64,000 bases of DNA from the IMG/VR virus record IMGVR_UViG_2974753081_000001, positions 64,001 to 128,000 of that record; one strand, 5' to 3'. Positions 1 to 64,000 of this stretch are shown one piece after another. A program made the position numbers and the translations under genes. The DNA is from a virus (taxonomy: Duplodnaviria; Caudoviricetes). The first letter of the stretch is position 1. Each line of letters opens with the position of its first letter. A model generated the notes under the pieces. It was not told where the DNA came from. It was given only the letters and a program-made list of their open reading frames with translations, and did not search any database.

Positions 1-399
1 CGGACGCCGCCGATGGGAGTCATGTACGGGGTGCCGGATGTGATCTCCAAGTACAACCTGCCGCCGACCAAGCTCGCGGAGATGTGGGCGTTGACCGGGG
101 ATGCGGGAGACAACATCTCCGGCATTCACGGCGTCGGCCCCAAGACCGCTGCGAAGTGGATGAACAAGCACGGCTCCCTGCCGTCGGTTCTCGCGTACGA
201 GTCGAAGTGCGACGGCATGGAGTACCACTGCTGGGTGAACTACCAGATGATCCAGCTCGACGGCTCTATCGGCGAGATTGACCTTGATCTGGAGGACTGC
301 CGCGTGTTGCCTACGCTGGCTGCTGGTCAGCTCTCCGAGCTGGCGACGAAGTTCTGTGCCACCTACGGCATGGAATCGCTGATCAAGGAGGGCGCGTGA
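1..399 (+). CDS. 5'-3' exonuclease / flap endonuclease (PolA N-terminal-like), C-terminal part; 5' end outside window
   Basis: H3TH motif ALTGDAGDNISGIHGVGPKTAAKW; frame open from base 1. Confidence 0.85.
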   Translation, partial: RTPPMGVMYGVPDVISKYNLPPTKLAEMWALTGDAGDNISGIHGVGPKTAAKWMNKHGSLPSVLAYESKCDGMEYHCWVNYQMIQLDGSIGEIDLDLEDCRVLPTLAAGQLSELATKFCATYGMESLIKEGA

Positions 400-1460
400 C
401 GACCCCTGACCTGCAGCAGCAGTTCACCAGGTGGCGAGAGACCTATGACAGGCGGGTGGACCGTCCGGCAGCGGAACCTCCGCTTGTCGTCGGGGCCAAG
501 CATCATTTTCTGATGACCTCGGAGCGACAGGCGCTTCGGGACTTCACGGGCGGCGGCGGGCTGATGCCTGTCGGTCATGCTCAGGACCAGGTGGTCGAGG
601 CGGTGACCGATCTGGCGCAGCACTTCTACCAGCTCGGTCCGTTCGGCGATCTGATCCAGGGCATCCAGATGGAGTATCTGTCGTGGTTGTCGAAGCACTT
701 CCACCCCGAGTGGCGGTTCCGGTTCTACTCCAGCGAGAACGAGGCACTGATGCTCGTCGGCGACGCTGTCGGCGTGGCCCCCTGGGAGCTGGAGTGGATC
801 AATCGCGAACCTCCGCTGCGACCTCAGGACACCCACCCCAAGGGCGGCACTCCGAAGGCAGTGCTGGTCTCGCCGGTCGACCCGCTGACCTACCAGGAGG
901 TGGACGAGAACGAGCTGAATCGGGTGGCGCTGCTGCATGAGCAGGGCGTCAAAGTCGTCTGGGACGAGACTGTGCTCGGCATGGGGTGGCGGGGCACCTC
1001 GGTGTTCGGTACCCCGCACTACGCCGATGCCGTCGTGCTGGGCGGCGCTCTCGGCGGCGGCATGCCGCTGGCTGCCATCGGAGGTCGCGATCTGTCGGAT
1101 ACGTGGTCGGAGGATCGCACTGGGGGTTCGGGGCTCGCCTTCACTGCGGGGCTTCACACCCTGCGGCAGCTCATGGTCCAATCGTCCAAGCCGGACATGG
1201 CTCACATCGTGGAGCGCCTGGACGACGAGCTGAACCGACTGCCCGTTCAGCTGGACGGGTTCGGATTGCTCCGGAGTCTGCGGTTCCCGACCGATAGGAT
1301 CGCAGATGAGTTCGTGGGGGCCTGCCGTCGGCAGGACGTGCTGCTGTCGCGGCACGGGAATTTCGTCAGGATCGCTTTCCCGACGATCTGCGAGCTTCAG
1401 GACGTGGACGACCTGATCGTTCGCTTGACCGAGGCGCTGAAGGAGATAGAGCCGAGATGA
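396..1460 (+). CDS. Class-III aminotransferase-like (PLP-fold) protein, catalytic Lys apparently replaced
   Basis: WDETVLGMGWRG and DAVVLG-G-ALGGGMPLAA match class-III AT signatures; G where K is expected. Confidence 0.7.
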   Translation: MTTPDLQQQFTRWRETYDRRVDRPAAEPPLVVGAKHHFLMTSERQALRDFTGGGGLMPVGHAQDQVVEAVTDLAQHFYQLGPFGDLIQGIQMEYLSWLSKHFHPEWRFRFYSSENEALMLVGDAVGVAPWELEWINREPPLRPQDTHPKGGTPKAVLVSPVDPLTYQEVDENELNRVALLHEQGVKVVWDETVLGMGWRGTSVFGTPHYADAVVLGGALGGGMPLAAIGGRDLSDTWSEDRTGGSGLAFTAGLHTLRQLMVQSSKPDMAHIVERLDDELNRLPVQLDGFGLLRSLRFPTDRIADEFVGACRRQDVLLSRHGNFVRIAFPTICELQDVDDLIVRLTEALKEIEPR

Positions 1461-1810
1461 CGGACGAACGGGATGAGCGAATCAACCTCGGGCTGGAGGG
1501 GAACCAGGTGCTGCAGAAGTACCTGGCGAAGAAGTCCGTGGAGATGGCCGAGCTACGATTCGAGTGCAACGTCGCCAGCTACACCGGCTTCGTGACCGGT
1601 CTCGACCAGGAGTGGGTGAAGCTGACCTCCACCGATTCCGAGGACAACCTGAATCCCATTCTGCTGCGGCTCGATAGCGTGAACTCGGTCTCTGAGACCG
1701 GGCGCAGAATGTACGACATGGGGCGTCAGGATGCCGAGCAGATCAAGGCTTTCACCGGCCTGTTCCGCAAGGCGTCCAACGGTGAGCTGTCCCGTGTGAA
1801 GCTCGCCTAG
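1457..1810 (+). CDS. Putative Sm/Hfq-like RNA-binding protein
   Basis: YTGFVTGLDQEWVKL (Sm1-like) and ILLRLDSVNSVSE (Sm2-like) pattern; ATGA overlap. Confidence 0.45.
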   Translation: MTDERDERINLGLEGNQVLQKYLAKKSVEMAELRFECNVASYTGFVTGLDQEWVKLTSTDSEDNLNPILLRLDSVNSVSETGRRMYDMGRQDAEQIKAFTGLFRKASNGELSRVKLA

Positions 1811-1846
1811 CCCCACCGACCCCCGACCAATCTTAGGAGCACAATC

Positions 1847-2239
1847 GTGGAACGACCCGACCCACTGGAGCGGTACATGGACTGCCGCGTCGAGGAGATG
1901 ACTCCCTCGGAGATGGCGAGCTACATGAAGCTGTACCTGCGCAATCGGTACAACCTGGAGCTGCCAATGGACGGCATCAAGGAGCGCAAGACCTTCGAGG
2001 CGTTCCGGAAGCGGTATCCCGACGGCGTCGCTGGCCGCATCCTGCAGTGGGTGATGATGCACCACCAGGGGCGCAAGGACGGCGAGTACGTCACCAGCGC
2101 GTTCTTCTCGGCGGCGTTCTCGTGGTGGACGGACAAGATGTTCATGGAGCTGCAGCAGGCCGAGCTGCGGGCGAAGAACGCTCAGGTCGGCGCACACAAG
2201 CTTCAGTCCGCGTTCCTCGACGCCGACTCGATGGCGTGA
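1847..2239 (+). CDS. Hypothetical protein (replication module)
   Basis: RBS AGGAG before GTG; TGATG coupling to the DnaC-like gene. Confidence 0.75.
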   Translation: MERPDPLERYMDCRVEEMTPSEMASYMKLYLRNRYNLELPMDGIKERKTFEAFRKRYPDGVAGRILQWVMMHHQGRKDGEYVTSAFFSAAFSWWTDKMFMELQQAELRAKNAQVGAHKLQSAFLDADSMA

Positions 2240-3021
2240 TGGACATCCGCAACCGCTACCTCTCCGAGGCTGAGGCGCGGCGGCTGTATCGCGACCACCC
2301 TCAGGTGAAGCGGAGTCCGGTGAAGTACTGCCCGACTTGCTCGCTGGAGAGGACCTACGTCTGGCGCGGCGAGACTCGTGACTGCGATTGTGAGCTGCAG
2401 CTCCAGCTGCACAAGCACTACCTCGCGGCGGGCATCGGCGTGAACTACCAGCGGCTGTCCTGGGACGACTACGAGGGCGATCCCAAGATCAAGGTGATGT
2501 GCGACAAGTACATGGCTCGGCACGAGGCGTATGTCGGGAAGGGCATCGGCCTGCTGCTGCACGGCGAGGTCGGCACCGGCAAGACCTTCGGCGCGACCAT
2601 GCTGCTGAAGGACCTCATCAAAGCCGGATATGCTTGTTACTCAACAACTTTCGCGTCTATGATCGAGATGTTCACGGCGGGCTGGAAGTCGAAGGACGAC
2701 CAGCGATACTTCCAAGAAAAAATTGTGTTCTCGGACGTGCTGCTACTCGATGACCTCGGTCGCGAGCTGCGGACCAAGAACAAGCTCTCGGAGTCGACGT
2801 TCGATGATGTGCTCCGGCGGCGGGTTCAGGATGGACGGCCCACGTTCATCACCACGAACATGAACCTGATCGAGATGCAGGAGGGCTACGGCGCGGCGGT
2901 GCTCTCGCTGCTCAGCGAGAAGTCGGTCGCCTATCAGGTGTCCGGCGACGACTACCGCCCTCGCGCCAACCGGCGGATGGTCCAGGAGGTCCAGGACGGC
3001 GAGTGCCGCCCCATCTTCTAG
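2239..3021 (+). CDS. dnaC: DnaC/IstB-like helicase loader ATPase
   Basis: N-terminal CxxC..CxC, Walker A GEVGTGKT, Walker B LLLDDLG, ITTN; start re-called to ATG 2239. Confidence 0.85.
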   Translation: MDIRNRYLSEAEARRLYRDHPQVKRSPVKYCPTCSLERTYVWRGETRDCDCELQLQLHKHYLAAGIGVNYQRLSWDDYEGDPKIKVMCDKYMARHEAYVGKGIGLLLHGEVGTGKTFGATMLLKDLIKAGYACYSTTFASMIEMFTAGWKSKDDQRYFQEKIVFSDVLLLDDLGRELRTKNKLSESTFDDVLRRRVQDGRPTFITTNMNLIEMQEGYGAAVLSLLSEKSVAYQVSGDDYRPRANRRMVQEVQDGECRPIF

Positions 3022-3058
3022 TCCTTCCCACACCCCGACCACTGATGGAGAACCACCC

Positions 3059-4327
3059 ATGATGGAGCTGGAGAAGGCGACCCTGTCGCGCCTCACCTCC
3101 CCCGACGCGGTCCGGCAGTGCTGGGACCTCGGCCTGCGGGCCGACGTTTTCGAGGATCCGCACAACGCCCGCATCTACCAATTCGTCATCGACTACTGGC
3201 TCGACTCATCGATGCGCTCTGCGCCTACCGAGCGCGTCATCACCACCGAGTTCCCCGGCTTCGTCTCCGTCGACAACGACGAGTCGCTGACCTGGCTGGT
3301 GGGCAAGCTGCAGGACCGCTACCGGGCTAATCAGGTGCAGGAGGTCCTGCGCGCTGCTGCCCAGATGTCGGTCGAAGACCCCGAGGGCGCGCTCGCGGAG
3401 ATGTACAACAGCTCGCACCGCATCCGCGAGACCGTGCTCCCCCGGCAGGACCGGGTCGTCGTCCACGAGACCATCGAGTCCCGGCGCGATCGTTACCTGC
3501 AGCGCAGCCACGAGGTCATCGGCGGGGCAACGCTCGGGCTCCGCGAGGTCGACGAGCACACCGGAGGCGTCTTGCCAGGCGAGGTCGCCATCGTCGCGGC
3601 CTACACCAAGACCGGCAAGAGCTTCATGCTGGTGAACGCAGCAGTCGAGGCTGCCAAGCAGGGGTGGGTGCCCTACATCGCCACCCTGGAGCAGAACATC
3701 CCTGAGTTCGAGGACCGCATCGATGCGTTCTACTCCGGCGTCGGCTACGGCGATCTCACGCACGGCAGGCTGTCCCCGGAGGCGCTGCGGCAGCTGTACG
3801 AGGCTCAGGATCGGATGCGCGACGAGAACCACCTGATCCACCTGGAGCGTCCGGGGCGCGGAGATCGCACCGTGGTCAACCTGGTGAACCGGGCTCGGCA
3901 GGTCGGGGCCAACTACCTGGTCATCGACCAGTTGTCCTGGATGGACGCCAAGAGCCGACACCGCGACCGGCGGGACCGCTACGAGGAGCTGATCTACGAC
4001 CTGAAGGAGGAGGTATCGCGCGCGTCGGCGGGTGAGATTCCCTGTTTCATGGCCGTGCAGTACAACCGCCAGGCCGTCTCGACCAAGGGTGAGACTGGTG
4101 GGCTGCACAACATCGCGAACTCCGCCGACATCGAGCAGACCGTCGACATCGCCTACGGCCTGCACCGGACCGAGGAGATGCGCGCCAACAACGCGATGGT
4201 CCTGAAGACGCTGGGCTCCCGGCGTGGCGACATCCGCAACTGGCTGCTCGGCTGGTACCTGGACGAGGAGACCCGCATATTCGTCCGCGACGAGTTCGAC
4301 GGCGACGAGGGCGGGGGCGAGGAGTGA
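3059..4327 (+). CDS. dnaB: DnaB-like replicative helicase
   Basis: Walker A AAYTKTGKS, LVIDQL, AVQYNR, SADIEQTVD. Confidence 0.85.
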   Translation: MMELEKATLSRLTSPDAVRQCWDLGLRADVFEDPHNARIYQFVIDYWLDSSMRSAPTERVITTEFPGFVSVDNDESLTWLVGKLQDRYRANQVQEVLRAAAQMSVEDPEGALAEMYNSSHRIRETVLPRQDRVVVHETIESRRDRYLQRSHEVIGGATLGLREVDEHTGGVLPGEVAIVAAYTKTGKSFMLVNAAVEAAKQGWVPYIATLEQNIPEFEDRIDAFYSGVGYGDLTHGRLSPEALRQLYEAQDRMRDENHLIHLERPGRGDRTVVNLVNRARQVGANYLVIDQLSWMDAKSRHRDRRDRYEELIYDLKEEVSRASAGEIPCFMAVQYNRQAVSTKGETGGLHNIANSADIEQTVDIAYGLHRTEEMRANNAMVLKTLGSRRGDIRNWLLGWYLDEETRIFVRDEFDGDEGGGEE

Positions 4328-5418
4328 AGGGCCTCGGAGGTCTGTCTCGCCGCGAGGAGGCCCAGTCCATGCGCAAGGAGTACCTGCGGCGCATCGACGC
4401 GCAGGCGGTGCTCGACCACTACGGCGCGCAGAACGCTCACCAGGTCGGGGACGAGGTCATCCACTCGTGCCTGCTCGACCGCGTGGACCCGCACCACCAG
4501 AACGGCGATGCGAACCCGTCGGCGAGCCTGAACGTCGAGAAGAAGGTCTACAACTGCTATTCCTACGGCGGCGGCGACATCCTGTGGTTCATCGCGAAGA
4601 TGGAGGGCAAGGAGGACATCGGCCAGATCGTTCCGTTCCTCAGCGATTTTCTCGGGGACTCGACGGTCGACGTATCGACGTTCCTGGAGGAGCTGGAGGG
4701 GTACCTGAAGGCTCCACAGGCGACCGAGGAGCTTCAGACGTACCACCCTCGCGTGCTTCAGCGGTGGGCCAAGTACCACCCGTACCTTCGCAGCCGAGGC
4801 ATCTCCAAGGAGACGGCGGTCGAGTTCAAGCTGGGGTACGACGAGCGCAACGCTCGCATCACCATTCCGCACTGGGTGGACGGCAAGCTCGTCGGCTGGC
4901 AGCGGCGTTCGCTGTCGGACCCGCGCTGGCCTCAGACCGAGGTCGAGCGGGCTCCGGATGGAACCGAGCTGGATGGCGGGCGCATCCCGAAGTACAAGAA
5001 CAGCACGAACTTCCCGAAGGACACGACGCTGTATCGCTACGACGCGGTACGCGATGAGCGGGCGGTCATCGTGGTCGAGTCTCCGATGTCGGTCGCCAAG
5101 GCTCACAGCTGTGGCATCACCAATGTCGTCGCTACCTTCGGATCGAAGGTCAACGACGCCCAGGTCGCGAAGCTGCGGTCCTTCGGGCAGGTGATCGTGT
5201 GGTTCGACGCCGACCCGGCGGGCGAGTACGGCGCGTATCGACTGATCGAGGGTCTGTATCGGCACACGATGGTCACCCACGTGATTCCGGAGCCGGGCAA
5301 GGACATGGCCGACTACGACCGGGACGGGATGATGGAGCGGTTGAAACTGCCGAATATCGAGCCAGGGATTCTGGCTCTCGCACGATTGGAGAAGACCTAT
5401 GGCCGACGACAACGATGA
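4324..5418 (+). CDS. DNA primase (Zn-binding + TOPRIM)
   Basis: HSC..H..D.NPS..YNCYS Zn domain, PKYKNS, VIVVES, WFDADPAG. Confidence 0.88.
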   Translation: MKGLGGLSRREEAQSMRKEYLRRIDAQAVLDHYGAQNAHQVGDEVIHSCLLDRVDPHHQNGDANPSASLNVEKKVYNCYSYGGGDILWFIAKMEGKEDIGQIVPFLSDFLGDSTVDVSTFLEELEGYLKAPQATEELQTYHPRVLQRWAKYHPYLRSRGISKETAVEFKLGYDERNARITIPHWVDGKLVGWQRRSLSDPRWPQTEVERAPDGTELDGGRIPKYKNSTNFPKDTTLYRYDAVRDERAVIVVESPMSVAKAHSCGITNVVATFGSKVNDAQVAKLRSFGQVIVWFDADPAGEYGAYRLIEGLYRHTMVTHVIPEPGKDMADYDRDGMMERLKLPNIEPGILALARLEKTYGRRQR

Positions 5419-5581
5419 GCTGAACTACGACGTCGAGATTCCCTCGGTGATCGGAGGCTTCGATGACGCTGCTGACCGAGAGGCGTTCGAGGTCATGCAG
5501 GCCGACAACGCCGCCTACGCAGAGAAGCTCAGCCAGGAGATGACCGACAAGGGCGTCCCGCCCACGAAGAAGCCGCTGTAG
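5399..5581 (+). CDS. Small acidic hypothetical protein
   Basis: GGAG RBS, phage-like codon usage. Confidence 0.6.
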   Translation: MADDNDELNYDVEIPSVIGGFDDAADREAFEVMQADNAAYAEKLSQEMTDKGVPPTKKPL

Positions 5582-5582
5582 C

Positions 5583-6197
5583 GTGTGGCACTCCGACCTC
5601 GGGGTGGGGTTCCCGTCGACCAGTCGAGAACTGGTCCTGCGGCCCCGTAACACCGCTGACCCCAACGGCTACTACGCCGATCTCGACCTTCCCCCGTGGG
5701 CTTCAGAGCGTGAGATCGCGCGGCGCTGTCGCTGGCTGCTGTCCCGGTTTCACCCGGACGGCCCCGCCCCGAACGAGGAGCTGTACGCCCACATCGCCAT
5801 GATCTCGAAGGTTCTTCGGGACCCGGCCCAGCGATCGGTCTACGAAGCAACCCCCGAGGGGTCGGTCTACGTGGATGCCGAGGTGGTACGGAAGTTCCAA
5901 GAAGAGGGCAGGGGCGACGAGCTGGCGGCTGCCAATAAAAAATCTGCACCGTCGTACTGGACCTATCTCTCTGACCGGAAGGACTCGCGCGATCGCGAGC
6001 TGGCGGGGCAGTGGTACGAGGTGCTGCTCCGGGCGGCGTACGACGTCGGTTGGAACGGTCGTATCAGACTGCACCTGGTCTCGGATCAGGTGAATGCTGT
6101 TGTGGGAGAGGAGGTTTACGTTTGGAGGCATCGCCCGTCGTATGAGCGGGCGAGGCAATTGCTCGATCCACAGATTTCTGTCAGTGGGGTCGGGTAG
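5583..6197 (+). CDS. J-domain (DnaJ-like) protein
   Basis: YYADLDL...SEREI...SRFHPDG...KVLRDPAQRSVYE, J-domain with HPD. Confidence 0.75.
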   Translation: MWHSDLGVGFPSTSRELVLRPRNTADPNGYYADLDLPPWASEREIARRCRWLLSRFHPDGPAPNEELYAHIAMISKVLRDPAQRSVYEATPEGSVYVDAEVVRKFQEEGRGDELAAANKKSAPSYWTYLSDRKDSRDRELAGQWYEVLLRAAYDVGWNGRIRLHLVSDQVNAVVGEEVYVWRHRPSYERARQLLDPQISVSGVG

Positions 6198-6242
6198 CTT
6201 GGTCGATAGGTGAGAGGTCACCGACTTCGCACCCATCACCTC

Positions 6243-6290
6243 GGCTGACAAGGGCCGAAAAAATATCGAGTTGCAGGGCTGACAAGGGCC
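6243..6290 (+). repeat. 14-bp direct repeat GGCTGACAAGGGCC x2 flanking an A-tract, upstream of SSB
   Basis: Copies at 6243-6256 and 6277-6290. Confidence 0.8.
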
Positions 6291-6319
6291 ACGCATGTAC
6301 CAGAAGAAATGAGTGTGTC

Positions 6320-7240
6320 ATGGGTATCGGAATGGGAGCAGCGCAGGCTGCCGGTGAGCGCAAGGCCGCACAGGGCGGTGGCGATTTTCTCCCGATGGTG
6401 TACTGGAAGGACGACAAGTCCGGCGAGGGCAAGCAGTACAAGAAGATCGTCCGGTTCCTCACCGACGACGTCATCACGGCCAAAATCTACGGATTCGTCA
6501 AGGGCGGTCCGGAGGGTAAGGGGCGCGACTTCATCGATCCGGCCTCGCTGGTCGATGACGACGGCAAGCCGCTGTTCGAGGAGCTGGCCGGTGAGCGCGA
6601 CTACTTCCGTGAGAACAACATCAAGCTCCCCACGTACAAGGGCGACCTGAAGGACGCCAAGGACATCGCCCAGGAGCAGACGCTCGGCCTGGTCGTTCTC
6701 CGCGAGGAGTACACCGTCCGGGAGGATCGCAACGGTCGCGAGGTCGCTGTCGTCAAGATGCGCGATCTGATCGAGAAGCGCGAGTACGAGACCAAGGACG
6801 GCGAGAAGAAGACCGACGAGGGTCAGGTCATCGGCGTCGTCAAGCAGGGGTACAAGAATTTCTGGTCGACGCTGGCTGGCTATTACAACCGGTACGGCAC
6901 CATCTGCGACCGGGACTACGAGATCACCCGCAAGGGCAACGGCACCGACACCACCTACAGCATCATCCGTCTCGACAAGGACGAGGACATGCCGGACGTG
7001 GTCGACGGCGAGTCGGCGATGGCCCACTACCAGCCGCGTCTGACCCTGAAGGACTGGGTGGTTCCGAAGGCGAAGTACGACGCTGCGAAGGAGTGGCTGG
7101 AGGGCACCTCCACTTCGGCTCAGGACGGCGGCAACGACTCCCCGCGTAGCGAGGCCAAGGAGGACTCCGGGCCGGTCCGGGAGGCGTCGGGTTCGGCTGC
7201 TGCCGACCTCCGCAAGGAGCTGGAAGACTACAAGGCATAG
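6320..7240 (+). CDS. Single-stranded DNA-binding protein (gp32-like)
   Basis: VRFL near N-terminus, DRDYEITRKGNGTDTTYSI, acidic flexible tail, next to polymerase. Confidence 0.7.
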   Translation: MGIGMGAAQAAGERKAAQGGGDFLPMVYWKDDKSGEGKQYKKIVRFLTDDVITAKIYGFVKGGPEGKGRDFIDPASLVDDDGKPLFEELAGERDYFRENNIKLPTYKGDLKDAKDIAQEQTLGLVVLREEYTVREDRNGREVAVVKMRDLIEKREYETKDGEKKTDEGQVIGVVKQGYKNFWSTLAGYYNRYGTICDRDYEITRKGNGTDTTYSIIRLDKDEDMPDVVDGESAMAHYQPRLTLKDWVVPKAKYDAAKEWLEGTSTSAQDGGNDSPRSEAKEDSGPVREASGSAAADLRKELEDYKA

Positions 7241-7270
7241 TTGCCTGGAAGCGCATGACGTATGTTGTGC

Positions 7271-7318
7271 TTGGACAGGGGGTCTCGCACTCCCCCCAGG
7301 GCGTGGCTCCCTGTCCAA
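7271..7318 (+). promoter_or_regulatory. Stem-loop between SSB and dnaE
   Basis: TTGGACAGGG...CCCTGTCCAA perfect 10-bp inverted repeat. Confidence 0.55.
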
Positions 7319-7376
7319 TCTCCCCGACCAATTTCTCTCTGTGTGAGCAGCCTCTAATAGGCGGAAGCTCTCCAAG

Positions 7377-10300
7377 ATGGAGCATTCAGTGTCCAAGTAC
7401 GTTGGACTTCACGTCCACAGTCAGCACTCATTTCTCGACGGCGAGGCGTCTCTGGACGCGATGGTCAGCCGCATCAAGTCTCTCGGTCAGTCCGGCGGTG
7501 CGATCACCGACCACCAGGAGTGCTCGGGACACGTGTCGTTCTACAAGAAGATGACCGAGGCGGGCCTGAGGCCCGTACTTGGGATGGAGGGGTATTTCCA
7601 CCCCGAGGCGCACCGGGCCAAGGAGCTGAAGCTCAAGGCGTCGGACTACAGCCACATCACGGTGCTCGCTCGCAATCAGGAGGGCCTGCGCAATCTCTGG
7701 GCGTGGTCGTCCATCGCCTACACCCAGCACTTCTACTACCGGGCCATCGTGGACTGGCAGGACATGAAGGACCTGTCTGCGGGGCTGTGGGCCTCCGACG
7801 GCTGCGGTCTCGCGTTCATGGCGAAGGCCATCGTCGCGGGCGACGATCAGCTCCAGCACGAGCTGATGGGGCGCTATCTCGACACCTTCGGCGACCACTT
7901 CTACATGGAGCTGCACACCTTCCAATTCCTGGACCCGCAGACCGAGGACCAGGTCCGGCTCAACCGCGAGCTGACGATGATGAACCAGCGCAAGGTGGAG
8001 CTGGCTGAGGCATACGGCGTCCCGCTCGTGGTCGTCAACGACGCCCACTACGCTCCGCCGGACGACTGGAAGAAGCACAACCTGGTGTGGTCGATGTCCA
8101 CCCAGCAGAATGCCGACCAGACCGGCAAGGGCCAGACGGCTGCCTGGATGATGGACGAGCCCGAGCTGTTCACGTACATGCGTCGGCACGGCATCTCCGA
8201 CACCATCACCCGGCAGGCCATCGACAACACGGCGATGATCGCCGAGTCCTGCGACGTCGAGATCAAGCCGCAGCAGCGCATGCCTGCGGTCAACGCCTCT
8301 GAGACCGAGGACGTGCAGCAGTTCCTCGGTCTGCTGGAGCAGGGCATGAAGCGCCGTGTCATCGACCGTGGCCTGGACGAGGAGACCTACCGCAAGCGGT
8401 TGGAGACCGAGGTCAAGGTCATCGTGGACAACCACTTCACTGGCTACTTCAACGTGGTCCACGACCTGGTGCGCGCGGCCAAGGACGACAAGGACATGTT
8501 CGTCGGTCCGGGCCGTGGTTCTGCCGGTGGCGCGCTGTGTTCCTACCTCATGGGCATCACCGAGCTGGACCCGATTAAGTACGACCTGCTCTTCGAGCGG
8601 TTCCTCGCCGAGGGTCGCGGCGGCTTCCCCGACATCGACATCGACTTGCAGCAGTCGCGGCTGGCCGAGGCCAAGGAGTACACCGCGCAGCGGTACGGCC
8701 ACGACCACGTCTGCGGCATCGGCACCTTCACCCGCTCGGCTCCGAAGTCGATCCTCAACGACATCTGCCGCGCGATGAGCGTGCCCATCCAGGACTCCAA
8801 GGCGATCTCGAAGGCCATCGGCAAGCTCCCGGCGAACGCCGCCCACACTCCGCAGCAGCGGTGGGACACGATGCTGGAGCTGAAGCACGATCGCATCCTG
8901 CCGTGGGTGCGCAAGTACCCGGAGGTGTTCAGCTACGCCCAGAAGATGATCGGCATGGTCCGGCAGTCCTCGGTCCACGCTTCGGGGTGGATCATCTCGT
9001 CGGACCCGCTGACCGGCGATCTGCCGCTGCGCTCGAAGGACGGCAAGGTCGTCTCCCAGTTCGAGCAGGGAGACGTCGAGTGGCTGGGCTACGTCAAGTT
9101 CGACCTGCTGGGCATCCGGCACCTGGACACGATCAAGTGGACGCTCGATGCGATCAAGGAGCGCCACGGCGTCGACATCAACCCGTATGAGTTCACCGAC
9201 GCCGAGTTCTGCGACCCGGCGATCTGGGACCGCATCGGCAAGGGCGACACTCTCGGGCTGTTCCAGCTGGAGGCCGACCTCATGGCGAGCACGGCCAAGA
9301 AGCACAAGCCGCAGTCTGAGCGAGAGGTCGCCGAGCTGCTGGCGATCAACCGTCCGGGCGTCATCGACGCGGGCTTGCTCCAGCCCTACATCGACCGCAA
9401 GCACGGGCGCGAGGAGGTCACCTACGACCACCCGATGCTGGAGGAGATCGTCGGCGAGACCTACGGCATTCTGATCTACCAGGAGCAGATCATGAAGATG
9501 TCGCGGGTGATCGCCGACTTCACTCCGGCAGACGCCGACTGGCTCCGCAAGGTGGTGGGCAAGAAGAAGGTCAACGAGCTGCCCGCGCTGAAGGAGAAGT
9601 TCGTGGAGGGCGCTCGCGCCAACCGGGCGTTCATCTCGGGTTGCCACAGCAACCCTGAGGCGGTCATCCAGAAGCTCTGGACCTCGATCGAGGCGTCGGG
9701 CGAGTACCTGTTCAACAAGTCGCACTCGGTGGCCTACGCTCTCGTCGGCACCTGGGAAGCGTGGCTGCGGCACTACTACTACCCCGAGTTCATCGCTGCG
9801 TGCATGCGCTCGGACCCGGAGAAGGTGCCGCGCTACGTCCGGCATGCCGAGTTGAACGGAGTGCGCGTGTTGCCTCCGGACATCAACCAGTCTCGCCGCG
9901 ACTTCGTGCTCACTGACGACGGCGTCCGGTACGGGATGACGACGGTCAAGCACGTCGGCGACACCGCCTACGACGAGATCGTCCGGACCCGCCCGTTCGA
10001 CTCGCTGGCCGACATGATGGACAAGGTCGCGAAGCGCGCCGTCGGCAAGCGCGTGATGACCAACCTGATCCGCATCGGGGCCTTCGACAAGATGAACCCG
10101 GACCGCGCTGCTGTCGAACGCGAGTTCTACGAGCTGCGCAAGATCAAGGAGAAGGACCAGCCCGAGCTTCCCGACTACGAGGACCTGACGGCGATGTATC
10201 AGCTGGAGAAGCAGCTTGTGGGGTCCTCGATCCTGTACGACCCGCTGCGCGATCACCACCAGATGATCTCGGCGCTGTGCGTGTCGTCTCCGGACGCTCT

Positions 10301-10583
10301 CGACGAGCTGCGGACCGGCGATGTGGCGAAGGTCGGCGGGCTGGTCACTGCGGTCAAGCCGCACAAGACGAAGAAGGGCGAATGGATGGGGTTTCTGACC
10401 ATCACATTCGACGCCGAGGACTACGAGGTCCTGGTGTTCCCGGAGGCATGGGCGTCCTCCAAGATGCTGCTGGAGCTGGACACTCCGGTCATCGCCCGCG
10501 TTATCAAGCTGCGCGACGACGCAGTCCATCTATCCCAGGTCCAGCGGTTGGACTGGCTCACCAGTGGCAGAGAGGCATCATGA
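7377..10583 (+). CDS. dnaE: DNA polymerase III alpha subunit (start may be GTG 7389)
   Basis: PHP motifs HVHS, TDH, NDAHY; GRGSAGG; PDIDID; KFDLLG; FNKSHS; C-terminal OB fold. Confidence 0.97.
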   Translation: MEHSVSKYVGLHVHSQHSFLDGEASLDAMVSRIKSLGQSGGAITDHQECSGHVSFYKKMTEAGLRPVLGMEGYFHPEAHRAKELKLKASDYSHITVLARNQEGLRNLWAWSSIAYTQHFYYRAIVDWQDMKDLSAGLWASDGCGLAFMAKAIVAGDDQLQHELMGRYLDTFGDHFYMELHTFQFLDPQTEDQVRLNRELTMMNQRKVELAEAYGVPLVVVNDAHYAPPDDWKKHNLVWSMSTQQNADQTGKGQTAAWMMDEPELFTYMRRHGISDTITRQAIDNTAMIAESCDVEIKPQQRMPAVNASETEDVQQFLGLLEQGMKRRVIDRGLDEETYRKRLETEVKVIVDNHFTGYFNVVHDLVRAAKDDKDMFVGPGRGSAGGALCSYLMGITELDPIKYDLLFERFLAEGRGGFPDIDIDLQQSRLAEAKEYTAQRYGHDHVCGIGTFTRSAPKSILNDICRAMSVPIQDSKAISKAIGKLPANAAHTPQQRWDTMLELKHDRILPWVRKYPEVFSYAQKMIGMVRQSSVHASGWIISSDPLTGDLPLRSKDGKVVSQFEQGDVEWLGYVKFDLLGIRHLDTIKWTLDAIKERHGVDINPYEFTDAEFCDPAIWDRIGKGDTLGLFQLEADLMASTAKKHKPQSEREVAELLAINRPGVIDAGLLQPYIDRKHGREEVTYDHPMLEEIVGETYGILIYQEQIMKMSRVIADFTPADADWLRKVVGKKKVNELPALKEKFVEGARANRAFISGCHSNPEAVIQKLWTSIEASGEYLFNKSHSVAYALVGTWEAWLRHYYYPEFIAACMRSDPEKVPRYVRHAELNGVRVLPPDINQSRRDFVLTDDGVRYGMTTVKHVGDTAYDEIVRTRPFDSLADMMDKVAKRAVGKRVMTNLIRIGAFDKMNPDRAAVEREFYELRKIKEKDQPELPDYEDLTAMYQLEKQLVGSSILYDPLRDHHQMISALCVSSPDALDELRTGDVAKVGGLVTAVKPHKTKKGEWMGFLTITFDAEDYEVLVFPEAWASSKMLLELDTPVIARVIKLRDDAVHLSQVQRLDWLTSGREAS

Positions 10584-11761
10584 CCAAGGCTGTGTTCGAT
10601 GACAAGGTTGTCGAGAAAATCAACAAGGAGTTCGGCTCCGGCTCGATCATGAAGGCGTCGGAGCTGCCGCCGATCCCGATGGTGTCGTCGGGCTCGCTCG
10701 CGCTGGACTTCGCCATCGGTGCGGGCGGCATCCCCACCAACCGCGTCGTGGAGGTCTGCGGCTCTGAGGGCGCGGGCAAGACGACGCTCGCGCTGCTCAT
10801 CGCTCGGCAGATCATCGACCGCAACCCCAAGCGCGGGCTGGTCTACATCGACCTGGAGCACAAGATCACGCCGTCGTGGATGGAGATGCTGGTCGGCTCC
10901 GAACGGATGGACAACATCATGGTGGTCTCACCGGACAGCATCGAGCAGACCACCGAGATTTACCGGCGGCTGGTCAAGAGCGGCAAGGCGTCGATGGTCA
11001 TCGTGGACTCCATCGGCGGTGCCCCGACGAACCAGGCGATGGACGACACCCGCAACGTCGCCGAGAAGGCCGCGAGCATGGGCGGCAACTCCAAGGGCGT
11101 CTCTGAGTTCGCCCGGCTGGCGAACAACCTGTCGTCCAAGTACGACTGCCTGACCGTCGGCATCAACCAGACCCGCGACGACACCAAGAGCCGCCACGGC
11201 AACATGCTCCAGACTCCCGGCGGGCACGCCTGGAAGCACGCCTGCGTGCTCCGGATCGAGCTGCGGCGCGGCAGTGAGAAGTATCAGGTGAAGCGCGGCG
11301 GCGACGAGGTCACCGTGGGCTTCGACGTCCGGGCGAAAATCCACAAGAACCAGCTGGGCGGACAGGAGGGCCGCACCTGCGAGTGGCGGTTCTTCACCGA
11401 GGCCACCGAGCAGTTCGGTCCGTTCGGTATCGACACCACCGAGGAGTGCGTGCGCCTGGCGAAGGCCGTCGGCGTCGTGACCCAGGCGGGCGCGTACTAC
11501 CGGCACCCGGCGTTCCCCGATGGCCAGGTGATGGGCGGGGCCAAGATGCTCTCACTGATCCAGGAGGACGTGAAGGTGCGCGAGGCCGTCATCGGTGACG
11601 TGATGGACGCGCTGTCCAAGGACCCGGAGAAGCTGTCGGAGATCGCACCCATCGACACCGACGAGGACGACCCGGTGAAGGGCGACGACGAGCCAGCTCC
11701 CGTCGTGGCCAGCGGCTCCGGTCCCCTCGCCGACCTCGCGGCACGGAAGGGTGAGCAGTGA
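10580..11761 (+). CDS. recA: RecA-like recombinase
   Basis: SSGSLALDFAIGAGGIP, GSEGAGKTT, IVDSI, INQ.R, TPGGHAWKH; start re-called to ATG 10580. Confidence 0.95.
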   Translation: MTKAVFDDKVVEKINKEFGSGSIMKASELPPIPMVSSGSLALDFAIGAGGIPTNRVVEVCGSEGAGKTTLALLIARQIIDRNPKRGLVYIDLEHKITPSWMEMLVGSERMDNIMVVSPDSIEQTTEIYRRLVKSGKASMVIVDSIGGAPTNQAMDDTRNVAEKAASMGGNSKGVSEFARLANNLSSKYDCLTVGINQTRDDTKSRHGNMLQTPGGHAWKHACVLRIELRRGSEKYQVKRGGDEVTVGFDVRAKIHKNQLGGQEGRTCEWRFFTEATEQFGPFGIDTTEECVRLAKAVGVVTQAGAYYRHPAFPDGQVMGGAKMLSLIQEDVKVREAVIGDVMDALSKDPEKLSEIAPIDTDEDDPVKGDDEPAPVVASGSGPLADLAARKGEQ

Positions 11762-12114
11762 AGGAGCACTTCAAGGCGCACGAGGCCCACGTCTGCGACG
11801 TGCTGGAGGTCTCCCCCACCATCGCCTCGGGCAGCAAGTGGTACGACACCGGGGACGGTGTCGACCGCGATGCCTACGCCGCATGGCCGATCCAGTTCGA
11901 TGCGAAATGCACCATTCAGCGGTCGTACTCGATCCAGCGCGGCTTCATGGCCGGGGCGGTCCGCAAGGCAGTGGAGTCCGGCAAGCGATTCCTGCTCCCG
12001 CTGCGCTTCGTGGACGACGACGGCCAGCACGGCGACTACGTCGTGATGCCCCTGGACGACTACGCAGAACTGCTGGCGACGGCTCGGGCCTACTGGTCCG
12101 AGCATGAGGGGTGA
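11758..12114 (+). CDS. PD-(D/E)XK nuclease, probable Holliday junction resolvase
   Basis: ASG....GDG...FDAKCT; position after recA. Confidence 0.65.
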   Translation: MKEHFKAHEAHVCDVLEVSPTIASGSKWYDTGDGVDRDAYAAWPIQFDAKCTIQRSYSIQRGFMAGAVRKAVESGKRFLLPLRFVDDDGQHGDYVVMPLDDYAELLATARAYWSEHEG

Positions 12115-12341
12115 TGGACGTGGGGATGGGACCAGCGGACATCCTCGGCGATATCGAACGGGCCACCACCGAGGGGTGGACGTTCACCGTCGAGCGCGAG
12201 CAGTCCTCCGACAACACCCGGCTGCGCTTCGAGGTGGCGATGGTCCATCCCGACTGTGACCCGTCGCTACTGACGAGCCGCGCGACGTCGCTGAAGGGGG
12301 CGTTCGCCAAGGTGCTGATGAAGTGGTCGGACCAGCCATGA
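12111..12341 (+). CDS. Hypothetical protein
   Basis: Coupled ORF. Confidence 0.6.
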   Translation: MMDVGMGPADILGDIERATTEGWTFTVEREQSSDNTRLRFEVAMVHPDCDPSLLTSRATSLKGAFAKVLMKWSDQP

Positions 12342-13201
12342 CGTTGAAGAACATTCTCAATTCGCTGCAGTCCAGGCAGATCGTCATGCCCTACCTGGAG
12401 AACGCCTTCCACCAGGACGAGTGGCCGGATGAGTACAGCATCCTGGTCGACTCCGAGGACTACTACGGCCTGACCGACGAGGAAGGCGTCACGCATCCGA
12501 CGGGGCCGGGCGACGGGTACTTCCACCCGTCCTCGCACCCGCTGATGACGGCTCGGGAGCTGTACTACCGGTACCACCCCGATCTCGCCGGTCTCGTGGT
12601 GCCGGAGCGCCGGAGCTTGACGAGCCACATGACGCTGGCTGCGGGCACGGCTATGCACGCGGTGATCCAGACCCAGCTGTACATGGCGGGCATCCTCATG
12701 CGTGGCGAGACCGACGAGGACTTCGAGTGGACGCCGCAGCCGGAAAATCCCGACGTCGTCGGTCGCTGGGTGAAGAAAAATCCCTACGAGTGGGAGTACA
12801 TCAACCGTCGGCACATGGTCCGAGGGCGGATGGATGGTCGGCTGCGGCATCCGCAGGGCGAGATCGGCTTCGAGTTCAAGAGCCAGAACTCGCGCGCCTT
12901 TCGGTTCCAGGACGTCGAGAAGGACGAGTGGAAGTACCAGACCAACCTCGGGCTCGACGCCTGCGGGCTCGACCGAGGTGTGGTCCTGGTGATGGAGCTT
13001 GGGTATCCCTTCAACTTCAAGGAGTTCCCGATCACGCGCAACACCACGCTGCTTGACGAGGTGTACGGCAAGTTCGACTACGTGCGCGAGTGCGTCGCCA
13101 ACAACACCCCGCCACGCTGTGAGCACTCCTACCTGAGCCCCAAGGCCAAGAACTGCCCGGTCGGGCACCTCTGCTACCAACAGACGGAGATCGAGTCATG
13201 A
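12338..13201 (+). CDS. Cas4/RecB-like PD-(D/E)XK exonuclease
   Basis: FHPSS, GTAMH, GRMDG..FEFKS, C-terminal Cys cluster. Confidence 0.8.
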   Translation: MTLKNILNSLQSRQIVMPYLENAFHQDEWPDEYSILVDSEDYYGLTDEEGVTHPTGPGDGYFHPSSHPLMTARELYYRYHPDLAGLVVPERRSLTSHMTLAAGTAMHAVIQTQLYMAGILMRGETDEDFEWTPQPENPDVVGRWVKKNPYEWEYINRRHMVRGRMDGRLRHPQGEIGFEFKSQNSRAFRFQDVEKDEWKYQTNLGLDACGLDRGVVLVMELGYPFNFKEFPITRNTTLLDEVYGKFDYVRECVANNTPPRCEHSYLSPKAKNCPVGHLCYQQTEIES

Positions 13202-13914
13202 GGCACATCGGCGACATCGCAGACAAGGCCGGTCGCGAGCTGCAGGAGGAGCACGAGCGCATCGTCTCCGAGCGCCCGGTCCCGTTCGACGAGGACCCCA
13301 AGATCATGGAGAAGAAGGGGGTCGGGGTCTTCGGCAAGCTGAAGTTCGAGTGGCGCGACTCCGACCGGATGATCCTGGATCAGATTCGTGCTGCTGCCCA
13401 GCGCGCATTCATCGAGGGGTTCGGCGATTCGCTGCGCGTGCTCGACCGGCTCTACGAGGCCGTCCGGGTGCCGGAGGCCAACGAGCACGGCGTGGTGAAG
13501 GTCGACCAGGACGGGCGTCCGGTCTGGCAGACCGACTCCGACGGGCGGTACCTGGAGGACTGGGACAACCTCACCGGCCAGGACATCGAGCGGTGTCTGT
13601 TCGATCTCTCGCGCATCCGGCTCTACGTCGGTCCACAGGTCAACGAGTTGCTGATGGAGGCGATGTTCGCCAAGCGCATCCACCGCGACATCCACGACGA
13701 CGCCTACCTCGGCCCGGTCCAGGGCACCGTGGCCGACCGCACCGCCCAGGCGAATCGCAAGTCTCGACAGGACGACTACCAGGCGTTCTACCGGTACATG
13801 TTATGGTCGCAAGGAGATACGTTCCTGAAGGAACTCGGCAATATGCAGAGGACCTTGGAGCGTTTCCGCGAGTGGGGGATTCGAGGACAACAGGGGTATG
13901 GCAACAGAAGGTGA
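13198..13914 (+). CDS. Hypothetical protein
   Basis: ATGA coupling, phage codon bias. Confidence 0.75.
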   Translation: MRHIGDIADKAGRELQEEHERIVSERPVPFDEDPKIMEKKGVGVFGKLKFEWRDSDRMILDQIRAAAQRAFIEGFGDSLRVLDRLYEAVRVPEANEHGVVKVDQDGRPVWQTDSDGRYLEDWDNLTGQDIERCLFDLSRIRLYVGPQVNELLMEAMFAKRIHRDIHDDAYLGPVQGTVADRTAQANRKSRQDDYQAFYRYMLWSQGDTFLKELGNMQRTLERFREWGIRGQQGYGNRR

Positions 13915-14485
13915 TTGGACTCCTGTTCCGGGATTCCCTGGCTACGAGGCGTCGGCTGAACTAGGCCGGGTGCGGTCCCTGGATCGGTTAGATGCCAGAG
14001 GGCATCGCCGTAAAGGCGTGGTTTTGAAGGGCACTCAGCAGGTCCGAAAAGGGGCCGGTGGCCGTCTTCGCATGGGGCCGTTGATGGTCAGCTTGTCGAA
14101 GGACGGGAGGTCTCGGCCTTACTTGGTCCATCGAATTATTTTGCTGACTTTCGTTGGTCCGTGTCCTGAAGGTATGGAGGGGCTGCATCACAATGGTGAC
14201 GCCACGGACAATCGCCTGGTGAATCTGCGCTGGGGTACCTCGGTCGAGAACAAGGCCGATATGGTACGGCTCGGAGAGAATTTCAACGCCAACAAGGAGA
14301 GGTGTCCGCGAGGCCATCTTTTGCGCACTCCCAATCTGGTCCGTGGACCGGGAAGGGCTTGTCTGTCGTGTGCTCGCGCTCGGGCGTATCTTCACTACTA
14401 CCCTGAGAGGTCAGGGGATCTGCAGGCGGAGTCTGATCGTCGGTATGCGGAACTAGAACTGGAAGTGGGCGCTGATGAGCGATAG
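13898..14485 (+). CDS. NUMOD4-HNH homing endonuclease
   Basis: WTPVPGFPGYEAS..GRVRS (NUMOD4); VHRIILLTF..HHNGD..DN...NLRW; atypical codon usage. Confidence 0.9.
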   Translation: MATEGDWTPVPGFPGYEASAELGRVRSLDRLDARGHRRKGVVLKGTQQVRKGAGGRLRMGPLMVSLSKDGRSRPYLVHRIILLTFVGPCPEGMEGLHHNGDATDNRLVNLRWGTSVENKADMVRLGENFNANKERCPRGHLLRTPNLVRGPGRACLSCARARAYLHYYPERSGDLQAESDRRYAELELEVGADER

Positions 14486-15260
14486 TCCGGACATCTCCGG
14501 TCACAAGCTGCGGCAGCTGAGGAGCGCCGCTGCGAAGGAGGGCAACCTCGACAAGGCAGTGGTCGAGGAGATCGCCAACCTCACCGAGGAGCACCGGCTG
14601 TATGTGTTCCGACCCGAGACCCGCTGCCGGGTGTGCAACTCGGACTCGGCGGCGGCGGTGAACAAGATGCTCGCGCATGCCTTCACCTACACCGACATCC
14701 TGCGCACGCTGGAGCCGGTCAACAACGTGCTCCCCGACGACCTGAAGATCACCTACAGCTCCATCTGGAATCACGCCAAGCGCCACTTCCCCATCGAGGA
14801 GACGGCCAACGCGGTCTATCGGCGCATCGTGGAGAAGCGCGCCGAGGAGATGGAAGTCGACTTCGTCAAGGGCGTCAATGGCGCGCTGACCCCGCTCGCC
14901 TACCTCGAAGTGATGATGTACAAGGGCTACGAGAGCATGGTCGACACCGACACCGTGATCAACCCGGTCGACGGTGCTCGCGCGGCGGAGAAGCTGGCGC
15001 AGCTCACTCGCGAGATCAACGACCAGTCCGGCGACATGGCCGACACGATGGTCAAGTTCGAGCGCCTGGTCGAGGCGGTCAAGTCCAGCGTCCCCGAGCG
15101 GTACTGGCAGATCATCCTGGATGCCCTCGACGACACCCAGGGCGGCTACGGTTCGAACGTGCTCGACGCCGAGGTCGAGGAGATCGAGGCTGCGGGTTAC
15201 GACCCCGGCGACCCGGACCTCATCCCCGACGACCCAGGACTAGATGATGGCCGTTACTGA
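14475..15260 (+). CDS. Hypothetical protein with putative Zn-finger/HTH
   Basis: CRVC ... SIWNHAKRH. Confidence 0.6.
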   Translation: MSDSPDISGHKLRQLRSAAAKEGNLDKAVVEEIANLTEEHRLYVFRPETRCRVCNSDSAAAVNKMLAHAFTYTDILRTLEPVNNVLPDDLKITYSSIWNHAKRHFPIEETANAVYRRIVEKRAEEMEVDFVKGVNGALTPLAYLEVMMYKGYESMVDTDTVINPVDGARAAEKLAQLTREINDQSGDMADTMVKFERLVEAVKSSVPERYWQIILDALDDTQGGYGSNVLDAEVEEIEAAGYDPGDPDLIPDDPGLDDGRY

Positions 15261-16332
15261 TCTACCGCTGCCCGCTACCTCCGTGGACCTGGAGCGGGTC
15301 AGCGTGATCTCGTCCACCCCGCTGGATGCGGCCACCGACGAGCCGGGGCGCGGGGGCATCTTCTCCGCGTCCGGTCTCGCCGCCGGGCGTCTGTTCCACG
15401 TCCATGCCTGCCAGGACACGTTCCTGCTGTCGTATGCGACGAGCTGGACGGCAGGCACGCCTGCGGCCAACGCTCCGGGGCAGTGGTCGGCCAAGACCGT
15501 GCTGAAGCGCCCCACGTTCTGGTGGGCCAATCCGTCGGCGGCGGGCTCGGCCATCGGCGGCATCTCGGGATATGGCACCACTCCTGGCTTGCTCTACCCC
15601 CAGGGGGCGGCGGACTTGGTGATCGCCTCGGCCACCTCGGTGGACGACCTGGTGGTCTATCTCGGTTCGCACAAGGGCGGCGACTTCACGGCGGTGTATC
15701 GAGTGGAGCGGGGAGTGACGCAGTTCCTCGGCTCCACCTGGCTGACCCCCATCGATCTGACGACGAAGGTCGTGCGGTGGCGGCGAGGCGTACATGCGTT
15801 CGGTGGCTCCATCTTCGTGGCGGGGTGTGGCTCAGACAACGCGCTGTACCTGATGAAGATGCCTCTGGGACTGCGCGCCGACGCCCCTAGCGCCATCGGC
15901 GGTCGCGGTCAGACCTACCTCAGCGAGAAGGGGTGGGAGATTCCGCCGGAGTCGGCGGCTCCGCTGCGGGACTCCGTGGGCGCTCCGGTGACGAGCGTGG
16001 GGCCGGTGAGCTTCGCCTACTTCCGTGAACAGTGGATCATGAGCACCGTGGCCGACGGCGGGTCCAACTGGGAGGGCCGGTTCTATCAGGCGATGCATCC
16101 GCTGCGGGGCTGGCACCGGCTGCCGACGACGGTCAACCTCGGGGCCAAGACTCAGGACCCGCTGGTGTGTGGGGTGTGGCTGCAAGACCAGGTGAACCCG
16201 AATCCGGCGCTCGTCTCAGCGGTCACGACGGGCGACCATCGGGGTGCTCTGGCGTACACCTACACCGCCGAGACGTCGACCGCTCTCCGGACGAACTGGG
16301 GCCTGCTGCCCGTCCCGAATCCGCGTCTCTGA
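15244..16332 (+). CDS. Hypothetical beta-rich protein, possibly virion-associated
   Basis: G/S/T/W-rich, low in acidic residues, unlike neighbours. Confidence 0.55.
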   Translation: MMAVTDLPLPATSVDLERVSVISSTPLDAATDEPGRGGIFSASGLAAGRLFHVHACQDTFLLSYATSWTAGTPAANAPGQWSAKTVLKRPTFWWANPSAAGSAIGGISGYGTTPGLLYPQGAADLVIASATSVDDLVVYLGSHKGGDFTAVYRVERGVTQFLGSTWLTPIDLTTKVVRWRRGVHAFGGSIFVAGCGSDNALYLMKMPLGLRADAPSAIGGRGQTYLSEKGWEIPPESAAPLRDSVGAPVTSVGPVSFAYFREQWIMSTVADGGSNWEGRFYQAMHPLRGWHRLPTTVNLGAKTQDPLVCGVWLQDQVNPNPALVSAVTTGDHRGALAYTYTAETSTALRTNWGLLPVPNPRL

Positions 16333-16435
16333 TCGCTACCTGAAAGAAAAAATATCGGGTACGGTGGTACAAGCGAGGACAGGCCGAGGGGCCGCTATCT
16401 CGCTAAAAAATACTCACCGACCAAGGAGATTTGCC

Positions 16436-17572
16436 TTGTCAGGACACATGAAGGTGGCCGACATCCAGCCGCTGCTGGAGCGCAACGAGCGCCACATCAC
16501 GGCTCGGTTGCACGACATCACGGTGGACGAGGGTGGCCGCGAGCTGCGGCTGGTGAGCGAGGACGGGACCGACGAGTCCTTCCCGCTCGACGAGGTGGCC
16601 GAGCGTCATCTCGGGCAGTACCTGGACGTCAGCCCGGTCTACCTGAAGAAGTGCCCGTCCACGCTGAAGGCCACCAACCTCAACTACTGGCTGCACCAAC
16701 AGGATCGCGAGCAGGGTGAGGCCACTCTCGTCGTCGGCCCGGACGGCATTGAGAACATCTACTCGCCGGACAAGACGGTCGTGGCCATCCCGCGCATCGC
16801 GGAGTTCATCCACCGCACGTTCAATGGCGAGGACGAGATCGTCAACCTGATCTCCGAGCCCGGTACGTTCCATGCCGACATCATGGTGAACTCGTCGCGC
16901 ATCGAGGTGCCCGGCAACGGTCTCGGCGACCGCCCGGACGAGACCGGGCGCATCACGCAGTTCGGCGCGGGCATCGATCCCCTGGACACCCCCGAGGAGC
17001 GCGAGCAGAAGCTGGCGCAGGCTCGGGCCACCCAGGTGTTCGACATCACCCACGGCGGCGTCCGGATCATCGCTGATCCCGGCAAGAGCAAGGCTCCGGT
17101 CGTCGAGCGGTACTTCAACCGGCTCATCTGCACCAACGGCATGACCATGCCGGTGCCGGATCACTCGATCACCGTGCGCGGCAAGACGGTCGATGAGGTC
17201 ATCCAGTCGATGGAGGAGGCGGCGGAGTTCCTGCTGGGGTCGATGGACGATGCCCTGGAGGAGTACAAGGCGCTGTCGGAGGTCATCGTGCCGGGCAACC
17301 CGCTGCTGTTCATCCAGCAGCTCGGTCGCGAGCAGGGGCTCCCCGATCGCATCATCCAGCAGGCGATGGACTACGCGGGCGGCGCGGGCTTCGGTCGCAC
17401 CGACAGGGACGTGACGTCGTTCGACGTGATGCAGATTTTCACCGGCCTGGCCAACCGCAGCGGCGTTCGGTACTCGACTCAGCGTCGGCTGCAGAACACC
17501 GCAGGTCTGTTCGTACATCGCGGAGACGACCTGCTGCATCGCTGCACTCAGTGCGAGCGCCCGCTGCTCTGA
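16436..17572 (+). CDS. DUF932-like protein (start TTG 16436 or ATG 16448)
   Basis: RLICTNGM motif; RBS AAGGAG; C-terminal CxxC. Confidence 0.65.
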   Translation: MSGHMKVADIQPLLERNERHITARLHDITVDEGGRELRLVSEDGTDESFPLDEVAERHLGQYLDVSPVYLKKCPSTLKATNLNYWLHQQDREQGEATLVVGPDGIENIYSPDKTVVAIPRIAEFIHRTFNGEDEIVNLISEPGTFHADIMVNSSRIEVPGNGLGDRPDETGRITQFGAGIDPLDTPEEREQKLAQARATQVFDITHGGVRIIADPGKSKAPVVERYFNRLICTNGMTMPVPDHSITVRGKTVDEVIQSMEEAAEFLLGSMDDALEEYKALSEVIVPGNPLLFIQQLGREQGLPDRIIQQAMDYAGGAGFGRTDRDVTSFDVMQIFTGLANRSGVRYSTQRRLQNTAGLFVHRGDDLLHRCTQCERPLL

Positions 17573-17591
17573 TCGGATTCCCCGGTCAGGT

Positions 17592-17619
17592 GTAACGATC
17601 TGGCCGGGGTAAGCGATAC
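17592..17619 (+). promoter_or_regulatory. SigD-like promoter GTAACG-N16-CGATAC upstream of tRNA cluster
   Basis: Member of 12-copy family. Confidence 0.7.
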
Positions 17620-17735
17620 TCCTACCGACCCAGTGACTACCGGCGACACCCTCCACCCAACACATGCCGTCGGACTCGCGGGTCCGAACAACTGAATAGC
17701 GGGGCGCGTTCCTTAGCCGGGGGCGCGTCCGCAAT

Positions 17736-17808
17736 GCCCTGCTAGCTCACCGGACAGAGCAGCCGTTTCCTAGGCGGCGGGTACCAGGTTCGATTCCTGG
17801 GTGGGGCA
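17736..17808 (+). tRNA. tRNA-Arg (anticodon CCT)
   Basis: Acceptor GCCCTGC/GTGGGGC, D-arm GCTC/GAGC, anticodon stem GCCGT/GCGGC with loop TT-CCT-AG, T-arm CCAGG-TTCGATT-CCTGG. Confidence 0.9.
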
Positions 17809-17809
17809 C

Positions 17810-17919
17810 GGGGCGGTATTGGAGGAGTCATGACCTTCGTTCCGCCAGGGGCGCTCGGACGCGGGCGTGGCAAAGGAAGGACGAAATCCCGACGAGGTGG
17901 TTCGAATCCACCAGCCCCA
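17810..17919 (+). ncRNA. Atypical tRNA-like RNA (~110 nt)
   Basis: GGGGC/GCCCC terminal stem, T-arm GGTGG-TTCGAAT-CCACC, long central stem, no canonical D or anticodon arm. Confidence 0.55.
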
Positions 17920-17968
17920 CGATGGCGAGCGAGGGCTCGTCACACTCCCCGACCAAAGGAAAAATCTC

Positions 17969-18406
17969 ATGGAGACCCGTACCCTGATCGAGCCGTCTGC
18001 TCAGGTCATCACCATCACCACCCTCAAGCCCGGCGACACCTACAAGCGCCTGGTGAAGAACTACTCCGACACCTACGACCTGCGCATCGGCGTGGTCACC
18101 GACGTGTTGAACAACGGCTCCGAGGCGGTCCTCACCGCGCTGGAGTTCTCTGGCAGCTACAGCACCGCCGAGGCCGAGCTGAAGGTGTTCGGCGGCGACA
18201 AGGACCTCGCGCTGTTCGCGACGACTCCCGAGGAGGTCGGGGTTTACCTCGATGACGTGAACGAGCGGGCTCACCAGATGGCGGAGTCCAAGCGGCGCGA
18301 GCTGGAGAAGGCCGAGGCCGTCGTGCGCGCGGTTGAGGACACCCTGGCGAGGGCACGCGGTGGTCAGCTGTCGGCTCCCGTGGTCGAGCGCCAGGTCGAG
18401 AGCTGA
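17969..18406 (+). CDS. Hypothetical protein
   Basis: CCCGACC + AAGGA RBS; start re-called. Confidence 0.75.
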   Translation: METRTLIEPSAQVITITTLKPGDTYKRLVKNYSDTYDLRIGVVTDVLNNGSEAVLTALEFSGSYSTAEAELKVFGGDKDLALFATTPEEVGVYLDDVNERAHQMAESKRRELEKAEAVVRAVEDTLARARGGQLSAPVVERQVES

Positions 18407-18756
18407 TGCCCACGCCCTACGATGCCGCCCGTGCGGAACGTGTGGCCGATCTGACGAGGCAGGGCCTGAAGGCTCACGTCATCGCCGATCGTCTCGGCAT
18501 CACCGTCCGCACGGTCCGGCGGGACCGGGCTCGCACCGGGACTTCGCGCGAGGTGCCGCGTCGGCTCTCCGAGGAGCAGGTGAGTCGCGCGCTGTCGATG
18601 CTGCAGGACGGCTGCGCCTACATCGAGGTCAGTCGCACGCTCGGCATTCCGACCAAGACGCTGCGGCAGCGGTTCCCCGGCTACGGCATGGAGTCCGGCT
18701 GGGACTGGGCGCATCAGCTGCGCGGCATCGGCAAGTACCGACAGGAGGCGTCGTGA
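18406..18756 (+). CDS. Double HTH DNA-binding protein
   Basis: IADRLGITVRTVRR and VSRTLGIPTKTL. Confidence 0.75.
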   Translation: MPTPYDAARAERVADLTRQGLKAHVIADRLGITVRTVRRDRARTGTSREVPRRLSEEQVSRALSMLQDGCAYIEVSRTLGIPTKTLRQRFPGYGMESGWDWAHQLRGIGKYRQEAS

Positions 18757-19052
18757 ACAAGGACCCGTTCGAGAACCACCACGAGATCGAGGTGCGCGTG
18801 GCGCTGAAGGGCGAGAAGTCGGCCATGCTCTCTTCGCGGCAGCTCATCTATGCCTCGGTGGAGGTCTCCGACATCGAGCTGATCCAGCGGTTCACCTACG
18901 TGCTCTCCCAGATGACCATCGAGGTGGAGAACGCGCTGCGAGCCAAGATCGGACTGCCCTCGCTGTCGCAGGCGGAGCGGATGGAGTACGAGCGGCAAGC
19001 CTACGAGCGCACGGCACAGCTCCAGCGCCTGCGGGGCAGGGGGATGGTCTGA
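18753..19052 (+). CDS. Hypothetical protein
   Basis: AGGAGG RBS, GTGA coupling. Confidence 0.65.
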   Translation: MNKDPFENHHEIEVRVALKGEKSAMLSSRQLIYASVEVSDIELIQRFTYVLSQMTIEVENALRAKIGLPSLSQAERMEYERQAYERTAQLQRLRGRGMV

Positions 19053-19258
19053 TGGCGCTCGGCGAGATGCCTCGCACTCCAGTGTGGATGGCGGTCCACA
19101 CCCATCGGTCCGGTCGGACGACGGTCTCGGTGGGGTACTCCAAGGCGACCGAGGTCGATGTGCAGTACGCGCCGTGGTGGCCCAACGAGGTCAGCCGGAC
19201 GCTGTACAACTACGAGGACGGCTTGCCTGTCCCGCAGATGGGATGGGGGCGCGAGTGA
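19052..19258 (+). CDS. Hypothetical protein
   Basis: Coupled ORF. Confidence 0.55.
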   Translation: MALGEMPRTPVWMAVHTHRSGRTTVSVGYSKATEVDVQYAPWWPNEVSRTLYNYEDGLPVPQMGWGRE

Positions 19259-19434
19259 GGCTGCATCGGATCAAGGTAAGACGACCGAGCATCTATCCGC
19301 CGGTCTGGATCAACCACGGCCCCGGCATCGTCCGGCTGGACGAGGCGAACTGGCGCACCTTCAACGGCATCGGGTGGAAGTGGGGCACCTACACCTACTG
19401 GCTGTCCATTCGGTCTGAGGACGGGGTGCTCTGA
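19255..19434 (+). CDS. Hypothetical protein
   Basis: GTGA coupling. Confidence 0.5.
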   Translation: MRLHRIKVRRPSIYPPVWINHGPGIVRLDEANWRTFNGIGWKWGTYTYWLSIRSEDGVL

Positions 19435-19685
19435 TGGACCCGGTCCTGTTCCTGCTGCTCTACGGTCTCGGCGTGCTTGTCGAGGCGCTGTACCTGTACT
19501 GGCCGCTGCTGTTCGGCTCGAAAGAAAATCGCGAATCTACTCGCTTGGACTACGAGTCGGTCGCCCACTCCGACGACTGGGTGCTCATCCACGCGGTCAT
19601 CTGGCTGACCTCGGTCACGTTCCCGGTGATCTGGGCGGTGACTTTGGTCGTATTCGCCAAGCGAGTCCTGAAAGGGAAGCCATGA
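19434..19685 (+). CDS. Small membrane protein (2 TM)
   Basis: Two hydrophobic segments. Confidence 0.6.
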   Translation: MDPVLFLLLYGLGVLVEALYLYWPLLFGSKENRESTRLDYESVAHSDDWVLIHAVIWLTSVTFPVIWAVTLVVFAKRVLKGKP

Positions 19686-19710
19686 ACCAGTCATCCGAGG
19701 GGATGGATCA

Positions 19711-20562
19711 ATGACGACGACAGATCAACTGAGGGCCGCGAGGGCGGTCCTGGAGGCGGCGGGCTACGTCGTTCTCAAGAAAAAATCTTACGACGACATC
19801 CAGCGCAAGCGTCAGCGAGCCGAGACGCTGCTGGCGGCTGAGAGGGATCACCAGAAGAGCCTCTACGCCTGGATGAGCCAGCACTTCGAGGAGGAGCGTC
19901 GGCTGCGGGAGCGGCTGGTGTTCGTCTACGGCGTGGCGCGGGCTCACGGGGCACCGGTCGCGGAGCTGCACTCCCCCGAGGGAGCGATCCAGCAGGCTGA
20001 GGACGCCAACGGCGGCATCATCACCGAGATCACCATCTCCGATCTCATCATCAGGAGCCTCAGCGCGGCGGTCTACGAGGACTACGTCGATGAGGAGACG
20101 GGCGACGAGCTGTGCCGGGTGGTGCCGGGCACCGAGGACTTCGGTCTGGTGGAGCTGTTCGTCCCCGTGGAGAGTATGGGCCTGATCTCTTTCAACAAGC
20201 CGGTCGACCTGACGGTGAAGGTGGCCCAGCCCGAGTCTCGTGACATCCGGAAGGTGGAGGCCCCTGAGGCCACTTTCGACTACGGGGATGTGGAGGTCGG
20301 CACGGGAGCGCCGGACCCCAACGTCGACTTCAACGTGACCGTCACCGAGCCGGAGCAGGCAGCTGAGTATCCCGGCGTGGCCTCCAAGGACATCACGAAG
20401 ATGGAGTCACCGGCCTATCACCCCGAGCCCCAGCCCTGCACCCCGGAGCACGAGGACGAGCAGAAGGCTGACCCCGTGGCCCAGGAGACGTCGATGTTCG
20501 AGTTCGATGACATCCGTTTCGATGATGACGACGACTTCGAGAAGGAGGCCAGTGATGACTGA
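19711..20562 (+). CDS. Hypothetical protein, acidic C-terminus
   Basis: Long ORF with phage codon bias. Confidence 0.65.
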   Translation: MTTTDQLRAARAVLEAAGYVVLKKKSYDDIQRKRQRAETLLAAERDHQKSLYAWMSQHFEEERRLRERLVFVYGVARAHGAPVAELHSPEGAIQQAEDANGGIITEITISDLIIRSLSAAVYEDYVDEETGDELCRVVPGTEDFGLVELFVPVESMGLISFNKPVDLTVKVAQPESRDIRKVEAPEATFDYGDVEVGTGAPDPNVDFNVTVTEPEQAAEYPGVASKDITKMESPAYHPEPQPCTPEHEDEQKADPVAQETSMFEFDDIRFDDDDDFEKEASDD

Positions 20563-20755
20563 GGTGACGCGGTTCGAGGTCGGGCAGACGGTCCTCACCC
20601 CCATCGGCAGGAGAGCGACGATCGTGCGTGGGCCGTATCGCAAGTACGGCGAGGACTGCTACGACATCGTCCAGCCCACCGATCTCGGGGAGCCTGCCCG
20701 CTACACCCATCGCTACTTCGCCCGTCAGCTCAGGGCGGCAGGAGACGACGGATGA
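20555..20755 (+). CDS. Hypothetical protein
   Basis: AAGGAGG RBS. Confidence 0.55.
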   Translation: MTEVTRFEVGQTVLTPIGRRATIVRGPYRKYGEDCYDIVQPTDLGEPARYTHRYFARQLRAAGDDG

Positions 20756-21000
20756 ATATGCTGCGCCTGAATCTGCCGAAGGGGAAGTGGAACAACCCAG
20801 ATATTCCGGAACGCGCCCTGCTGGTATCCCCTGGCTCCATCGTGGCCCTGGAAACGCTCAACCCTGATGTGACGGTGGTCCATGTGCAGGGGTATCGGTG
20901 GACGGTAATGCACTCGGTGGCTGCGATAGAGGCGATGCTCCAGGAGGCAGAGAAGTACGAACTGTACTCCCAGATCACCCGAGAACACCCCCTGAAGTAA
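20752..21000 (+). CDS. Hypothetical protein
   Basis: AGGAG RBS, ATGA coupling. Confidence 0.6.
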   Translation: MNMLRLNLPKGKWNNPDIPERALLVSPGSIVALETLNPDVTVVHVQGYRWTVMHSVAAIEAMLQEAEKYELYSQITREHPLK

Positions 21001-21018
21001 AAAACCGACATCGAGGAA

Positions 21019-21088
21019 GTGTTGACACTACGTCTGCCCAGTCGGCCACTGTCCTTCGCACGCTGGGTGACCAGCGTAGTGTTAACAC
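21019..21088. promoter_or_regulatory. Inverted repeat made of two GTAGTGTYRACAC motifs
   Basis: GTGTTGACACTACG (21019-32) ... CGTAGTGTTAACAC (21075-88). Confidence 0.65.
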
Positions 21089-21138
21089 GAACCCCGACAG
21101 ATTCTCTCGACAAATTATTGACAAGGACGTGACAAGCA

Positions 21139-21627
21139 ATGCAGCACCCTAATCTCGGTGAACAGGCGTTTCTCGGGCGAAATCAGAACTCTGTGCCCGA
21201 TTTGAGTCGTCTCGGCTCTGCGGCCTCAGACGTCAATCCGATCACTGGTCATGACCCAGGGCAGCTGACTCCTACCGAGCGCAATCTGTGTGAGGCGGCG
21301 GCGATGCAGCTGAACCAGCGATGGATGCACAAGACCTACGATCCGGACTCCCCGGACTCGGTCTGGGACCAGTTCGCCAACGAGGCTCGCAACCAGTTCG
21401 CTGAGATCGGGTTCGTCATCGACATCATGTGGTCGGAGATTCAGGCGGACGGCCTGCCCGGCACTGCGGCCATCCCTCAGATCACGGTGATCGGACGGAC
21501 TGACCGGCACGAGACCGACCATGAACGTATTCAGCACGAGGTGCGCAAGGGCCTGCTGGACGGCAAGGAGGGTGTCATCCGGGAGGACGGCACGTGGGCC
21601 GAGTCGGCGAAGCGGACGCAGCTATGA
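21139..21627 (+). CDS. Hypothetical protein
   Basis: ORF after intergenic region. Confidence 0.7.
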   Translation: MQHPNLGEQAFLGRNQNSVPDLSRLGSAASDVNPITGHDPGQLTPTERNLCEAAAMQLNQRWMHKTYDPDSPDSVWDQFANEARNQFAEIGFVIDIMWSEIQADGLPGTAAIPQITVIGRTDRHETDHERIQHEVRKGLLDGKEGVIREDGTWAESAKRTQL

Positions 21628-21806
21628 GCGTTCGTCGTCGTCAGATGAGGCACTGGCCCTACGTCCACCGCACGTGGTCCTGGGGCAGGGTCTACCGCGT
21701 CCTCAACGTCTCCGCGACGCCCCGACGGGTGACCTGGATGTTGCACTGTTCGTGGGATCGCAGGATCAACGCTCTGCGGTTCTCTGTGATGGAAGTGGCT
21801 CGATAG
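21624..21806 (+). CDS. Hypothetical protein
   Basis: ATGA coupling. Confidence 0.45.
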   Translation: MSVRRRQMRHWPYVHRTWSWGRVYRVLNVSATPRRVTWMLHCSWDRRINALRFSVMEVAR

Positions 21807-21821
21807 GAAGACCGACGAGCA

Positions 21822-21849
21822 GTAACGATTCCCGACCAAGGAGCGATGT
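21822..21849 (+). promoter_or_regulatory. SigD-like promoter GTAACG-N16-CGATGT
   Basis: Family member; spacer contains CCCGACCAAGGAG. Confidence 0.65.
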
Positions 21850-21856
21850 ACATCCC

Positions 21857-22057
21857 ATGAGCGATCAAATGCACACCAAGGCGTGGTTCACCGGAGCTGC
21901 CACGGGTAGCGCGGATAACGCCGATGACGAGTGGCGGGACTTCAGGCTCGACGGCGAGCGCGCTATCGAGGTGTCGTTTCTGGTGCCCGATTCGGCCATC
22001 GATGGGGTCCGCAAGCTGCTGAACGAGCGCGGCACGCTCACCTTCGCCAAGGCGTAA
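21857..22057 (+). CDS. Hypothetical protein
   Basis: Start re-called after promoter/RBS. Confidence 0.55.
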   Translation: MSDQMHTKAWFTGAATGSADNADDEWRDFRLDGERAIEVSFLVPDSAIDGVRKLLNERGTLTFAKA

Positions 22058-22081
22058 CGGAGCGAGGGCTCCGAGCGATGT
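22054..22081 (+). promoter_or_regulatory. SigD-like promoter GTAACG-N16-CGATGT
   Basis: Family member; includes upstream TAA stop. Confidence 0.65.
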
Positions 22082-22197
22082 ACCCAGTAGGTCGAACTCG
22101 CGGTAACGATCTGGGAGAGCGTGCTAGGCGAGTATTGGGCACGCTTGCGGTCAACCTCTCCCGGATGACCTACACATAATTTTTCCTGAGGAGGATC

Positions 22198-22458
22198 ATG
22201 ACCGTCCCAGACAACGAGCTGATCGACCGGCTGCGCAAGCGGTACACCGTCGCTACGCCTCCGCCCTGCTCGGTCTGTGGCGCAGAGCTGCGGATCAGTT
22301 CGATGGGTGGCGGTCGGCAGACGTGGGCGTGCTCCACGACGCTCAGCAACGTCTCGGACGGTGGGCTGAAGCACTACGCCCAGAGCCAGTGGACGTGTGT
22401 GGTCGGCGACCCGGACGTCATCGAGCTGATCTCTCGCTACCAGGCGTCGGCGTCGTGA
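22198..22458 (+). CDS. Hypothetical protein (Cys-containing)
   Basis: GAGGAGG RBS. Confidence 0.65.
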   Translation: MTVPDNELIDRLRKRYTVATPPPCSVCGAELRISSMGGGRQTWACSTTLSNVSDGGLKHYAQSQWTCVVGDPDVIELISRYQASAS

Positions 22459-22829
22459 GTAGCGGACAGCTGCCTCGGTGGCCGCAGTTTTTTCCGAAGA
22501 TGAAGGTGCGAGGCAAGGGGCGTCTCCCTCGGACCCGCGTTGTCATATCTGGCGAGCTAATGGCGATCTATGACGAGGCTCTCCGGCTTGTTCGGGACAT
22601 CAACATCGAGTGTTTCGGAGTGGACCACGTCGAGATCGCTCCGAAGTACGAGGGCCTGTATCAGCACGCCGATTACCGATACGAAAGGCATCAGGTGGTG
22701 GTGTCCCCCTCGCTGCCCGTAGGCCACAGCATCGCTCTGCCATTCTGTCTCGACTGCGGCGGTGAGAGCTGCCAGGTCTATCACTCCAACCCCTCTGAAG
22801 GAGACTCCGATGGCACGGCCACTGGATAA
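22455..22829 (+). CDS. Hypothetical protein
   Basis: GTGA coupling. Confidence 0.5.
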   Translation: MSSGQLPRWPQFFPKMKVRGKGRLPRTRVVISGELMAIYDEALRLVRDINIECFGVDHVEIAPKYEGLYQHADYRYERHQVVVSPSLPVGHSIALPFCLDCGGESCQVYHSNPSEGDSDGTATG

Positions 22830-23037
22830 GCCCCCGGTCCGGCCCAACGTCATCCTCGAAGAGGAGACGGCGCAGATGCTGTACGACATCTGCAAGGCGC
22901 GCGGCGACACGGTGACCACCACGGTGCGCCGGGCGATCCGTCTGCTGCACGCCATCGAGAAAGAAAATCGGGAGGGCAACCAGCTCGCCATCGAGGCTCC
23001 CGATGGACGCATCATCGGAAAGGTAGTGGTGCTGTGA
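22810..23037 (+). CDS. Ribbon-helix-helix DNA-binding protein
   Basis: VRPNVIL.EE...L..IC...G.TVTTTVRRAI; AAGGAG RBS. Confidence 0.6.
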   Translation: MARPLDKPPVRPNVILEEETAQMLYDICKARGDTVTTTVRRAIRLLHAIEKENREGNQLAIEAPDGRIIGKVVVL

Positions 23038-23339
23038 CCGAGGCACACCGGTTCACCGTTCGTCGGCAGGACGGGATCAACCCGCCCCCGAACACTCCCT
23101 GCGCTGTCTGCGGGCTCACCCGTGCTGCCCACGACGACCCGAACAACGGTCCGCTCAACGTGCGCGATGCTTACCGTGAGCTGCAGGTGGCCCGGACGCT
23201 CGCACGCATCCTCTATCAGCTCGACGCCGCCCCCGGCTCTGCCGAGTGGGACTACGCCCTGGAGCCGGTACGTGACACGTATCTGCGGCGCGCTCGCGCT
23301 GTCGTCCGGCACCCCGAGATCAAGGTGGACTTCCCGTGA
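23034..23339 (+). CDS. Hypothetical protein
   Basis: Coupled ORF. Confidence 0.55.
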   Translation: MTEAHRFTVRRQDGINPPPNTPCAVCGLTRAAHDDPNNGPLNVRDAYRELQVARTLARILYQLDAAPGSAEWDYALEPVRDTYLRRARAVVRHPEIKVDFP

Positions 23340-23569
23340 CGATGGCCGACGGCTTCGAGGCGATGGGTGACGAGGTCAGACGGCCCCGTCCGCTGAAGGT
23401 CTATGCGTTGTGGAGGCAGGCGCGCGAGACGCTCGACATCCCCGGCGTCTCCCCTACGCTGCTGGCCCTGTTCGCCAGCGAGGACTCAGCGCAGGATAAG
23501 TGCCGTGCGTACAACAAGCGCCTGCGCTTCACGGCGCACTGGGTGACTGTGATCGAGGTGGAGCAGTGA
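23336..23569 (+). CDS. Hypothetical protein
   Basis: Coupled ORF. Confidence 0.55.
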   Translation: MTMADGFEAMGDEVRRPRPLKVYALWRQARETLDIPGVSPTLLALFASEDSAQDKCRAYNKRLRFTAHWVTVIEVEQ

Positions 23570-23787
23570 TCGGCGCGGGTACGAGATTTTTTGTCGGCAT
23601 CGCAGACAAGGTGCTGCGGCGGCGCACCCCCGAACGGGACGTCGATCGGTTCCTGGAGGAGCTGAGCGCCAGGCCGCGCACCATCGCGTGCAACTACTGC
23701 CCCTCCCCGTTCGAGTGGAATGGTGGAGCGCAATGATCCGAAGCTGCGGCAGCTGCTGGTCGAGCACCTGAAGGACTTCCATGAGGA

Positions 23788-24222
23788 GTGGTACCGGTGA
23801 AGGCGTTCATTGTGGTCGACCCCTGCCAGGACTACGACGAAATCCCCCACAACGTCGCTGTGCTCCCCACCCTCGACGAGGCGATGGGTGCGTTGCCCGA
23901 GCTGAGACACCTGCTGGACACGGTGCGCGGTCGCAACGGCTACCACAACCAGCCCGCCAACGAGCTGTGCCTGGACATCCAGGAGTGGGACGGCGTGCGG
24001 CATGTCTGCACCACCTCGGTCTACGACGACGGGCGCGTCAAGAACGTCGAGGTCCATCTCACCGACGGCGAGCAGCGTGCGCTCATGGAGGAGCACAGGC
24101 GCATTGCTGATGAGATGGCCGAGGCGCGTAAGAGGTCGGCGCGGTCGGAACTTCCTCACCTGAAGTCCGGTGAGAGTGCGGTGCGGGGGTTGGGGAGGAT
24201 CGGCGGGGAGGCTGAGAAATGA
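23788..24222 (+). CDS. Hypothetical protein
   Basis: GAGGAG RBS. Confidence 0.6.
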   Translation: MVPVKAFIVVDPCQDYDEIPHNVAVLPTLDEAMGALPELRHLLDTVRGRNGYHNQPANELCLDIQEWDGVRHVCTTSVYDDGRVKNVEVHLTDGEQRALMEEHRRIADEMAEARKRSARSELPHLKSGESAVRGLGRIGGEAEK

Positions 24223-24313
24223 GGGATGGTCTGAGGGTCCTAGCGGTCATCGTGCCGATCTGGATACTGATGTTCGTCACGGTCGTCCTCATCGTTATGT
24301 ACGCGGAGCCAGC

Positions 24314-24634
24314 ATGTGGGTGAAGAAGGCCCCCGAGGCTCCGGCGCACGCCTGCGACAAGCCGATGGCCCGGCTGATGGTCCGGCCTCCGCGCACCAAC
24401 GGTCGCGGCGAGGTCGTCATGCCGGTGCGACCCAAGGTCCCCGTCGGCCCGCCTATCCCCGACGGGAAGGTCGGCGACGTCTGGCTCTGCGACGAGTGCC
24501 TGACGGTCTGGAAGGTTGGGCAGGAGATCGGCCCTCGGACCTACCCGTACACGCCCGGCGCGCTCCGGCCCGTGTGGCGACGTGCCGGTTGGTGGACGAC
24601 CCGCAAGGCCCGACGGGCGGTGGGGACAGCATGA
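24314..24634 (+). CDS. Hypothetical protein
   Basis: GGAG RBS; start re-called. Confidence 0.55.
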   Translation: MWVKKAPEAPAHACDKPMARLMVRPPRTNGRGEVVMPVRPKVPVGPPIPDGKVGDVWLCDECLTVWKVGQEIGPRTYPYTPGALRPVWRRAGWWTTRKARRAVGTA

Positions 24635-24852
24635 CTTTCGACCGGTACGCACCGGCCTGGGTGACCGATGACATCGCGCACGTGGGTTCCTGGAAGGTCA
24701 TCGACCTACGAACGGGTGAGGCCGTGCGGAACTACAAGGGTTCGGTGCGGCTGGGCGGCATCGACACCGCCAAGAACCTGGCGGACGCACTGAACCGGGG
24801 CGACATCGAGCCGAAGTTCGGCACCGAGACGATTGTGGAGGAAGAGCAGTGA
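24631..24852 (+). CDS. Hypothetical protein
   Basis: ATGA coupling. Confidence 0.55.
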   Translation: MTFDRYAPAWVTDDIAHVGSWKVIDLRTGEAVRNYKGSVRLGGIDTAKNLADALNRGDIEPKFGTETIVEEEQ

Positions 24853-25064
24853 AGGAAACGATGGAGCGCCTCCAGGCGGGGCTGCGAGCGAAGGGGATCG
24901 AGTTCCCGTTCGTCAAGATCGGCATGACCGACTTCGGCATCAGCGTCATCGCCTACACCGACGACGACGAGGGCGACGTGGTGGCCTGCCGCTCCCGACA
25001 GAACGTAGGGGTCGAGGCTCTGGCCGAGCTGATGTCCGAGCTGGCTGATGAGGTCGAGGCATGA
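24849..25064 (+). CDS. Hypothetical protein
   Basis: GTGA coupling. Confidence 0.55.
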   Translation: MKETMERLQAGLRAKGIEFPFVKIGMTDFGISVIAYTDDDEGDVVACRSRQNVGVEALAELMSELADEVEA

Positions 25065-25396
25065 GGCTGTCGGAGGCCAAGGGGTTCAACCTCAGCTCGA
25101 CCCAGGACGAGTGGTACATGCACGTGGTCGAGGAGCAGGACCCGATCGAGCTGGAGGACGGCGCGATGATCCCCTGCCGCCGGACGATGGTGTTCGGCCC
25201 CTTCACCAAGGAGGAGATGAAGTCCTCGGCTCGGCTGGCCGTCTCCGACCACCTGACTCACGTCGAGGGTGTCCACTGGGAGCGCACCAAGGTCCACACG
25301 ACGATCGGCCCGGCCCCGGAGACGATGGTCTCGGTCCGGGAGACGATGGCTCGCTATCGCGACCGCCACCGACACGACCACGACGGGATGTACTGA
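25061..25396 (+). CDS. Hypothetical protein
   Basis: ATGA coupling. Confidence 0.6.
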   Translation: MRLSEAKGFNLSSTQDEWYMHVVEEQDPIELEDGAMIPCRRTMVFGPFTKEEMKSSARLAVSDHLTHVEGVHWERTKVHTTIGPAPETMVSVRETMARYRDRHRHDHDGMY

Positions 25397-25524
25397 GATG
25401 CGGCGCTTTTGTGCTCTGGCAAGGTATTACTTCAATCAGTTCCGCGACAACCCGCTCACCACGTTCGCCGACAAGCCGGGCGAGCCGGACCGGGACCACA
25501 ACTCCGTTACCGGGCGAGGGCTCA

Positions 25525-25552
25525 GTAACGAAACGCCGAGGGGCACCGATAC
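25525..25552 (+). promoter_or_regulatory. SigD-like promoter GTAACG-N16-CGATAC
   Basis: Family member, intergenic. Confidence 0.7.
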
Positions 25553-25591
25553 ACCACCGAATGACGATTCACCTGCCTGAGGAGGCACCCC

Positions 25592-25789
25592 ATGTTCATC
25601 CCGCTCAAGCGAGCGCATGTCACTTACGACGACGGCATCCACGTCCAGAGCAACATGCCCTTCATCGACTTCGGCCCCGTCACCATCGGTAGCGAGGTCT
25701 ACTGGTCCGGTCGTCGCGCCGCCCAGTCCCCGGAGCGCACGTTCATCAATTCCCGTCACGTCCACGTCGTCAGGGAGGTGTCGGAATGA
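25592..25789 (+). CDS. Hypothetical protein
   Basis: GAGGAGG RBS. Confidence 0.6.
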   Translation: MFIPLKRAHVTYDDGIHVQSNMPFIDFGPVTIGSEVYWSGRRAAQSPERTFINSRHVHVVREVSE

Positions 25790-26037
25790 TGAGGCGCACG
25801 CTGTCTCGGGTCCGTGAGTACTTCGGCTTCACCTCTGCCCGTGAGCAGGCGGCGGCGACCTATGGCCGTCACGCTGCCGGTCCGTTCACGCCTCCGTTCC
25901 ACGCGGTGTGGGGGTACGGCCCCGTCAATCCGTTCTCGGGTGGTCGTCACCGTCCTGAGAACATCCCGTGGTGGGCAGGCATCCTGAGTGACGACGAGGT
26001 GCGTCCGTCTGCTGTGTCTCAGCTGGCGGCGTCATGA
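25786..26037 (+). CDS. Hypothetical protein
   Basis: GGAGG RBS, coupled. Confidence 0.55.
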   Translation: MMRRTLSRVREYFGFTSAREQAAATYGRHAAGPFTPPFHAVWGYGPVNPFSGGRHRPENIPWWAGILSDDEVRPSAVSQLAAS

Positions 26038-26213
26038 AGGTCTACTACCGGTTCTCCGTACCGCCGGATGCGCTCTCCCCTCCGCTGGAGGTCGATGCCG
26101 AGCGCGTGCCTCGGGTCGGCGATCAGATCGAGTTCGACCTGGACACCTACGACGTCCACTCGGTCACGTGGGCCGACCTGGAGCTGACCTCGGCGACGGT
26201 GGTGCTGCGATGA
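26034..26213 (+). CDS. Hypothetical protein (59 aa, below ORF-track cutoff)
   Basis: MKVYYRFSVPP...; ATGA coupling at both ends. Confidence 0.55.
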   Translation: MKVYYRFSVPPDALSPPLEVDAERVPRVGDQIEFDLDTYDVHSVTWADLELTSATVVLR

Positions 26214-26407
26214 GCGAGCGCAACATCACGACGCTGTCGATCCGCACCCGGCATCCCGAGGACTATGTGCTCATCAACGAGGCCGACGGCACTCGCTGGC
26301 GCGGGAGCGAAGACATGGGCTGGCTGCGCGACGACATCGAGGACGACCGCCTCTGCGGCTGCGGTGCGCGTGGCGATCACGACGAGACTCACGAGGATGC
26401 GCAGTGA
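26210..26407 (+). CDS. Hypothetical protein
   Basis: ATGA coupling. Confidence 0.55.
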   Translation: MSERNITTLSIRTRHPEDYVLINEADGTRWRGSEDMGWLRDDIEDDRLCGCGARGDHDETHEDAQ

Positions 26408-26820
26408 CTGAACCTCGATACATCTGGCTCGGCTATGAGGCGGAGTCTGTCGACGGCATGGCTCCGGCCAGCCTGAAGGTCGCTTTCGATGACGCGGACG
26501 TCGCGTCGGCGTGGAAGACCGATGTGCCTCGTGCTCCCTACCAGTCGAAGTCGCTTCAGCGAATCGAAATTTCTTCCCCCACGACCGATGCCGAGTTCGC
26601 GCGCGCCCGCCTGAAAATCGCGCGCGAGGTCGTGGCCGAGTGGATGACGCACCACGGCAAGACGGCGGTCCGGCTCTTCGATCTGGACGTCGAGATCGAC
26701 AACCTGGATGTGGACGAGCGGGCTCGGCAGATCATGGCCGAGTGCGGGCTGGACCACTCGGCACTGCCCGCCATCAAGGGGACGCTGCGCACTCTGAAGG
26801 AATGGGGAGACATCTCATGA
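26404..26820 (+). CDS. Hypothetical protein
   Basis: GTGA coupling. Confidence 0.6.
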   Translation: MTEPRYIWLGYEAESVDGMAPASLKVAFDDADVASAWKTDVPRAPYQSKSLQRIEISSPTTDAEFARARLKIAREVVAEWMTHHGKTAVRLFDLDVEIDNLDVDERARQIMAECGLDHSALPAIKGTLRTLKEWGDIS

Positions 26821-27344
26821 GCCTCTGCGGCGAAGAGTGGACCACGAGACGCGGCGGACATACCGAGCGCCTGGGGCACTCCTGCGGGGAGCCTCGGGGG
26901 CATCCCGGCATACATCGGTGCGCCCTCATCGACTGCTCGGACGTATTGTCTCTGGTGCCCAGCCCGTCGGAGTGCTTGGCGAAGGGTGGGCATCACTGGG
27001 AGACCCCGGTGCCGGGGAAACGCAACCGTTGCTCGCGCTGCGGGACCTCTGGCCAGGTGTTCGAGCCGCAGAAGGAGCCGGAGCTACCCGACGACGATGA
27101 AGACGCGGACTTTTTCTCCGAGGCGCATTGCTCCGAGTCGAAGGGGTGGTGGGAGGCGCAGGCCGCGCTGAACGCTCGGGTGCTTGCTCCAGGCGTCGGT
27201 CCGGTGTTCGTGCTGCGGGCCACCGACCCACGCAGCGTGCGCGCTCTGCGGGCTCTGGCCGACTCCTACAGCGAGCACAACCCTCTGCTCGCCTCTGAGA
27301 TCGATGCGTTCGCGGACGGATGGGCTCGGCGTCATGAGTACTGA
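26817..27344 (+). CDS. Hypothetical Cys/His-rich protein
   Basis: ATGA coupling. Confidence 0.55.
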   Translation: MSLCGEEWTTRRGGHTERLGHSCGEPRGHPGIHRCALIDCSDVLSLVPSPSECLAKGGHHWETPVPGKRNRCSRCGTSGQVFEPQKEPELPDDDEDADFFSEAHCSESKGWWEAQAALNARVLAPGVGPVFVLRATDPRSVRALRALADSYSEHNPLLASEIDAFADGWARRHEY

Positions 27345-27696
27345 GCCAAGGACCTGGCACATGAACGACCTGAACAGCTGGGGTCGCAACGTCTACTTCA
27401 GCAAGCCGCTGGAGTCGATCACCGAGGCCGCTGAGAAGGGCGTCGGCACCGCTCCGAAGGGGCGGCTCTGCGGCTGGCTGACTCCCCGGCCCCGCGTGGG
27501 TGACCTGTTCACCTGCGACATGAAGTCGGGGCGCGTGGCTGTGCTGCGGGTGACGAAGATGGACACCTACGTCGACCCGCCGGACATGTTCTACGCCGAC
27601 GTCGTGTTCGACGGCTATGCCGACCAGGAGGAGCAGAAGTCCCGCATCGCCTCGGCGGAGAAGCCAAGGCACCGACCGTGGTGGATGAACGCATGA
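27334..27696 (+). CDS. Hypothetical protein
   Basis: Start re-called. Confidence 0.6.
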   Translation: MSTEPRTWHMNDLNSWGRNVYFSKPLESITEAAEKGVGTAPKGRLCGWLTPRPRVGDLFTCDMKSGRVAVLRVTKMDTYVDPPDMFYADVVFDGYADQEEQKSRIASAEKPRHRPWWMNA

Positions 27697-28025
27697 CGTC
27701 GTATCTGAAGCTCTCCGAGCGTCCGGGCCTTAGCTTCACCGCGCCCGAGTGCAACGCCTGCCTGAAGGAGGTCGATCACGACGGCGACGGGTGGCTGTGC
27801 CCGTCCTGCGGTACATCCTGGCCGGGAAACGTGATGGAGTCCGACGGCTCTGATGCCCAGCTGTTCGAGGAGTGGTCGGGCGAGGAGCTGCCCGGACCAA
27901 CGTGCAAGACCGACGAGGCGTACCTCGCGGCGATCTCTCCGTCCGACTGGTGGAAGAGATGGCCGTCATGCGTGTACAACCAGAGTGACGATGACCACGA
28001 CCAACAGAAGGACGGCAATGGCTGA
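27693..28025 (+). CDS. Zn-ribbon hypothetical protein
   Basis: CNAC ... CPSC. Confidence 0.6.
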   Translation: MTSYLKLSERPGLSFTAPECNACLKEVDHDGDGWLCPSCGTSWPGNVMESDGSDAQLFEEWSGEELPGPTCKTDEAYLAAISPSDWWKRWPSCVYNQSDDDHDQQKDGNG

Positions 28026-28218
28026 GATGATGGGCGGACCCCTCGACGGCAAGTTCGAGGAGCCCATTCGCTGCACGGAATGTGATCGCGGCGAGGTAAT
28101 GGACATCGTGGAGACGGTCGAGGGGCCGAACGGTCAGCTCCAGGAGCACCTGTACTCCTATGACGAGCAGACCGGTCGCTGGCAATGGCTGGGACACGAG
28201 AACGTCGAAGTCTCATGA
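28018..28218 (+). CDS. Hypothetical protein
   Basis: GGPLDG motif, AAGGA RBS. Confidence 0.55.
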   Translation: MAEMMGGPLDGKFEEPIRCTECDRGEVMDIVETVEGPNGQLQEHLYSYDEQTGRWQWLGHENVEVS

Positions 28219-28484
28219 TCGCTCGCTCGGCGAGGGACTGGCTGCGCGACGCTGCTCGCTCGGTCGCCCTCGCTGCCGTGGCGCGCAAGACCCGGCGTGC
28301 TGCCGACGAGCAGTACATCCGGTCGCACGCCATCCAGTCGATCCCGGTCGACTGCCCAGAGCACGAGGACCCCATCACTGACATCGTGTGGGCCTCGGCG
28401 GGCGCTGGCCGCGATCCGAGCTGGCTGCGCGTGTACTACTACTGCGGATGCACGCTGTCGCCTGAAGGGAGAAGAGGCGAATGA
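28215..28484 (+). CDS. Hypothetical protein
   Basis: ATGA coupling. Confidence 0.5.
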   Translation: MIARSARDWLRDAARSVALAAVARKTRRAADEQYIRSHAIQSIPVDCPEHEDPITDIVWASAGAGRDPSWLRVYYYCGCTLSPEGRRGE

Positions 28485-28825
28485 GGATTTACATCGCCGG
28501 GCCGGTCTCCGGTCACGCCGACTACAACCGTCCGGCCTTCGAGGAGGCCGCTCGGGTGGTCCGCGAGCACGGCCACGCCCCGGTTGTCCCCATCGACCTG
28601 GAGCCGGTCGTGCCGGGCCAGGAGAAGTCGTGGAACTACTACATGCGTCTGGCCCTGCGGGCGCTACTCGACACCGAGGCCGTGCTGGTACTGCCGGGAT
28701 GGATGAACTCCCGTGGTGCCACCATCGAGCGCAGTCTCGCGCTGGAGCTGGACATGCCGGTGTATCACTCGCTCACCGAGCTGGTGGACTGCATGACCGC
28801 GTGGCGACGCGAGTTCACTGGCTGA
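28481..28825 (+). CDS. DUF4406 / nucleoside deoxyribosyltransferase-like protein
   Basis: IYIAGPVSG..YN.PAF ... LPGW..SRGA.IE. Confidence 0.8.
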   Translation: MRIYIAGPVSGHADYNRPAFEEAARVVREHGHAPVVPIDLEPVVPGQEKSWNYYMRLALRALLDTEAVLVLPGWMNSRGATIERSLALELDMPVYHSLTELVDCMTAWRREFTG

Positions 28826-28829
28826 TTGG

Positions 28830-28847
28830 CACTACACTGGTGTAGTG
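28830..28847. promoter_or_regulatory. Palindrome CACTACAC-TG-GTGTAGTG (operator-like)
   Basis: Contains the TACAC-NN-GTGTA core of the promoter cassettes. Confidence 0.6.
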
Positions 28848-28900
28848 TAAGTCCTGCGCGTAGCGCACCAACCCCGACCAATTTTTCTTAGGAGTTCCCC

Positions 28901-29764
28901 GTGCCAGAGCACGATAATTTCGTGAGCGCGCAGCTCACCCCCGAGGGCCTGCTGGCCGTCCCCAAGACCGAGGGCGACAGGGTGCTGTTCCTGCTCGGTC
29001 GATTCCGCGCCACCGGGCGCTTCGTCCCCGAGCAGACGGTCTCCACCGAGGACCCCGCGTGGTACGAGCTGGATGATCTGCTCGCCGCGATCAAGCGTGG
29101 CAACGAGTCGGCGGAGAAGACCTGGCGCAAGGGCTACAAGGCCGGGCTGCGGTACTACCAGAACTCCGAGCGCCTGCGGCACGGTCCCGACCAGAAGCCG
29201 ATGGTCTGGCTCGATGACCACGGGCTGCTCGTGGTGCGAAACCCCGAGGGGCGGGCGTACTCCCACCTGGAGTGGAAGAACGATCAGGTGGGTTGGCAGT
29301 GGGCTGCGAACATGGATGAGCTGCCCGAGTCGGCCAGGCCGCTGTTCCACCCCGACCTTGCACCTCAGGCACTCCGCGAGATGCTGGGCGACGTCGAGAT
29401 CGAGGTGGTCAAGACGCCTCCCGAGTACGACATGGACGCCGAGTACGAGAGCGAGTTCTGCGCGGACACCTACTACGTCAAGAACATCGAGCCCTCCGGT
29501 CGGCAGCACAACCTGAACCACCTGGACAACCTGGGCACCCCGGTGGAGCCTGCCAAGGTGGCCGCTGCCGTCGACCGCGCCAAGCGTCGGCTCGCGGTCC
29601 TGCTGGACATCCAGGCCGAACTCGACGCCGCTGAGTCGGCAGAGGTCGAGCGCCTGGTCGAGGTGATCCTGGCGAACGAGGACCTCGACATCGACCGTGA
29701 GGGCGCACGCGACATCGCGCTGCGCATGCTGGCCACCTACAACCTGGAGGAGCGCGATGTGTGA
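28901..29764 (+). CDS. Hypothetical protein
   Basis: CCCGACC + AGGAG RBS. Confidence 0.7.
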   Translation: MPEHDNFVSAQLTPEGLLAVPKTEGDRVLFLLGRFRATGRFVPEQTVSTEDPAWYELDDLLAAIKRGNESAEKTWRKGYKAGLRYYQNSERLRHGPDQKPMVWLDDHGLLVVRNPEGRAYSHLEWKNDQVGWQWAANMDELPESARPLFHPDLAPQALREMLGDVEIEVVKTPPEYDMDAEYESEFCADTYYVKNIEPSGRQHNLNHLDNLGTPVEPAKVAAAVDRAKRRLAVLLDIQAELDAAESAEVERLVEVILANEDLDIDREGARDIALRMLATYNLEERDV

Positions 29765-30161
29765 TCTTCCCGAGGTCGACGTTCGTCGCGGTGGAGATGT
29801 CCAGCCAGAGCTGAACGGGGACCACTGGGTCCAGCCAGAGCTGAACGGGGACCACTGGTACCTGGTCAGCTCTCGGCACAAACCGCGCGACCTCAGCTAC
29901 GAGTTTGATCTATTCAGCAATGACGGGGTGGCGGCAGCGGTGCGCGATGCGCGTGTGGCCCTGGCTGCTCTGATCGAGGTGCAGCGCCAGATCGAGGAGG
30001 TCGAGGTAGCGCGCCGCGACGCTCTCACTCGGTACATGTCGGTGTGTCTGCCGACGACCGCCGATTCGCTGGTCGAGCGTCTCGTGGACAGCCTGTTCGA
30101 GGACGGGCTGATCGACGTGGAGCAGTGCGATGCGATGCGTGGGAAGGGGTCGAACTCATGA
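29757..30161 (+). CDS. Hypothetical protein with internal 10-aa duplication
   Basis: GGAGGAG RBS. Confidence 0.6.
   Translation: MCDLPEVDVRRGGDVQPELNGDHWVQPELNGDHWYLVSSRHKPRDLSYEFDLFSNDGVAAAVRDARVALAALIEVQRQIEEVEVARRDALTRYMSVCLPTTADSLVERLVDSLFEDGLIDVEQCDAMRGKGSNS
29799..29858 (+). repeat. Perfect 30-bp tandem duplication
   Basis: GTCCAGCCAGAGCTGAACGGGGACCACTGG x2 (VQPELNGDHW x2). Confidence 0.95.
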
Positions 30162-30288
30162 GCAAGGCAGCAGGCGTCGCTCTCGGCACGGTCGTGTCCC
30201 TGACGTGGGGGCCGGTGCTGGCGATGTTCGCCGTGCTGGCTCTCTGCATCGCTGTCTCGACCGTCGCGGTGTGGCGGGAGGGGCAGTG

Positions 30289-30687
30289 ATGCCTGTATCC
30301 CCTGAGGAACTGTTCCGAGCCACCAACCCCGGTGCGTTCCCGTTCGAGCGCCAGACGCGCTCGGTCCAGCAGCAGTACGAGCGCGCTGCTCAGAACCTCA
30401 ACGGGGGTACGAGCCACGTGCTCGGCGAGGGTGCGGAGGAAGAGGAGCGGTACCGGACTCCTCACGACCATGTGCGCGCCGCTCGGGCTCTGCTGGAGGT
30501 CGCTGATGCCATGAAGGCCCGCCTCGGTCGGCTGGAGGCGATGGACTTCGCCACCGAGGCCGAGCGTCAGCGCCGCGTCGGTGATCTGACCGCCGAGCTG
30601 CGGCTAGTCTGGACGGAGGCGCAGTTCCACGCGACGATGGCCTCCGTGTCCCCGGACGTCTACACCCGCGCGAGACTGGGCGACTGA
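30289..30687 (+). CDS. Hypothetical protein
   Basis: GGAGG RBS; start re-called. Confidence 0.6.
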   Translation: MPVSPEELFRATNPGAFPFERQTRSVQQQYERAAQNLNGGTSHVLGEGAEEEERYRTPHDHVRAARALLEVADAMKARLGRLEAMDFATEAERQRRVGDLTAELRLVWTEAQFHATMASVSPDVYTRARLGD

Positions 30688-30807
30688 GCTTCGGTTCCGG
30701 GTCTTCCCCCACCGGCATCCCATGATGCGCTCGGAACCGATCGGGGCCGGGGTGTTGGACATCCAGCATCCCGGTCCCACCCCCTAACCCGACCAGAGAG
30801 AGAGTCG

Positions 30808-31113
30808 ATGACCACTACCACTGAACCCAAGAAGCCGCCCCGATTCGCCACTGGCGCTCTGGTGGCGCACAACCTGCGGCGGCTGCGCACCGAGACTGGG
30901 ATGAGCCAGAAGGACTTCTCGGACCTCTGTCATGCCTCTGGCCTGGCCTGGTCGCCTGCTCGCATGAGCAACGCCGAGACCAACGCTGTCCCGGTCAACG
31001 CCATCCACGAGCTGGTGGCGCTGCGCGACCTGCTGTCCAAGCTGCTCGACCGTCACGTGAGCCTGGACGAGTTCTTCGAGCCGGTCCCGGACGGTGAGCC
31101 CGACCTGGCATGA
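30808..31113 (+). CDS. XRE-family HTH regulator
   Basis: NLRRLRTETGMSQKDFS...MSNAE. Confidence 0.8.
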   Translation: MTTTTEPKKPPRFATGALVAHNLRRLRTETGMSQKDFSDLCHASGLAWSPARMSNAETNAVPVNAIHELVALRDLLSKLLDRHVSLDEFFEPVPDGEPDLA

Positions 31114-31325
31114 GGAACCTCTGCGGCTGCCGGAGCGTGTGGCGCAAGCTCGACCACCTGCTTCGGTGCCGCGTGCGCTACGTCTGCAATCGGCACGACG
31201 ATTACATCCTGAACTCGACAGAGTTCACTACGCTGGAGGAGTACGCCGCCCGGCTCGGCGACGAGATCGCTGAGACGCTTCTGCGCAACCAGCGGCCCAA
31301 CGGAGGGAGCGACCGTGAGCAGTGA
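31110..31325 (+). CDS. Hypothetical protein
   Basis: ATGA coupling. Confidence 0.5.
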   Translation: MRNLCGCRSVWRKLDHLLRCRVRYVCNRHDDYILNSTEFTTLEEYAARLGDEIAETLLRNQRPNGGSDREQ

Positions 31326-31650
31326 CTCCGAGGTCTACCGGACCGTCGAGAACGACATCCAGCCCGTCGACCCGACCGAGATCGAGCGGCTGGTGGGCGC
31401 GGCCCGCCACCCCACTCGACATATCGCCCGCGCCGACACCACGGACTGGCAGGTGTACCTGCTCCACCCCCACAGCTGCATTCGGCTGCACGAGGACGGC
31501 GACTACCGCACCGCGTGCAAGTACGCCACGACGCTGCGCTGGGGGTTGTCCCAGGAGGAGTGGGCCGAGCACGAGGACGTGCCCGTGGTGGTCGACATCC
31601 AGGGCGGGCGTCTCGTGCCCGTCGAGGGTGGAGTGGAGGCGCTCGGATGA
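31315..31650 (+). CDS. Hypothetical protein
   Basis: GGAGGGAG RBS. Confidence 0.6.
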   Translation: MSSDSEVYRTVENDIQPVDPTEIERLVGAARHPTRHIARADTTDWQVYLLHPHSCIRLHEDGDYRTACKYATTLRWGLSQEEWAEHEDVPVVVDIQGGRLVPVEGGVEALG

Positions 31651-31834
31651 GGCCGCGTCGCAGTCACCGAGAGAGGGTCGTCAGGGGTGCCCTCTACGTC
31701 GCTCTGGCCCCCGGCATGTTCGTTGCTGGGCGTGTCCTGCCGCTGGTGGTACGTGATGCATTCCCGTACCCCTACGGCGACGATTAGGTTCGCAAGCCTT
31801 ACAACAGGGATGGTTTGTCCAGTTTCGTCGGGAT

Positions 31835-31938
31835 AAAATCCCGTACTCACATCGCTTCGTTATCGTTCCGAGCCCCATACCACGGTGTAGGGCGCTACGG
31901 TGGACGCCACGCCGATGGAGTGCGGGATTTTTTCTTTT
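31835..31938 (+). ncRNA. Candidate rod-shaped structured RNA ending in a U-tract
   Basis: AAAATCCCGTACTCACATCG pairs with CGATGGAGTGCGGGATTTT; inner hairpin; followed by TTTTTTCTTTT. Confidence 0.45.
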
Positions 31939-32056
31939 ACGACATCAGCGGACGTGCTGGTCACCTTTGTGGGGAGCGAATAGGGAGGTCGGGCTCTCCA
32001 CATGGGACACCAGTAGGTGCCCCTTCCCTGAGGAAATGCGGAAGGAACGCGCAGCC

Positions 32057-32524
32057 ATGAACGTGAAGGAAATCTACACTCCGGCGGTGAACGTCGGGGA
32101 AGCAGTCGGCCACCTGAAGGGTGGCACGACACGCCGACGTTGCGTCACGCAACACCAGCTCGACCGGCTTCCGGCGGCGAGGGCCGTACTGATCGATCGC
32201 GCACAGAAACGCGAGACGATCTCCTACCGGGAGCTGAGCCACGCCATCCAGGCGTTCAGCCCCACCGGCATGGGTGGGCTGCTGGAGACGATCTGGGAGG
32301 ACTGCGAGCGCCGCGACGAGCCGTCGCTGACTGCTCTGGTGGTCCAACGCCCCACCGGTATCCCGGTGCGCTCTGTGCTGGACACGTTCGCGGGACGCCC
32401 GGCCAAGGAAGGCGACCCCGACGACTACGGGATCGAGGAGTGGCGAGCTGCCCTGGACGAGGTCTACGACTACTGGGCCACGCCCTCGGGGAGGATCACT
32501 CACCACGTCTCCGATCCGGATTGA
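32057..32524 (+). CDS. Winged-helix-like hypothetical protein (paralog of 33158-33562)
   Basis: L..RA....ISY.EL ... EPSLTALVV. Confidence 0.6.
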   Translation: MNVKEIYTPAVNVGEAVGHLKGGTTRRRCVTQHQLDRLPAARAVLIDRAQKRETISYRELSHAIQAFSPTGMGGLLETIWEDCERRDEPSLTALVVQRPTGIPVRSVLDTFAGRPAKEGDPDDYGIEEWRAALDEVYDYWATPSGRITHHVSDPD

Positions 32525-32577
32525 CTTGCCATGACCGCTACACATGTGTATATTCAGTGGTGTCAGGGCCGCAGGCC
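32523..32577 (+). promoter_or_regulatory. SigA-type promoter cassette 1
   Basis: TTGCCA-N17-TATATT, TACACATGTGTA, GGCC-GCA-GGCC. Confidence 0.85.
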
Positions 32578-32603
32578 GAAGCTCCACACGGAGGACGAAC
32601 ACC

Positions 32604-32852
32604 ATGAGCGACATGACCGTCGGAGAATTGATCGAACTGCTCCAGCAGTACGACGAGGACGCGACCGTGCGTCTGGCGACCCAGCCGAACTACCCGCTCG
32701 AATACCGCCTCGCAGGCGTTGCCGATGCGGGTCAGGTGGCTGAGGTGCAGGGCGACGAGCCCGACGACGACACTCCGAACGTCGTCTACCTCGCCGAAGG
32801 CAGCCAGGTTGGCTACGCCAGCAAGGCGATCTGGGACGCGGCGGGCTGGTGA
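32604..32852 (+). CDS. Hypothetical protein
   Basis: MTVGELIELL.. common phage small-protein start; GGAGG RBS. Confidence 0.7.
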   Translation: MSDMTVGELIELLQQYDEDATVRLATQPNYPLEYRLAGVADAGQVAEVQGDEPDDDTPNVVYLAEGSQVGYASKAIWDAAGW

Positions 32853-33070
32853 CCACGATGGCTACCGCGACCAAGCGCCTGCGCTGCGAGGAATGCAACT
32901 GTTTCGTCTCCGAGAAGGAGGCGGAGACCAGCTGGGAGCCCGAGTGGGACGACGACCACGGTCGCCCCATCGGGGCGTGGGTCCGCACGACCCGCTGCAA
33001 CAACCCGAATTGCCCCGGCGACGGTGAGGTCTACCTGGGCCTCGCCGAGTACTCCGAGGTGTATGGCTGA
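32849..33070 (+). CDS. Zn-ribbon hypothetical protein
   Basis: CEEC ... CNNPNC. Confidence 0.55.
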   Translation: MTTMATATKRLRCEECNCFVSEKEAETSWEPEWDDDHGRPIGAWVRTTRCNNPNCPGDGEVYLGLAEYSEVYG

Positions 33071-33157
33071 CGGCCATCTTTGTTCGGAGCCCACATGGGG
33101 GATGGGCTCCGTTCATGGATCACCGATCCAGCTCGATCCCGACCAGAAGGAAAAATC

Positions 33158-33562
33158 ATGACCGCCACCATCACCGAGGTGTCGCCCCAGACCGTCGCCA
33201 CCGCGCGTCGGGCTCTGGCGCTCATCGCCTCCGAACAGCGCCTCATCGGCTACGCCGAGTTCGGCGACCTACTCACCGCGCTCGGCGTCGAGGGAGTGCC
33301 CCCGCGCGAGCACTACAGCCTCCGCAGCCGATACCTCGGCCACGTGCTCGGGGCTGTCGGGCTGGAGAACGGACGGCGCGGTGAGCCACTGCTGACCGCC
33401 ATCGTTCGCCATGTCGTCAACGGCAAGCTGGCCGAGGTCAACCCGAAGGGGTATGCCTGGCCGGTCGAGCAGGTCTACGGCCTGGAGCTGTCCAGCAACT
33501 CTGCCGTCGCCCACTCTCACCGCGAAGCTGAGCGGTGCCACGCACACCAGTGGGTGCTCTGA
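33158..33562 (+). CDS. Winged-helix-like hypothetical protein
   Basis: L..IA....IGYAEF ... GEPLLTAIV; CCCGACC + RBS. Confidence 0.65.
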   Translation: MTATITEVSPQTVATARRALALIASEQRLIGYAEFGDLLTALGVEGVPPREHYSLRSRYLGHVLGAVGLENGRRGEPLLTAIVRHVVNGKLAEVNPKGYAWPVEQVYGLELSSNSAVAHSHREAERCHAHQWVL

Positions 33563-34005
33563 TGGTGGAACTGACCCGAGCCCACGACCTCTCGGCTCGC
33601 GATGGTGTTGACGCTGCGGTCGCTGATGCGATCTCGATGCTGCGGGACGCGAAGAAGGCCATGCGCTCACGCACGCTCGCCGAGCTGATGCGCCTGGAGG
33701 AGTCCAGCGCCGAGTTCGGCACGTTCTCGGTGGTCCGCACTGCCGACCGCAAGGGGTACCGCGACCCGCGCAGCTTCAACGACGAGCGCAGCCCCTACCA
33801 GGACGACCAGAAGGTCCTCATCACCATCGAGATCGAGGTGGAGGACTGGGACCTGACCGACGGCTTCGTCACTCACGCCGCCGAGCTGGAGCGAACCGAG
33901 GAGGCGCTGCAGGCCCAGGTGGAGATCGCCGAGGCGCAGCGCGTCATCGCCGAACAACAGGAGCGCATCGCACGGCTCGCGAAGAAGGTCGCCCCTGGGC
34001 CGTAA
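33562..34005 (+). CDS. Hypothetical protein, C-terminal coiled coil
   Basis: TGATG coupling. Confidence 0.6.
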   Translation: MVELTRAHDLSARDGVDAAVADAISMLRDAKKAMRSRTLAELMRLEESSAEFGTFSVVRTADRKGYRDPRSFNDERSPYQDDQKVLITIEIEVEDWDLTDGFVTHAAELERTEEALQAQVEIAEAQRVIAEQQERIARLAKKVAPGP

Positions 34006-34029
34006 CGTTTTCTGACAGACCACCGATAC
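34002..34029 (+). promoter_or_regulatory. SigD-like promoter GTAACG-N16-CGATAC
   Basis: Family member, upstream of Ltp gene. Confidence 0.7.
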
Positions 34030-34076
34030 ACCCGACAGCAGTACATCGATCCCGACCAATTCAGGAGAAAAAAATC

Positions 34077-34607
34077 ATGAGCACGAACTACCCGCAGGCC
34101 CCCATCCCCGCCACCGAGCCCAAGCGCAAGAAGCGCAAGTGGCCGTGGGTGCTGGGCATCCTCGCCGTCCTCGGCATCATCATCGCGGTTGCCAGCCCGA
34201 AGGAGGCCGAGACCTCCGAGCCCGCTGCGGCCCCGACCTCGCAGGCCGAGGCCCCGGCCAACGTGCCGACGCCCACTCCGGCTCCGGTCAAGACCGAGGA
34301 GGCCGAGTCGTCGGACTCGCTGTCCAAGGAGCAGAAGAACGCAGTGCGCTCGGCAGAGCAGTACGTCTCGATGACCGGGTTCAGCCGGTCGGGCCTGATC
34401 GAACAGCTCAGCTTCGAGGGCTACTCGACCGAGGACGCTACGGTGGCCGTCGACAGCATGGACATCGACTTCAACGAGATGGCTGCCAAGTCGGCCAAGC
34501 AGTACCTGGACATGACCGGGTTCTCGCGCGATGGTCTCATCGAGCAGCTGACCTTCGAGGGGTACACCCCCGAGCAGGCTGCCTACGGTGCCGACAACGC
34601 TGAGTGA
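34077..34607 (+). CDS. Ltp-family (superinfection-exclusion-type) membrane-anchored protein
   Basis: TM anchor, P/A linker, two repeats A..SA.QY..MTGFSR.GLIEQL.FEGY....A. Confidence 0.85.
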   Translation: MSTNYPQAPIPATEPKRKKRKWPWVLGILAVLGIIIAVASPKEAETSEPAAAPTSQAEAPANVPTPTPAPVKTEEAESSDSLSKEQKNAVRSAEQYVSMTGFSRSGLIEQLSFEGYSTEDATVAVDSMDIDFNEMAAKSAKQYLDMTGFSRDGLIEQLTFEGYTPEQAAYGADNAE

Positions 34608-34699
34608 CCTGCTCTGACAGGTAGTTTCGCTCCCGCCCCCAGGGGATGCGGGCGGGGGCGTTACTAGTGCCAGAGAAGTCCCGACCAGAAGGAGACCCC

Positions 34700-35308
34700 G
34701 TGCCCGAGACCGACATCTACTCCGAGCGCCTGCTCGCCGTATTCAATCTCATCGCCGACCAGCCCCAGGCCCACGACCAGGGGCACTGGGGCACGATCCC
34801 GACCTCTGCTGTTCGGCAGGTGAGGGACGAGATCGAGGAGGTCGACACCACAGATTCGTACTTGGACCGCGCGCTGCCGAACAAGGTCGCCATCGATTGC
34901 GGCACGGCGGCGTGCTTTGCGGGCTGGACCGTGCTGCGCGAGGGCGGCAAGCCGGTGCTGTCGTCTCTGGAAATCTCCGCCAACGCCCGCGTTGATGGCG
35001 ACGTGATGACTTTCGGCAACGTCCTCATGCCCGGCGAGGATGAGCCCAGGTCGGTGGCACAGGTCGCGACGGAGCTGCTGTTCGGCGACCGTGATCGTCG
35101 GTGGTTGGCCGACGACCTGTTCAACGGCTACAACACCCGCTCCATCATCCGGGGCTTGGTGCTCGACCTGCTCAACGGTGTCGATGATGCCCTGATCTCT
35201 GAGCGCATCGATGCGGAAGCCTATGGCGAACAGAAAGGCCCGGACGGCCCGGATGATGAGGCGGTGGAGCCGATTCGCTTCGACGAGTCGCTGGGGGTGT
35301 ACGTCTGA
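34700..35308 (+). CDS. Hypothetical protein
   Basis: HDQGHW ... CGTAACFAGW motif; CCCGACC + RBS. Confidence 0.7.
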   Translation: MPETDIYSERLLAVFNLIADQPQAHDQGHWGTIPTSAVRQVRDEIEEVDTTDSYLDRALPNKVAIDCGTAACFAGWTVLREGGKPVLSSLEISANARVDGDVMTFGNVLMPGEDEPRSVAQVATELLFGDRDRRWLADDLFNGYNTRSIIRGLVLDLLNGVDDALISERIDAEAYGEQKGPDGPDDEAVEPIRFDESLGVYV

Positions 35309-35781
35309 TGCCGACCAAGACCGGTGCTCGACTCACAGCGCAGGATGCGCTCTCGGCCCTCGGCAGCAGCAATGGCTGGGAGGTCCGGGCCGGAGCGTTC
35401 AGTGAGCGGCGGCTGTCGTTCGAGCGTGGCGGCGTCAAGGCCACCATGCTCACCGCTGACTTCCACCCCGGCGGCGCGCTGAAGAACGCCATCCGCTACG
35501 AGGGCGGGAAGGTAGTGGCCGAGCTGCGCAAGGACGACCCCAAGCGTCGCAAGACGTTCGAGGGGTGGTTGCGCGAGAAGCCCGCGTTAACCGATCCGAA
35601 CAGGTTCAAGGTCGAGCCCATCGACCCCGACACCGGGGCCTCGGCAGCCGAGCCCGAGGTCGAGTCGCCAGAGGTCAAGTTCTGCGGCCTGCCGTCGGCG
35701 CAGATGGGCTGCGTCCTCTGCGGAGCCGTCGTTTTCGACATGCGGGCGCACACCGAATGGCATAAGGGGATGGGCCGATGA
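35308..35781 (+). CDS. Hypothetical protein, C-terminal C2H2-like motif
   Basis: CVLC...H..WH. Confidence 0.6.
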   Translation: MPTKTGARLTAQDALSALGSSNGWEVRAGAFSERRLSFERGGVKATMLTADFHPGGALKNAIRYEGGKVVAELRKDDPKRRKTFEGWLREKPALTDPNRFKVEPIDPDTGASAAEPEVESPEVKFCGLPSAQMGCVLCGAVVFDMRAHTEWHKGMGR

Positions 35782-35975
35782 TCCAGGTCAAGCCCATCGA
35801 GAACGAGATGTGGCAGGTGACCAGCAACGGGCGCTGGTGGACCGTCGCGCGTATCCGCACCTTCACGATGGTCGGCTGGCACATCATGAACGAGACCGGT
35901 CGGACGATCAGCGCGGACGGCCAGCTCGGTCGCAAGCTGATCGCGGCGGTCCAGGCAAAGCTGGAGGAGGTCTGA
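35778..35975 (+). CDS. Hypothetical protein
   Basis: Coupled ORF. Confidence 0.55.
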   Translation: MIQVKPIENEMWQVTSNGRWWTVARIRTFTMVGWHIMNETGRTISADGQLGRKLIAAVQAKLEEV

Positions 35976-36166
35976 TGGCACAGACGAGGCGCGTGTGTGC
36001 GCGCTGCGGACGTGAGCGCGCAGAGAAGCACCTGGAGCGACTGTTCACCGCCCGGCCTTGGGGTCTCACCCAGACCAGGATTCTCCCGACCTCGGTGTGG
36101 GTCTGCTATGCCAGGACGTCGTGCAAGCAGATCGCAAAGGGGGAGCGTCGTGCAGCACGAGTCTGA
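35975..36166 (+). CDS. Hypothetical protein
   Basis: GGAGG RBS. Confidence 0.5.
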   Translation: MAQTRRVCARCGRERAEKHLERLFTARPWGLTQTRILPTSVWVCYARTSCKQIAKGERRAARV

Positions 36167-36500
36167 TCCCCAGGACGACATCGACTGGAGCGGCCCCGTC
36201 GAGAACATGGAACGCTTCGCCGAGTACATGCGGAACCAACCGCCGGACCTCCCTCATCTCACTGAGGGTGAATCGTCGCGGCAATGCCTGGATGCGGGCC
36301 TGGTGTGCTCCATCGACCCGCGTACGGGTAAATGCACCGAGTGCGGATGCTATGAGCATCCCGAGGAGAATCACGTCCACTTCGCCTTCGACGCCGCGCG
36401 ACCCGGCTGGACGACGCCGATCTATGACGTCCACGGGCACAAGGTCTCCGACCCGGTGCCGATCGACTCGCTGCCGAGACACGGCGATGAGCGTCCCTGA
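36150..36500 (+). CDS. Hypothetical protein
   Basis: GGGAG RBS. Confidence 0.5.
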   Translation: MQHESDPQDDIDWSGPVENMERFAEYMRNQPPDLPHLTEGESSRQCLDAGLVCSIDPRTGKCTECGCYEHPEENHVHFAFDAARPGWTTPIYDVHGHKVSDPVPIDSLPRHGDERP

Positions 36501-36954
36501 GTACGCCACCACGGGTGTCGTGCTGCTGGCCCTGCTCATCGGCATGTACTGCTCGGCAGACCACCTTCGACGCCTGCGGAGGCAGAGCATGGACTGGACC
36601 GAGAACGCCCGGCAGCTGATCGCGATGGAGGATGCTGCTCTCGCGCGGAGGTGTTCTGAGGAGAACGCACGCTGGCTGGAGGACCCGACCCACTACCTCA
36701 TGGAGGTCACTGGACTCGATGTCGCCAAGGTGCTGTTCGGCTACGTGCAGCGCGAGAAGGTATCTCTGGTCAAGGCACCCCGTCCCCGCCATACGACGGC
36801 AGGGTCCCTACCCAATACCGAGATCGTTCTCCATTTCACCAGGCCCGAGGAACTGGTCTCCCAGATCGTCGCCATGTCGCGCGTGTCGCCGCCGACGGGT
36901 GGGCAACTCGCGCGCATCGTCCGGGAAGTCGAGGACGGTTCCATCGACCTGTAA
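36487..36954 (+). CDS. Hypothetical protein with N-terminal TM
   Basis: Hydrophobic N-terminus; start re-called. Confidence 0.55.
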   Translation: MSVPEYATTGVVLLALLIGMYCSADHLRRLRRQSMDWTENARQLIAMEDAALARRCSEENARWLEDPTHYLMEVTGLDVAKVLFGYVQREKVSLVKAPRPRHTTAGSLPNTEIVLHFTRPEELVSQIVAMSRVSPPTGGQLARIVREVEDGSIDL

Positions 36955-36979
36955 CGATCTGCCCCGACCTGAGCGATAC
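36951..36979 (+). promoter_or_regulatory. SigD-like promoter GTAACG-N17-CGATAC
   Basis: Family member. Confidence 0.65.
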
Positions 36980-37017
36980 TCCAATCACCCCGACCAACCC
37001 TGTCCTGAGGAGGACCC

Positions 37018-37776
37018 ATGAGTCACTTTGTCGTCGTCGTCGCACTGCCCGGCCACCTGCTCACCCACGATGAGCTGGACGCGGCCTTGGATGCTGCACT
37101 GGCTCCCTACGACGAGAACGTCGAGATGCCGCGCTACGTGCGGCACACTCGCGACGAGCTGATTAGGCGAGAGCGCGAGAGCATGGAGCAGATGTTCTCG
37201 ATCGGATCGGTTGGAAGATACTTGGCCGATCCCGTCGAGTACGCCGAGAAGTACGGCGGCATGAAAGGGCACCTGGCCCACGTCCGCCAGCTCATCGATG
37301 AGAAGCCGCTCGACACCTGGACCGACGAGCAGTGGCACATCAGGGCGCTGCAGAGCTACGAGCCCGACGAGATCGGCCCCGTCGGCGAGGTCTACTCCAC
37401 CTACAACCCACGCTCGAAGTGGGACTGGTGGAGTGTCGGTGGCCGCTGGGCGGGGTTCTTCAAGTTCCGCGAAGGCATCGATGAGGCGACCTACGACCGG
37501 CTCGGGACCAGGCCGTCGATCTTCGACCTGCCCGAGGACATGGACCCGATGGCCACCGACTGCGCGCGCAAGGGCGACCTCACGCGCGAGAGCCTGGACC
37601 GCACTCCATATGCCTACGTGGACCCCGAGCTGGGGTGGATCGAGAAGGGCCAGATGGGGTGGTTCGGGATGTCCTCGGGCGACAAGCCTGAGTCCGAGTG
37701 GCAGGAGCAGTACGCCGCGTGGCTCGGCTCCCTGGACGACAAGACCTGGCTCGTGGCTGTCGACGCACATATCTGA
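37018..37776 (+). CDS. Conserved-type phage hypothetical protein
   Basis: MSHF.V ... NPRSKWDWW.VGGRW ... GQMGWFG ... VDAHI. Confidence 0.8.
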   Translation: MSHFVVVVALPGHLLTHDELDAALDAALAPYDENVEMPRYVRHTRDELIRRERESMEQMFSIGSVGRYLADPVEYAEKYGGMKGHLAHVRQLIDEKPLDTWTDEQWHIRALQSYEPDEIGPVGEVYSTYNPRSKWDWWSVGGRWAGFFKFREGIDEATYDRLGTRPSIFDLPEDMDPMATDCARKGDLTRESLDRTPYAYVDPELGWIEKGQMGWFGMSSGDKPESEWQEQYAAWLGSLDDKTWLVAVDAHI

Positions 37777-37787
37777 GAGGGATCGCC

Positions 37788-38255
37788 ATGATGGAAAAAA
37801 TGCCGGACGACCGATTCGTCTGTGTCCTGTCTCCTGACGAGCCGCTGGAGCGGTTCGATGACGAGGGCAAGAAGGTCAGCGTTCGCGAGTACGTGGTGCA
37901 GCGCCGCGATGACGGGTACGAGGTCATTCTGTACCAGCGGTATTCGGCCAACTCCAGCTCGTCCTACACCATCAGCAAGGGGATGGATCGGGGGATCGCG
38001 ATGATGCTGGCCGACGAGCTGAACAAGCGCGAGAGCTACGATCCGCAGCCGTCGTCGTCTCTGGGCAAGGTGAGGTTCATGCTGGCAGACCTCCGCAAGC
38101 AGGTGTCGCGCGAGATCGATGAGCACGACCGTCGGCTGTCCACCATGAACGCTTCTCGGGAGGCCCTGGAGGACCTGGAGGATTTGCTGGTGCGCGGGGA
38201 GCCGCTCACCGCCCCCGACGTCGTGAGGCGATTCAACCAGGCGGGGGTGCTGTGA
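37788..38255 (+). CDS. Hypothetical protein
   Basis: Start re-called. Confidence 0.6.
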   Translation: MMEKMPDDRFVCVLSPDEPLERFDDEGKKVSVREYVVQRRDDGYEVILYQRYSANSSSSYTISKGMDRGIAMMLADELNKRESYDPQPSSSLGKVRFMLADLRKQVSREIDEHDRRLSTMNASREALEDLEDLLVRGEPLTAPDVVRRFNQAGVL

Positions 38256-38782
38256 TGGCCCGCTTCGTACACCGTCCGACGACCATTGAGGCGATGCAGT
38301 GGACCGGAGACAACGCCGACGAACTCAGTCGGTGGATGGCCGGGTTCGGCGAGGCGTCGGCGCTGCGCATCTACACCGAGACCGGGGCCGAACAGGTCGT
38401 GCTCGATCTCTACGTCGCGGCCAACGACACCTGGCTCCCGCTGGAGATGGGTGAGTGGGTGGCGCGCGACGTCGCGGGCTTCTATCCGATCAAGGACTAC
38501 GTGTTCCAGGAGAGCTACGAGTCCGAGCCCGAGGTCACCATGCTCACCCAGCCGTGCGGCTACGGGTCGTGCGTGGAGGGGTTCGGACACCTCGGGCCGC
38601 ATCGGTGTTCGTGCGGCAGGCCGTGTAACGATCCGGAGCTGAACTGCGATGTACATGCAGCCGGTTGGGCCGAGGAGCCCCACCAGGCCAACGGCATGGA
38701 GGTGCTCGGGAAGATGCGCGCTGCTGGCGAAGTGGACGACGCGCTCGGGGCCTCCGACAGACACGGAGGATTCGATGCTTAG
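38252..38782 (+). CDS. Hypothetical protein
   Basis: IEAMQWTG.N ... FYPIK..VF..SY phage motif. Confidence 0.65.
   Translation: MMARFVHRPTTIEAMQWTGDNADELSRWMAGFGEASALRIYTETGAEQVVLDLYVAANDTWLPLEMGEWVARDVAGFYPIKDYVFQESYESEPEVTMLTQPCGYGSCVEGFGHLGPHRCSCGRPCNDPELNCDVHAAGWAEEPHQANGMEVLGKMRAAGEVDDALGASDRHGGFDA
38625..38652 (+). promoter_or_regulatory. SigD-like promoter GTAACG-N16-CGATGT (intragenic)
   Basis: Exact family match. Confidence 0.55.
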
Positions 38783-38996
38783 CCCGTTCGAGCTGATCAA
38801 GGCTCGGTTGAAGGAGCAGGTCCAGCGGCACACGCCGCTCGGCAGCGAGGTCGACACCATCGAGAGCGTGGTGTTCTTCAGCGAGGAAGTTCGCGTTCAC
38901 TACATCGACCAGCACGGTGACATGTGGTCGTGTCTCGTGCCGGTCGAGGCGCTGCTGACGGCGTTCTTCGACCTGGTGATGTCGGAGGGGTCATGA
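38775..38996 (+). CDS. Hypothetical protein
   Basis: GGAGG RBS. Confidence 0.55.
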   Translation: MLSPFELIKARLKEQVQRHTPLGSEVDTIESVVFFSEEVRVHYIDQHGDMWSCLVPVEALLTAFFDLVMSEGS

Positions 38997-39196
38997 GCGA
39001 CATCCAGCCGGGCGACTACGTGATCCCGGTGGACGACGACGCAGGGGACTTCCACGGCATCGATCTGTCGGGGGTGTGGACCCCCTGCAAGGTGCTGAAC
39101 GTCTACAAGAACGGCAACCTCCGAGCGCGCTCGGACGACCGCAAGGTTCTCTGGCACGGCCCCGTGACCGGATTCCGCAAGACCGACAGGAGATGA
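38993..39196 (+). CDS. Hypothetical protein
   Basis: ATGA coupling. Confidence 0.55.
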   Translation: MSDIQPGDYVIPVDDDAGDFHGIDLSGVWTPCKVLNVYKNGNLRARSDDRKVLWHGPVTGFRKTDRR

Positions 39197-39359
39197 CGAT
39201 GGACCCCGATCAGTTGCTGGAGGCGATCCAGCGCAACGCCACTCAGCTCACCGAGCGACACAGCGCCGAGCAGGCCGAGACGCTTGCCCAGGACATCCTC
39301 GCGCTCGATGAGTGGCTGTCCAAGGGCGGGTTCCTGCCGAAGGAATGGGCGCGCAACCG

Positions 39360-39683
39360 ATGATCAGTCCCTGGTGGTCCATCGCTCTGACCGTGCTCGG
39401 AGCGTTCGGTCTGTTCCTGGTGTTCCGGCACCCCAACCACTGGCTCGGCCCGGCGTGGTCGATCGCTCTGCAGGCCGTCTGGCTCACCTACGGCATCGCC
39501 ACCTGGCAGTACGGGTTCATCGTGTCGGCGTTCATGTATGCCGGGGCGAACGCCTACGGGCTGCGCAAGCGCGCCAAGGCCAATGCTGCGGCTGCTCTTG
39601 TGCTCGCGCGCGATACTCAGCGCCGGGAGCGGGGCTGGTACGTGGACGACGACGGCTTCACCTGGCAGCGAGTGGCGACGTGA
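39360..39683 (+). CDS. Small membrane protein (3 TM, PnuC-like pattern)
   Basis: W.I....Q.VW..Y....QYGF. Confidence 0.55.
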   Translation: MISPWWSIALTVLGAFGLFLVFRHPNHWLGPAWSIALQAVWLTYGIATWQYGFIVSAFMYAGANAYGLRKRAKANAAAALVLARDTQRRERGWYVDDDGFTWQRVAT

Positions 39684-39973
39684 TCCCCACGCGCGAGATC
39701 GTCCGGGAGTTCGACCGGCGGTATTCGCTCTACGCCGAGCCGACGTCGAAGGGGATCACGGTGTACTCCGACCCCAGCGAGCCCGACATCCTGACGGTTC
39801 TGCACCTGCCCGAGGACGGCAAGTGGTGGTGGCGCACGGCCATGCACGAGGACGAGAACGGAACCCCGGTGCTCGCGAATCAGTGGGCCGCGAATGGCGA
39901 CATGGACATCCCCACCCTGGTCCGGATGGTCGCCATCACCATCTTCGGCACGATCTGTATCTCTCCGAAGTAA
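39680..39973 (+). CDS. Hypothetical protein
   Basis: GTGA coupling. Confidence 0.55.
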   Translation: MIPTREIVREFDRRYSLYAEPTSKGITVYSDPSEPDILTVLHLPEDGKWWWRTAMHEDENGTPVLANQWAANGDMDIPTLVRMVAITIFGTICISPK

Positions 39974-39997
39974 CGCTCCGGCGGTCTCCGCCGATGT
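39970..39997 (+). promoter_or_regulatory. SigD-like promoter GTAACG-N16-CGATGT
   Basis: Family member. Confidence 0.7.
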
Positions 39998-40026
39998 ACA
40001 GATCACACCCCGACCAAGGAGAAAAT

Positions 40027-40482
40027 ATGGACGAGCTGATGTCCGGCATGACTGAGATGTGCGGCGTGGCGCATCCCGACAACCGTTCGGACGCCAACCT
40101 GATCACCTACTGCTACCTGAACGATGGTCATGAAGGACCGCATCGTGATCCGGAGGGGCGGGCCTGGGTCGGCAACTTCCGTGTGACCCCCGTTAATACC
40201 TCGCCCGACAAGGACTTCCATGATCTCGTGGCCCGAGTCGCGGCGATCGAGGAGAAGCTGGACATCACGCCGGAGTCCGGTCCGAAGAACCCGGCATACA
40301 TCCTCGGCTACAACATCCTGCTGCGATCACTGGTGGACCAGATCGAGAACCTGCACCAGCGAAGCGACACCACCGGCAAGTGCGTCGGATGCCACAAGCC
40401 TTGGCCTTGTCCCAGTGCTGACGCGATAGCCGAGCATCGTGCGCTCGTGGAGGACTTTCGCGCACGGGGGTCGCTACGATGA
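40027..40482 (+). CDS. Hypothetical protein (Cys/His motifs)
   Basis: CCCGACCAAGGAG before ATG; C..C...WPC. Confidence 0.65.
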   Translation: MDELMSGMTEMCGVAHPDNRSDANLITYCYLNDGHEGPHRDPEGRAWVGNFRVTPVNTSPDKDFHDLVARVAAIEEKLDITPESGPKNPAYILGYNILLRSLVDQIENLHQRSDTTGKCVGCHKPWPCPSADAIAEHRALVEDFRARGSLR

Positions 40483-41486
40483 TCGACCCGAACCTGACCT
40501 TCGAGCCCGGCTGTGAATGCACCTGGTACGACGGCGAGGGCGAGTATCGCCCCGAGTGCCCCGTCCACGGCGAGCAGCGCGAGAAGCCGTTCCTGGAGCT
40601 GCGCAACCTCAACGCCGACGACGGCGAGCGTTACGCGGCGTACCGCGCGCTCACGTGCGACTACTACAACGGTTGGGGAGGCTGCGGTGGCGGCTGCTAC
40701 GAGGAGCCGTCGTGCCGCACCGATGAGCCCCTGGGAGGCTGGGAGTGGCCGACGCCCTACGGACTGCACGTCCTGGAGGAGGTAGCCGAGCGCGCCAAGG
40801 TCGAGCGCGAGCGCGAGGAGTTCGAGAGATGGCTGCTCGCCGAGCAGCGTTGGCTGCAACGGCCCATCCTGGAGTCCAGGCACTGGAGCATGTACGGCGG
40901 CATCCCTCGCGACATCCCCAACGGCGTCTACCCGGTCAACCCGTTGGCCCTGGAGCGACAGGAAGAACCCAAGCCCTGGATCGCTCTGCACAACACCAGT
41001 GGCGGCGGCTCGATGAGCTACCACGCCACGCGCGAGGAAGCCGAGGAGGAGCTGCTGTCGTCGGAGGCGAGCACGCGCAACTTCTGGGAAGAGAAGGTCG
41101 AGTGGCGCGAGAACGGTGACAAGACCACGCCGAGCTACTGGACGATGCACGGCTCGCTGAAGCCCAAGCTGCGCGCTCCCGGCGGGCAGCAGGTGCTCCG
41201 CATCGGCCACTGGCACTACGTTCCGCGTCGCATCTACGAGGACGGCAAGCTCCCCGAGCGCGGTCACGGGCAGCGTGAGCACATGGGCTTCGGCGGCAGG
41301 GTGTTCCGGTGGCGCTACCTAGACGAGGACGGCGAGCCGACCGGCCCGATCTGGACCTCCGACGACGTCTACACCCAGGGCGAGATTCCCGAGGAGTTCC
41401 GCGACCGGCTGCCCGACAACGCAGTGTTCGTCTACACCAAGCCTCGTGACGTACTCGCCACGATCATGACCCAAGACGGTTTCTGA
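40479..41486 (+). CDS. Hypothetical protein
   Basis: 335 aa, phage codon bias. Confidence 0.7.
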   Translation: MIDPNLTFEPGCECTWYDGEGEYRPECPVHGEQREKPFLELRNLNADDGERYAAYRALTCDYYNGWGGCGGGCYEEPSCRTDEPLGGWEWPTPYGLHVLEEVAERAKVEREREEFERWLLAEQRWLQRPILESRHWSMYGGIPRDIPNGVYPVNPLALERQEEPKPWIALHNTSGGGSMSYHATREEAEEELLSSEASTRNFWEEKVEWRENGDKTTPSYWTMHGSLKPKLRAPGGQQVLRIGHWHYVPRRIYEDGKLPERGHGQREHMGFGGRVFRWRYLDEDGEPTGPIWTSDDVYTQGEIPEEFRDRLPDNAVFVYTKPRDVLATIMTQDGF

Positions 41487-41872
41487 TGGCGACGGACCGT
41501 GTAGTTCACGGCATGGCCGTGCAGCAGCATTACCTGGAGCGCGTGTCGGAGGCCGCGTTCGGAGGATGGACGGGCGGCTGCACCTGTCGCTGGACGATGG
41601 CCGCAGGCAGCAAGTCGTGGCTAGTGACCGCGCACCGCGCGCATGTCTCCGAGATGGCGGAGAAGTTGTCTCTCATTCGCGGAACCTGGGAGGCCGAGTG
41701 GATGCCCCGAGGTACCGTGCTGATCTCGGAGCGTACCGATCTGCCGTTCGTCTGGCAGGGCGAGGGTCAGCCGTGCTCCGTGCTCCACCCCGACCAACCC
41801 GCGCACGCCGCCAAGGGCGACGCGGAAGACCTGTTCCCCGCCACTGTGGTGTGGGTGCCAAGAGAAAAATGA
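41486..41872 (+). CDS. Hypothetical protein
   Basis: Coupled ORF. Confidence 0.55.
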   Translation: MATDRVVHGMAVQQHYLERVSEAAFGGWTGGCTCRWTMAAGSKSWLVTAHRAHVSEMAEKLSLIRGTWEAEWMPRGTVLISERTDLPFVWQGEGQPCSVLHPDQPAHAAKGDAEDLFPATVVWVPREK

Positions 41873-42002
41873 GGAGTTCCGATGTCTGATACTGCATGGG
41901 CCGACACCCCCATCTTCGACGAAACCGTGGAGGCCACCGGCATCCATATCGGGGAGGACTTGCCGTCGTATGACGAGGTCCAGGCGGTGCTGGAGGCCGA
42001 GG

Positions 42003-42359
42003 GTGACTAACCCCGACTGCGTTTTTTGCGACAAGATCGCCGCTGGCGACTTCGAGTACACCGACAACGGGTGTGTCGTGTTCGAGCCACTGAATCCCGT
42101 CACGCCCGGCCATCTGTTGGTGGTCCCCATCGAGCACGCTTCGAACGCGGTGGTCGACCCCAACGCTGGCCGGGCGGTCGAGGTGGCTACGACCGTGATG
42201 CGGATGCGCCACGTCCGCTCGGCGAACATCATCACTAGTGTGGGAGCGGAGGCGACGCAGTCGGTGCTCCACACCCACATCCACATCGTTCCTCGGCGCG
42301 AGGGCGACGGCTTGACGCTCCCGTGGACCGGCCAGGAGAAGGAGAACTCACATGTCTGA
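42003..42359 (+). CDS. HIT-family nucleotide hydrolase
   Basis: CVFC, P..PGHLLVVP..H, HTHIHIVPR. Confidence 0.9.
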   Translation: MTNPDCVFCDKIAAGDFEYTDNGCVVFEPLNPVTPGHLLVVPIEHASNAVVDPNAGRAVEVATTVMRMRHVRSANIITSVGAEATQSVLHTHIHIVPRREGDGLTLPWTGQEKENSHV

Positions 42360-42570
42360 GAATCTGACCCAGCAACTGCGCGACCTGAAGGAAGGAGACA
42401 CCGTCGTCTACCAAGGACGAGATCACAAGGTGTTCCGCGTCAAGGGCAAGTGGATCGGCCTGATCGACCCGGAGCGCGAGCGCATGTTCTCGACCAACGA
42501 GAAGGGTGTCGTCCAGGGGCCGGTGGCTCACTTCGCGGTGCCGCTGACCGAGGTCGATCTGACTTCGTAG
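42352..42570 (+). CDS. Hypothetical protein
   Basis: AAGGAG RBS. Confidence 0.6.
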   Translation: MSENLTQQLRDLKEGDTVVYQGRDHKVFRVKGKWIGLIDPERERMFSTNEKGVVQGPVAHFAVPLTEVDLTS

Positions 42571-42578
42571 CCCCATCG

Positions 42579-42633
42579 GGCTTGCACCACCCTCTATACG
42601 TGTGTATATTGGGTGGTGTCAGGGGCACAGCCC
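42579..42633 (+). promoter_or_regulatory. SigA-type promoter cassette 2
   Basis: TTGCAC-N17-TATATT, TATACGTGTGTA, GGGC-ACA-GCCC. Confidence 0.85.
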
Positions 42634-42657
42634 ACCAACCTCCACAGAGGAGCCATC

Positions 42658-42939
42658 ATGGCAACCACCATCGTCACCGATCCCACCACCATCGAGCTGC
42701 CCGCGCGCGACGCCATCGTCCGTTCCTACTCCGGCAAGATCGGCTGCGCCTGCGGCTGCCGGGGCAACTACGGCGAGACCTCGCGCTCGAAGGCCATCGT
42801 GCTCGGCAAGGTCGAGAAGCTGCTCCAGTGGTCCCTGGAGGACCCCACGGCTCCCCTGGAGTGGATGGCTTGCTCGCAGTTCATCGCGGTCGACAACCGC
42901 GAGACCGGTCGGTCCTACACCCTCTACCTGGAGAACTGA
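42658..42939 (+). CDS. Hypothetical protein
   Basis: GAGGAG RBS; YSGKIGCACGCRG. Confidence 0.7.
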   Translation: MATTIVTDPTTIELPARDAIVRSYSGKIGCACGCRGNYGETSRSKAIVLGKVEKLLQWSLEDPTAPLEWMACSQFIAVDNRETGRSYTLYLEN

Positions 42940-42978
42940 CGGCCATTGTCGGCATGCTCGAAGCTATGAGCTGACACT

Positions 42979-43033
42979 GACTTGCACCACACTCTACACG
43001 TGTGTATATTCATAGGTGTTAGGGACGCAGTCC
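42979..43033 (+). promoter_or_regulatory. SigA-type promoter cassette 3
   Basis: TTGCAC-N17-TATATT, GGAC-GCA-GTCC. Confidence 0.85.
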
Positions 43034-43058
43034 GCCAACCCCCACGAAGGGACTCATC

Positions 43059-43208
43059 ATGCAGGTCAACGACTACCGCGCCGCAGGAGCCGACGATGTT
43101 CGGTTCGCCGCCAAGCGTCACCGCCGCAACGGCGAGCACGCCATCGCCGACGCGCTGGAGGCCATCGCCAACCGCATCGCTCGCCAGGAGCTGGAGGAGG
43201 CTCGATGA
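43059..43208 (+). CDS. Small hypothetical protein (49 aa, not in ORF track)
   Basis: First ORF after cassette 3, MQVNDYRAAG... Confidence 0.55.
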   Translation: MQVNDYRAAGADDVRFAAKRHRRNGEHAIADALEAIANRIARQELEEAR

Positions 43209-43534
43209 CCGCCCGCATCCCCTTCCGCTCCACGATCCGGATCAGTCGTCGGGTCTTGGAGTTCCTGCAAGGCACACACGCCTACCAGAGCCCCAACGAC
43301 CGGCAGATCGTCTCCGACGTCGACCGCTGGCTGATGGAGGCCATTCAGAACGCCGAGGGCGACATGCGCAAGGATGGCTCGATCAGGGCCGAGCTGACCA
43401 CGCAGGAGCGCAACGCTCTCTGGAATTACGTCCACACCATGCGGATCGGTGCCCAGGAGAACCTGCCCGACCCCGACGCCCGTGGCGACTACCTCGCTGC
43501 CAAGGCGCTCATGCAGCAGCTTGAAGAAATCTGA
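43205..43534 (+). CDS. Hypothetical protein
   Basis: GGAGGAGG RBS, ATGA coupling. Confidence 0.65.
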   Translation: MTARIPFRSTIRISRRVLEFLQGTHAYQSPNDRQIVSDVDRWLMEAIQNAEGDMRKDGSIRAELTTQERNALWNYVHTMRIGAQENLPDPDARGDYLAAKALMQQLEEI

Positions 43535-43545
43535 GAGGACCCGTT

Positions 43546-43929
43546 ATGGCTGCCAAGCACGACCCCACCAACCACCCGTTCGAGGTCGGCATGGAGGTGC
43601 TGATCGATGACGTGAACCGTCGCGGTCGCCCGCTCACCGAGGCCGTCGTCTCCAAGGTCGGTCGCAAGCTCGTCTACGCGACCATGTACGGGCGCGACGT
43701 CGGGTTCCGCCTGGAAACCCGCGCGGCCAACGACAACTACGGCCACCAGAGCATCTGGACGCCGGAGGAGGTCGCTGAGCGCGAGCGCCGGGCGTACCTG
43801 GACCGTCGGCTCGCAACCTACGGCCTGCGCTCAGAGTTCGGAGGCACGAAGTTCCGCGAGCTGCCGACTGAGGTGGTTGAGGAGCTGCTGGAGGTCCTGG
43901 ACCGGCACGCCGAGCGTGATTCGGACTAG
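43546..43929 (+). CDS. Hypothetical protein
   Basis: V.KVGRK motif; GAGGA RBS. Confidence 0.65.
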   Translation: MAAKHDPTNHPFEVGMEVLIDDVNRRGRPLTEAVVSKVGRKLVYATMYGRDVGFRLETRAANDNYGHQSIWTPEEVAERERRAYLDRRLATYGLRSEFGGTKFRELPTEVVEELLEVLDRHAERDSD

Positions 43930-44012
43930 GACTTATCGCTACACCCATGTATTGTCATTCCTGAAATGGGCACACACACGCCCACCACGCTCGCAGAGGA
44001 GAAAAAAAAATC

Positions 44013-44756
44013 ATGACCCCGACCAAGACCAATGCCCGCACCCGGATGCTCGCGCGCGTCGCCGATCTGGGGTGGGAGCTGGACCCCACCGCGAAGGTGC
44101 CTCTGTCGCGCTTCGAACGTCACGTCCTGGTGCAGAATGAGACCGCGTTCCGCAAGCGCGCCGCTCACGGCGGCTGGTGGAAGATACTGCTCGACTACAG
44201 TCAGACCAGCGGGTCCTGGCGCACGGTTATCGGAACCACACTGCGTGGCATCCAGATCAACTGGACCGAAAACGAGGTTCATTCCGGCAAGGTGATTGGG
44301 GTGCTGAAGAATCCCCGATCATCTCGATACGGGTCCAGATTTCTGTGGCTTGCCTCTGGCGACCCCAGCGACCCGATGAAGAAGCACGCCGAGACGTTCC
44401 TGGCTGATCCTGACCTGGTCGTGTGGCTCAGTCAGGAGCTGCGGCACAAGGACATCGAGGAGACCCGAGCGCGCCATGCGGAGCAGCGACGCATCGAGAA
44501 ACTGCGCGAGCAGCTGCTCCCGGTCAAGGGCCTGACGGAGAATGCGCGGTGGAGGTTCGCCTACGTCTCTCCATTCAAGCGCGCATCCGCCGAGCTGATC
44601 AAAGCTGACGGCCTCACCGATCTGCCGAAGGTGATGGCCGAGACGTGGAATGAGTTGGAGCGTCTGGTCGAGTACCTGACGCCGGAGGCCCGCGAGGCAT
44701 TCCAGAAGCACCTGGACGACCTGAGCGGCGCTGCCGTGACGGACTTGGACGCCTGA
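44013..44756 (+). CDS. Hypothetical protein
   Basis: GAGGAG + A-tract before ATG. Confidence 0.7.
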   Translation: MTPTKTNARTRMLARVADLGWELDPTAKVPLSRFERHVLVQNETAFRKRAAHGGWWKILLDYSQTSGSWRTVIGTTLRGIQINWTENEVHSGKVIGVLKNPRSSRYGSRFLWLASGDPSDPMKKHAETFLADPDLVVWLSQELRHKDIEETRARHAEQRRIEKLREQLLPVKGLTENARWRFAYVSPFKRASAELIKADGLTDLPKVMAETWNELERLVEYLTPEAREAFQKHLDDLSGAAVTDLDA

Positions 44757-45253
44757 TGGCCGAGCTGAACAAGCCAACGGCAGTGCTCGTAGACATCGAC
44801 GGCACGCTCTGCGATGTCCGGACGATCCGGCACTACGTGATCGGGCCGGATAAGGACTTCGAGGCGTTCCACACCGCGAGTCTCCACTGCCCTCCGCACC
44901 CGCAGGCCCTGGACTTCATCCGTAACTCCATCGAGGACGGCCACGACGTCGTGTTCGTCTCCGCCCGGCAGGAGAAGTTCCGCCAGATCACCGAGTTGTT
45001 CATCGCGATGCACGTGCCTCGGGTGCAGTGGTTCGGCCCATTCATGCGCGAGCACGGTGACCGCCGACCGGACGTCGAGGTCAAGCGCGACATCCATCAC
45101 CAGCTGAGCAAGTGGTGGGACATCGTTGGAGCCATTGACGACAACCCCGCCATCGTGGCCCTCTGGCGAGAGCTGGGCATCCCCGTGGAGGTCGTCCCCG
45201 GCTGGGACGCTGGGGCTGCCGCCAGCTACGTCCAATCCCAATCCACCCAGTAG
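44756..45253 (+). CDS. HAD phosphatase (PNK 3'-phosphatase-like)
   Basis: VDIDGTL, VSAR, MR..GD.RPD..VK, IDD. Confidence 0.85.
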   Translation: MAELNKPTAVLVDIDGTLCDVRTIRHYVIGPDKDFEAFHTASLHCPPHPQALDFIRNSIEDGHDVVFVSARQEKFRQITELFIAMHVPRVQWFGPFMREHGDRRPDVEVKRDIHHQLSKWWDIVGAIDDNPAIVALWRELGIPVEVVPGWDAGAAASYVQSQSTQ

Positions 45254-45279
45254 CTCCACCCCCGACCAAGGAGAACCTC

Positions 45280-45699
45280 ATGAAGAAGACCATCGCTGCC
45301 CTCGCGGCTGCCGCCGCCATCACGCTCGCCACCGGCTGCACCATCGAGACAGTCAGCGAGCCCACGACCACGACCACCCCGGCCCCGCTGCCGGTCGTCA
45401 CCACGACCACCGTCGACACTCCGCCCCCGCCGACCACCACCGAGATCGACAGTGAGTGGGTGGCCGATCGCGCCTACATCGCTGCGCTCGACCAGCAGGG
45501 CATCGACTACCCGACCGAGCAGGACGCCATCGACCTCGGCCACTCGATCTGTGAGGCCCTGGACTCCGGCAACTCCCCGCAGGAGCTGATCCGTGTCGGC
45601 GTGGACGCCAGCGGCATGGACTCCCAGGACGTCGCCTTCATGGTTGGCGCGGCCATCGGGTCGATCTGCCCCCGCCACGACGATCTGATCCCCGAGTAA
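45280..45699 (+). CDS. Lipoprotein with DUF732-like domain
   Basis: Lipobox LATGC; D.AYIAAL..QGI...G..IC..L..G ... ICP. Confidence 0.8.
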   Translation: MKKTIAALAAAAAITLATGCTIETVSEPTTTTTPAPLPVVTTTTVDTPPPPTTTEIDSEWVADRAYIAALDQQGIDYPTEQDAIDLGHSICEALDSGNSPQELIRVGVDASGMDSQDVAFMVGAAIGSICPRHDDLIPE

Positions 45700-45723
45700 C
45701 ACTTCGCTGGGCCGCAGCGATAC
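45696..45723 (+). promoter_or_regulatory. SigD-like promoter GTAACA-N16-CGATAC
   Basis: Family member. Confidence 0.65.
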
Positions 45724-45756
45724 ACCCAACACACCCCGACCAGAGGAGAAAAAATC

Positions 45757-46203
45757 ATGAGTACTCGCAGTGTCACCGGCATCTGGAAGCCCGAAGGTGA
45801 TCCGATCGGAGTGGGCGTCTACGTCCACAGCGATGGCTATCCGGAGGGGCGTCTACCGGACCTGAAGAAGATGATCACGCGCGACGGTCCCGAGAAGGTA
45901 GTCCAGACGATCCTGTCGGCCAAGCGTGGCGGCTGGTCCTACCTCGACGTCGAGTACGCCAACAATTATCTCGGCGAGGACCGTGCGAAGCTCGTGCCGG
46001 GCTACGGCCTGATGTTCCTCGACGGAGATCACGAGCCCAAGCCGCTGAGACACAGTGAGGTCATCAGGACTTTCTGGTGTGAGTACGCCTACTACATCGA
46101 CGTCGAGACCGGCGACATCCACTGGTACGAGAGCAGCGACCCCACCGAGCACGTCGAGCTGTTCTCCGACTACGTGACCGAGGTCAAGAAGGTGGATTCC
46201 TGA
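45757..46203 (+). CDS. Conserved-type phage hypothetical protein
   Basis: MSTRS ... Y.H.DGYP ... EYAY. Confidence 0.75.
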   Translation: MSTRSVTGIWKPEGDPIGVGVYVHSDGYPEGRLPDLKKMITRDGPEKVVQTILSAKRGGWSYLDVEYANNYLGEDRAKLVPGYGLMFLDGDHEPKPLRHSEVIRTFWCEYAYYIDVETGDIHWYESSDPTEHVELFSDYVTEVKKVDS

Positions 46204-46508
46204 TGGGTGCGACGACGTTCTTCCACTGGGAGGGTGGTCGCAGCCCGGAGGAGGCGTTTACCGCCGCTCGGGACCAGGCCAAGTACGACTTCGGCCACGC
46301 GGGATACACGGGCACTATCGCAGAGAAGTCCGGTTTCGTCATGATCCCCTGGACCGGAGAGGGCCTGCCGGACCGATCCGAGGCCGAGGACCTGGGCGAC
46401 AAGCTGATCGAGGACTGCGACCCCCGCATCGATGACAAGTGGGGTCCGGCGGGCTGTATCAAGGCCCAGGACGGGATGCTCCTGTTCTTCGGCTGGGCAT
46501 CGGAGTAG
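46203..46508 (+). CDS. Conserved-type phage hypothetical protein
   Basis: GH.GYTGTIAEK ... DKWGPAGC ... FFGWAS. Confidence 0.75.
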   Translation: MGATTFFHWEGGRSPEEAFTAARDQAKYDFGHAGYTGTIAEKSGFVMIPWTGEGLPDRSEAEDLGDKLIEDCDPRIDDKWGPAGCIKAQDGMLLFFGWASE

Positions 46509-46681
46509 CCGGTGAACGAGCTGATCGAGCGTATGGAGCGCGCCGTCGAGATGCTGAAGGATCGGCGGGTGCGATACTCCAGCAGCCCTCTGAATCCCGA
46601 GTACGTCCGGCTCGGCGGGAAGATCGAGGGCATCCAGTTGGCACTGTCCTACGCCCGAGAAGAAATCCGGAAGGAGCCCCA

Positions 46682-46909
46682 ATGAGGACGTTTCGCATCG
46701 TGCTGTCGCTGCCGGACCCCAAGATGGAGTTCTACTCGCGACCGATCGTGGCCGTCGACCCCGACAGCATCTTCGTGCAGGAGGCGATCGAGGCCATCGA
46801 CCGGACGCAGCAGCCGCACGGCCTGCGAGTCGTGGCCATAGAGGAGCGCGTGGACAAGGGGTACGACCACCCCTTCGACGCGGTCTCGGAGGAATGGAGA
46901 GTCGTATGA
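46682..46909 (+). CDS. Hypothetical protein
   Basis: AAGGAG RBS. Confidence 0.55.
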   Translation: MRTFRIVLSLPDPKMEFYSRPIVAVDPDSIFVQEAIEAIDRTQQPHGLRVVAIEERVDKGYDHPFDAVSEEWRVV

Positions 46910-47157
46910 AGATCACCAAGGTGTCCGCTCTGTCGGGCAAGACCAACGAGATGGACCTCGACATCACCGAGGATCGGTTGCTCGCCTGGCAGAACGCTGC
47001 CGACGACGATCCCAATCGGTTCGTCCAGCACGCCTTCCCCGACCTGACCGACGACGAGCGGGAGTTCCTGATCACGGGTGTGACGCAGGAGGAGTGGGAT
47101 GCCACGTTCCCGCCGGAAGAGGAGGACATGGACGAGGCTGATTGGGTGGGCCGATGA
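46906..47157 (+). CDS. Hypothetical protein
   Basis: Q.AFP.L..DEREFLITG. Confidence 0.65.
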   Translation: MKITKVSALSGKTNEMDLDITEDRLLAWQNAADDDPNRFVQHAFPDLTDDEREFLITGVTQEEWDATFPPEEEDMDEADWVGR

Positions 47158-47348
47158 CTCGGGACGAGGTGGTCGCGGCAGCTGAGAGGGGTGCTGCCGT
47201 CATCTACCGCCCCCACCCGGACGCCAAGCCCGAGGAGGGCATCGTCATGCGCTGCAACGATCGGTACGCCTTCGTGCTGTTTCGCGGCGACACCACTGCC
47301 AAGGCGACTCCGTTCGATCTTCTGGAGCCGATGTTTCGGAAGATGTAG
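47154..47348 (+). CDS. Hypothetical protein
   Basis: ATGA coupling. Confidence 0.55.
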   Translation: MTRDEVVAAAERGAAVIYRPHPDAKPEEGIVMRCNDRYAFVLFRGDTTAKATPFDLLEPMFRKM

Positions 47349-47359
47349 TGTCGACACTA
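47345..47359. promoter_or_regulatory. Palindrome TAGTGTCGACACTA (GTAGTGTYRACAC family)
   Basis: Perfect 14-bp palindrome at a gene end, ~130 bp upstream of whiB. Confidence 0.55.
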
Positions 47360-47491
47360 AGCCGACGCGCGCATTAGCACCCGAGGGGGTCCGATGGCAG
47401 ACGAAGTGATCGAGGACATCGACATCGATATGCGGGGCGATGTCGGCTATTGGCTCGAAGGGCGCGACGCGGAGTCAGATAAGTGACGTCG

Positions 47492-47797
47492 ATGCAGTCG
47501 GTGTTCCAGCTCCCGTGGCTGGACCCCACCGACCGCTCCGAGAATTGGCGATCCCGCTCGATCTGCACTCCGGAGCACGACCACATCCTGTTCTCGGAGA
47601 AGCGTCGCGGATGGCGACGCGATGAAGACCTCCGTGCAGCTGCTCGGCTGTGCGGATCATGTCCGGTCCGGATGGACTGCCTGCTCTGGGCAACCAGGAC
47701 CGGACAAACCCACGGAGTCTGGGGAGGAAAAGACTTCAGTGCTCGACCCGCGCGTACAACGCAGATGCGCTCGGTACACCCGACCAGAGGAGAATGA
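47492..47797 (+). CDS. whiB: WhiB-family transcription factor
   Basis: C..(x)..CGSCPVRMDC, GVWGG. Confidence 0.85.
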   Translation: MQSVFQLPWLDPTDRSENWRSRSICTPEHDHILFSEKRRGWRRDEDLRAAARLCGSCPVRMDCLLWATRTGQTHGVWGGKDFSARPARTTQMRSVHPTRGE

Positions 47798-47798
47798 A

Positions 47799-48101
47799 AT
47801 GTCTACTGCCACACCGCCTGTCGGCTGGTACAAATGCACGCCCACCCAGGCATGGATGCTGGCCGTCCTGCAGTCCGAGGGCGAGGTCCACTCCAACACC
47901 GACATCGGCCCGGCCAAGCGCGCCGCGAACAAGCGCACCGCTCGCTCGCTGGTCGACCTCGGCGTCGCGACCTGGAGTCGCCCCGAGAACGGCCAGCACT
48001 GGAAGATCATCGAGCGCCGCCCCAAGCCGCTGACCCGCAAGGGCAAGAAGTCGGACGTCCCGCGCGCCAAGGTCGAGATCACGGCGCTGGTGGAGCGATA
48101 G
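47799..48101 (+). CDS. Hypothetical protein
   Basis: CCCGACC + GAGGAG RBS. Confidence 0.6.
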   Translation: MSTATPPVGWYKCTPTQAWMLAVLQSEGEVHSNTDIGPAKRAANKRTARSLVDLGVATWSRPENGQHWKIIERRPKPLTRKGKKSDVPRAKVEITALVER

Positions 48102-48107
48102 CCCCAG

Positions 48108-48431
48108 ATGTCTGCCTACAGCCCCGTGGGATTTGACCTGATGCGCCACCTGCTGCACCCCCGCAACGCGATTGCGGCCCCGGTGCATCGGGTGGCGCTC
48201 GGGCGCATCCTGCACGACGAGTCCCTGACGTTCGAGCAAGGCCGCGACCAGGTCGTGAGCGAGCTGCGCAACTCGGCGTGGATCAAGTCCGTCGCCGACT
48301 TCGACCCTGTCCACGTAATGCTCGACGATCTCGCCGAGACCCGGACGCACCTGGAGTTCCTGGCCGAGTTCGAGGCCATCCGCGACCAGGCGGACTACCA
48401 CCGCTGCTGGATTGACGTGGTGCCGACGTGA
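48108..48431 (+). CDS. Hypothetical protein
   Basis: D.AD..R.WI terminal motif. Confidence 0.6.
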   Translation: MSAYSPVGFDLMRHLLHPRNAIAAPVHRVALGRILHDESLTFEQGRDQVVSELRNSAWIKSVADFDPVHVMLDDLAETRTHLEFLAEFEAIRDQADYHRCWIDVVPT

Positions 48432-48640
48432 TGCGCCGCAAGACCTTCCCTGCCCAGTACCCCGGCACCTGCAACGCCTGCGGTGACCGCTTCCCCGAGG
48501 ACACTCAGATCAGCTACGACGACACCGACCGCACTGTCCATGCCGACGCCGACGAATGCGGCGTCGCTCCGGCACCGAGCCGCCTGCGTATGCCCGGCGT
48601 CTGTCCGGAGTGCAACCTCATGCACGCGGGGGAGTGCTGA
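48428..48640 (+). CDS. Zn-binding hypothetical protein
   Basis: A.YPGTC..C, CPEC..H.G.C. Confidence 0.6.
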   Translation: MMRRKTFPAQYPGTCNACGDRFPEDTQISYDDTDRTVHADADECGVAPAPSRLRMPGVCPECNLMHAGEC

Positions 48641-49149
48641 TGACGACCGGCGAACAGCTCCGAGACGAGGGCATGCAGCAGGTTGACGAGACCCACACCG
48701 CATGGCGAGAGCACGCGGACCAGGTGATGGCTGCGCTGATCGAGCTGCGCAGGCCGTTCTCGGCGAACGACTTCAACGAGCACATGGCTGCGTTCGGCCT
48801 GGAGCCGCACCATCCGTCATCGATTGGCGCGCTGTTCGGTGGGTACGCCAAGCGCGGTCTCATCGTTCGCTGCGGCACCGCTCGGCCCACCAAGGCCAGC
48901 TCGCACGCGCGCACCTACGCGCAGTGGATCGCTGCCGACGTCGCCTTCCCGTCGACTCCGGAGGCCAACCTCCGTCGCGCGCTCGCTGCGCTGTCGGACA
49001 TCCGCGCGCGTGTCGAGGCTGCGTCGCAGACGCCGGTTGATCCCTACGACCGCGACGGCCTGATGCGTGTCCGTTCGTTCCGCGAGTGCCTGGACATCGT
49101 GGACGACGAGATCGACAGAAGACGGGATGACAATGGCCGACCTACCTGA
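48640..49149 (+). CDS. Hypothetical protein (wHTH-like)
   Basis: G..LRD.GM ... GALF...AK.GLI. Confidence 0.6.
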   Translation: MTTGEQLRDEGMQQVDETHTAWREHADQVMAALIELRRPFSANDFNEHMAAFGLEPHHPSSIGALFGGYAKRGLIVRCGTARPTKASSHARTYAQWIAADVAFPSTPEANLRRALAALSDIRARVEAASQTPVDPYDRDGLMRVRSFRECLDIVDDEIDRRRDDNGRPT

Positions 49150-49312
49150 CGACGGTTTTTCGGTGACTTACCTCGGTAACGGGGGTGTCCGCGTCACGCA
49201 CACCCCCACCGGGGAATCGCGCGAGTCGTCGCGGCACCCGGTGATGACCATGAACTTCGATGCTGCCTGGGAGGAGCTGAGGATGGAGCTGCAGACGAGG
49301 CCAGAGTCGTGA
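49127..49312 (+). CDS. Small hypothetical protein
   Basis: GVRVTHTPTG, reminiscent of release-factor domain 3 but without GGQ. Confidence 0.45.
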   Translation: MTMADLPDDGFSVTYLGNGGVRVTHTPTGESRESSRHPVMTMNFDAAWEELRMELQTRPES

Positions 49313-49404
49313 TCCGCGCGCTGAAGGTGTTCGCGGTGGCCGTCGGCATCGAGACCGCCCTCGGCCTTGCGTGCTGCGTTCTGCTGGTCTACCTCATGGA
49401 GTAG

Positions 49405-49459
49405 GACTTGCACGCACGTCTACACATGTGTATATTCGTAGGTGTAAGGGCCACAGGCC
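49405..49459 (+). promoter_or_regulatory. SigA-type promoter cassette 4
   Basis: TTGCAC-N17-TATATT, TACACATGTGTA, GGCC-ACA-GGCC. Confidence 0.85.
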
Positions 49460-49483
49460 ACCAAATCCCCAGGAGGAGCCACC

Positions 49484-50164
49484 ATGACCACCACCGCCAC
49501 CGTCCGCCCCATCGCCGGAGTCGACGCCAAGGACGGCCAGATCGGCTATGTCGAGGTCCTGCTCGCCGAGCGCAACTGGGCTGAGGCCACCCCCGCCACC
49601 TACGCGATGCGCGCTGGCGAGATCGCTGCCGCCATCCAGATCGTTCGCAACCCGGAGCTGGCTGCCAAGGCCGGTGCCACCGCTCCGTTCGACGGCGGCA
49701 AGCTCAACCAGGTGCTCCACTTCGCCAACTCCAAGCCGCTGACCATCAAGGGCGCGAGCGCGCTGATCGACTGGCTGAAGACGGTGGAGCGCAAGGCCGC
49801 TCCGGCTCGCACCGCTCACACCCGTCCGGCCACCGCACTCCCCGAGGTCCCCGCCGGACGCTATGCCGTCGCCACCGACAAGGGCGCGATCAACGAGATC
49901 GCCTTCTACGTGGTCGACCGCCCGGAGACCGGCAAGTGGGCGGGCTACACCTTCGTCAAGCGCCTGGAGAGCGACACCGAGGTTCGCCTCGGTCGCGCGC
50001 AGGCCGCGACGGTGCTCGCCAAGATCGCCGCCGATCCCGCTGCTGCCAGCAAGCTCTACGGCCACGAGATCGGTGCCTGCGGCGTCTGCGGTCGCACCCT
50101 CACGAATGACGCCAGCCGCGAGGCCGGTATCGGTCCGAAGTGCCAGGCCAAGGCTGGCTGGTGA
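49484..50164 (+). CDS. Protein with C-terminal DUF6011-like Zn finger
   Basis: CGVCGRTLT...S...GIGPKC. Confidence 0.75.
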   Translation: MTTTATVRPIAGVDAKDGQIGYVEVLLAERNWAEATPATYAMRAGEIAAAIQIVRNPELAAKAGATAPFDGGKLNQVLHFANSKPLTIKGASALIDWLKTVERKAAPARTAHTRPATALPEVPAGRYAVATDKGAINEIAFYVVDRPETGKWAGYTFVKRLESDTEVRLGRAQAATVLAKIAADPAAASKLYGHEIGACGVCGRTLTNDASREAGIGPKCQAKAGW

Positions 50165-50168
50165 CACC

Positions 50169-50197
50169 GAGGGACGGGGGCTCCGGCCCCCGCCCTC
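50169..50197 (+). terminator. GC hairpin terminator-like
   Basis: CGGGGGC-TCCG-GCCCCCG right after stop. Confidence 0.55.
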
Positions 50198-50209
50198 TGA
50201 CCCCAGGAG

Positions 50210-50416
50210 ATGATCATGAACGAGGTGTGGGCGGTCACCGAGTCCGGCTGCCCCGAGGAGTGCTGCAATTACGTGAGCGGGACCACCGTGGTGGCCCTGT
50301 TCGACAACAAACAGGCCGCTGACCAGCTAGCTGACCGCAAGGGCTACGGGTTCTACTCCCAGCGCCTGCGCGTCTACCACGCCCCCAGGGACGTGCCGGA
50401 GTACCTCCGCACGTGA
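50210..50416 (+). CDS. Hypothetical protein
   Basis: AGGAG RBS. Confidence 0.55.
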   Translation: MIMNEVWAVTESGCPEECCNYVSGTTVVALFDNKQAADQLADRKGYGFYSQRLRVYHAPRDVPEYLRT

Positions 50417-50435
50417 CGAGAAGGAGAACCTGAAG

Positions 50436-50636
50436 ATGATGATCGAATGCCGTGTCCGCGCTGATGTGGACATCAAGAAGTGGGCCGAGCTGTACGACAC
50501 CGACGGCCAAAAGATCTCTGAGGTCCGCAAGGACATCCGCACCTGGATGCGCGAGACGGTGATCGACGCGATGGAGGACGAGGGCTTGCTGCTGCTCGAC
50601 CCCGACGGCAAGCCGGTAACGAACCTGTTCGAGTAG
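50436..50636 (+). CDS. Hypothetical protein
   Basis: AAGGAG RBS. Confidence 0.55.
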   Translation: MMIECRVRADVDIKKWAELYDTDGQKISEVRKDIRTWMRETVIDAMEDEGLLLLDPDGKPVTNLFE

Positions 50637-50643
50637 CCGATAC
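50616..50643 (+). promoter_or_regulatory. SigD-like promoter GTAACG-N16-CGATAC
   Basis: Family member. Confidence 0.7.
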
Positions 50644-50685
50644 CCACTTCGACCCCGACCAACCACCCCCGACCAAGGAGTCCCT

Positions 50686-51321
50686 ATGCCCATCCTGACC
50701 ATCGACGGCATCGAGGTGACGATGACCGTCGCCGAGTTTGTCGAGTACCAGCGGCTGTCGAAAGCCGAACCGCCCCCGACGCCCGAGCCGGAGCCTCGCA
50801 AGACCCGTGGCAGCTCGCGCAAGCGCAACGACGCCGAACGTCGTCGCATGGAGCTGCAGCGGCAGGGGTACGCCAACGTCACCAACCTGATGAGCACCAT
50901 CGTGTTCGTGCATTCGGTGCTGGAGTATGTGGTGCCCGGCTCCGAGAGCTACGACATGGACGGTGTCGAGGGTCGGCACGGCTGGCTGCTCTCGCGCGAG
51001 TCGGGGGAGGTGAACCGGCTCAACCGCTATGTCTCGGTCGCGCGCTCGCTGCAGCCCGGCGTCGGCGAGTACCTCTGGCCCCCGGCCATCGCGGCGGCGC
51101 TCATCTGCATCGAGATCGACTACGGCGTCGACACCGCCATTGCGGCCCAGGGCGCGCTGTCGCGGCGCGGCGTGATCACTGCGGTGGTGAAGCTGCACTC
51201 CAAGGCGTTCCTGAAGCTGTCGGAGCAGGATCGCGCCGCCGGTCACATCCGGCTGCACCGGAACCAGCAGATGGAGGTCTGGAGCGGCACCTATGACCTG
51301 CTCGTGAAGGCGGTGGAGTGA
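50686..51321 (+). CDS. Hypothetical protein
   Basis: Two CCCGACC + AAGGAG. Confidence 0.7.
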   Translation: MPILTIDGIEVTMTVAEFVEYQRLSKAEPPPTPEPEPRKTRGSSRKRNDAERRRMELQRQGYANVTNLMSTIVFVHSVLEYVVPGSESYDMDGVEGRHGWLLSRESGEVNRLNRYVSVARSLQPGVGEYLWPPAIAAALICIEIDYGVDTAIAAQGALSRRGVITAVVKLHSKAFLKLSEQDRAAGHIRLHRNQQMEVWSGTYDLLVKAVE

Positions 51322-51337
51322 TGGCGGTCAGCAGGCA

Positions 51338-51365
51338 GTAACGCTCTGGCTCGCTCGGACGATGT
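51338..51365 (+). promoter_or_regulatory. SigD-like promoter GTAACG-N16-CGATGT
   Basis: Family member, intergenic. Confidence 0.7.
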
Positions 51366-51398
51366 ACTGGGCAGGCCATCCCGACCGAAGGAGAGAAC

Positions 51399-51713
51399 AT
51401 GGCAGAACAAGGCGACCCCGCTCAGGTCCTCAGCGGCCTCGGGGTCGGCGGCATGCGCCCACTCGCGGCGCTGGAGGAGTCGCGGCAGGCAGGCGAGGGC
51501 TTTCAGGCCATCGCCGCCTTTGTCGATTGGCTGCGAAACAACGGCATGGGTATCGGGCTGCGCCCCGTGCTCCCCGACGCCCGGTTGATCCCGCTGACGG
51601 ACCCGGCGGAGGACTTCGCTGCTGCGTTCTACGACATCGACATCGAGGCACTACATGCCGATCGTGCCGAGTACATCTATCGGCAGCAGGCAGCTCGCGG
51701 CGGTCGGCTGTGA
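51399..51713 (+). CDS. Hypothetical protein
   Basis: CCCGACC + AAGGAG. Confidence 0.65.
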   Translation: MAEQGDPAQVLSGLGVGGMRPLAALEESRQAGEGFQAIAAFVDWLRNNGMGIGLRPVLPDARLIPLTDPAEDFAAAFYDIDIEALHADRAEYIYRQQAARGGRL

Positions 51714-52135
51714 CTGGTCACTGCTCGGCCCCCATCGAGCACCGGGTGTTCTGCTACAACGGCGCGGAGGCCCGCCCCATCGAGGACTTCCGGCTCTGGA
51801 GCGACGACGAAGCCCCCACCCACCAGGTGGAGGCACAGGACGTGCGGGTCGGCGACTGGATTGTTGCCACCACCCCTTACGATTCGTCGCGATCCAAGCG
51901 TCCATTCCGGGAGTACAGGGTCACCCAGACTCTCGCGCGCGAGGGCGCGGTGACTCTGGTGATGCACATCGGCTACGGACTCCGCCTCGGCCACAACTAC
52001 GACGTCCACATTCAGCTTCACCCCACCGACCTGATCTGGGTCTATCGAATCCCGAGGAGTACAGATGAGCAAGAAGACCGTGCGCTTCGCCGAGCCGACC
52101 GTGATGGTGGCTTCGTACAGCCAGCCGAACCCTGA
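51710..52135 (+). CDS. Hypothetical protein
   Basis: GTGA coupling; 3' end overlaps thyX. Confidence 0.5.
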   Translation: MTGHCSAPIEHRVFCYNGAEARPIEDFRLWSDDEAPTHQVEAQDVRVGDWIVATTPYDSSRSKRPFREYRVTQTLAREGAVTLVMHIGYGLRLGHNYDVHIQLHPTDLIWVYRIPRSTDEQEDRALRRADRDGGFVQPAEP

Positions 52136-52808
52136 GCTGCGAGACATCCTCGGCGAGGTGAACGTCCCGGCGCTGCAGGTGGTCCCGGAGTTCGCCGGAC
52201 GCGCGTGCTACCAGAGCTGGGACAAGCCCAACCCGGCGACCGCTACCAACGCGGGGTACCTGGCGAACATCATCAAGCAGAAGCACTTCAGCGTGATCGA
52301 GCACAGCTCCATCGGGTTCTACATCCAGGGCGTCTCGCGCTCGCTGACCCACGAGCTGGTCCGGCACCGGCACTTCTCCTACAGCCAGCTGAGTCAGCGG
52401 TATGTCGACAGCTCCGACGTCGGGTTCGTGCTGCCGCCGGACTTCGAGGGCGACGACGAAGCGATCGAGGTGTTCCGCGCGGACTGCGAGGACCGGCTGG
52501 AGATGTACCAGTGGTTCCAGGACCATCAGGCCAAGAAGGGCCTCGGCAAGAAGGCCACCCGACAGTCGGCTCGGTCGGTGCTGCCCAACGCCACCGAGAC
52601 CAAGCTGGTGATGACCGGCAACCTTCGGGCCTGGATGGAGTTCATGGTCAAGCGCGACAACCCCGCCGCCGACGTCGAGATTCAGCGGTTGGCCCGCATG
52701 ATCGGTCTGCACCTCGGCACCCTGGCCCCGAGCGTGTTCGGCAGCGAGGCCCGCCCGCTCTGGGACGAGTTCCTGCGCGAGGCCGCTCAGCACGAGGCTC
52801 GGCAATGA
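52065..52808 (+). CDS. thyX: Flavin-dependent thymidylate synthase
   Basis: AGRACYQS, H.SVIEH, HELVRHRHFSYSQLSQRY, AR.VLPN, A..EI. Confidence 0.97.
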   Translation: MSKKTVRFAEPTVMVASYSQPNPELRDILGEVNVPALQVVPEFAGRACYQSWDKPNPATATNAGYLANIIKQKHFSVIEHSSIGFYIQGVSRSLTHELVRHRHFSYSQLSQRYVDSSDVGFVLPPDFEGDDEAIEVFRADCEDRLEMYQWFQDHQAKKGLGKKATRQSARSVLPNATETKLVMTGNLRAWMEFMVKRDNPAADVEIQRLARMIGLHLGTLAPSVFGSEARPLWDEFLREAAQHEARQ

Positions 52809-52987
52809 ACGGCATGGACCGGCTGATCTCGGCGCACCGCTACGACGAGCAGAAGAAGCCCGTCTGGGCGCAGCGGCCCCGTCCGTCCTGGCGTGGCGAC
52901 CCTGACGAATCCAATGACTACGAGTTCGACCCGGAGTTCGAGCACGAGCTGGTCTTCTACGGCACCGACGGAAGGTTCCCGCTCTGA
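52805..52987 (+). CDS. Hypothetical protein
   Basis: ATGA coupling. Confidence 0.5.
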   Translation: MNGMDRLISAHRYDEQKKPVWAQRPRPSWRGDPDESNDYEFDPEFEHELVFYGTDGRFPL

Positions 52988-53250
52988 TGGATAACGACAC
53001 CCCACTGACGACTCAGCGGGACATCGACCGCGCCTGGGACCTGTTGTTGGCCGCGCTCGACCGTGCGGGGGTTCCCCACGACAACTGGGCGCTGGTGCCG
53101 GGCAAGTACTGCGCTCCCCGCTTCGAGGATCGGTGCTGGCTGATCGTCTCCGGCGCTGACGTCGTACTTGACCTCGGCGTGTCCAAGGCATCGGCGTATC
53201 GGGCGCTGCTCGGTATGCGCTTCGGCGTCAAGCTGGCCCAGGAGAACTGA
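52987..53250 (+). CDS. Hypothetical protein
   Basis: Coupled ORF. Confidence 0.55.
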   Translation: MDNDTPLTTQRDIDRAWDLLLAALDRAGVPHDNWALVPGKYCAPRFEDRCWLIVSGADVVLDLGVSKASAYRALLGMRFGVKLAQEN

Positions 53251-53456
53251 TGCTCACCGACCCCGACCGCCGCAAGAAGGAATCCGACGCCGACTACGCA
53301 GCTCGCTGTGCCCGCTGGCACCGCTGGTCCTCGCAGGAGCCCACCGTCGATCTCTGGCTGGTGGACGACACCGAGGTGGCCGAGTACCGCGCGTGGGCCG
53401 GGACGACCGGCCTGCACCGACGCCGCGTTGAGGAACTGATGGAGATGGCCCGATGA
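53250..53456 (+). CDS. Hypothetical protein
   Basis: Coupled ORF. Confidence 0.5.
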   Translation: MLTDPDRRKKESDADYAARCARWHRWSSQEPTVDLWLVDDTEVAEYRAWAGTTGLHRRRVEELMEMAR

Positions 53457-53923
53457 CCCCTGAACGTCGCTACTACGAGATCGCGCCCGAAGTGGCTGCC
53501 CTGATCGCCGACTGGGAGGAGCGCATCCTGCCGCTGGTCCGGTCGCGATACCAGGGCACCGCCGAGGGCAAAGCACAGGAAGCCAGGCGTCTGGCCCGCA
53601 ACCGCGACCAGGAGGCATTGCTGCTCCCAGCCGACCCCACGTGGTCGAAAACCTCGCGTGCGAGCGGCAACGCGCCGCGCCGGGTGATCGTCGGCAGTGT
53701 GTGGGCCGGACACCCCGAGGAGAGCTGGGGCAAGCGCCACAGCGACAAGCTGAATCCGTCCCAGGACTGGGGCGACTGGATTCTGGATGGCCACGAAGAC
53801 TGGACCGTCCTCTGCTCGGTCAAAGATGTCCAGACTGGAAACCGGCAGAGCAAAGTCAACCCGGACTTCGTCGTGACCGCCGATGAGCCGCTGTACGCAC
53901 AACTGCTGGAAGGCATGAGATGA
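53453..53923 (+). CDS. Hypothetical protein
   Basis: ATGA coupling. Confidence 0.6.
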   Translation: MTPERRYYEIAPEVAALIADWEERILPLVRSRYQGTAEGKAQEARRLARNRDQEALLLPADPTWSKTSRASGNAPRRVIVGSVWAGHPEESWGKRHSDKLNPSQDWGDWILDGHEDWTVLCSVKDVQTGNRQSKVNPDFVVTADEPLYAQLLEGMR

Positions 53924-54333
53924 GCGACCAGAAGATCACCGCCGAAGAGCGCGAGCTGGCCGAGAAGATCGGCCTGGCTCCGCAGCCGGACCCTATCCAC
54001 AACGATCTGCCGAGCGCGCACGACCTGGTGATCGGATCGATCAAGGAGCACTTCGACCTCCGAGCAGAGCCGGAGCTGACCGATGCCGCACTGCGCCGGA
54101 TGTACAACGACCTGCTGGAGATGTACGTCGTGCTCAGCGGTGGCGCGCGTCCAGCGATCAAGGAGCTGCGCGCTCGCAAGGAGTTTGGCCTGCGCAAGTA
54201 CGGCACCCCTCTCCAGCCGCACAACGGCAGGGATCAGGTCGGCGACGCTCGCGATGAGATGGGCGACCTGCTGGTGTATGTCGTTTGCGAAATCTACGAG
54301 GGCATGTACCCGAAGGAGGGGAGCGGTGAATAA
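53920..54333 (+). CDS. Putative all-alpha (MazG-like) nucleotide pyrophosphohydrolase
   Basis: R..FG..KYGT.L...NGRD...DA.DE..D..VY. Confidence 0.55.
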   Translation: MSDQKITAEERELAEKIGLAPQPDPIHNDLPSAHDLVIGSIKEHFDLRAEPELTDAALRRMYNDLLEMYVVLSGGARPAIKELRARKEFGLRKYGTPLQPHNGRDQVGDARDEMGDLLVYVVCEIYEGMYPKEGSGE

Positions 54334-54661
54334 CGACGACTTCGAAACCGTGGGACGGCTGCTCGCCAATGTTCGGGAGATGGTCGCGGGGCTCGGTCGC
54401 CCCGGCCACGACCGCCCCTTCGTCTCGCTGATGCTGCGCGAGGACGACGGCGTCACGCTGCAGGTGCTCCGCCTAGACCCGGACCAGTTCCCCGAGTTCC
54501 GCCACCCGCGCTCACCGGTCCGGGTGTCGCACATCCGCGACGAGGATGGCTCTGTTGTCGTGGTGCTCGCGTGCAAGCGCGGCGAGCTGCTCGACGTGCT
54601 GCAGACCACGCTCGCCTATCTGCTGCTCCGCCCCGAGGACCGGGAGGGACTTGCTAGCTGA
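54326..54661 (+). CDS. Hypothetical protein
   Basis: AAGGAGG RBS. Confidence 0.55.
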   Translation: MNNDDFETVGRLLANVREMVAGLGRPGHDRPFVSLMLREDDGVTLQVLRLDPDQFPEFRHPRSPVRVSHIRDEDGSVVVVLACKRGELLDVLQTTLAYLLLRPEDREGLAS

Positions 54662-54702
54662 TCTATACGTGTGTATATTGAGTGGTGTTAGAGGCACAGC
54701 CC
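54648..54702 (+). promoter_or_regulatory. SigA-type promoter cassette 5
   Basis: TTGCTA-N17-TATATT, TATACGTGTGTA, GGC-ACA-GCC. Confidence 0.8.
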
Positions 54703-54725
54703 ACACCCTCACCGAGGAGATCGAC

Positions 54726-54881
54726 ATGTACGCACCCGCACCCACCGCCCGCGAGGCCGCATGGGACGCCGCGATGGACATCCACGACACCGTGAGCGAG
54801 GACGGCCACACCTGCGGCTGCGGCCAGGATGTCGCCGAGTGCCAGTTCGATCTCAGCCACCTGGAGGACCCCGAGGACTGA
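54726..54881 (+). CDS. Small hypothetical protein
   Basis: GAGGAG RBS after cassette. Confidence 0.55.
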   Translation: MYAPAPTAREAAWDAAMDIHDTVSEDGHTCGCGQDVAECQFDLSHLEDPED

Positions 54882-55102
54882 TGAGCTTCAACTACACCAA
54901 GCCGCAACTCACGAAGGGAGACCCGGAGACCTACTGGCACTGCTGGTGGTTCCTCGGGTGCCCCGAGTGTGGTACGAAAAAATACCGAACCCAGGAGATG
55001 CGGTCCTCCGCTCTCACCCAATTCCATCACCGGCACGGCGCTACCAAGCAGTGGACCGTCGAGCTGCCTGCTCCACTATCCGGCTTCAAGCCCCCGACCT
55101 AA
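54881..55102 (+). CDS. Hypothetical protein
   Basis: TGATG coupling; CPEC. Confidence 0.5.
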   Translation: MSFNYTKPQLTKGDPETYWHCWWFLGCPECGTKKYRTQEMRSSALTQFHHRHGATKQWTVELPAPLSGFKPPT

Positions 55103-55128
55103 GGCCCCAGGCCACCAAGGAGAAAATC

Positions 55129-55650
55129 ATGACCGCCTTCGAGAACCGCCACGGGTTCACTCTGCATCGCACCCCCAGCCACGGCGATTTCGACCGCAAG
55201 ACCAACACCGTGTTCGACGAGAATGTGGACCGGTGGGTGAACGCCGATGCGTTCTATGCCCACTACGGCATCGATGCACCGACCTACACCGACGCCGACA
55301 CCCGCATGCCGTTCCGCAAGGCGTTCGCGATCGTCGTGGGCTCGGTGGCCGCGTTCCTGGTCTTGCTCGCGCTGACCGGCGGTCTCGGAGGCGGGCACGA
55401 CGACACCTCGGAGCCGGTGACCAAGGCCGACCGATTCCTCGCGCAGATGGAGGAGGAGGAGATCGCCAACACCCGTGGCGACACCGGGCAGCTGGAGGCC
55501 GGGTTCTGGATTTGCGGCCTGGCTCAGGACGGCTACTCCTATAACGAGATCGTCAACACCGTCTCCGACAACTCGCCGGGGCTCGGCTACGGCAAGTCGA
55601 TGGTGCTGGTGTCCTACGCCATTGAGATCCTCTGCCCGCAGTACAGCTGA
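55129..55650 (+). CDS. Membrane protein with C-terminal DUF732-like domain
   Basis: TM segment, D.FL.....I...G.WIC.....G ... A...LCP.Y. Confidence 0.7.
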   Translation: MTAFENRHGFTLHRTPSHGDFDRKTNTVFDENVDRWVNADAFYAHYGIDAPTYTDADTRMPFRKAFAIVVGSVAAFLVLLALTGGLGGGHDDTSEPVTKADRFLAQMEEEEIANTRGDTGQLEAGFWICGLAQDGYSYNEIVNTVSDNSPGLGYGKSMVLVSYAIEILCPQYS

Positions 55651-55664
55651 GATACGATGGCCGC

Positions 55665-56423
55665 ATGGCCGAACTGAAGTGGCTAGGGCCACCCGGCAGC
55701 GGCAACTCCGCAGAGGTCATCACCCGCGACGACGTCACTGCCAAGAAGGGCACCGCGATGTCGGCTGCCCAGATCGACGCCCAGATCAGTGCCGCGCTCA
55801 CCGGCTACTCACTGAAGACCTACGTCGACTCGCAGGACTCGCCCAAGGCGCTGCTGTCGTATGTGAACTCGCGCGACGCGACCAAGCTCACTCGCGAAAT
55901 GCGCGGTGCTCCGAACGGCGCTCTGCCCCTGGACGCCAGCGGCATGATCCCCAAGGCGTACCTGAACAACAACTACCCCGCCTTCAACAAGGCGGTCCGG
56001 GGCTACTACTCCCCGGCGAGCTACGTCTCGACCAACTGGACCTCGCTCACCACTCAGAACGCCCAGAAGCTCTGCGCCGACATCACCATCCCCGACCCCG
56101 GCTATCCGTACCTGATCATCCCGTATGGCTACTGGGAGTGTCAGGTCAACTCGGCCTCGGGCGACAACACCTACCCGGAGATCAACGTCCGCGTCGGCAC
56201 GCGCGTGATCGGTCGCGGCGTGGGCGCGCTCAACATCATCGAGCCGCACAACTGCACCATCGGCCCCTACGACACCGTCGGCACGCCATTCACCGGCACC
56301 CAGACGGTGACCTGCCACGGCGGGCGCTGGAGGCCGTCTGGCTCCAACACCACGTCCATCAGCATCTTCGGGGCATCGACGGCCACCCCGCCCAAGCTGA
56401 TCCTGTTCCTGGCTGCCGCGTGA
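55665..56423 (+). CDS. Fibre/minor tail-like protein, paralog 1
   Basis: KTYVDSQD, NG.LPLDASG.IP..YL, beta-rich C-terminus. Confidence 0.65.
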   Translation: MAELKWLGPPGSGNSAEVITRDDVTAKKGTAMSAAQIDAQISAALTGYSLKTYVDSQDSPKALLSYVNSRDATKLTREMRGAPNGALPLDASGMIPKAYLNNNYPAFNKAVRGYYSPASYVSTNWTSLTTQNAQKLCADITIPDPGYPYLIIPYGYWECQVNSASGDNTYPEINVRVGTRVIGRGVGALNIIEPHNCTIGPYDTVGTPFTGTQTVTCHGGRWRPSGSNTTSISIFGASTATPPKLILFLAAA

Positions 56424-56430
56424 GGTCGAC

Positions 56431-57174
56431 ATGGCGAAGCTGAAGAACGTCGGCGCGTACCCGAACACCGAGGACTCGCTCGGGCGCACCGACTTCATGA
56501 ACACGACGTTCTCCGACCGAGGCGTGGTGCCCGCCGACGTCACCGCTGCGATGGATCAGGCCAAGGCCCCGCTCGCGCTGAAGACCTACATCGACGCCCA
56601 GGACGCGCTGTACACCACCAAGAGCTACGCCGACACCCAGGACAACCTGCTCATCGATGCCAGCCAGCTCGGGGCGTCCAACGGCATCGCCCAGCTCGGA
56701 GCCAACAGCAAGGTCACCGCGTCGGCTCTGCCACTGGCCGCAACCGTCCGGTCGCACAACTTCACCTACGGCACGATCAAGACGGTCTCCAGCGCGGGCG
56801 TCTACTGCACCAGCTTCACCGTCCCCAACCCAGGGTTCCGGTGGCAGCCGCTGTGGTCGGGGTGGACGATGTCGCGCTACTACGCCTCGCCCTACTGCTT
56901 TCCGGGCGTCTCGATCCGCGACAGCACCGGCAAGTGGGTGGCCCGAGGCTACGGATCGGGGCGCAACCTCAACGAGTGGTATCCCACCCCAATCACCAAC
57001 ACCCGCTATGAGACCGCTCCGCCGATCTGGTACGACGGCTCGGAGACGTTCGATCTGTACTACACCCGCGAGTACGGCACCGGGCAGGTTCAGGTCGGCC
57101 ACCTGTACTCGTGGTTCCAGTGCATGGTCGTCGCCGCAGCCAGCTCCACCACATCGCCGGTCGTCATCACGTAG
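56431..57174 (+). CDS. Fibre/minor tail-like protein, paralog 2
   Basis: KTYIDAQD, KSYADTQD, NGIAQLGANSKV..S.LP. Confidence 0.65.
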   Translation: MAKLKNVGAYPNTEDSLGRTDFMNTTFSDRGVVPADVTAAMDQAKAPLALKTYIDAQDALYTTKSYADTQDNLLIDASQLGASNGIAQLGANSKVTASALPLAATVRSHNFTYGTIKTVSSAGVYCTSFTVPNPGFRWQPLWSGWTMSRYYASPYCFPGVSIRDSTGKWVARGYGSGRNLNEWYPTPITNTRYETAPPIWYDGSETFDLYYTREYGTGQVQVGHLYSWFQCMVVAAASSTTSPVVIT

Positions 57175-57184
57175 GAGGACATCC

Positions 57185-57955
57185 ATGCCCGCTCTCCGTA
57201 GCGTCGGCCCCGTCCCGGTCTCGGGCAACGGTCTGGTCACCCGTGGCACCGCCGACGCCATGCTCACCGGCATGGTGGGACATGACGTTCTCGCCTCGAA
57301 GGTGGATGCCGCTGTCGCGCCGTATGCGCAGAAGTCCTACGTCGACACCCAGGACGGCTTGCTCGCGACCAAGGCCCAGGTGGACGCTGGGGACGCGCTG
57401 CTGATGCCGACCAGCTGGAAGAACGCCGCCAACGGCGTCTGCGGTCTCTCCGGCACCGACCTGCCGACCGCCAGGGTTCCTCGGGTTCCGGTGCTGCCCA
57501 CCATCTTCCAGCGGTCCTGGTACTACAACGACTTCACCCCGCTCGCCGCCAACGTCGGTGCTGAGGGTGAGATTGTCATCCTGAATGCTTCGATGCAGCT
57601 GCCCTCGAATGATCCGAGCGTCTACTACCGATTCATGTGTTTTGGCAACTTCGAGGGGTGGGCGCTCTCCGGCTCTGCCCCCTACAACAACCTCAGCGGC
57701 AAGCCGGTTTTCCGCGTGTATGTCAACGGCTACCTGTGCGGATACGGAGCGGGGCGCAATGGCGCGGGCTCGGCAGCTCCGTCTCCAGTGCCGGTGACCC
57801 CGGTCGCCGACAACCTCGGGCACGTGCCGGGTACCGGATGGACGAACAGCACCGCGACGGTGCGCGTCACCATCGCCTCGGCGTTTGCGAGCACGATGGT
57901 CAAGTACGACCCGACGCCGCAGACGCTGCTGACGATCATCGTCGTATCTGCGTAG
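57185..57955 (+). CDS. Fibre/minor tail-like protein, paralog 3
   Basis: KSYVDTQD, NGVCGLSG..LP; AGGAGG RBS; start re-called. Confidence 0.65.
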   Translation: MPALRSVGPVPVSGNGLVTRGTADAMLTGMVGHDVLASKVDAAVAPYAQKSYVDTQDGLLATKAQVDAGDALLMPTSWKNAANGVCGLSGTDLPTARVPRVPVLPTIFQRSWYYNDFTPLAANVGAEGEIVILNASMQLPSNDPSVYYRFMCFGNFEGWALSGSAPYNNLSGKPVFRVYVNGYLCGYGAGRNGAGSAAPSPVPVTPVADNLGHVPGTGWTNSTATVRVTIASAFASTMVKYDPTPQTLLTIIVVSA

Positions 57956-58010
57956 GGCTTGCACTAAACGCTACACGTGTGTATATTCGTAGGTGTTAGG
58001 GACGCAGTCC
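57956..58010 (+). promoter_or_regulatory. SigA-type promoter cassette 6
   Basis: TTGCAC-N17-TATATT, TACACGTGTGTA, GGAC-GCA-GTCC. Confidence 0.85.
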
Positions 58011-58034
58011 ACCACCCCCACGAAGGGACCTCCG

Positions 58035-58970
58035 ATGACCACCACCGCTACCCGCAAGCACACCCGCAAGCCGATGTCGGCTGCCAAGCGCGAGCAGGCC
58101 GCTGCCGCCCGCAAGGAGCAGGCCGAGGCGCTGCAGGCCGGACTCGCCGCCCAGGTCGCCGAGATGGCTTCGGGTGCCGCGTGGCGCGACTACCTGGACT
58201 TCGCGGGCAACTTCCACCGCTACTCGCTGCGGAACACGCTGCTCATCATGGTTCAGCACCCCACCGCCACCTCGGTCGCCGGATACAAGGCGTGGCAGGA
58301 GCGCGGTCGCCAGGTCATCAAGGGCGAGAAGGCCATCCGCATCTATGGCTTCGCTCAGAAGAAGGTCGAGGACGAGGTGACCAAGGAGGTCACCTACCAG
58401 ACCTACTTCCCCATCGTCTCGGTGTTCGCCGAGGACCAGACCGCGCCGATTACCGACGACATGATCGCCGACATCCGCAAGGCCAACCCGAAGGCGATCA
58501 CGTTCGCCGAGGCTCCGGTCAACCCGACCCAACGCCTGCAGGGCACCGATGACACCGACATCCTCGGGCGCGTCGCGGCGTTCGTGGAGGGCAACGGCTG
58601 GGAGTTCGCCATCGAGGCCGTCGGCGGCGGAGCCAACGGGTTCACCACCATCGACGGCACCAAGCGCGTCGTGGTCGAGGCCAACCTGGCTCCGGCGCAG
58701 CAGGCCAAGACCGCGCTGCACGAGGCCGCGCACATGATCCTCCACACCGACGAGGAGGGCATGGTTCTGGACCGCGCCACCAAGGAGCTGGAGGCCGAGA
58801 GCGCCAGCTACGTCGCCTCCAAGATGCTCGGCCTGGACTCCGAGGGCTACAGCATCGGGTACCTCACCGGCTGGAGCCAGGGCAACCCCGACGCGGTGAA
58901 GGCGACCGCCGAGCGGGTCCTGAAGGCCGCGCACCGGATCATCGAGGCGTTGGACCCCACCGACGACTGA
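58035..58970 (+). CDS. ardC: ArdC-like antirestriction protein (ssDNA-binding + HExxH domain)
   Basis: YS.RN.LLI, VAGY.AW...GRQV.KGEKAI.I, LHEAAH, ELEAE. Confidence 0.8.
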   Translation: MTTTATRKHTRKPMSAAKREQAAAARKEQAEALQAGLAAQVAEMASGAAWRDYLDFAGNFHRYSLRNTLLIMVQHPTATSVAGYKAWQERGRQVIKGEKAIRIYGFAQKKVEDEVTKEVTYQTYFPIVSVFAEDQTAPITDDMIADIRKANPKAITFAEAPVNPTQRLQGTDDTDILGRVAAFVEGNGWEFAIEAVGGGANGFTTIDGTKRVVVEANLAPAQQAKTALHEAAHMILHTDEEGMVLDRATKELEAESASYVASKMLGLDSEGYSIGYLTGWSQGNPDAVKATAERVLKAAHRIIEALDPTDD

Positions 58971-58977
58971 CCGACCC

Positions 58978-59015
58978 GGCGGGGGCTGTAACGAATCGGC
59001 CCCCGCCACCGATCA
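58978..59015 (+). promoter_or_regulatory. Terminator-like hairpin overlapping SigD-like promoter GTAACG-N16-CGATCA
   Basis: GGCGGGGGCTG-TAACGAAT-CGGCCCCCGCC; CGAT at 59010. Confidence 0.6.
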
Positions 59016-59042
59016 CCCACCACCCCGACCAAGGAGAAAATC

Positions 59043-59522
59043 ATGGACTTCGCCACCGCACTCACCCTGTCGATCAACGAGGAGTGGGGTCGTCACGTCG
59101 CGGCCAACGAACGACTGGGCGGACTGCCGTCGACACCGCGCGACGTGTTCGCTCTCACCTGCGCCAATTTCATCATCGCCGCGCGCGTCCATTCCATGTG
59201 CGAGTTTCCCGACGACACCACCTACGGCACGTTCTACAACTGCCGCGAGTACGGCGTGACCTACCATCGGCGCGGCTGGACGTTCGCGCTCTACGAGCAC
59301 CGCAACTCCGACCAGATCATTCTCAACGGCTGCCCCGACCCCGAGGTGCAGAGCTACGGGCCGTATGGCGACGTGGACGACAAGCACAACTACTTCGTTG
59401 CGCTCGGCCCCGAGGACTACTGGCCCGCTGCGGACGCACTGAAGCAGGCGCTGTCCGTTGCGAGCCCCGCCCTGACTCGGCAGGAGATGAAGGACCTGTT
59501 CGACTCGGACTTCGCACGCTAG
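59043..59522 (+). CDS. Hypothetical protein
   Basis: CCCGACCAAGGAG; FYNCREYG, EHRNSD. Confidence 0.7.
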   Translation: MDFATALTLSINEEWGRHVAANERLGGLPSTPRDVFALTCANFIIAARVHSMCEFPDDTTYGTFYNCREYGVTYHRRGWTFALYEHRNSDQIILNGCPDPEVQSYGPYGDVDDKHNYFVALGPEDYWPAADALKQALSVASPALTRQEMKDLFDSDFAR

Positions 59523-59555
59523 GCTCCCAACACCCCCGACCGAAAGGCTGTCCCG

Positions 59556-59825
59556 ATGATCACTCCCACCCCTGGCAACAAGGTCCTGGAATCGCCGGAC
59601 GGCGTGCCCTACGACCGCGTCCTGCATGCGTTCCTGGACACCCGGCACGTGGCCGTCGACTCCGAGGGCAAACCCGTGGGTCCAACCATGGGCGACCCGT
59701 TCGACCGCTGCATGATCCCCGTCGCGGTCTCAATGGACGTCTGCGACCACTCGACGGCGATCTGCAACGGCTGCCTGCAGGAGTGGGCCATCGACTACGA
59801 CTTCGCCGAGCTGACCGTATCCTGA
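59556..59825 (+). CDS. Hypothetical protein
   Basis: CCCGACC upstream. Confidence 0.55.
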   Translation: MITPTPGNKVLESPDGVPYDRVLHAFLDTRHVAVDSEGKPVGPTMGDPFDRCMIPVAVSMDVCDHSTAICNGCLQEWAIDYDFAELTVS

Positions 59826-59874
59826 CGGGGACCGGGGGCTGCTGGAAATAAAAATCCGGCAACCCCCGGCTTTG

Positions 59875-59938
59875 GACTTGCATCATTCCCTACACGTGTG
59901 TATATTTAGTGGTGTCAGGAAGACCAAGGCCGCAGGCC
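59875..59938 (+). promoter_or_regulatory. SigA-type promoter cassette 7
   Basis: TTGCAT-N17-TATATT, GGCC-GCA-GGCC. Confidence 0.85.
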
Positions 59939-59961
59939 ACCAACACCCCACGGAGGACAAC

Positions 59962-60303
59962 ATGTACACCACCCCCAACACCGCAGCCGCCACCTTCCAG
60001 GTCGGACAGGTCCTGGCCGAGCCTCTGGTCACCGACACCATCACCTACGAGGTCGTCAAGACCACCGCCCACACCGTCACCGTCCGCCGGACCCAGGACG
60101 GCGGCGAGCCGATCCGGGACCTCAAGGTCGACCAGGGTGACTACCCGGTCCTCTGGACCCCTCAGGTCCCCTGCCCCGAAGCGCCCGCCAAGACCCTCCG
60201 CATCCGCAAGGACGGAAGCATCCGCTTCGGCGGCGGCTACAAGCTCCGCCCCGCAGCCACGATCGAAGGCCAGCCCGTCCGGCGCGTCGATTACCGGTTC
60301 TAG
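59962..60303 (+). CDS. Hypothetical protein
   Basis: F.VG ... YEVVKTT..TV; GGAGG RBS. Confidence 0.7.
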   Translation: MYTTPNTAAATFQVGQVLAEPLVTDTITYEVVKTTAHTVTVRRTQDGGEPIRDLKVDQGDYPVLWTPQVPCPEAPAKTLRIRKDGSIRFGGGYKLRPAATIEGQPVRRVDYRF

Positions 60304-60309
60304 TCCGAG

Positions 60310-60333
60310 GAGCGGGGGCTTCGGCCCCCGCTC
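60310..60333 (+). terminator. Terminator hairpin with TTCG tetraloop
   Basis: GAGCGGGGGC-TTCG-GCCCCCGCTC. Confidence 0.7.
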
Positions 60334-60358
60334 TCTTCGGCTCCTACGGGCTCTCCCC

Positions 60359-60413
60359 GACTTGCATCTGACGCTACACGTGTGTATATTCGTAGTTGTA
60401 AGGGCCACCGGCC
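60359..60413 (+). promoter_or_regulatory. SigA-type promoter cassette 8
   Basis: TTGCAT-N17-TATATT, GGCC-ACC-GGCC. Confidence 0.85.
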
Positions 60414-60438
60414 ACCAAGCCTCACAGAGGAGATTCCG

Positions 60439-60711
60439 ATGAACGACATGATGCACCGCCCCGAGGTTTCCTTCCCGCTTCGCGCGATCGGCAAGGGCGA
60501 GTACGAGGGCACCAAGGTCATCAACGGCACCAAGGTCGTCATGAACGCCGACAAGTCGATGTGGGCCGAGAACACCTGGAGCCTGCACGTCTGGACCGTC
60601 AAGGCCGACGAGGACGGTTACGAGCGATACACCCTCATCCACAAGAGCACCGAGTGGAGCCTGAAGGACTGCCGGATGCAGGCCAAGATGATCGCCACCT
60701 ACGAAATCTGA
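60439..60711 (+). CDS. Hypothetical protein
   Basis: GAGGAG RBS. Confidence 0.65.
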   Translation: MNDMMHRPEVSFPLRAIGKGEYEGTKVINGTKVVMNADKSMWAENTWSLHVWTVKADEDGYERYTLIHKSTEWSLKDCRMQAKMIATYEI

Positions 60712-60743
60712 TCCCCACCCCGGCCAACTGATCCCACCAAGGG

Positions 60744-60765
60744 GGCGGGGGCTTCGGCCCCCGCC
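60744..60765 (+). terminator. Terminator-like hairpin with TTCG tetraloop
   Basis: GGCGGGGGC-TTCG-GCCCCCGCC. Confidence 0.65.
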
Positions 60766-60792
60766 ATCCCCATTCCCAGAACGGAACCCGCC

Positions 60793-61107
60793 ATGAACCC
60801 CGCCCAGATCGCTGCCTACCGCGCCGCTGCTCTCGCCGATTTCTCCGACCGTGACCTGCTCAACGAACTGCTCTCGCGCGTCGGACAGCGCGTAGCTCAG
60901 CTCCCGGAAGTTCGGGTCGGCGAGATCGACGTGGACGTGAACGACGCGATGATGGAAGCCGCCATCGACCTGGCTGCCGAGATGGGTGTCGACGCAGACG
61001 ACGTCGCGCGCCCGGACCCCAAGCCGGAGATGGACATCGTCGTCTCGGCGGCGGAGCTGTTCTACGGCCTCTCGGCGCTGGCGGGCTTCGACATCGTCAC
61101 CATCTAG
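60793..61107 (+). CDS. Hypothetical protein
   Basis: ORF between hairpin and cassette 9. Confidence 0.6.
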   Translation: MNPAQIAAYRAAALADFSDRDLLNELLSRVGQRVAQLPEVRVGEIDVDVNDAMMEAAIDLAAEMGVDADDVARPDPKPEMDIVVSAAELFYGLSALAGFDIVTI

Positions 61108-61171
61108 GACTTGCGCTGCGCGCTACACGTGTGTATATTTAGTGGTGTCAGGAAGACCAAGGCCGCAGGCC
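61108..61171 (+). promoter_or_regulatory. SigA-type promoter cassette 9
   Basis: TTGCGC-N17-TATATT; 59 bp identical to cassette 7. Confidence 0.85.
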
Positions 61172-61194
61172 ACCAACACCCTCAGGGAGTCACC

Positions 61195-61458
61195 ATGAAC
61201 GCCATCGACATTCAGACCGTCACGATTGTTCGAGAGGGCGAAGAGATCGTGAAGGTCTTCGCCGGAGCCCACCGGGTCCGCGCTGTAGCCGAGAAGATGT
61301 TCCCCGAGAGCGTCCAGCAGACGTGGGAGACCCTGGCCGACCCCACGGTCGTCACCCATTGCATCGAGTCCAGGTACTTCGTCATCCGAGGCATCGACCA
61401 TCGCGGCGACTACGAACGCTTGTTCCGCGTCAGCCACGAGCCGGTCGAGACCTTCTGA
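61195..61458 (+). CDS. Hypothetical protein
   Basis: GGGAG RBS. Confidence 0.65.
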   Translation: MNAIDIQTVTIVREGEEIVKVFAGAHRVRAVAEKMFPESVQQTWETLADPTVVTHCIESRYFVIRGIDHRGDYERLFRVSHEPVETF

Positions 61459-61470
61459 GTCACCAGCTAG

Positions 61471-61525
61471 GACTTGCACTAAACGCTACACCTGTGTATA
61501 TTTAGTGGTGTCAGGGACGCAGTCC
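61471..61525 (+). promoter_or_regulatory. SigA-type promoter cassette 10
   Basis: TTGCAC-N17-TATATT, TACACCTGTGTA, GGAC-GCA-GTCC. Confidence 0.85.
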
Positions 61526-61548
61526 ACCACCTCCACGAAGGAGTCACC

Positions 61549-61791
61549 ATGAAGACCATCGACATCCAGACCATCATCGCCTGCGCCGCCGGACGCATCG
61601 TCGGTCGAGTCGGAGCCGAGCGCATTGTCGACTTCGCCTACAGCCCCGAGCTTCATCCCTCCGCCCAGGCGCTGTTCGCCAAGGAGATCGACCGCGAAAT
61701 GCGCAACGTGATCAGCCGCCTTCCGGTCACCGTCCGTCGCGAGGCCCTGGAGCTTGCGGTCGTCGAGCGCGCTGAGGCCCTCACCTTCTGA
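61549..61791 (+). CDS. Hypothetical protein
   Basis: AAGGAG RBS. Confidence 0.65.
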   Translation: MKTIDIQTIIACAAGRIVGRVGAERIVDFAYSPELHPSAQALFAKEIDREMRNVISRLPVTVRREALELAVVERAEALTF

Positions 61792-61847
61792 TCCGATCCC
61801 GGAGGGGCATCCTGCCCCTCCCCCACCCCCGACCTGAGGAGGTCCCC

Positions 61848-62141
61848 ATGTCCGACACCACCGCCCGCGTCATGAACACCACCGACGTGCTCAACGCCGC
61901 CGAGGTCATCGAGGCCGCGATCCAGGGCAAGTCGGTCGCGCTGATCGACGTGCTCGGCAACGTCTCCTACGGCACCGCTCGCAGCATCGGCGACGAGCAG
62001 GGGTACTTCGCTCGCGGCGACGAGGACGTGCGCGACTGCTACCTGCGCATCACGATGCGCTCGGGCGTCGAGCGGTTCGAGAAGGTCAGCGACCTGATGA
62101 ACGGGCTGCGCACGACGTTCTTCCCCGGCGCTCACGAGTGA
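61848..62141 (+). CDS. Hypothetical protein
   Basis: CCCGACC + GAGGAGG. Confidence 0.65.
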   Translation: MSDTTARVMNTTDVLNAAEVIEAAIQGKSVALIDVLGNVSYGTARSIGDEQGYFARGDEDVRDCYLRITMRSGVERFEKVSDLMNGLRTTFFPGAHE

Positions 62142-62204
62142 CCCGCACGGGCTCCCTCTCGATGTAGTGTTAACACCAAACGCCACATCGAGCAGGGAGC
62201 CCCG

Positions 62205-63539
62205 TTGTCTGAGGAGACCGCGACCATCACCCCGTCGGCCACCGGCCATCACGAGGTCAACCACCCGTCCGAGCTGAACCTGGCGAAGAAGAATCCCCGC
62301 AAGGGTGACGTCGACATCATCGCCTCCAGCCTCCGGGCCAACAGCCAGTACAAGCCGGTCACGGTCAACCGGGGCACCTACACCGGGCGTCCGATGGAGG
62401 TCCTGGCCGGTAACCACACCGTGAAGGCCATCCGCAATCTCGCTGAAAAATATCCAGATGACGAGCGATGGCAGCGGGTCGACTGCTGGGTGATCGACGT
62501 GGACGACGACCGGGCCAACCGGATCGTGCTCGCCGACAACCGCACCGCCGACCTCGGTGGGTACGACGAGGATGTCCTGCTGGACCTGCTGCAGGACGTC
62601 ACGAGCCTGGAGGGCACCGGCTACTCCGCCGAGGACCTGGCCGCGCTTCAGCAGGACCTGCAGCCCAACGAGCCCAAGGCCGACCCCGACGACGCCCCGC
62701 CGCTGCCAGAGTTCACCGCGCGCTGCGAGGTCGGCCAGGTCTGGAAGCTCGGCCCGCACCGGCTCGCGGTCGGCAGCTCCACCGACGAGGCCCTGATGGA
62801 CCGCCTCATGGCTTCGATGGGCTGCGAGGGGATCGACGGCCTGCTCACCGACCCGCCCTACGGCGTCTCCTACGTCGGGGCCAAGGACATGTCGATCGAG
62901 AACGACGAGCTGCGCGACGACGCGCTGCAGGAGCTGGTCCAGGCCGCGCTGGCGAACGGCGAGCGGTACATGCCTCCCGGCACCCCGTGGTACATCTTCG
63001 GGCCATCCAACGAGCAGCAGATGTCGTTCCGGCTCGCACTGAAGGCGCTCGGCTGGCTGGTCCGGTCGGAGTGCGTGTGGGTGAAGAACGCGCTCGTGCT
63101 CGGTCGCGGCGACTACCAGCCCAAGCACGAATCTTGCCTGACCGGCGGCGACGACCCCGACACCGACGGCTGGGACGAGGAGCCGCCGCCCCCGGAGGGG
63201 CACGACGTCGCGCTCTACGGCTGGAAGCACGGCGCGGCGCACCGCTGGCTCGGCGACCGCAAGCAGACGACCGTGTGGGAGCACCCCAAGCCTCGGTCGT
63301 CGGCAGACCATCCGACGATGAAGCCGGTCGACCTGTTCGCGGCCATCCTCGCCAACTCGGTGCAGCCCGGCGGCATCGTGCTCGACCTGTTCTGCGGCTC
63401 CGGCACCACCGTGGCTGCTGCGTTCCTCACCGGGCGCAAGGCGGCGACGTTCGAGCTGGACCCGCGCTACGCCGACGTCATCCTGACGCGCTGGAAGAAC
63501 ATCTCCGGCGAGGACCCTGAGCTGGACGAGACGGTCTGA
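62205..63539 (+). CDS. ParB-like nuclease domain fused to N6A/N4C DNA methyltransferase
   Basis: NPR..D...I..S ... LAGNHT ... LADNRT; TDPPY; HPTMKP; DLFCGSGTT; ELDP.Y.DVI..RW. Confidence 0.9.
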   Translation: MSEETATITPSATGHHEVNHPSELNLAKKNPRKGDVDIIASSLRANSQYKPVTVNRGTYTGRPMEVLAGNHTVKAIRNLAEKYPDDERWQRVDCWVIDVDDDRANRIVLADNRTADLGGYDEDVLLDLLQDVTSLEGTGYSAEDLAALQQDLQPNEPKADPDDAPPLPEFTARCEVGQVWKLGPHRLAVGSSTDEALMDRLMASMGCEGIDGLLTDPPYGVSYVGAKDMSIENDELRDDALQELVQAALANGERYMPPGTPWYIFGPSNEQQMSFRLALKALGWLVRSECVWVKNALVLGRGDYQPKHESCLTGGDDPDTDGWDEEPPPPEGHDVALYGWKHGAAHRWLGDRKQTTVWEHPKPRSSADHPTMKPVDLFAAILANSVQPGGIVLDLFCGSGTTVAAAFLTGRKAATFELDPRYADVILTRWKNISGEDPELDETV

Positions 63540-63540
63540 C

Positions 63541-63945
63541 ATGACTGCACCGGATCAGCCGATCTCCCTGGAGCGCGCTCTCCAGTTGCGCAAGGCCGGG
63601 GCCACGATCCCCCGCCTCGCGCGGATGACTCAGCTGCCGGTCAACGAGTTCCAGGGCGAGCTGGCCGCGCTGCTGTTCGACAAGCACCCCGGCGTCGACT
63701 CCGATACCGCGCTCGCCCTGGAACAGCTCGACGCCCTCACGGCGGGCCTGTGGCCCAAGGTCGTGGCCGGAGACCCGTCGGCGGTCTCTCAGGTTCTCAA
63801 CGTCGCATCGCGGCGTGAGGTGCTGCTCAGCAAACCGCAGCGACGCACTCCATCGCAGAAGCTCGACAGTGCGGTGGCTGAACTCGTCGCGCGTACGCGC
63901 GGCACCTACGGAGAGGCCGACGATGAGGGTATCGAGCAGAGCTGA
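63541..63945 (+). CDS. HTH-containing hypothetical protein
   Basis: ALQLRKAGATIP.LA ... LEQLD.L...LW. Confidence 0.55.
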   Translation: MTAPDQPISLERALQLRKAGATIPRLARMTQLPVNEFQGELAALLFDKHPGVDSDTALALEQLDALTAGLWPKVVAGDPSAVSQVLNVASRREVLLSKPQRRTPSQKLDSAVAELVARTRGTYGEADDEGIEQS

Positions 63946-64000
63946 GTTCCTGGACGGACCGCTGCAGGGGCAGGTCCGCGAGTTCGACCGGTCCGAGCCC

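Follow-up and report, generated by a model that had tools for sequence, protein, structure and literature searches.

The window, a 64,000-nt stretch, belongs to the 136-kb genome of a lytic, Finch/Bxz1-like phage of high-GC actinobacteria, in which a strong host-type promoter unit is repeated before about a dozen small genes. Each cassette is an intergenic module of roughly 80–95 bp. After the stop codon of the upstream gene comes a SigA-type promoter (TTGCAC-17-TATATT), whose spacer holds a 14-bp palindromic operator-like sequence, CTACAC-NN-GTGTA. It is followed by a conserved linear GGTGTNAG directly 5′ of a small hairpin, and then by a C/A-rich tract, GGAGG, and the start codon (Table 1). 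The genes headed by the cassettes were mostly small ORFs without a functional assignment, plus one ArdC-like anti-restriction gene.

Table 1. Hairpin-bearing cassettes and atypical copies in the window, with the elements and gene of each.
Feature	Position	Strand	Upstream of hairpin	Hairpin	Between hairpin and start	Start codon	Gene product
Cassette 1	32526..32606	+	TTGCCA-17-TATATT, operator-like CTACACATGTGTAT	GGCC-GCA-GGCC (32567-32577)	RBS	ATG 32604	82-aa ORFan
Cassette 2	42582..42660	+		GGGC-ACA-GCCC (42623-42633)		ATG 42658	93 aa
Cassette 3	42982..43061	+		GGAC-GCA-GTCC (43023-43033)		ATG 43059	49 aa
Cassette 4	49408..49486	+		GGCC-ACA-GGCC (49449-49459)		ATG 49484	226 aa, DUF6011 C-terminus
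Cassette 5	54651..54728	+		AGGC-ACA-GCCC (54692-54702), outer A.C mismatch		ATG 54726	51 aa
Cassette 6	57959..58037	+		GGAC-GCA-GTCC (58000-58010)		ATG 58035	311 aa, ArdC-N + M78/IrrE anti-restriction-like
Cassette 7	59878..59964	+	9-nt insert GAAGACCAA	GGCC-GCA-GGCC (59928-59938)		ATG 59962	113 aa
Cassette 8	60362..60441	+		GGCC-ACC-GGCC (60403-60413)		ATG 60439	90 aa
Cassette 9	61111..61197	+	9-nt insert as in Cassette 7	GGCC-GCA-GGCC (61161-61171)		ATG 61195	87 aa
Cassette 10	61474..61551	+		GGAC-GCA-GTCC (61515-61525)		ATG 61549	80 aa
Degenerate cassette A	28832..28903	+	palindrome CTACACTGGTGTAG, weak -10	GCGC-GTA-GCGC (28856-28866)	ACCAACCCCGACC; AGGAG	GTG 28901	287 aa
Degenerate cassette B	43927..44015	+	GGACTT..CTACACCCATGTATTGT	GGGC-ACACACAC-GCCC (43968-43983)		ATG 44013	247 aa
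Promoter-less copy	55103..55132	+	TAA stop	GGCC-CCA-GGCC (55103-55113)	ACCA; AGGAG	ATG 55130	173 aa

Twelve canonical TTGCAC-17-TATATT plus hairpin cassettes were found genome-wide, ten in the window and two elsewhere, as near-identical units all on the + strand. With three atypical copies in the window (two degenerate cassettes and one promoter-less hairpin) and seven copies in two metagenome relatives, the total was 22 hairpin copies. With up to 3 mismatches permitted, the promoter core CTACACGTGTGTATATT matched the window at 10 sites, all on the + strand, against 0.01 expected; for the pattern GGNCRCAGNCC there were 13 matches in the window, compared with 3.97 ± 2.28 in shuffles. A genome-wide SigA-consensus scan of both strands (at least 9 of 12 positions) returned 4 sites, 3 of them cassettes; the remaining cassettes score 8/12. 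When hairpin, C/A tract, and SD were scanned in combination on both strands, 10 of 11 matches were cassettes and none lay on the − strand. The same genome carries a second promoter class (13 copies of GTAACG-N16-CGAT) with short leaders that have no hairpin, and the hairpin is restricted to the SigA class. ACCAAGGAG, which includes ACCA, is a general ribosome-site context that occurs also in the hairpin-less leaders of the phage. All cassette copies are homologous, and the link between hairpin and promoter may be partly inheritance, because all copies descend from one cassette.

The sequence-only reading had placed a mini-hairpin with a 4-bp stem and a 3-nt loop after every SigA-type promoter, which proved true in practice (10/10 window copies). 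The hairpins that it listed were exact: GGCC-GCA-GGCC and GGAC-GCA-GTCC, three times each, with GGGC-ACA-GCCC, GGCC-ACA-GGCC, (A)GGC-ACA-GCC(C), and GGCC-ACC-GGCC. The spacing that it gave was also correct, at 12 nt past TATATT, except for the two copies with a common 9-nt insert (59890 and 61123), where it is 21 nt. It had described an unstructured C/A tract and then an RBS downstream; the tract and the RBS were both seen, but neither an unstructured nor a structured state of the tract was demonstrable.

Six stem sequences were observed (GGCC, GGAC, GGGC, AGGC, GCGC, and GCCC/GGGC). Among the 21 aligned copies, 78 of the 80 base-pair cells were paired (97.5%), which was matched by 0 of 500 shuffles, and the pairing signal collapsed once the partner column was slid by 1–3 positions. 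The earlier claim of a compensatory third pair was borne out (CG 8, GC 7, AU 5), and pair 2 showed GC 18 and CG 2; neither pair had one-sided changes, so that the two inner pairs varied solely by double, compensating substitutions. The closing C-G pair was present in 21/21 copies and the outer G-C pair in 19/21, and ACCA followed the stem with its outer G-C in 16–18/21. Loop position 2 was C in 20/21 copies and position 3 was A in 19/21, giving the loop consensus R-C-A. Both mismatches in the set were A.C, equivalent to G.T on the opposite strand, and there were no G.U pairs. In degenerate cassette B the loop was expanded and the stem kept. RNAalifold predicted this helix and no other within the leader, and the folding energy of the hairpin was −2.3 to −6.2 kcal/mol as RNA and −1.4 to −3.3 kcal/mol as DNA.

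Two further structures were rejected. A second hairpin hiding the SD by weak CCUC/CUCC pairing was often predicted, with a mean of −3.2 kcal/mol against −2.4 kcal/mol for shuffled tracts, and gave no excess. An extended UGGU-ACCA helix was inconsistent across copies and had no covariation.

Outside the genome, covariation was sampled in two metagenome relatives, L020 and L021 (7 copies). Compensatory stems were found in the orthologous cassettes of both. The cassette before the ArdC-like gene has the stem GGAC/GTCC in the window, GGGC/GCCC in L020, and GCCC/GGGC in L021, all fully paired. In L020, the ortholog of Cassette 5 has a GGGC/GCCC stem instead of the mismatched AGGC/GCCC, and the junction orthologous to the promoter-less copy holds a full cassette. 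L021 has an extra cassette and gene before ArdC, and after L020 cassette 7428 the gene order differs from the window. From these alignments, we consider the stem-loop to be real and under selection for pairing rather than for sequence, since no inner pair was half-changed and the orthologs are compensatory. The alternative of pairing or dyad symmetry put forward earlier was thereby narrowed. Pairing was upheld by compensation within the genome and between the orthologs of three phages, whereas the dyad as a protein site was weakened, as symmetric variants coexist in one genome.

A protein search gave closer relatives (P0003–P0009) with an ArdC identity of 53–72%. Searches of IMG/VR gave no relative by ArdC or DnaE, no match to the −10 plus hairpin pattern, and nine matches to the promoter core, all unrelated chance. 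The pattern scan of genome contigs returned 24 single matches in unrelated taxa, all chance, and covariance model R1 found no new copies across 450 kb of loci. No near relative was found among GenBank phages; in Skog, E3, Phrappuccino, Alice, Myrna, and Finch the promoter plus hairpin pattern was not above the reversed-pattern control. Finch lacked a repeated unit and had a single consensus SigA site; a Finch sigma factor homolog was not found by tblastn, nor was a Sigma70_r2 match. None of the sequencing runs listed as containing the stretch was an RNA run, and fragmentary contigs from four wastewater DNA runs, covering small shares of the stretch, showed no cassette variants. In Rfam, only the tRNA at 17736-17808 reached the gathering score, and nothing was found at E up to 1 in 57900-61650.

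The distance from hairpin to ATG was 22–26 nt in 19/21 copies, and that from the −10 to the hairpin was variable (11, 12, 19, and 21 nt). The promoter-less copy is perfectly paired and lies directly after a stop codon. An RNA leader element seems favored over a DNA signal, because the start-codon spacing is steady, the −10 spacing is variable, and one copy has no promoter. Among the functions suggested earlier, the 5′-UTR tag family of readings is favored on the same sequence grounds, and it is presumably the RNA, not the DNA, that folds. Promoter geometry would place the beginning of the hairpin about 5–7 nt from the predicted 5′ end, or 14–16 nt in two copies.

We tentatively prefer, at somewhat less than even confidence, that the hairpin acts in cis as a leader element of early mRNAs made by host RNA polymerase, serving stability or translation insulation. 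Host RNA polymerase would transcribe the leader, and the hairpin would form in the leader RNA and end 22–26 nt before the start codon. The compact structured 5′ region would slow 5′-end-dependent decay of early mRNAs, and the hairpin would keep the G/U-rich leader apart from both the ribosome site and the C/A-rich standby tract. Through this insulation, each swappable gene could be expressed alike, regardless of the upstream sequence. Hairpins of the ompA type, which are 5′-terminal stabilizers, are separated from the mRNA 5′ end by at most a few unpaired nt and lengthen half-life; the distance from the predicted 5′ end here is greater than in such classic protective hairpins, and with a stem of only 4 bp it weighs against the leader role. 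The R-C-A loop and the closing C-G are conserved beyond the need of a passive structure and hint at a reader protein. The absence of G.U pairs, and the A.C nature of the only two mismatches, likewise count against the RNA leader. The effect on stability or translation is inferred; as background, in Mycolicibacterium smegmatis 5′-UTR features outside the ribosome site predict half-life, with structure generally protective (PMC11532794).

The hairpin could alternatively be an RNA tag read by a dedicated phage early protein or a host protein, giving all SigA-made early transcripts a common fate; we rate this as unlikely, though the likeliest of the alternatives. The early-to-middle switch might bring translational repression or cleavage, in the manner of T4 RegA/RegB, or an antitermination factor might be loaded, as with lambda N at boxB. 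The invariant closing C-G, the near-fixed loop, and the outer G-C, with inner pairs free, are the usual pattern of a protein-read hairpin, and the hairpin is confined to the SigA class and absent from the second promoter class. A conserved linear element lies immediately 5′ of the hairpin, and in the antitermination variant this GGUGUNAG would adjoin it like the element beside boxB. However, the stem and loop are unlike those of boxB, which combines a GNRA-like pentaloop with a 5-bp stem and is recognized by the arginine-rich N protein. No candidate RNA-binding protein was identified, the conserved loop is also explicable by limited divergence among copies, and the terminator scan gave no terminator needing override. 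That the hairpin, through its invariant closing C-G and its R-C-A loop, labels SigA-made early mRNAs as one class, so that a dedicated factor can toggle the class or confer termination resistance, is to us about a one-in-four proposition. If true, such a label would amount to early control like that of lambda nut or T4 RegA/RegB, a kind undescribed for actinobacterial phages.

It is improbable that the functional form is a single-stranded DNA hairpin in the melted initially transcribed region, either tuning escape or pausing or acting as an N4-like promoter for a phage polymerase. C-GNA-G is a very stable type of DNA mini-hairpin, and 13 of 22 loops are of this type on the + strand. Triloops are an unusual choice for RNA, and read on the template strand both A.C mismatches become G.T. 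The N4 early promoters P1–P3 are template-strand hairpins with a 5–7-bp stem and a 3-nt loop with a sheared G:A pair, centered at −11, and pairing is all that is required of their non-conserved stem bases; the hairpin is the promoter itself, read by a giant injected T7-like virion RNA polymerase (PMC4496689). The cassettes share with them the small 3-nt-loop hairpin, stem bases that need only pair, and GNA-type loop stability. They differ in that the 4-bp stem lies downstream of a SigA promoter at variable spacing, whereas the N4 template-strand GNA loops and longer stems lie upstream of the start. The analogy with the N4 vRNAP-type hairpin raised by the sequence-only reading was not supported, as a complete SigA promoter stands upstream and GNA loops occur on the non-template strand only (12 GCA and 1 GTA); the other 9/22 loops are not GNA, and the template-strand loops are TGC, TGT, GGT, and TAC. 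The unfixed −10 spacing, the copy without a promoter, and the low DNA folding energy also stand against a DNA signal. No giant polymerase gene was detected: no ORF in the 136 kb exceeds 1206 aa, and the T7-like RNAP family (PF00940) had no match in the genome, a weak test as it also matched none of the control genomes.

There is a similarly slim chance that the hairpin is itself functionless and rides with a recombining cassette, the compensation arising when template-switch quasipalindrome correction copies one arm onto the other. Imperfect inverted repeats are known to mutate by such correction, the copies are homologous, and cassettes clearly move or vanish between relatives. Against it, there are six stem variants with perfect inner pairs and none half-changed in 21 copies, the stem persists in promoter-decayed degenerate cassettes and in the loop-expanded copy, and template switching would have to work with very short arms of 4 bp. 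A dyad operator GGNC-N3-GNCC, bound by a dimeric DNA-binding protein as a roadblock repressor just past the start site, would suit palindromic DNA at about +6 to +16 in a cassette that already has the operator-like CTACAC-NN-GTGTA. We regard it as very improbable because symmetric variants coexist within one genome, and one protein cannot co-evolve with all of them; an uncontacted position would vary independently on each side, which was never seen, and the spacing to the promoter varies. Equally far-fetched is an endonucleolytic site at which host RNase E, whose mycobacterial form cleaves single-stranded C-rich RNA on the 5′ side of cytidines (PMC10641625), or RNase P, acting on a stem plus ACCA mini-helix, gives a uniform mRNA 5′ end: the steady distance to the ribosome site with a variable upstream length, the one copy in a polycistronic context, and the outer G-C with its ACCA would fit, but ACCA is shared with the ACCAAGGAG context and not hairpin-specific, and a 4-bp stem bears little resemblance to a natural RNase P substrate. 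Mimicry of a tRNA mini-helix for RNase P was downgraded for the same commonness of ACCAAGGAG in hairpin-less ribosome-site contexts.

Apart from a few promoters, the signals that control gene expression in actinobacteriophages are poorly characterized. The cassette offers a compact, easily mutated unit of promoter, operator, covarying hairpin, and ribosome site, and its natural compensatory variants form a ready mutational series. If the hairpin sets mRNA lifetime or translation, as in the preferred leader role, it would give Mycobacterium, Rhodococcus, or Gordonia genetics a portable part for expression. If it is instead read by a protein, it would expose an early-to-middle switch in a phage group without known regulators.

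Several known systems resemble the cassette in part. The lambda nut site (boxA + boxB) likewise has a conserved linear element and then a short hairpin in the leader of an early transcript, but the actinophage hairpin has a 4-bp stem and a 3-nt loop, and no downstream terminators were detected. In Cluster K mycobacteriophages, start-associated sequences are repeats at the translation starts of some non-structural genes; half are immediately preceded by an inverted repeat (extended SAS), and a translational role is putative (PMC3203893). These are also actinophage repeats tied to the translation starts of a gene subset; however, the extended form has 17-bp sequence-conserved arms and a 4–13-bp spacer, belongs to no promoter unit, and is not defined by compensatory variation.

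The closest known kind is the PeSL (promoter-early stem-loop) cassette of the T4-type phages RB49/phi1 (PMC2839356; PMC4122927). Both combine a strong sigma70-type early promoter with a small G/C stem-loop, repeated in intergenic gaps among small orphan genes, and in both the copies flank genes gained, lost, or reordered between close relatives, as seen in L020 and L021 versus the window. In a PeSL the stem-loop precedes the promoter and has a demonstrated terminator activity (PMC2839356), whereas the actinophage hairpin follows the −10 by 11–21 nt, within the transcribed leader, and is coupled to the ribosome site. It has 4 bp without a U-tract, and the terminator scan found nothing at the cassettes above shuffle level. 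The host phylum and phage lineage are also different, and there is no sequence homology. Units that combine a promoter with a small hairpin recur in large lytic phages, where they seem to drive the reshuffling of genes, and the cassettes described here extend this group to an actinophage.

The promoter core CTACACGTGTGTATATT occurred ten times in the window with no more than three mismatches, on the + strand in every case (0.01 copies expected), and two further copies lay in the genome outside the window. In the cassette, TTGCAC (or a near variant), a 17-nt spacer, and TATATT are followed by 12 nt with GGTGTNAG at their end, then by the hairpin (4-bp stem, 3-nt loop), and lastly by a C/A-rich tract, GGAGG, and ATG. 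The hairpins of all ten window cassettes were identical to those listed in the sequence-only reading, which had placed one after every SigA-type promoter. That description is fair, because only four sites genome-wide, counting both strands, agreed with the consensus at 9 or more of its 12 positions, and three of these were cassettes. In two cassettes an identical 9-nt insert, GAAGACCAA, separated GGTGTCAG from the hairpin (59901-59927 and 61134-61160). Owing to this shared insert the two are probably recent duplicates; they lead unlike genes (113 and 87 aa).

A looser search gave two degenerate cassettes, and a search for the hairpin followed by ACC gave a promoter-less copy with 4 nt between hairpin and AGGAG. 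In the degenerate cassette with the larger loop (43968-43983), the change from ACA to ACACACAC suggests repeat slippage, and its −35 and −10 had decayed. When metagenomes were scanned with the ArdC-like protein encoded downstream of the cassette at 57959-58037, contigs from two relatives were recovered, L020 (12.3 kb, syntenic to 52461-65507, ArdC identity 81%) and L021 (1.45 kb, ArdC identity 70%). These contained five and two cassettes, respectively, with the hairpin in every one. In total, 22 hairpin copies were available from the window, the rest of the genome, L020, and L021.

Features located outside the canonical cassettes (window positions unless marked)
Feature	Position	Strand	Details
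Degenerate cassette	28832-28903		hairpin GCGC-GTA-GCGC
Degenerate cassette	43927-44015		hairpin GGGC-ACACACAC-GCCC; loop larger, stem intact
Promoter-less copy	55103-55132 (hairpin 55103-55113)		GGCC-CCA-GGCC, ACCA, AGGAG, ATG; TAA stop directly 5'
ArdC-N plus M78/IrrE-like protein	58035-58970		cassette-driven
GTAACG-N16-CGAT promoters	17592, 21822, 22054, 25525, 34002, 36951, 38625, 39970, 45696, 50616, 51338, 58988; genome 61501	+	

The claim that pairing is selected was borne out. RNAalifold predicted the hairpin helix, and nothing else, across ten leaders. In the 21-copy alignment standard pairs filled 78 of 80 pair cells, and the sole non-pairs were two A.C combinations, both at the outermost position. 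At pair 2, 18 copies had G-C and 2 had C-G; at pair 3, 8 copies had C-G, 7 had G-C, and 5 had A-U; one-sided changes at these two pairs were seen in no copy. Among 500 column shuffles, not one scored as high in pairing or covariation as the real alignment, and the signal was lost when the partner column was slid by 1-3 positions. The copies are related, and orthologous comparisons therefore weigh most. The ArdC cassette had a different stem in each phage (window, GGAC/GTCC; L020, GGGC/GCCC; L021, GCCC/GGGC); the cassette at 60362-60441 had GGCC/GGCC and its L020 counterpart AGGC/GCCC. These differences amount to double substitutions that arose independently several times. Loops likewise reassorted relative to stems: four stems carried a GCA loop and two an ACA loop. 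Taken with the double substitutions, this reassortment indicates that the pairing is under selection and the element real.

An RNA leader element is favoured on several grounds. Spacing between −10 and hairpin varied (11, 12, 19, or 21 nt), whereas 19 of 21 hairpins kept a steady 22-26 nt to the start codon. A fully paired hairpin persisted without a promoter in a polycistronic context, where the L020 ortholog is a full cassette. The combination of hairpin, C/A tract, and SD was restricted to the + strand, and predicted stability was greater as RNA (−2.3 to −6.2 kcal/mol) than as DNA (−1.4 to −3.3 kcal/mol). Pairing of CCUC/CUCC in the C/A tract with the SD was only weakly predicted, not above shuffled tracts. 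We tentatively propose, as the leading candidate, that the hairpin acts in cis within the RNA leader. There it would lend early mRNAs a structured 5' region and shield the C/A-rich standby tract and ribosome site from upstream sequence, so that swappable genes might receive uniform stability and translation. In M. smegmatis, half-life is predicted by 5'-UTR features outside the ribosome site, and structure tends to be protective (PMC11532794).

Conservation of the loop and of the closing pair would also suit a tag read by a protein, which we consider less probable. Some observations count against RNA: the stems contained no G.U pair, both mismatches become G.T on the other strand, and loops were of the C-GNA-G type in 13 of 22 copies. 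This loop type is known for DNA mini-hairpins. A DNA-strand hairpin within the melted, initially transcribed region is improbable, and a hitch-hiking quasipalindrome equally so. The likeness to N4-type hairpin promoters raised by the sequence-only reading did not hold up: the stem has only 4 bp, GNA loops lie on the non-template strand only, and the hairpin follows a complete SigA promoter. A search of the genome for a T7-like polymerase domain gave no match, a weak result since control genomes gave none either; the largest ORF was 1206 aa. A dyad operator for a homodimer is quite unlikely, because several symmetric variants coexist in one genome and the two sides never vary independently, as an uncontacted position would. 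A processing site is just as unlikely; in favour of this reading, mycobacterial RNase E prefers C-rich single strands (PMC10641625).

A different dyad, the 14-bp palindrome CTACAC-NN-GTGTA(T/G), occupied the −35/−10 spacer and overlapped the −10 (e.g. 57971-57984 and 28832-28845). It resembles an operator through which a dimeric regulator would control the entire early class. Unlike the hairpin stem, it was uniform within the genome and changed symmetrically between lineages only, both half-sites being altered at L021:553-571 (TATAC-CT-GTATA). The 13 GTAACG-N16-CGAT promoters, all on the + strand, form a second class that appears ECF/SigD-like; they were interspersed among the cassettes. Their leaders were short, often CCCGACCAAGGAG, and without the hairpin, so that only the SigA class has it. 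Neither a Sigma70_r2 domain nor a homolog of the Finch sigma factor was found in the genome.

The virus record comprises 136,319 bp with 65% G+C, and the window spans its bases 64001-128000. Its DnaE-type polymerase showed 56% identity to Rhodococcus phage Finch, 48% to Rhodococcus equi phage E3, and ~40% to Bxz1-like mycobacteriophages, which points to a large lytic-type actinophage. A lone tRNA-Arg (CCU) gene was present at 17736-17809. The genes behind cassettes were small ORFans, one DUF6011 protein, and one ArdC-N/M78 anti-restriction-like protein, a set that fits early expression by the host polymerase. The nearest homologues of the last were in metagenomes (81%, 72%, and 71%), followed by Actinomycetota genomes (~45-50%).

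At L020:2507-2580, the junction orthologous to 55103-55132, a full SigA cassette preceded the homologous gene (35% aa identity over 148 aa), so the promoter half of the cassette was apparently gained or lost. Compared with window 57900-59900, L021:1-620 carried an additional cassette and 110-aa gene upstream of ArdC. In L020:7428-8100, the gene behind cassette 7428 matched a window gene located elsewhere (59025-59381). These differences represent gene shuffling with cassettes as the boundaries, as in PeSL. Nothing comparable to the element was found in the distant relatives Finch, Skog, E3, Phrappuccino, Alice, and Myrna, and no Rfam family matched it; it therefore appears to be a lineage-specific invention. 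The nearest actinophage analogue is the SAS/ESAS repeats of Cluster K (PMC3203893). The closest kind is PeSL of T4-type phages, which shares a repeated early promoter with a stem-loop and the association with gene shuffling (PMC2839356). In PeSL, however, the stem-loop lies upstream and acts as a terminator, which makes the cassette a functional cousin of PeSL rather than a member.
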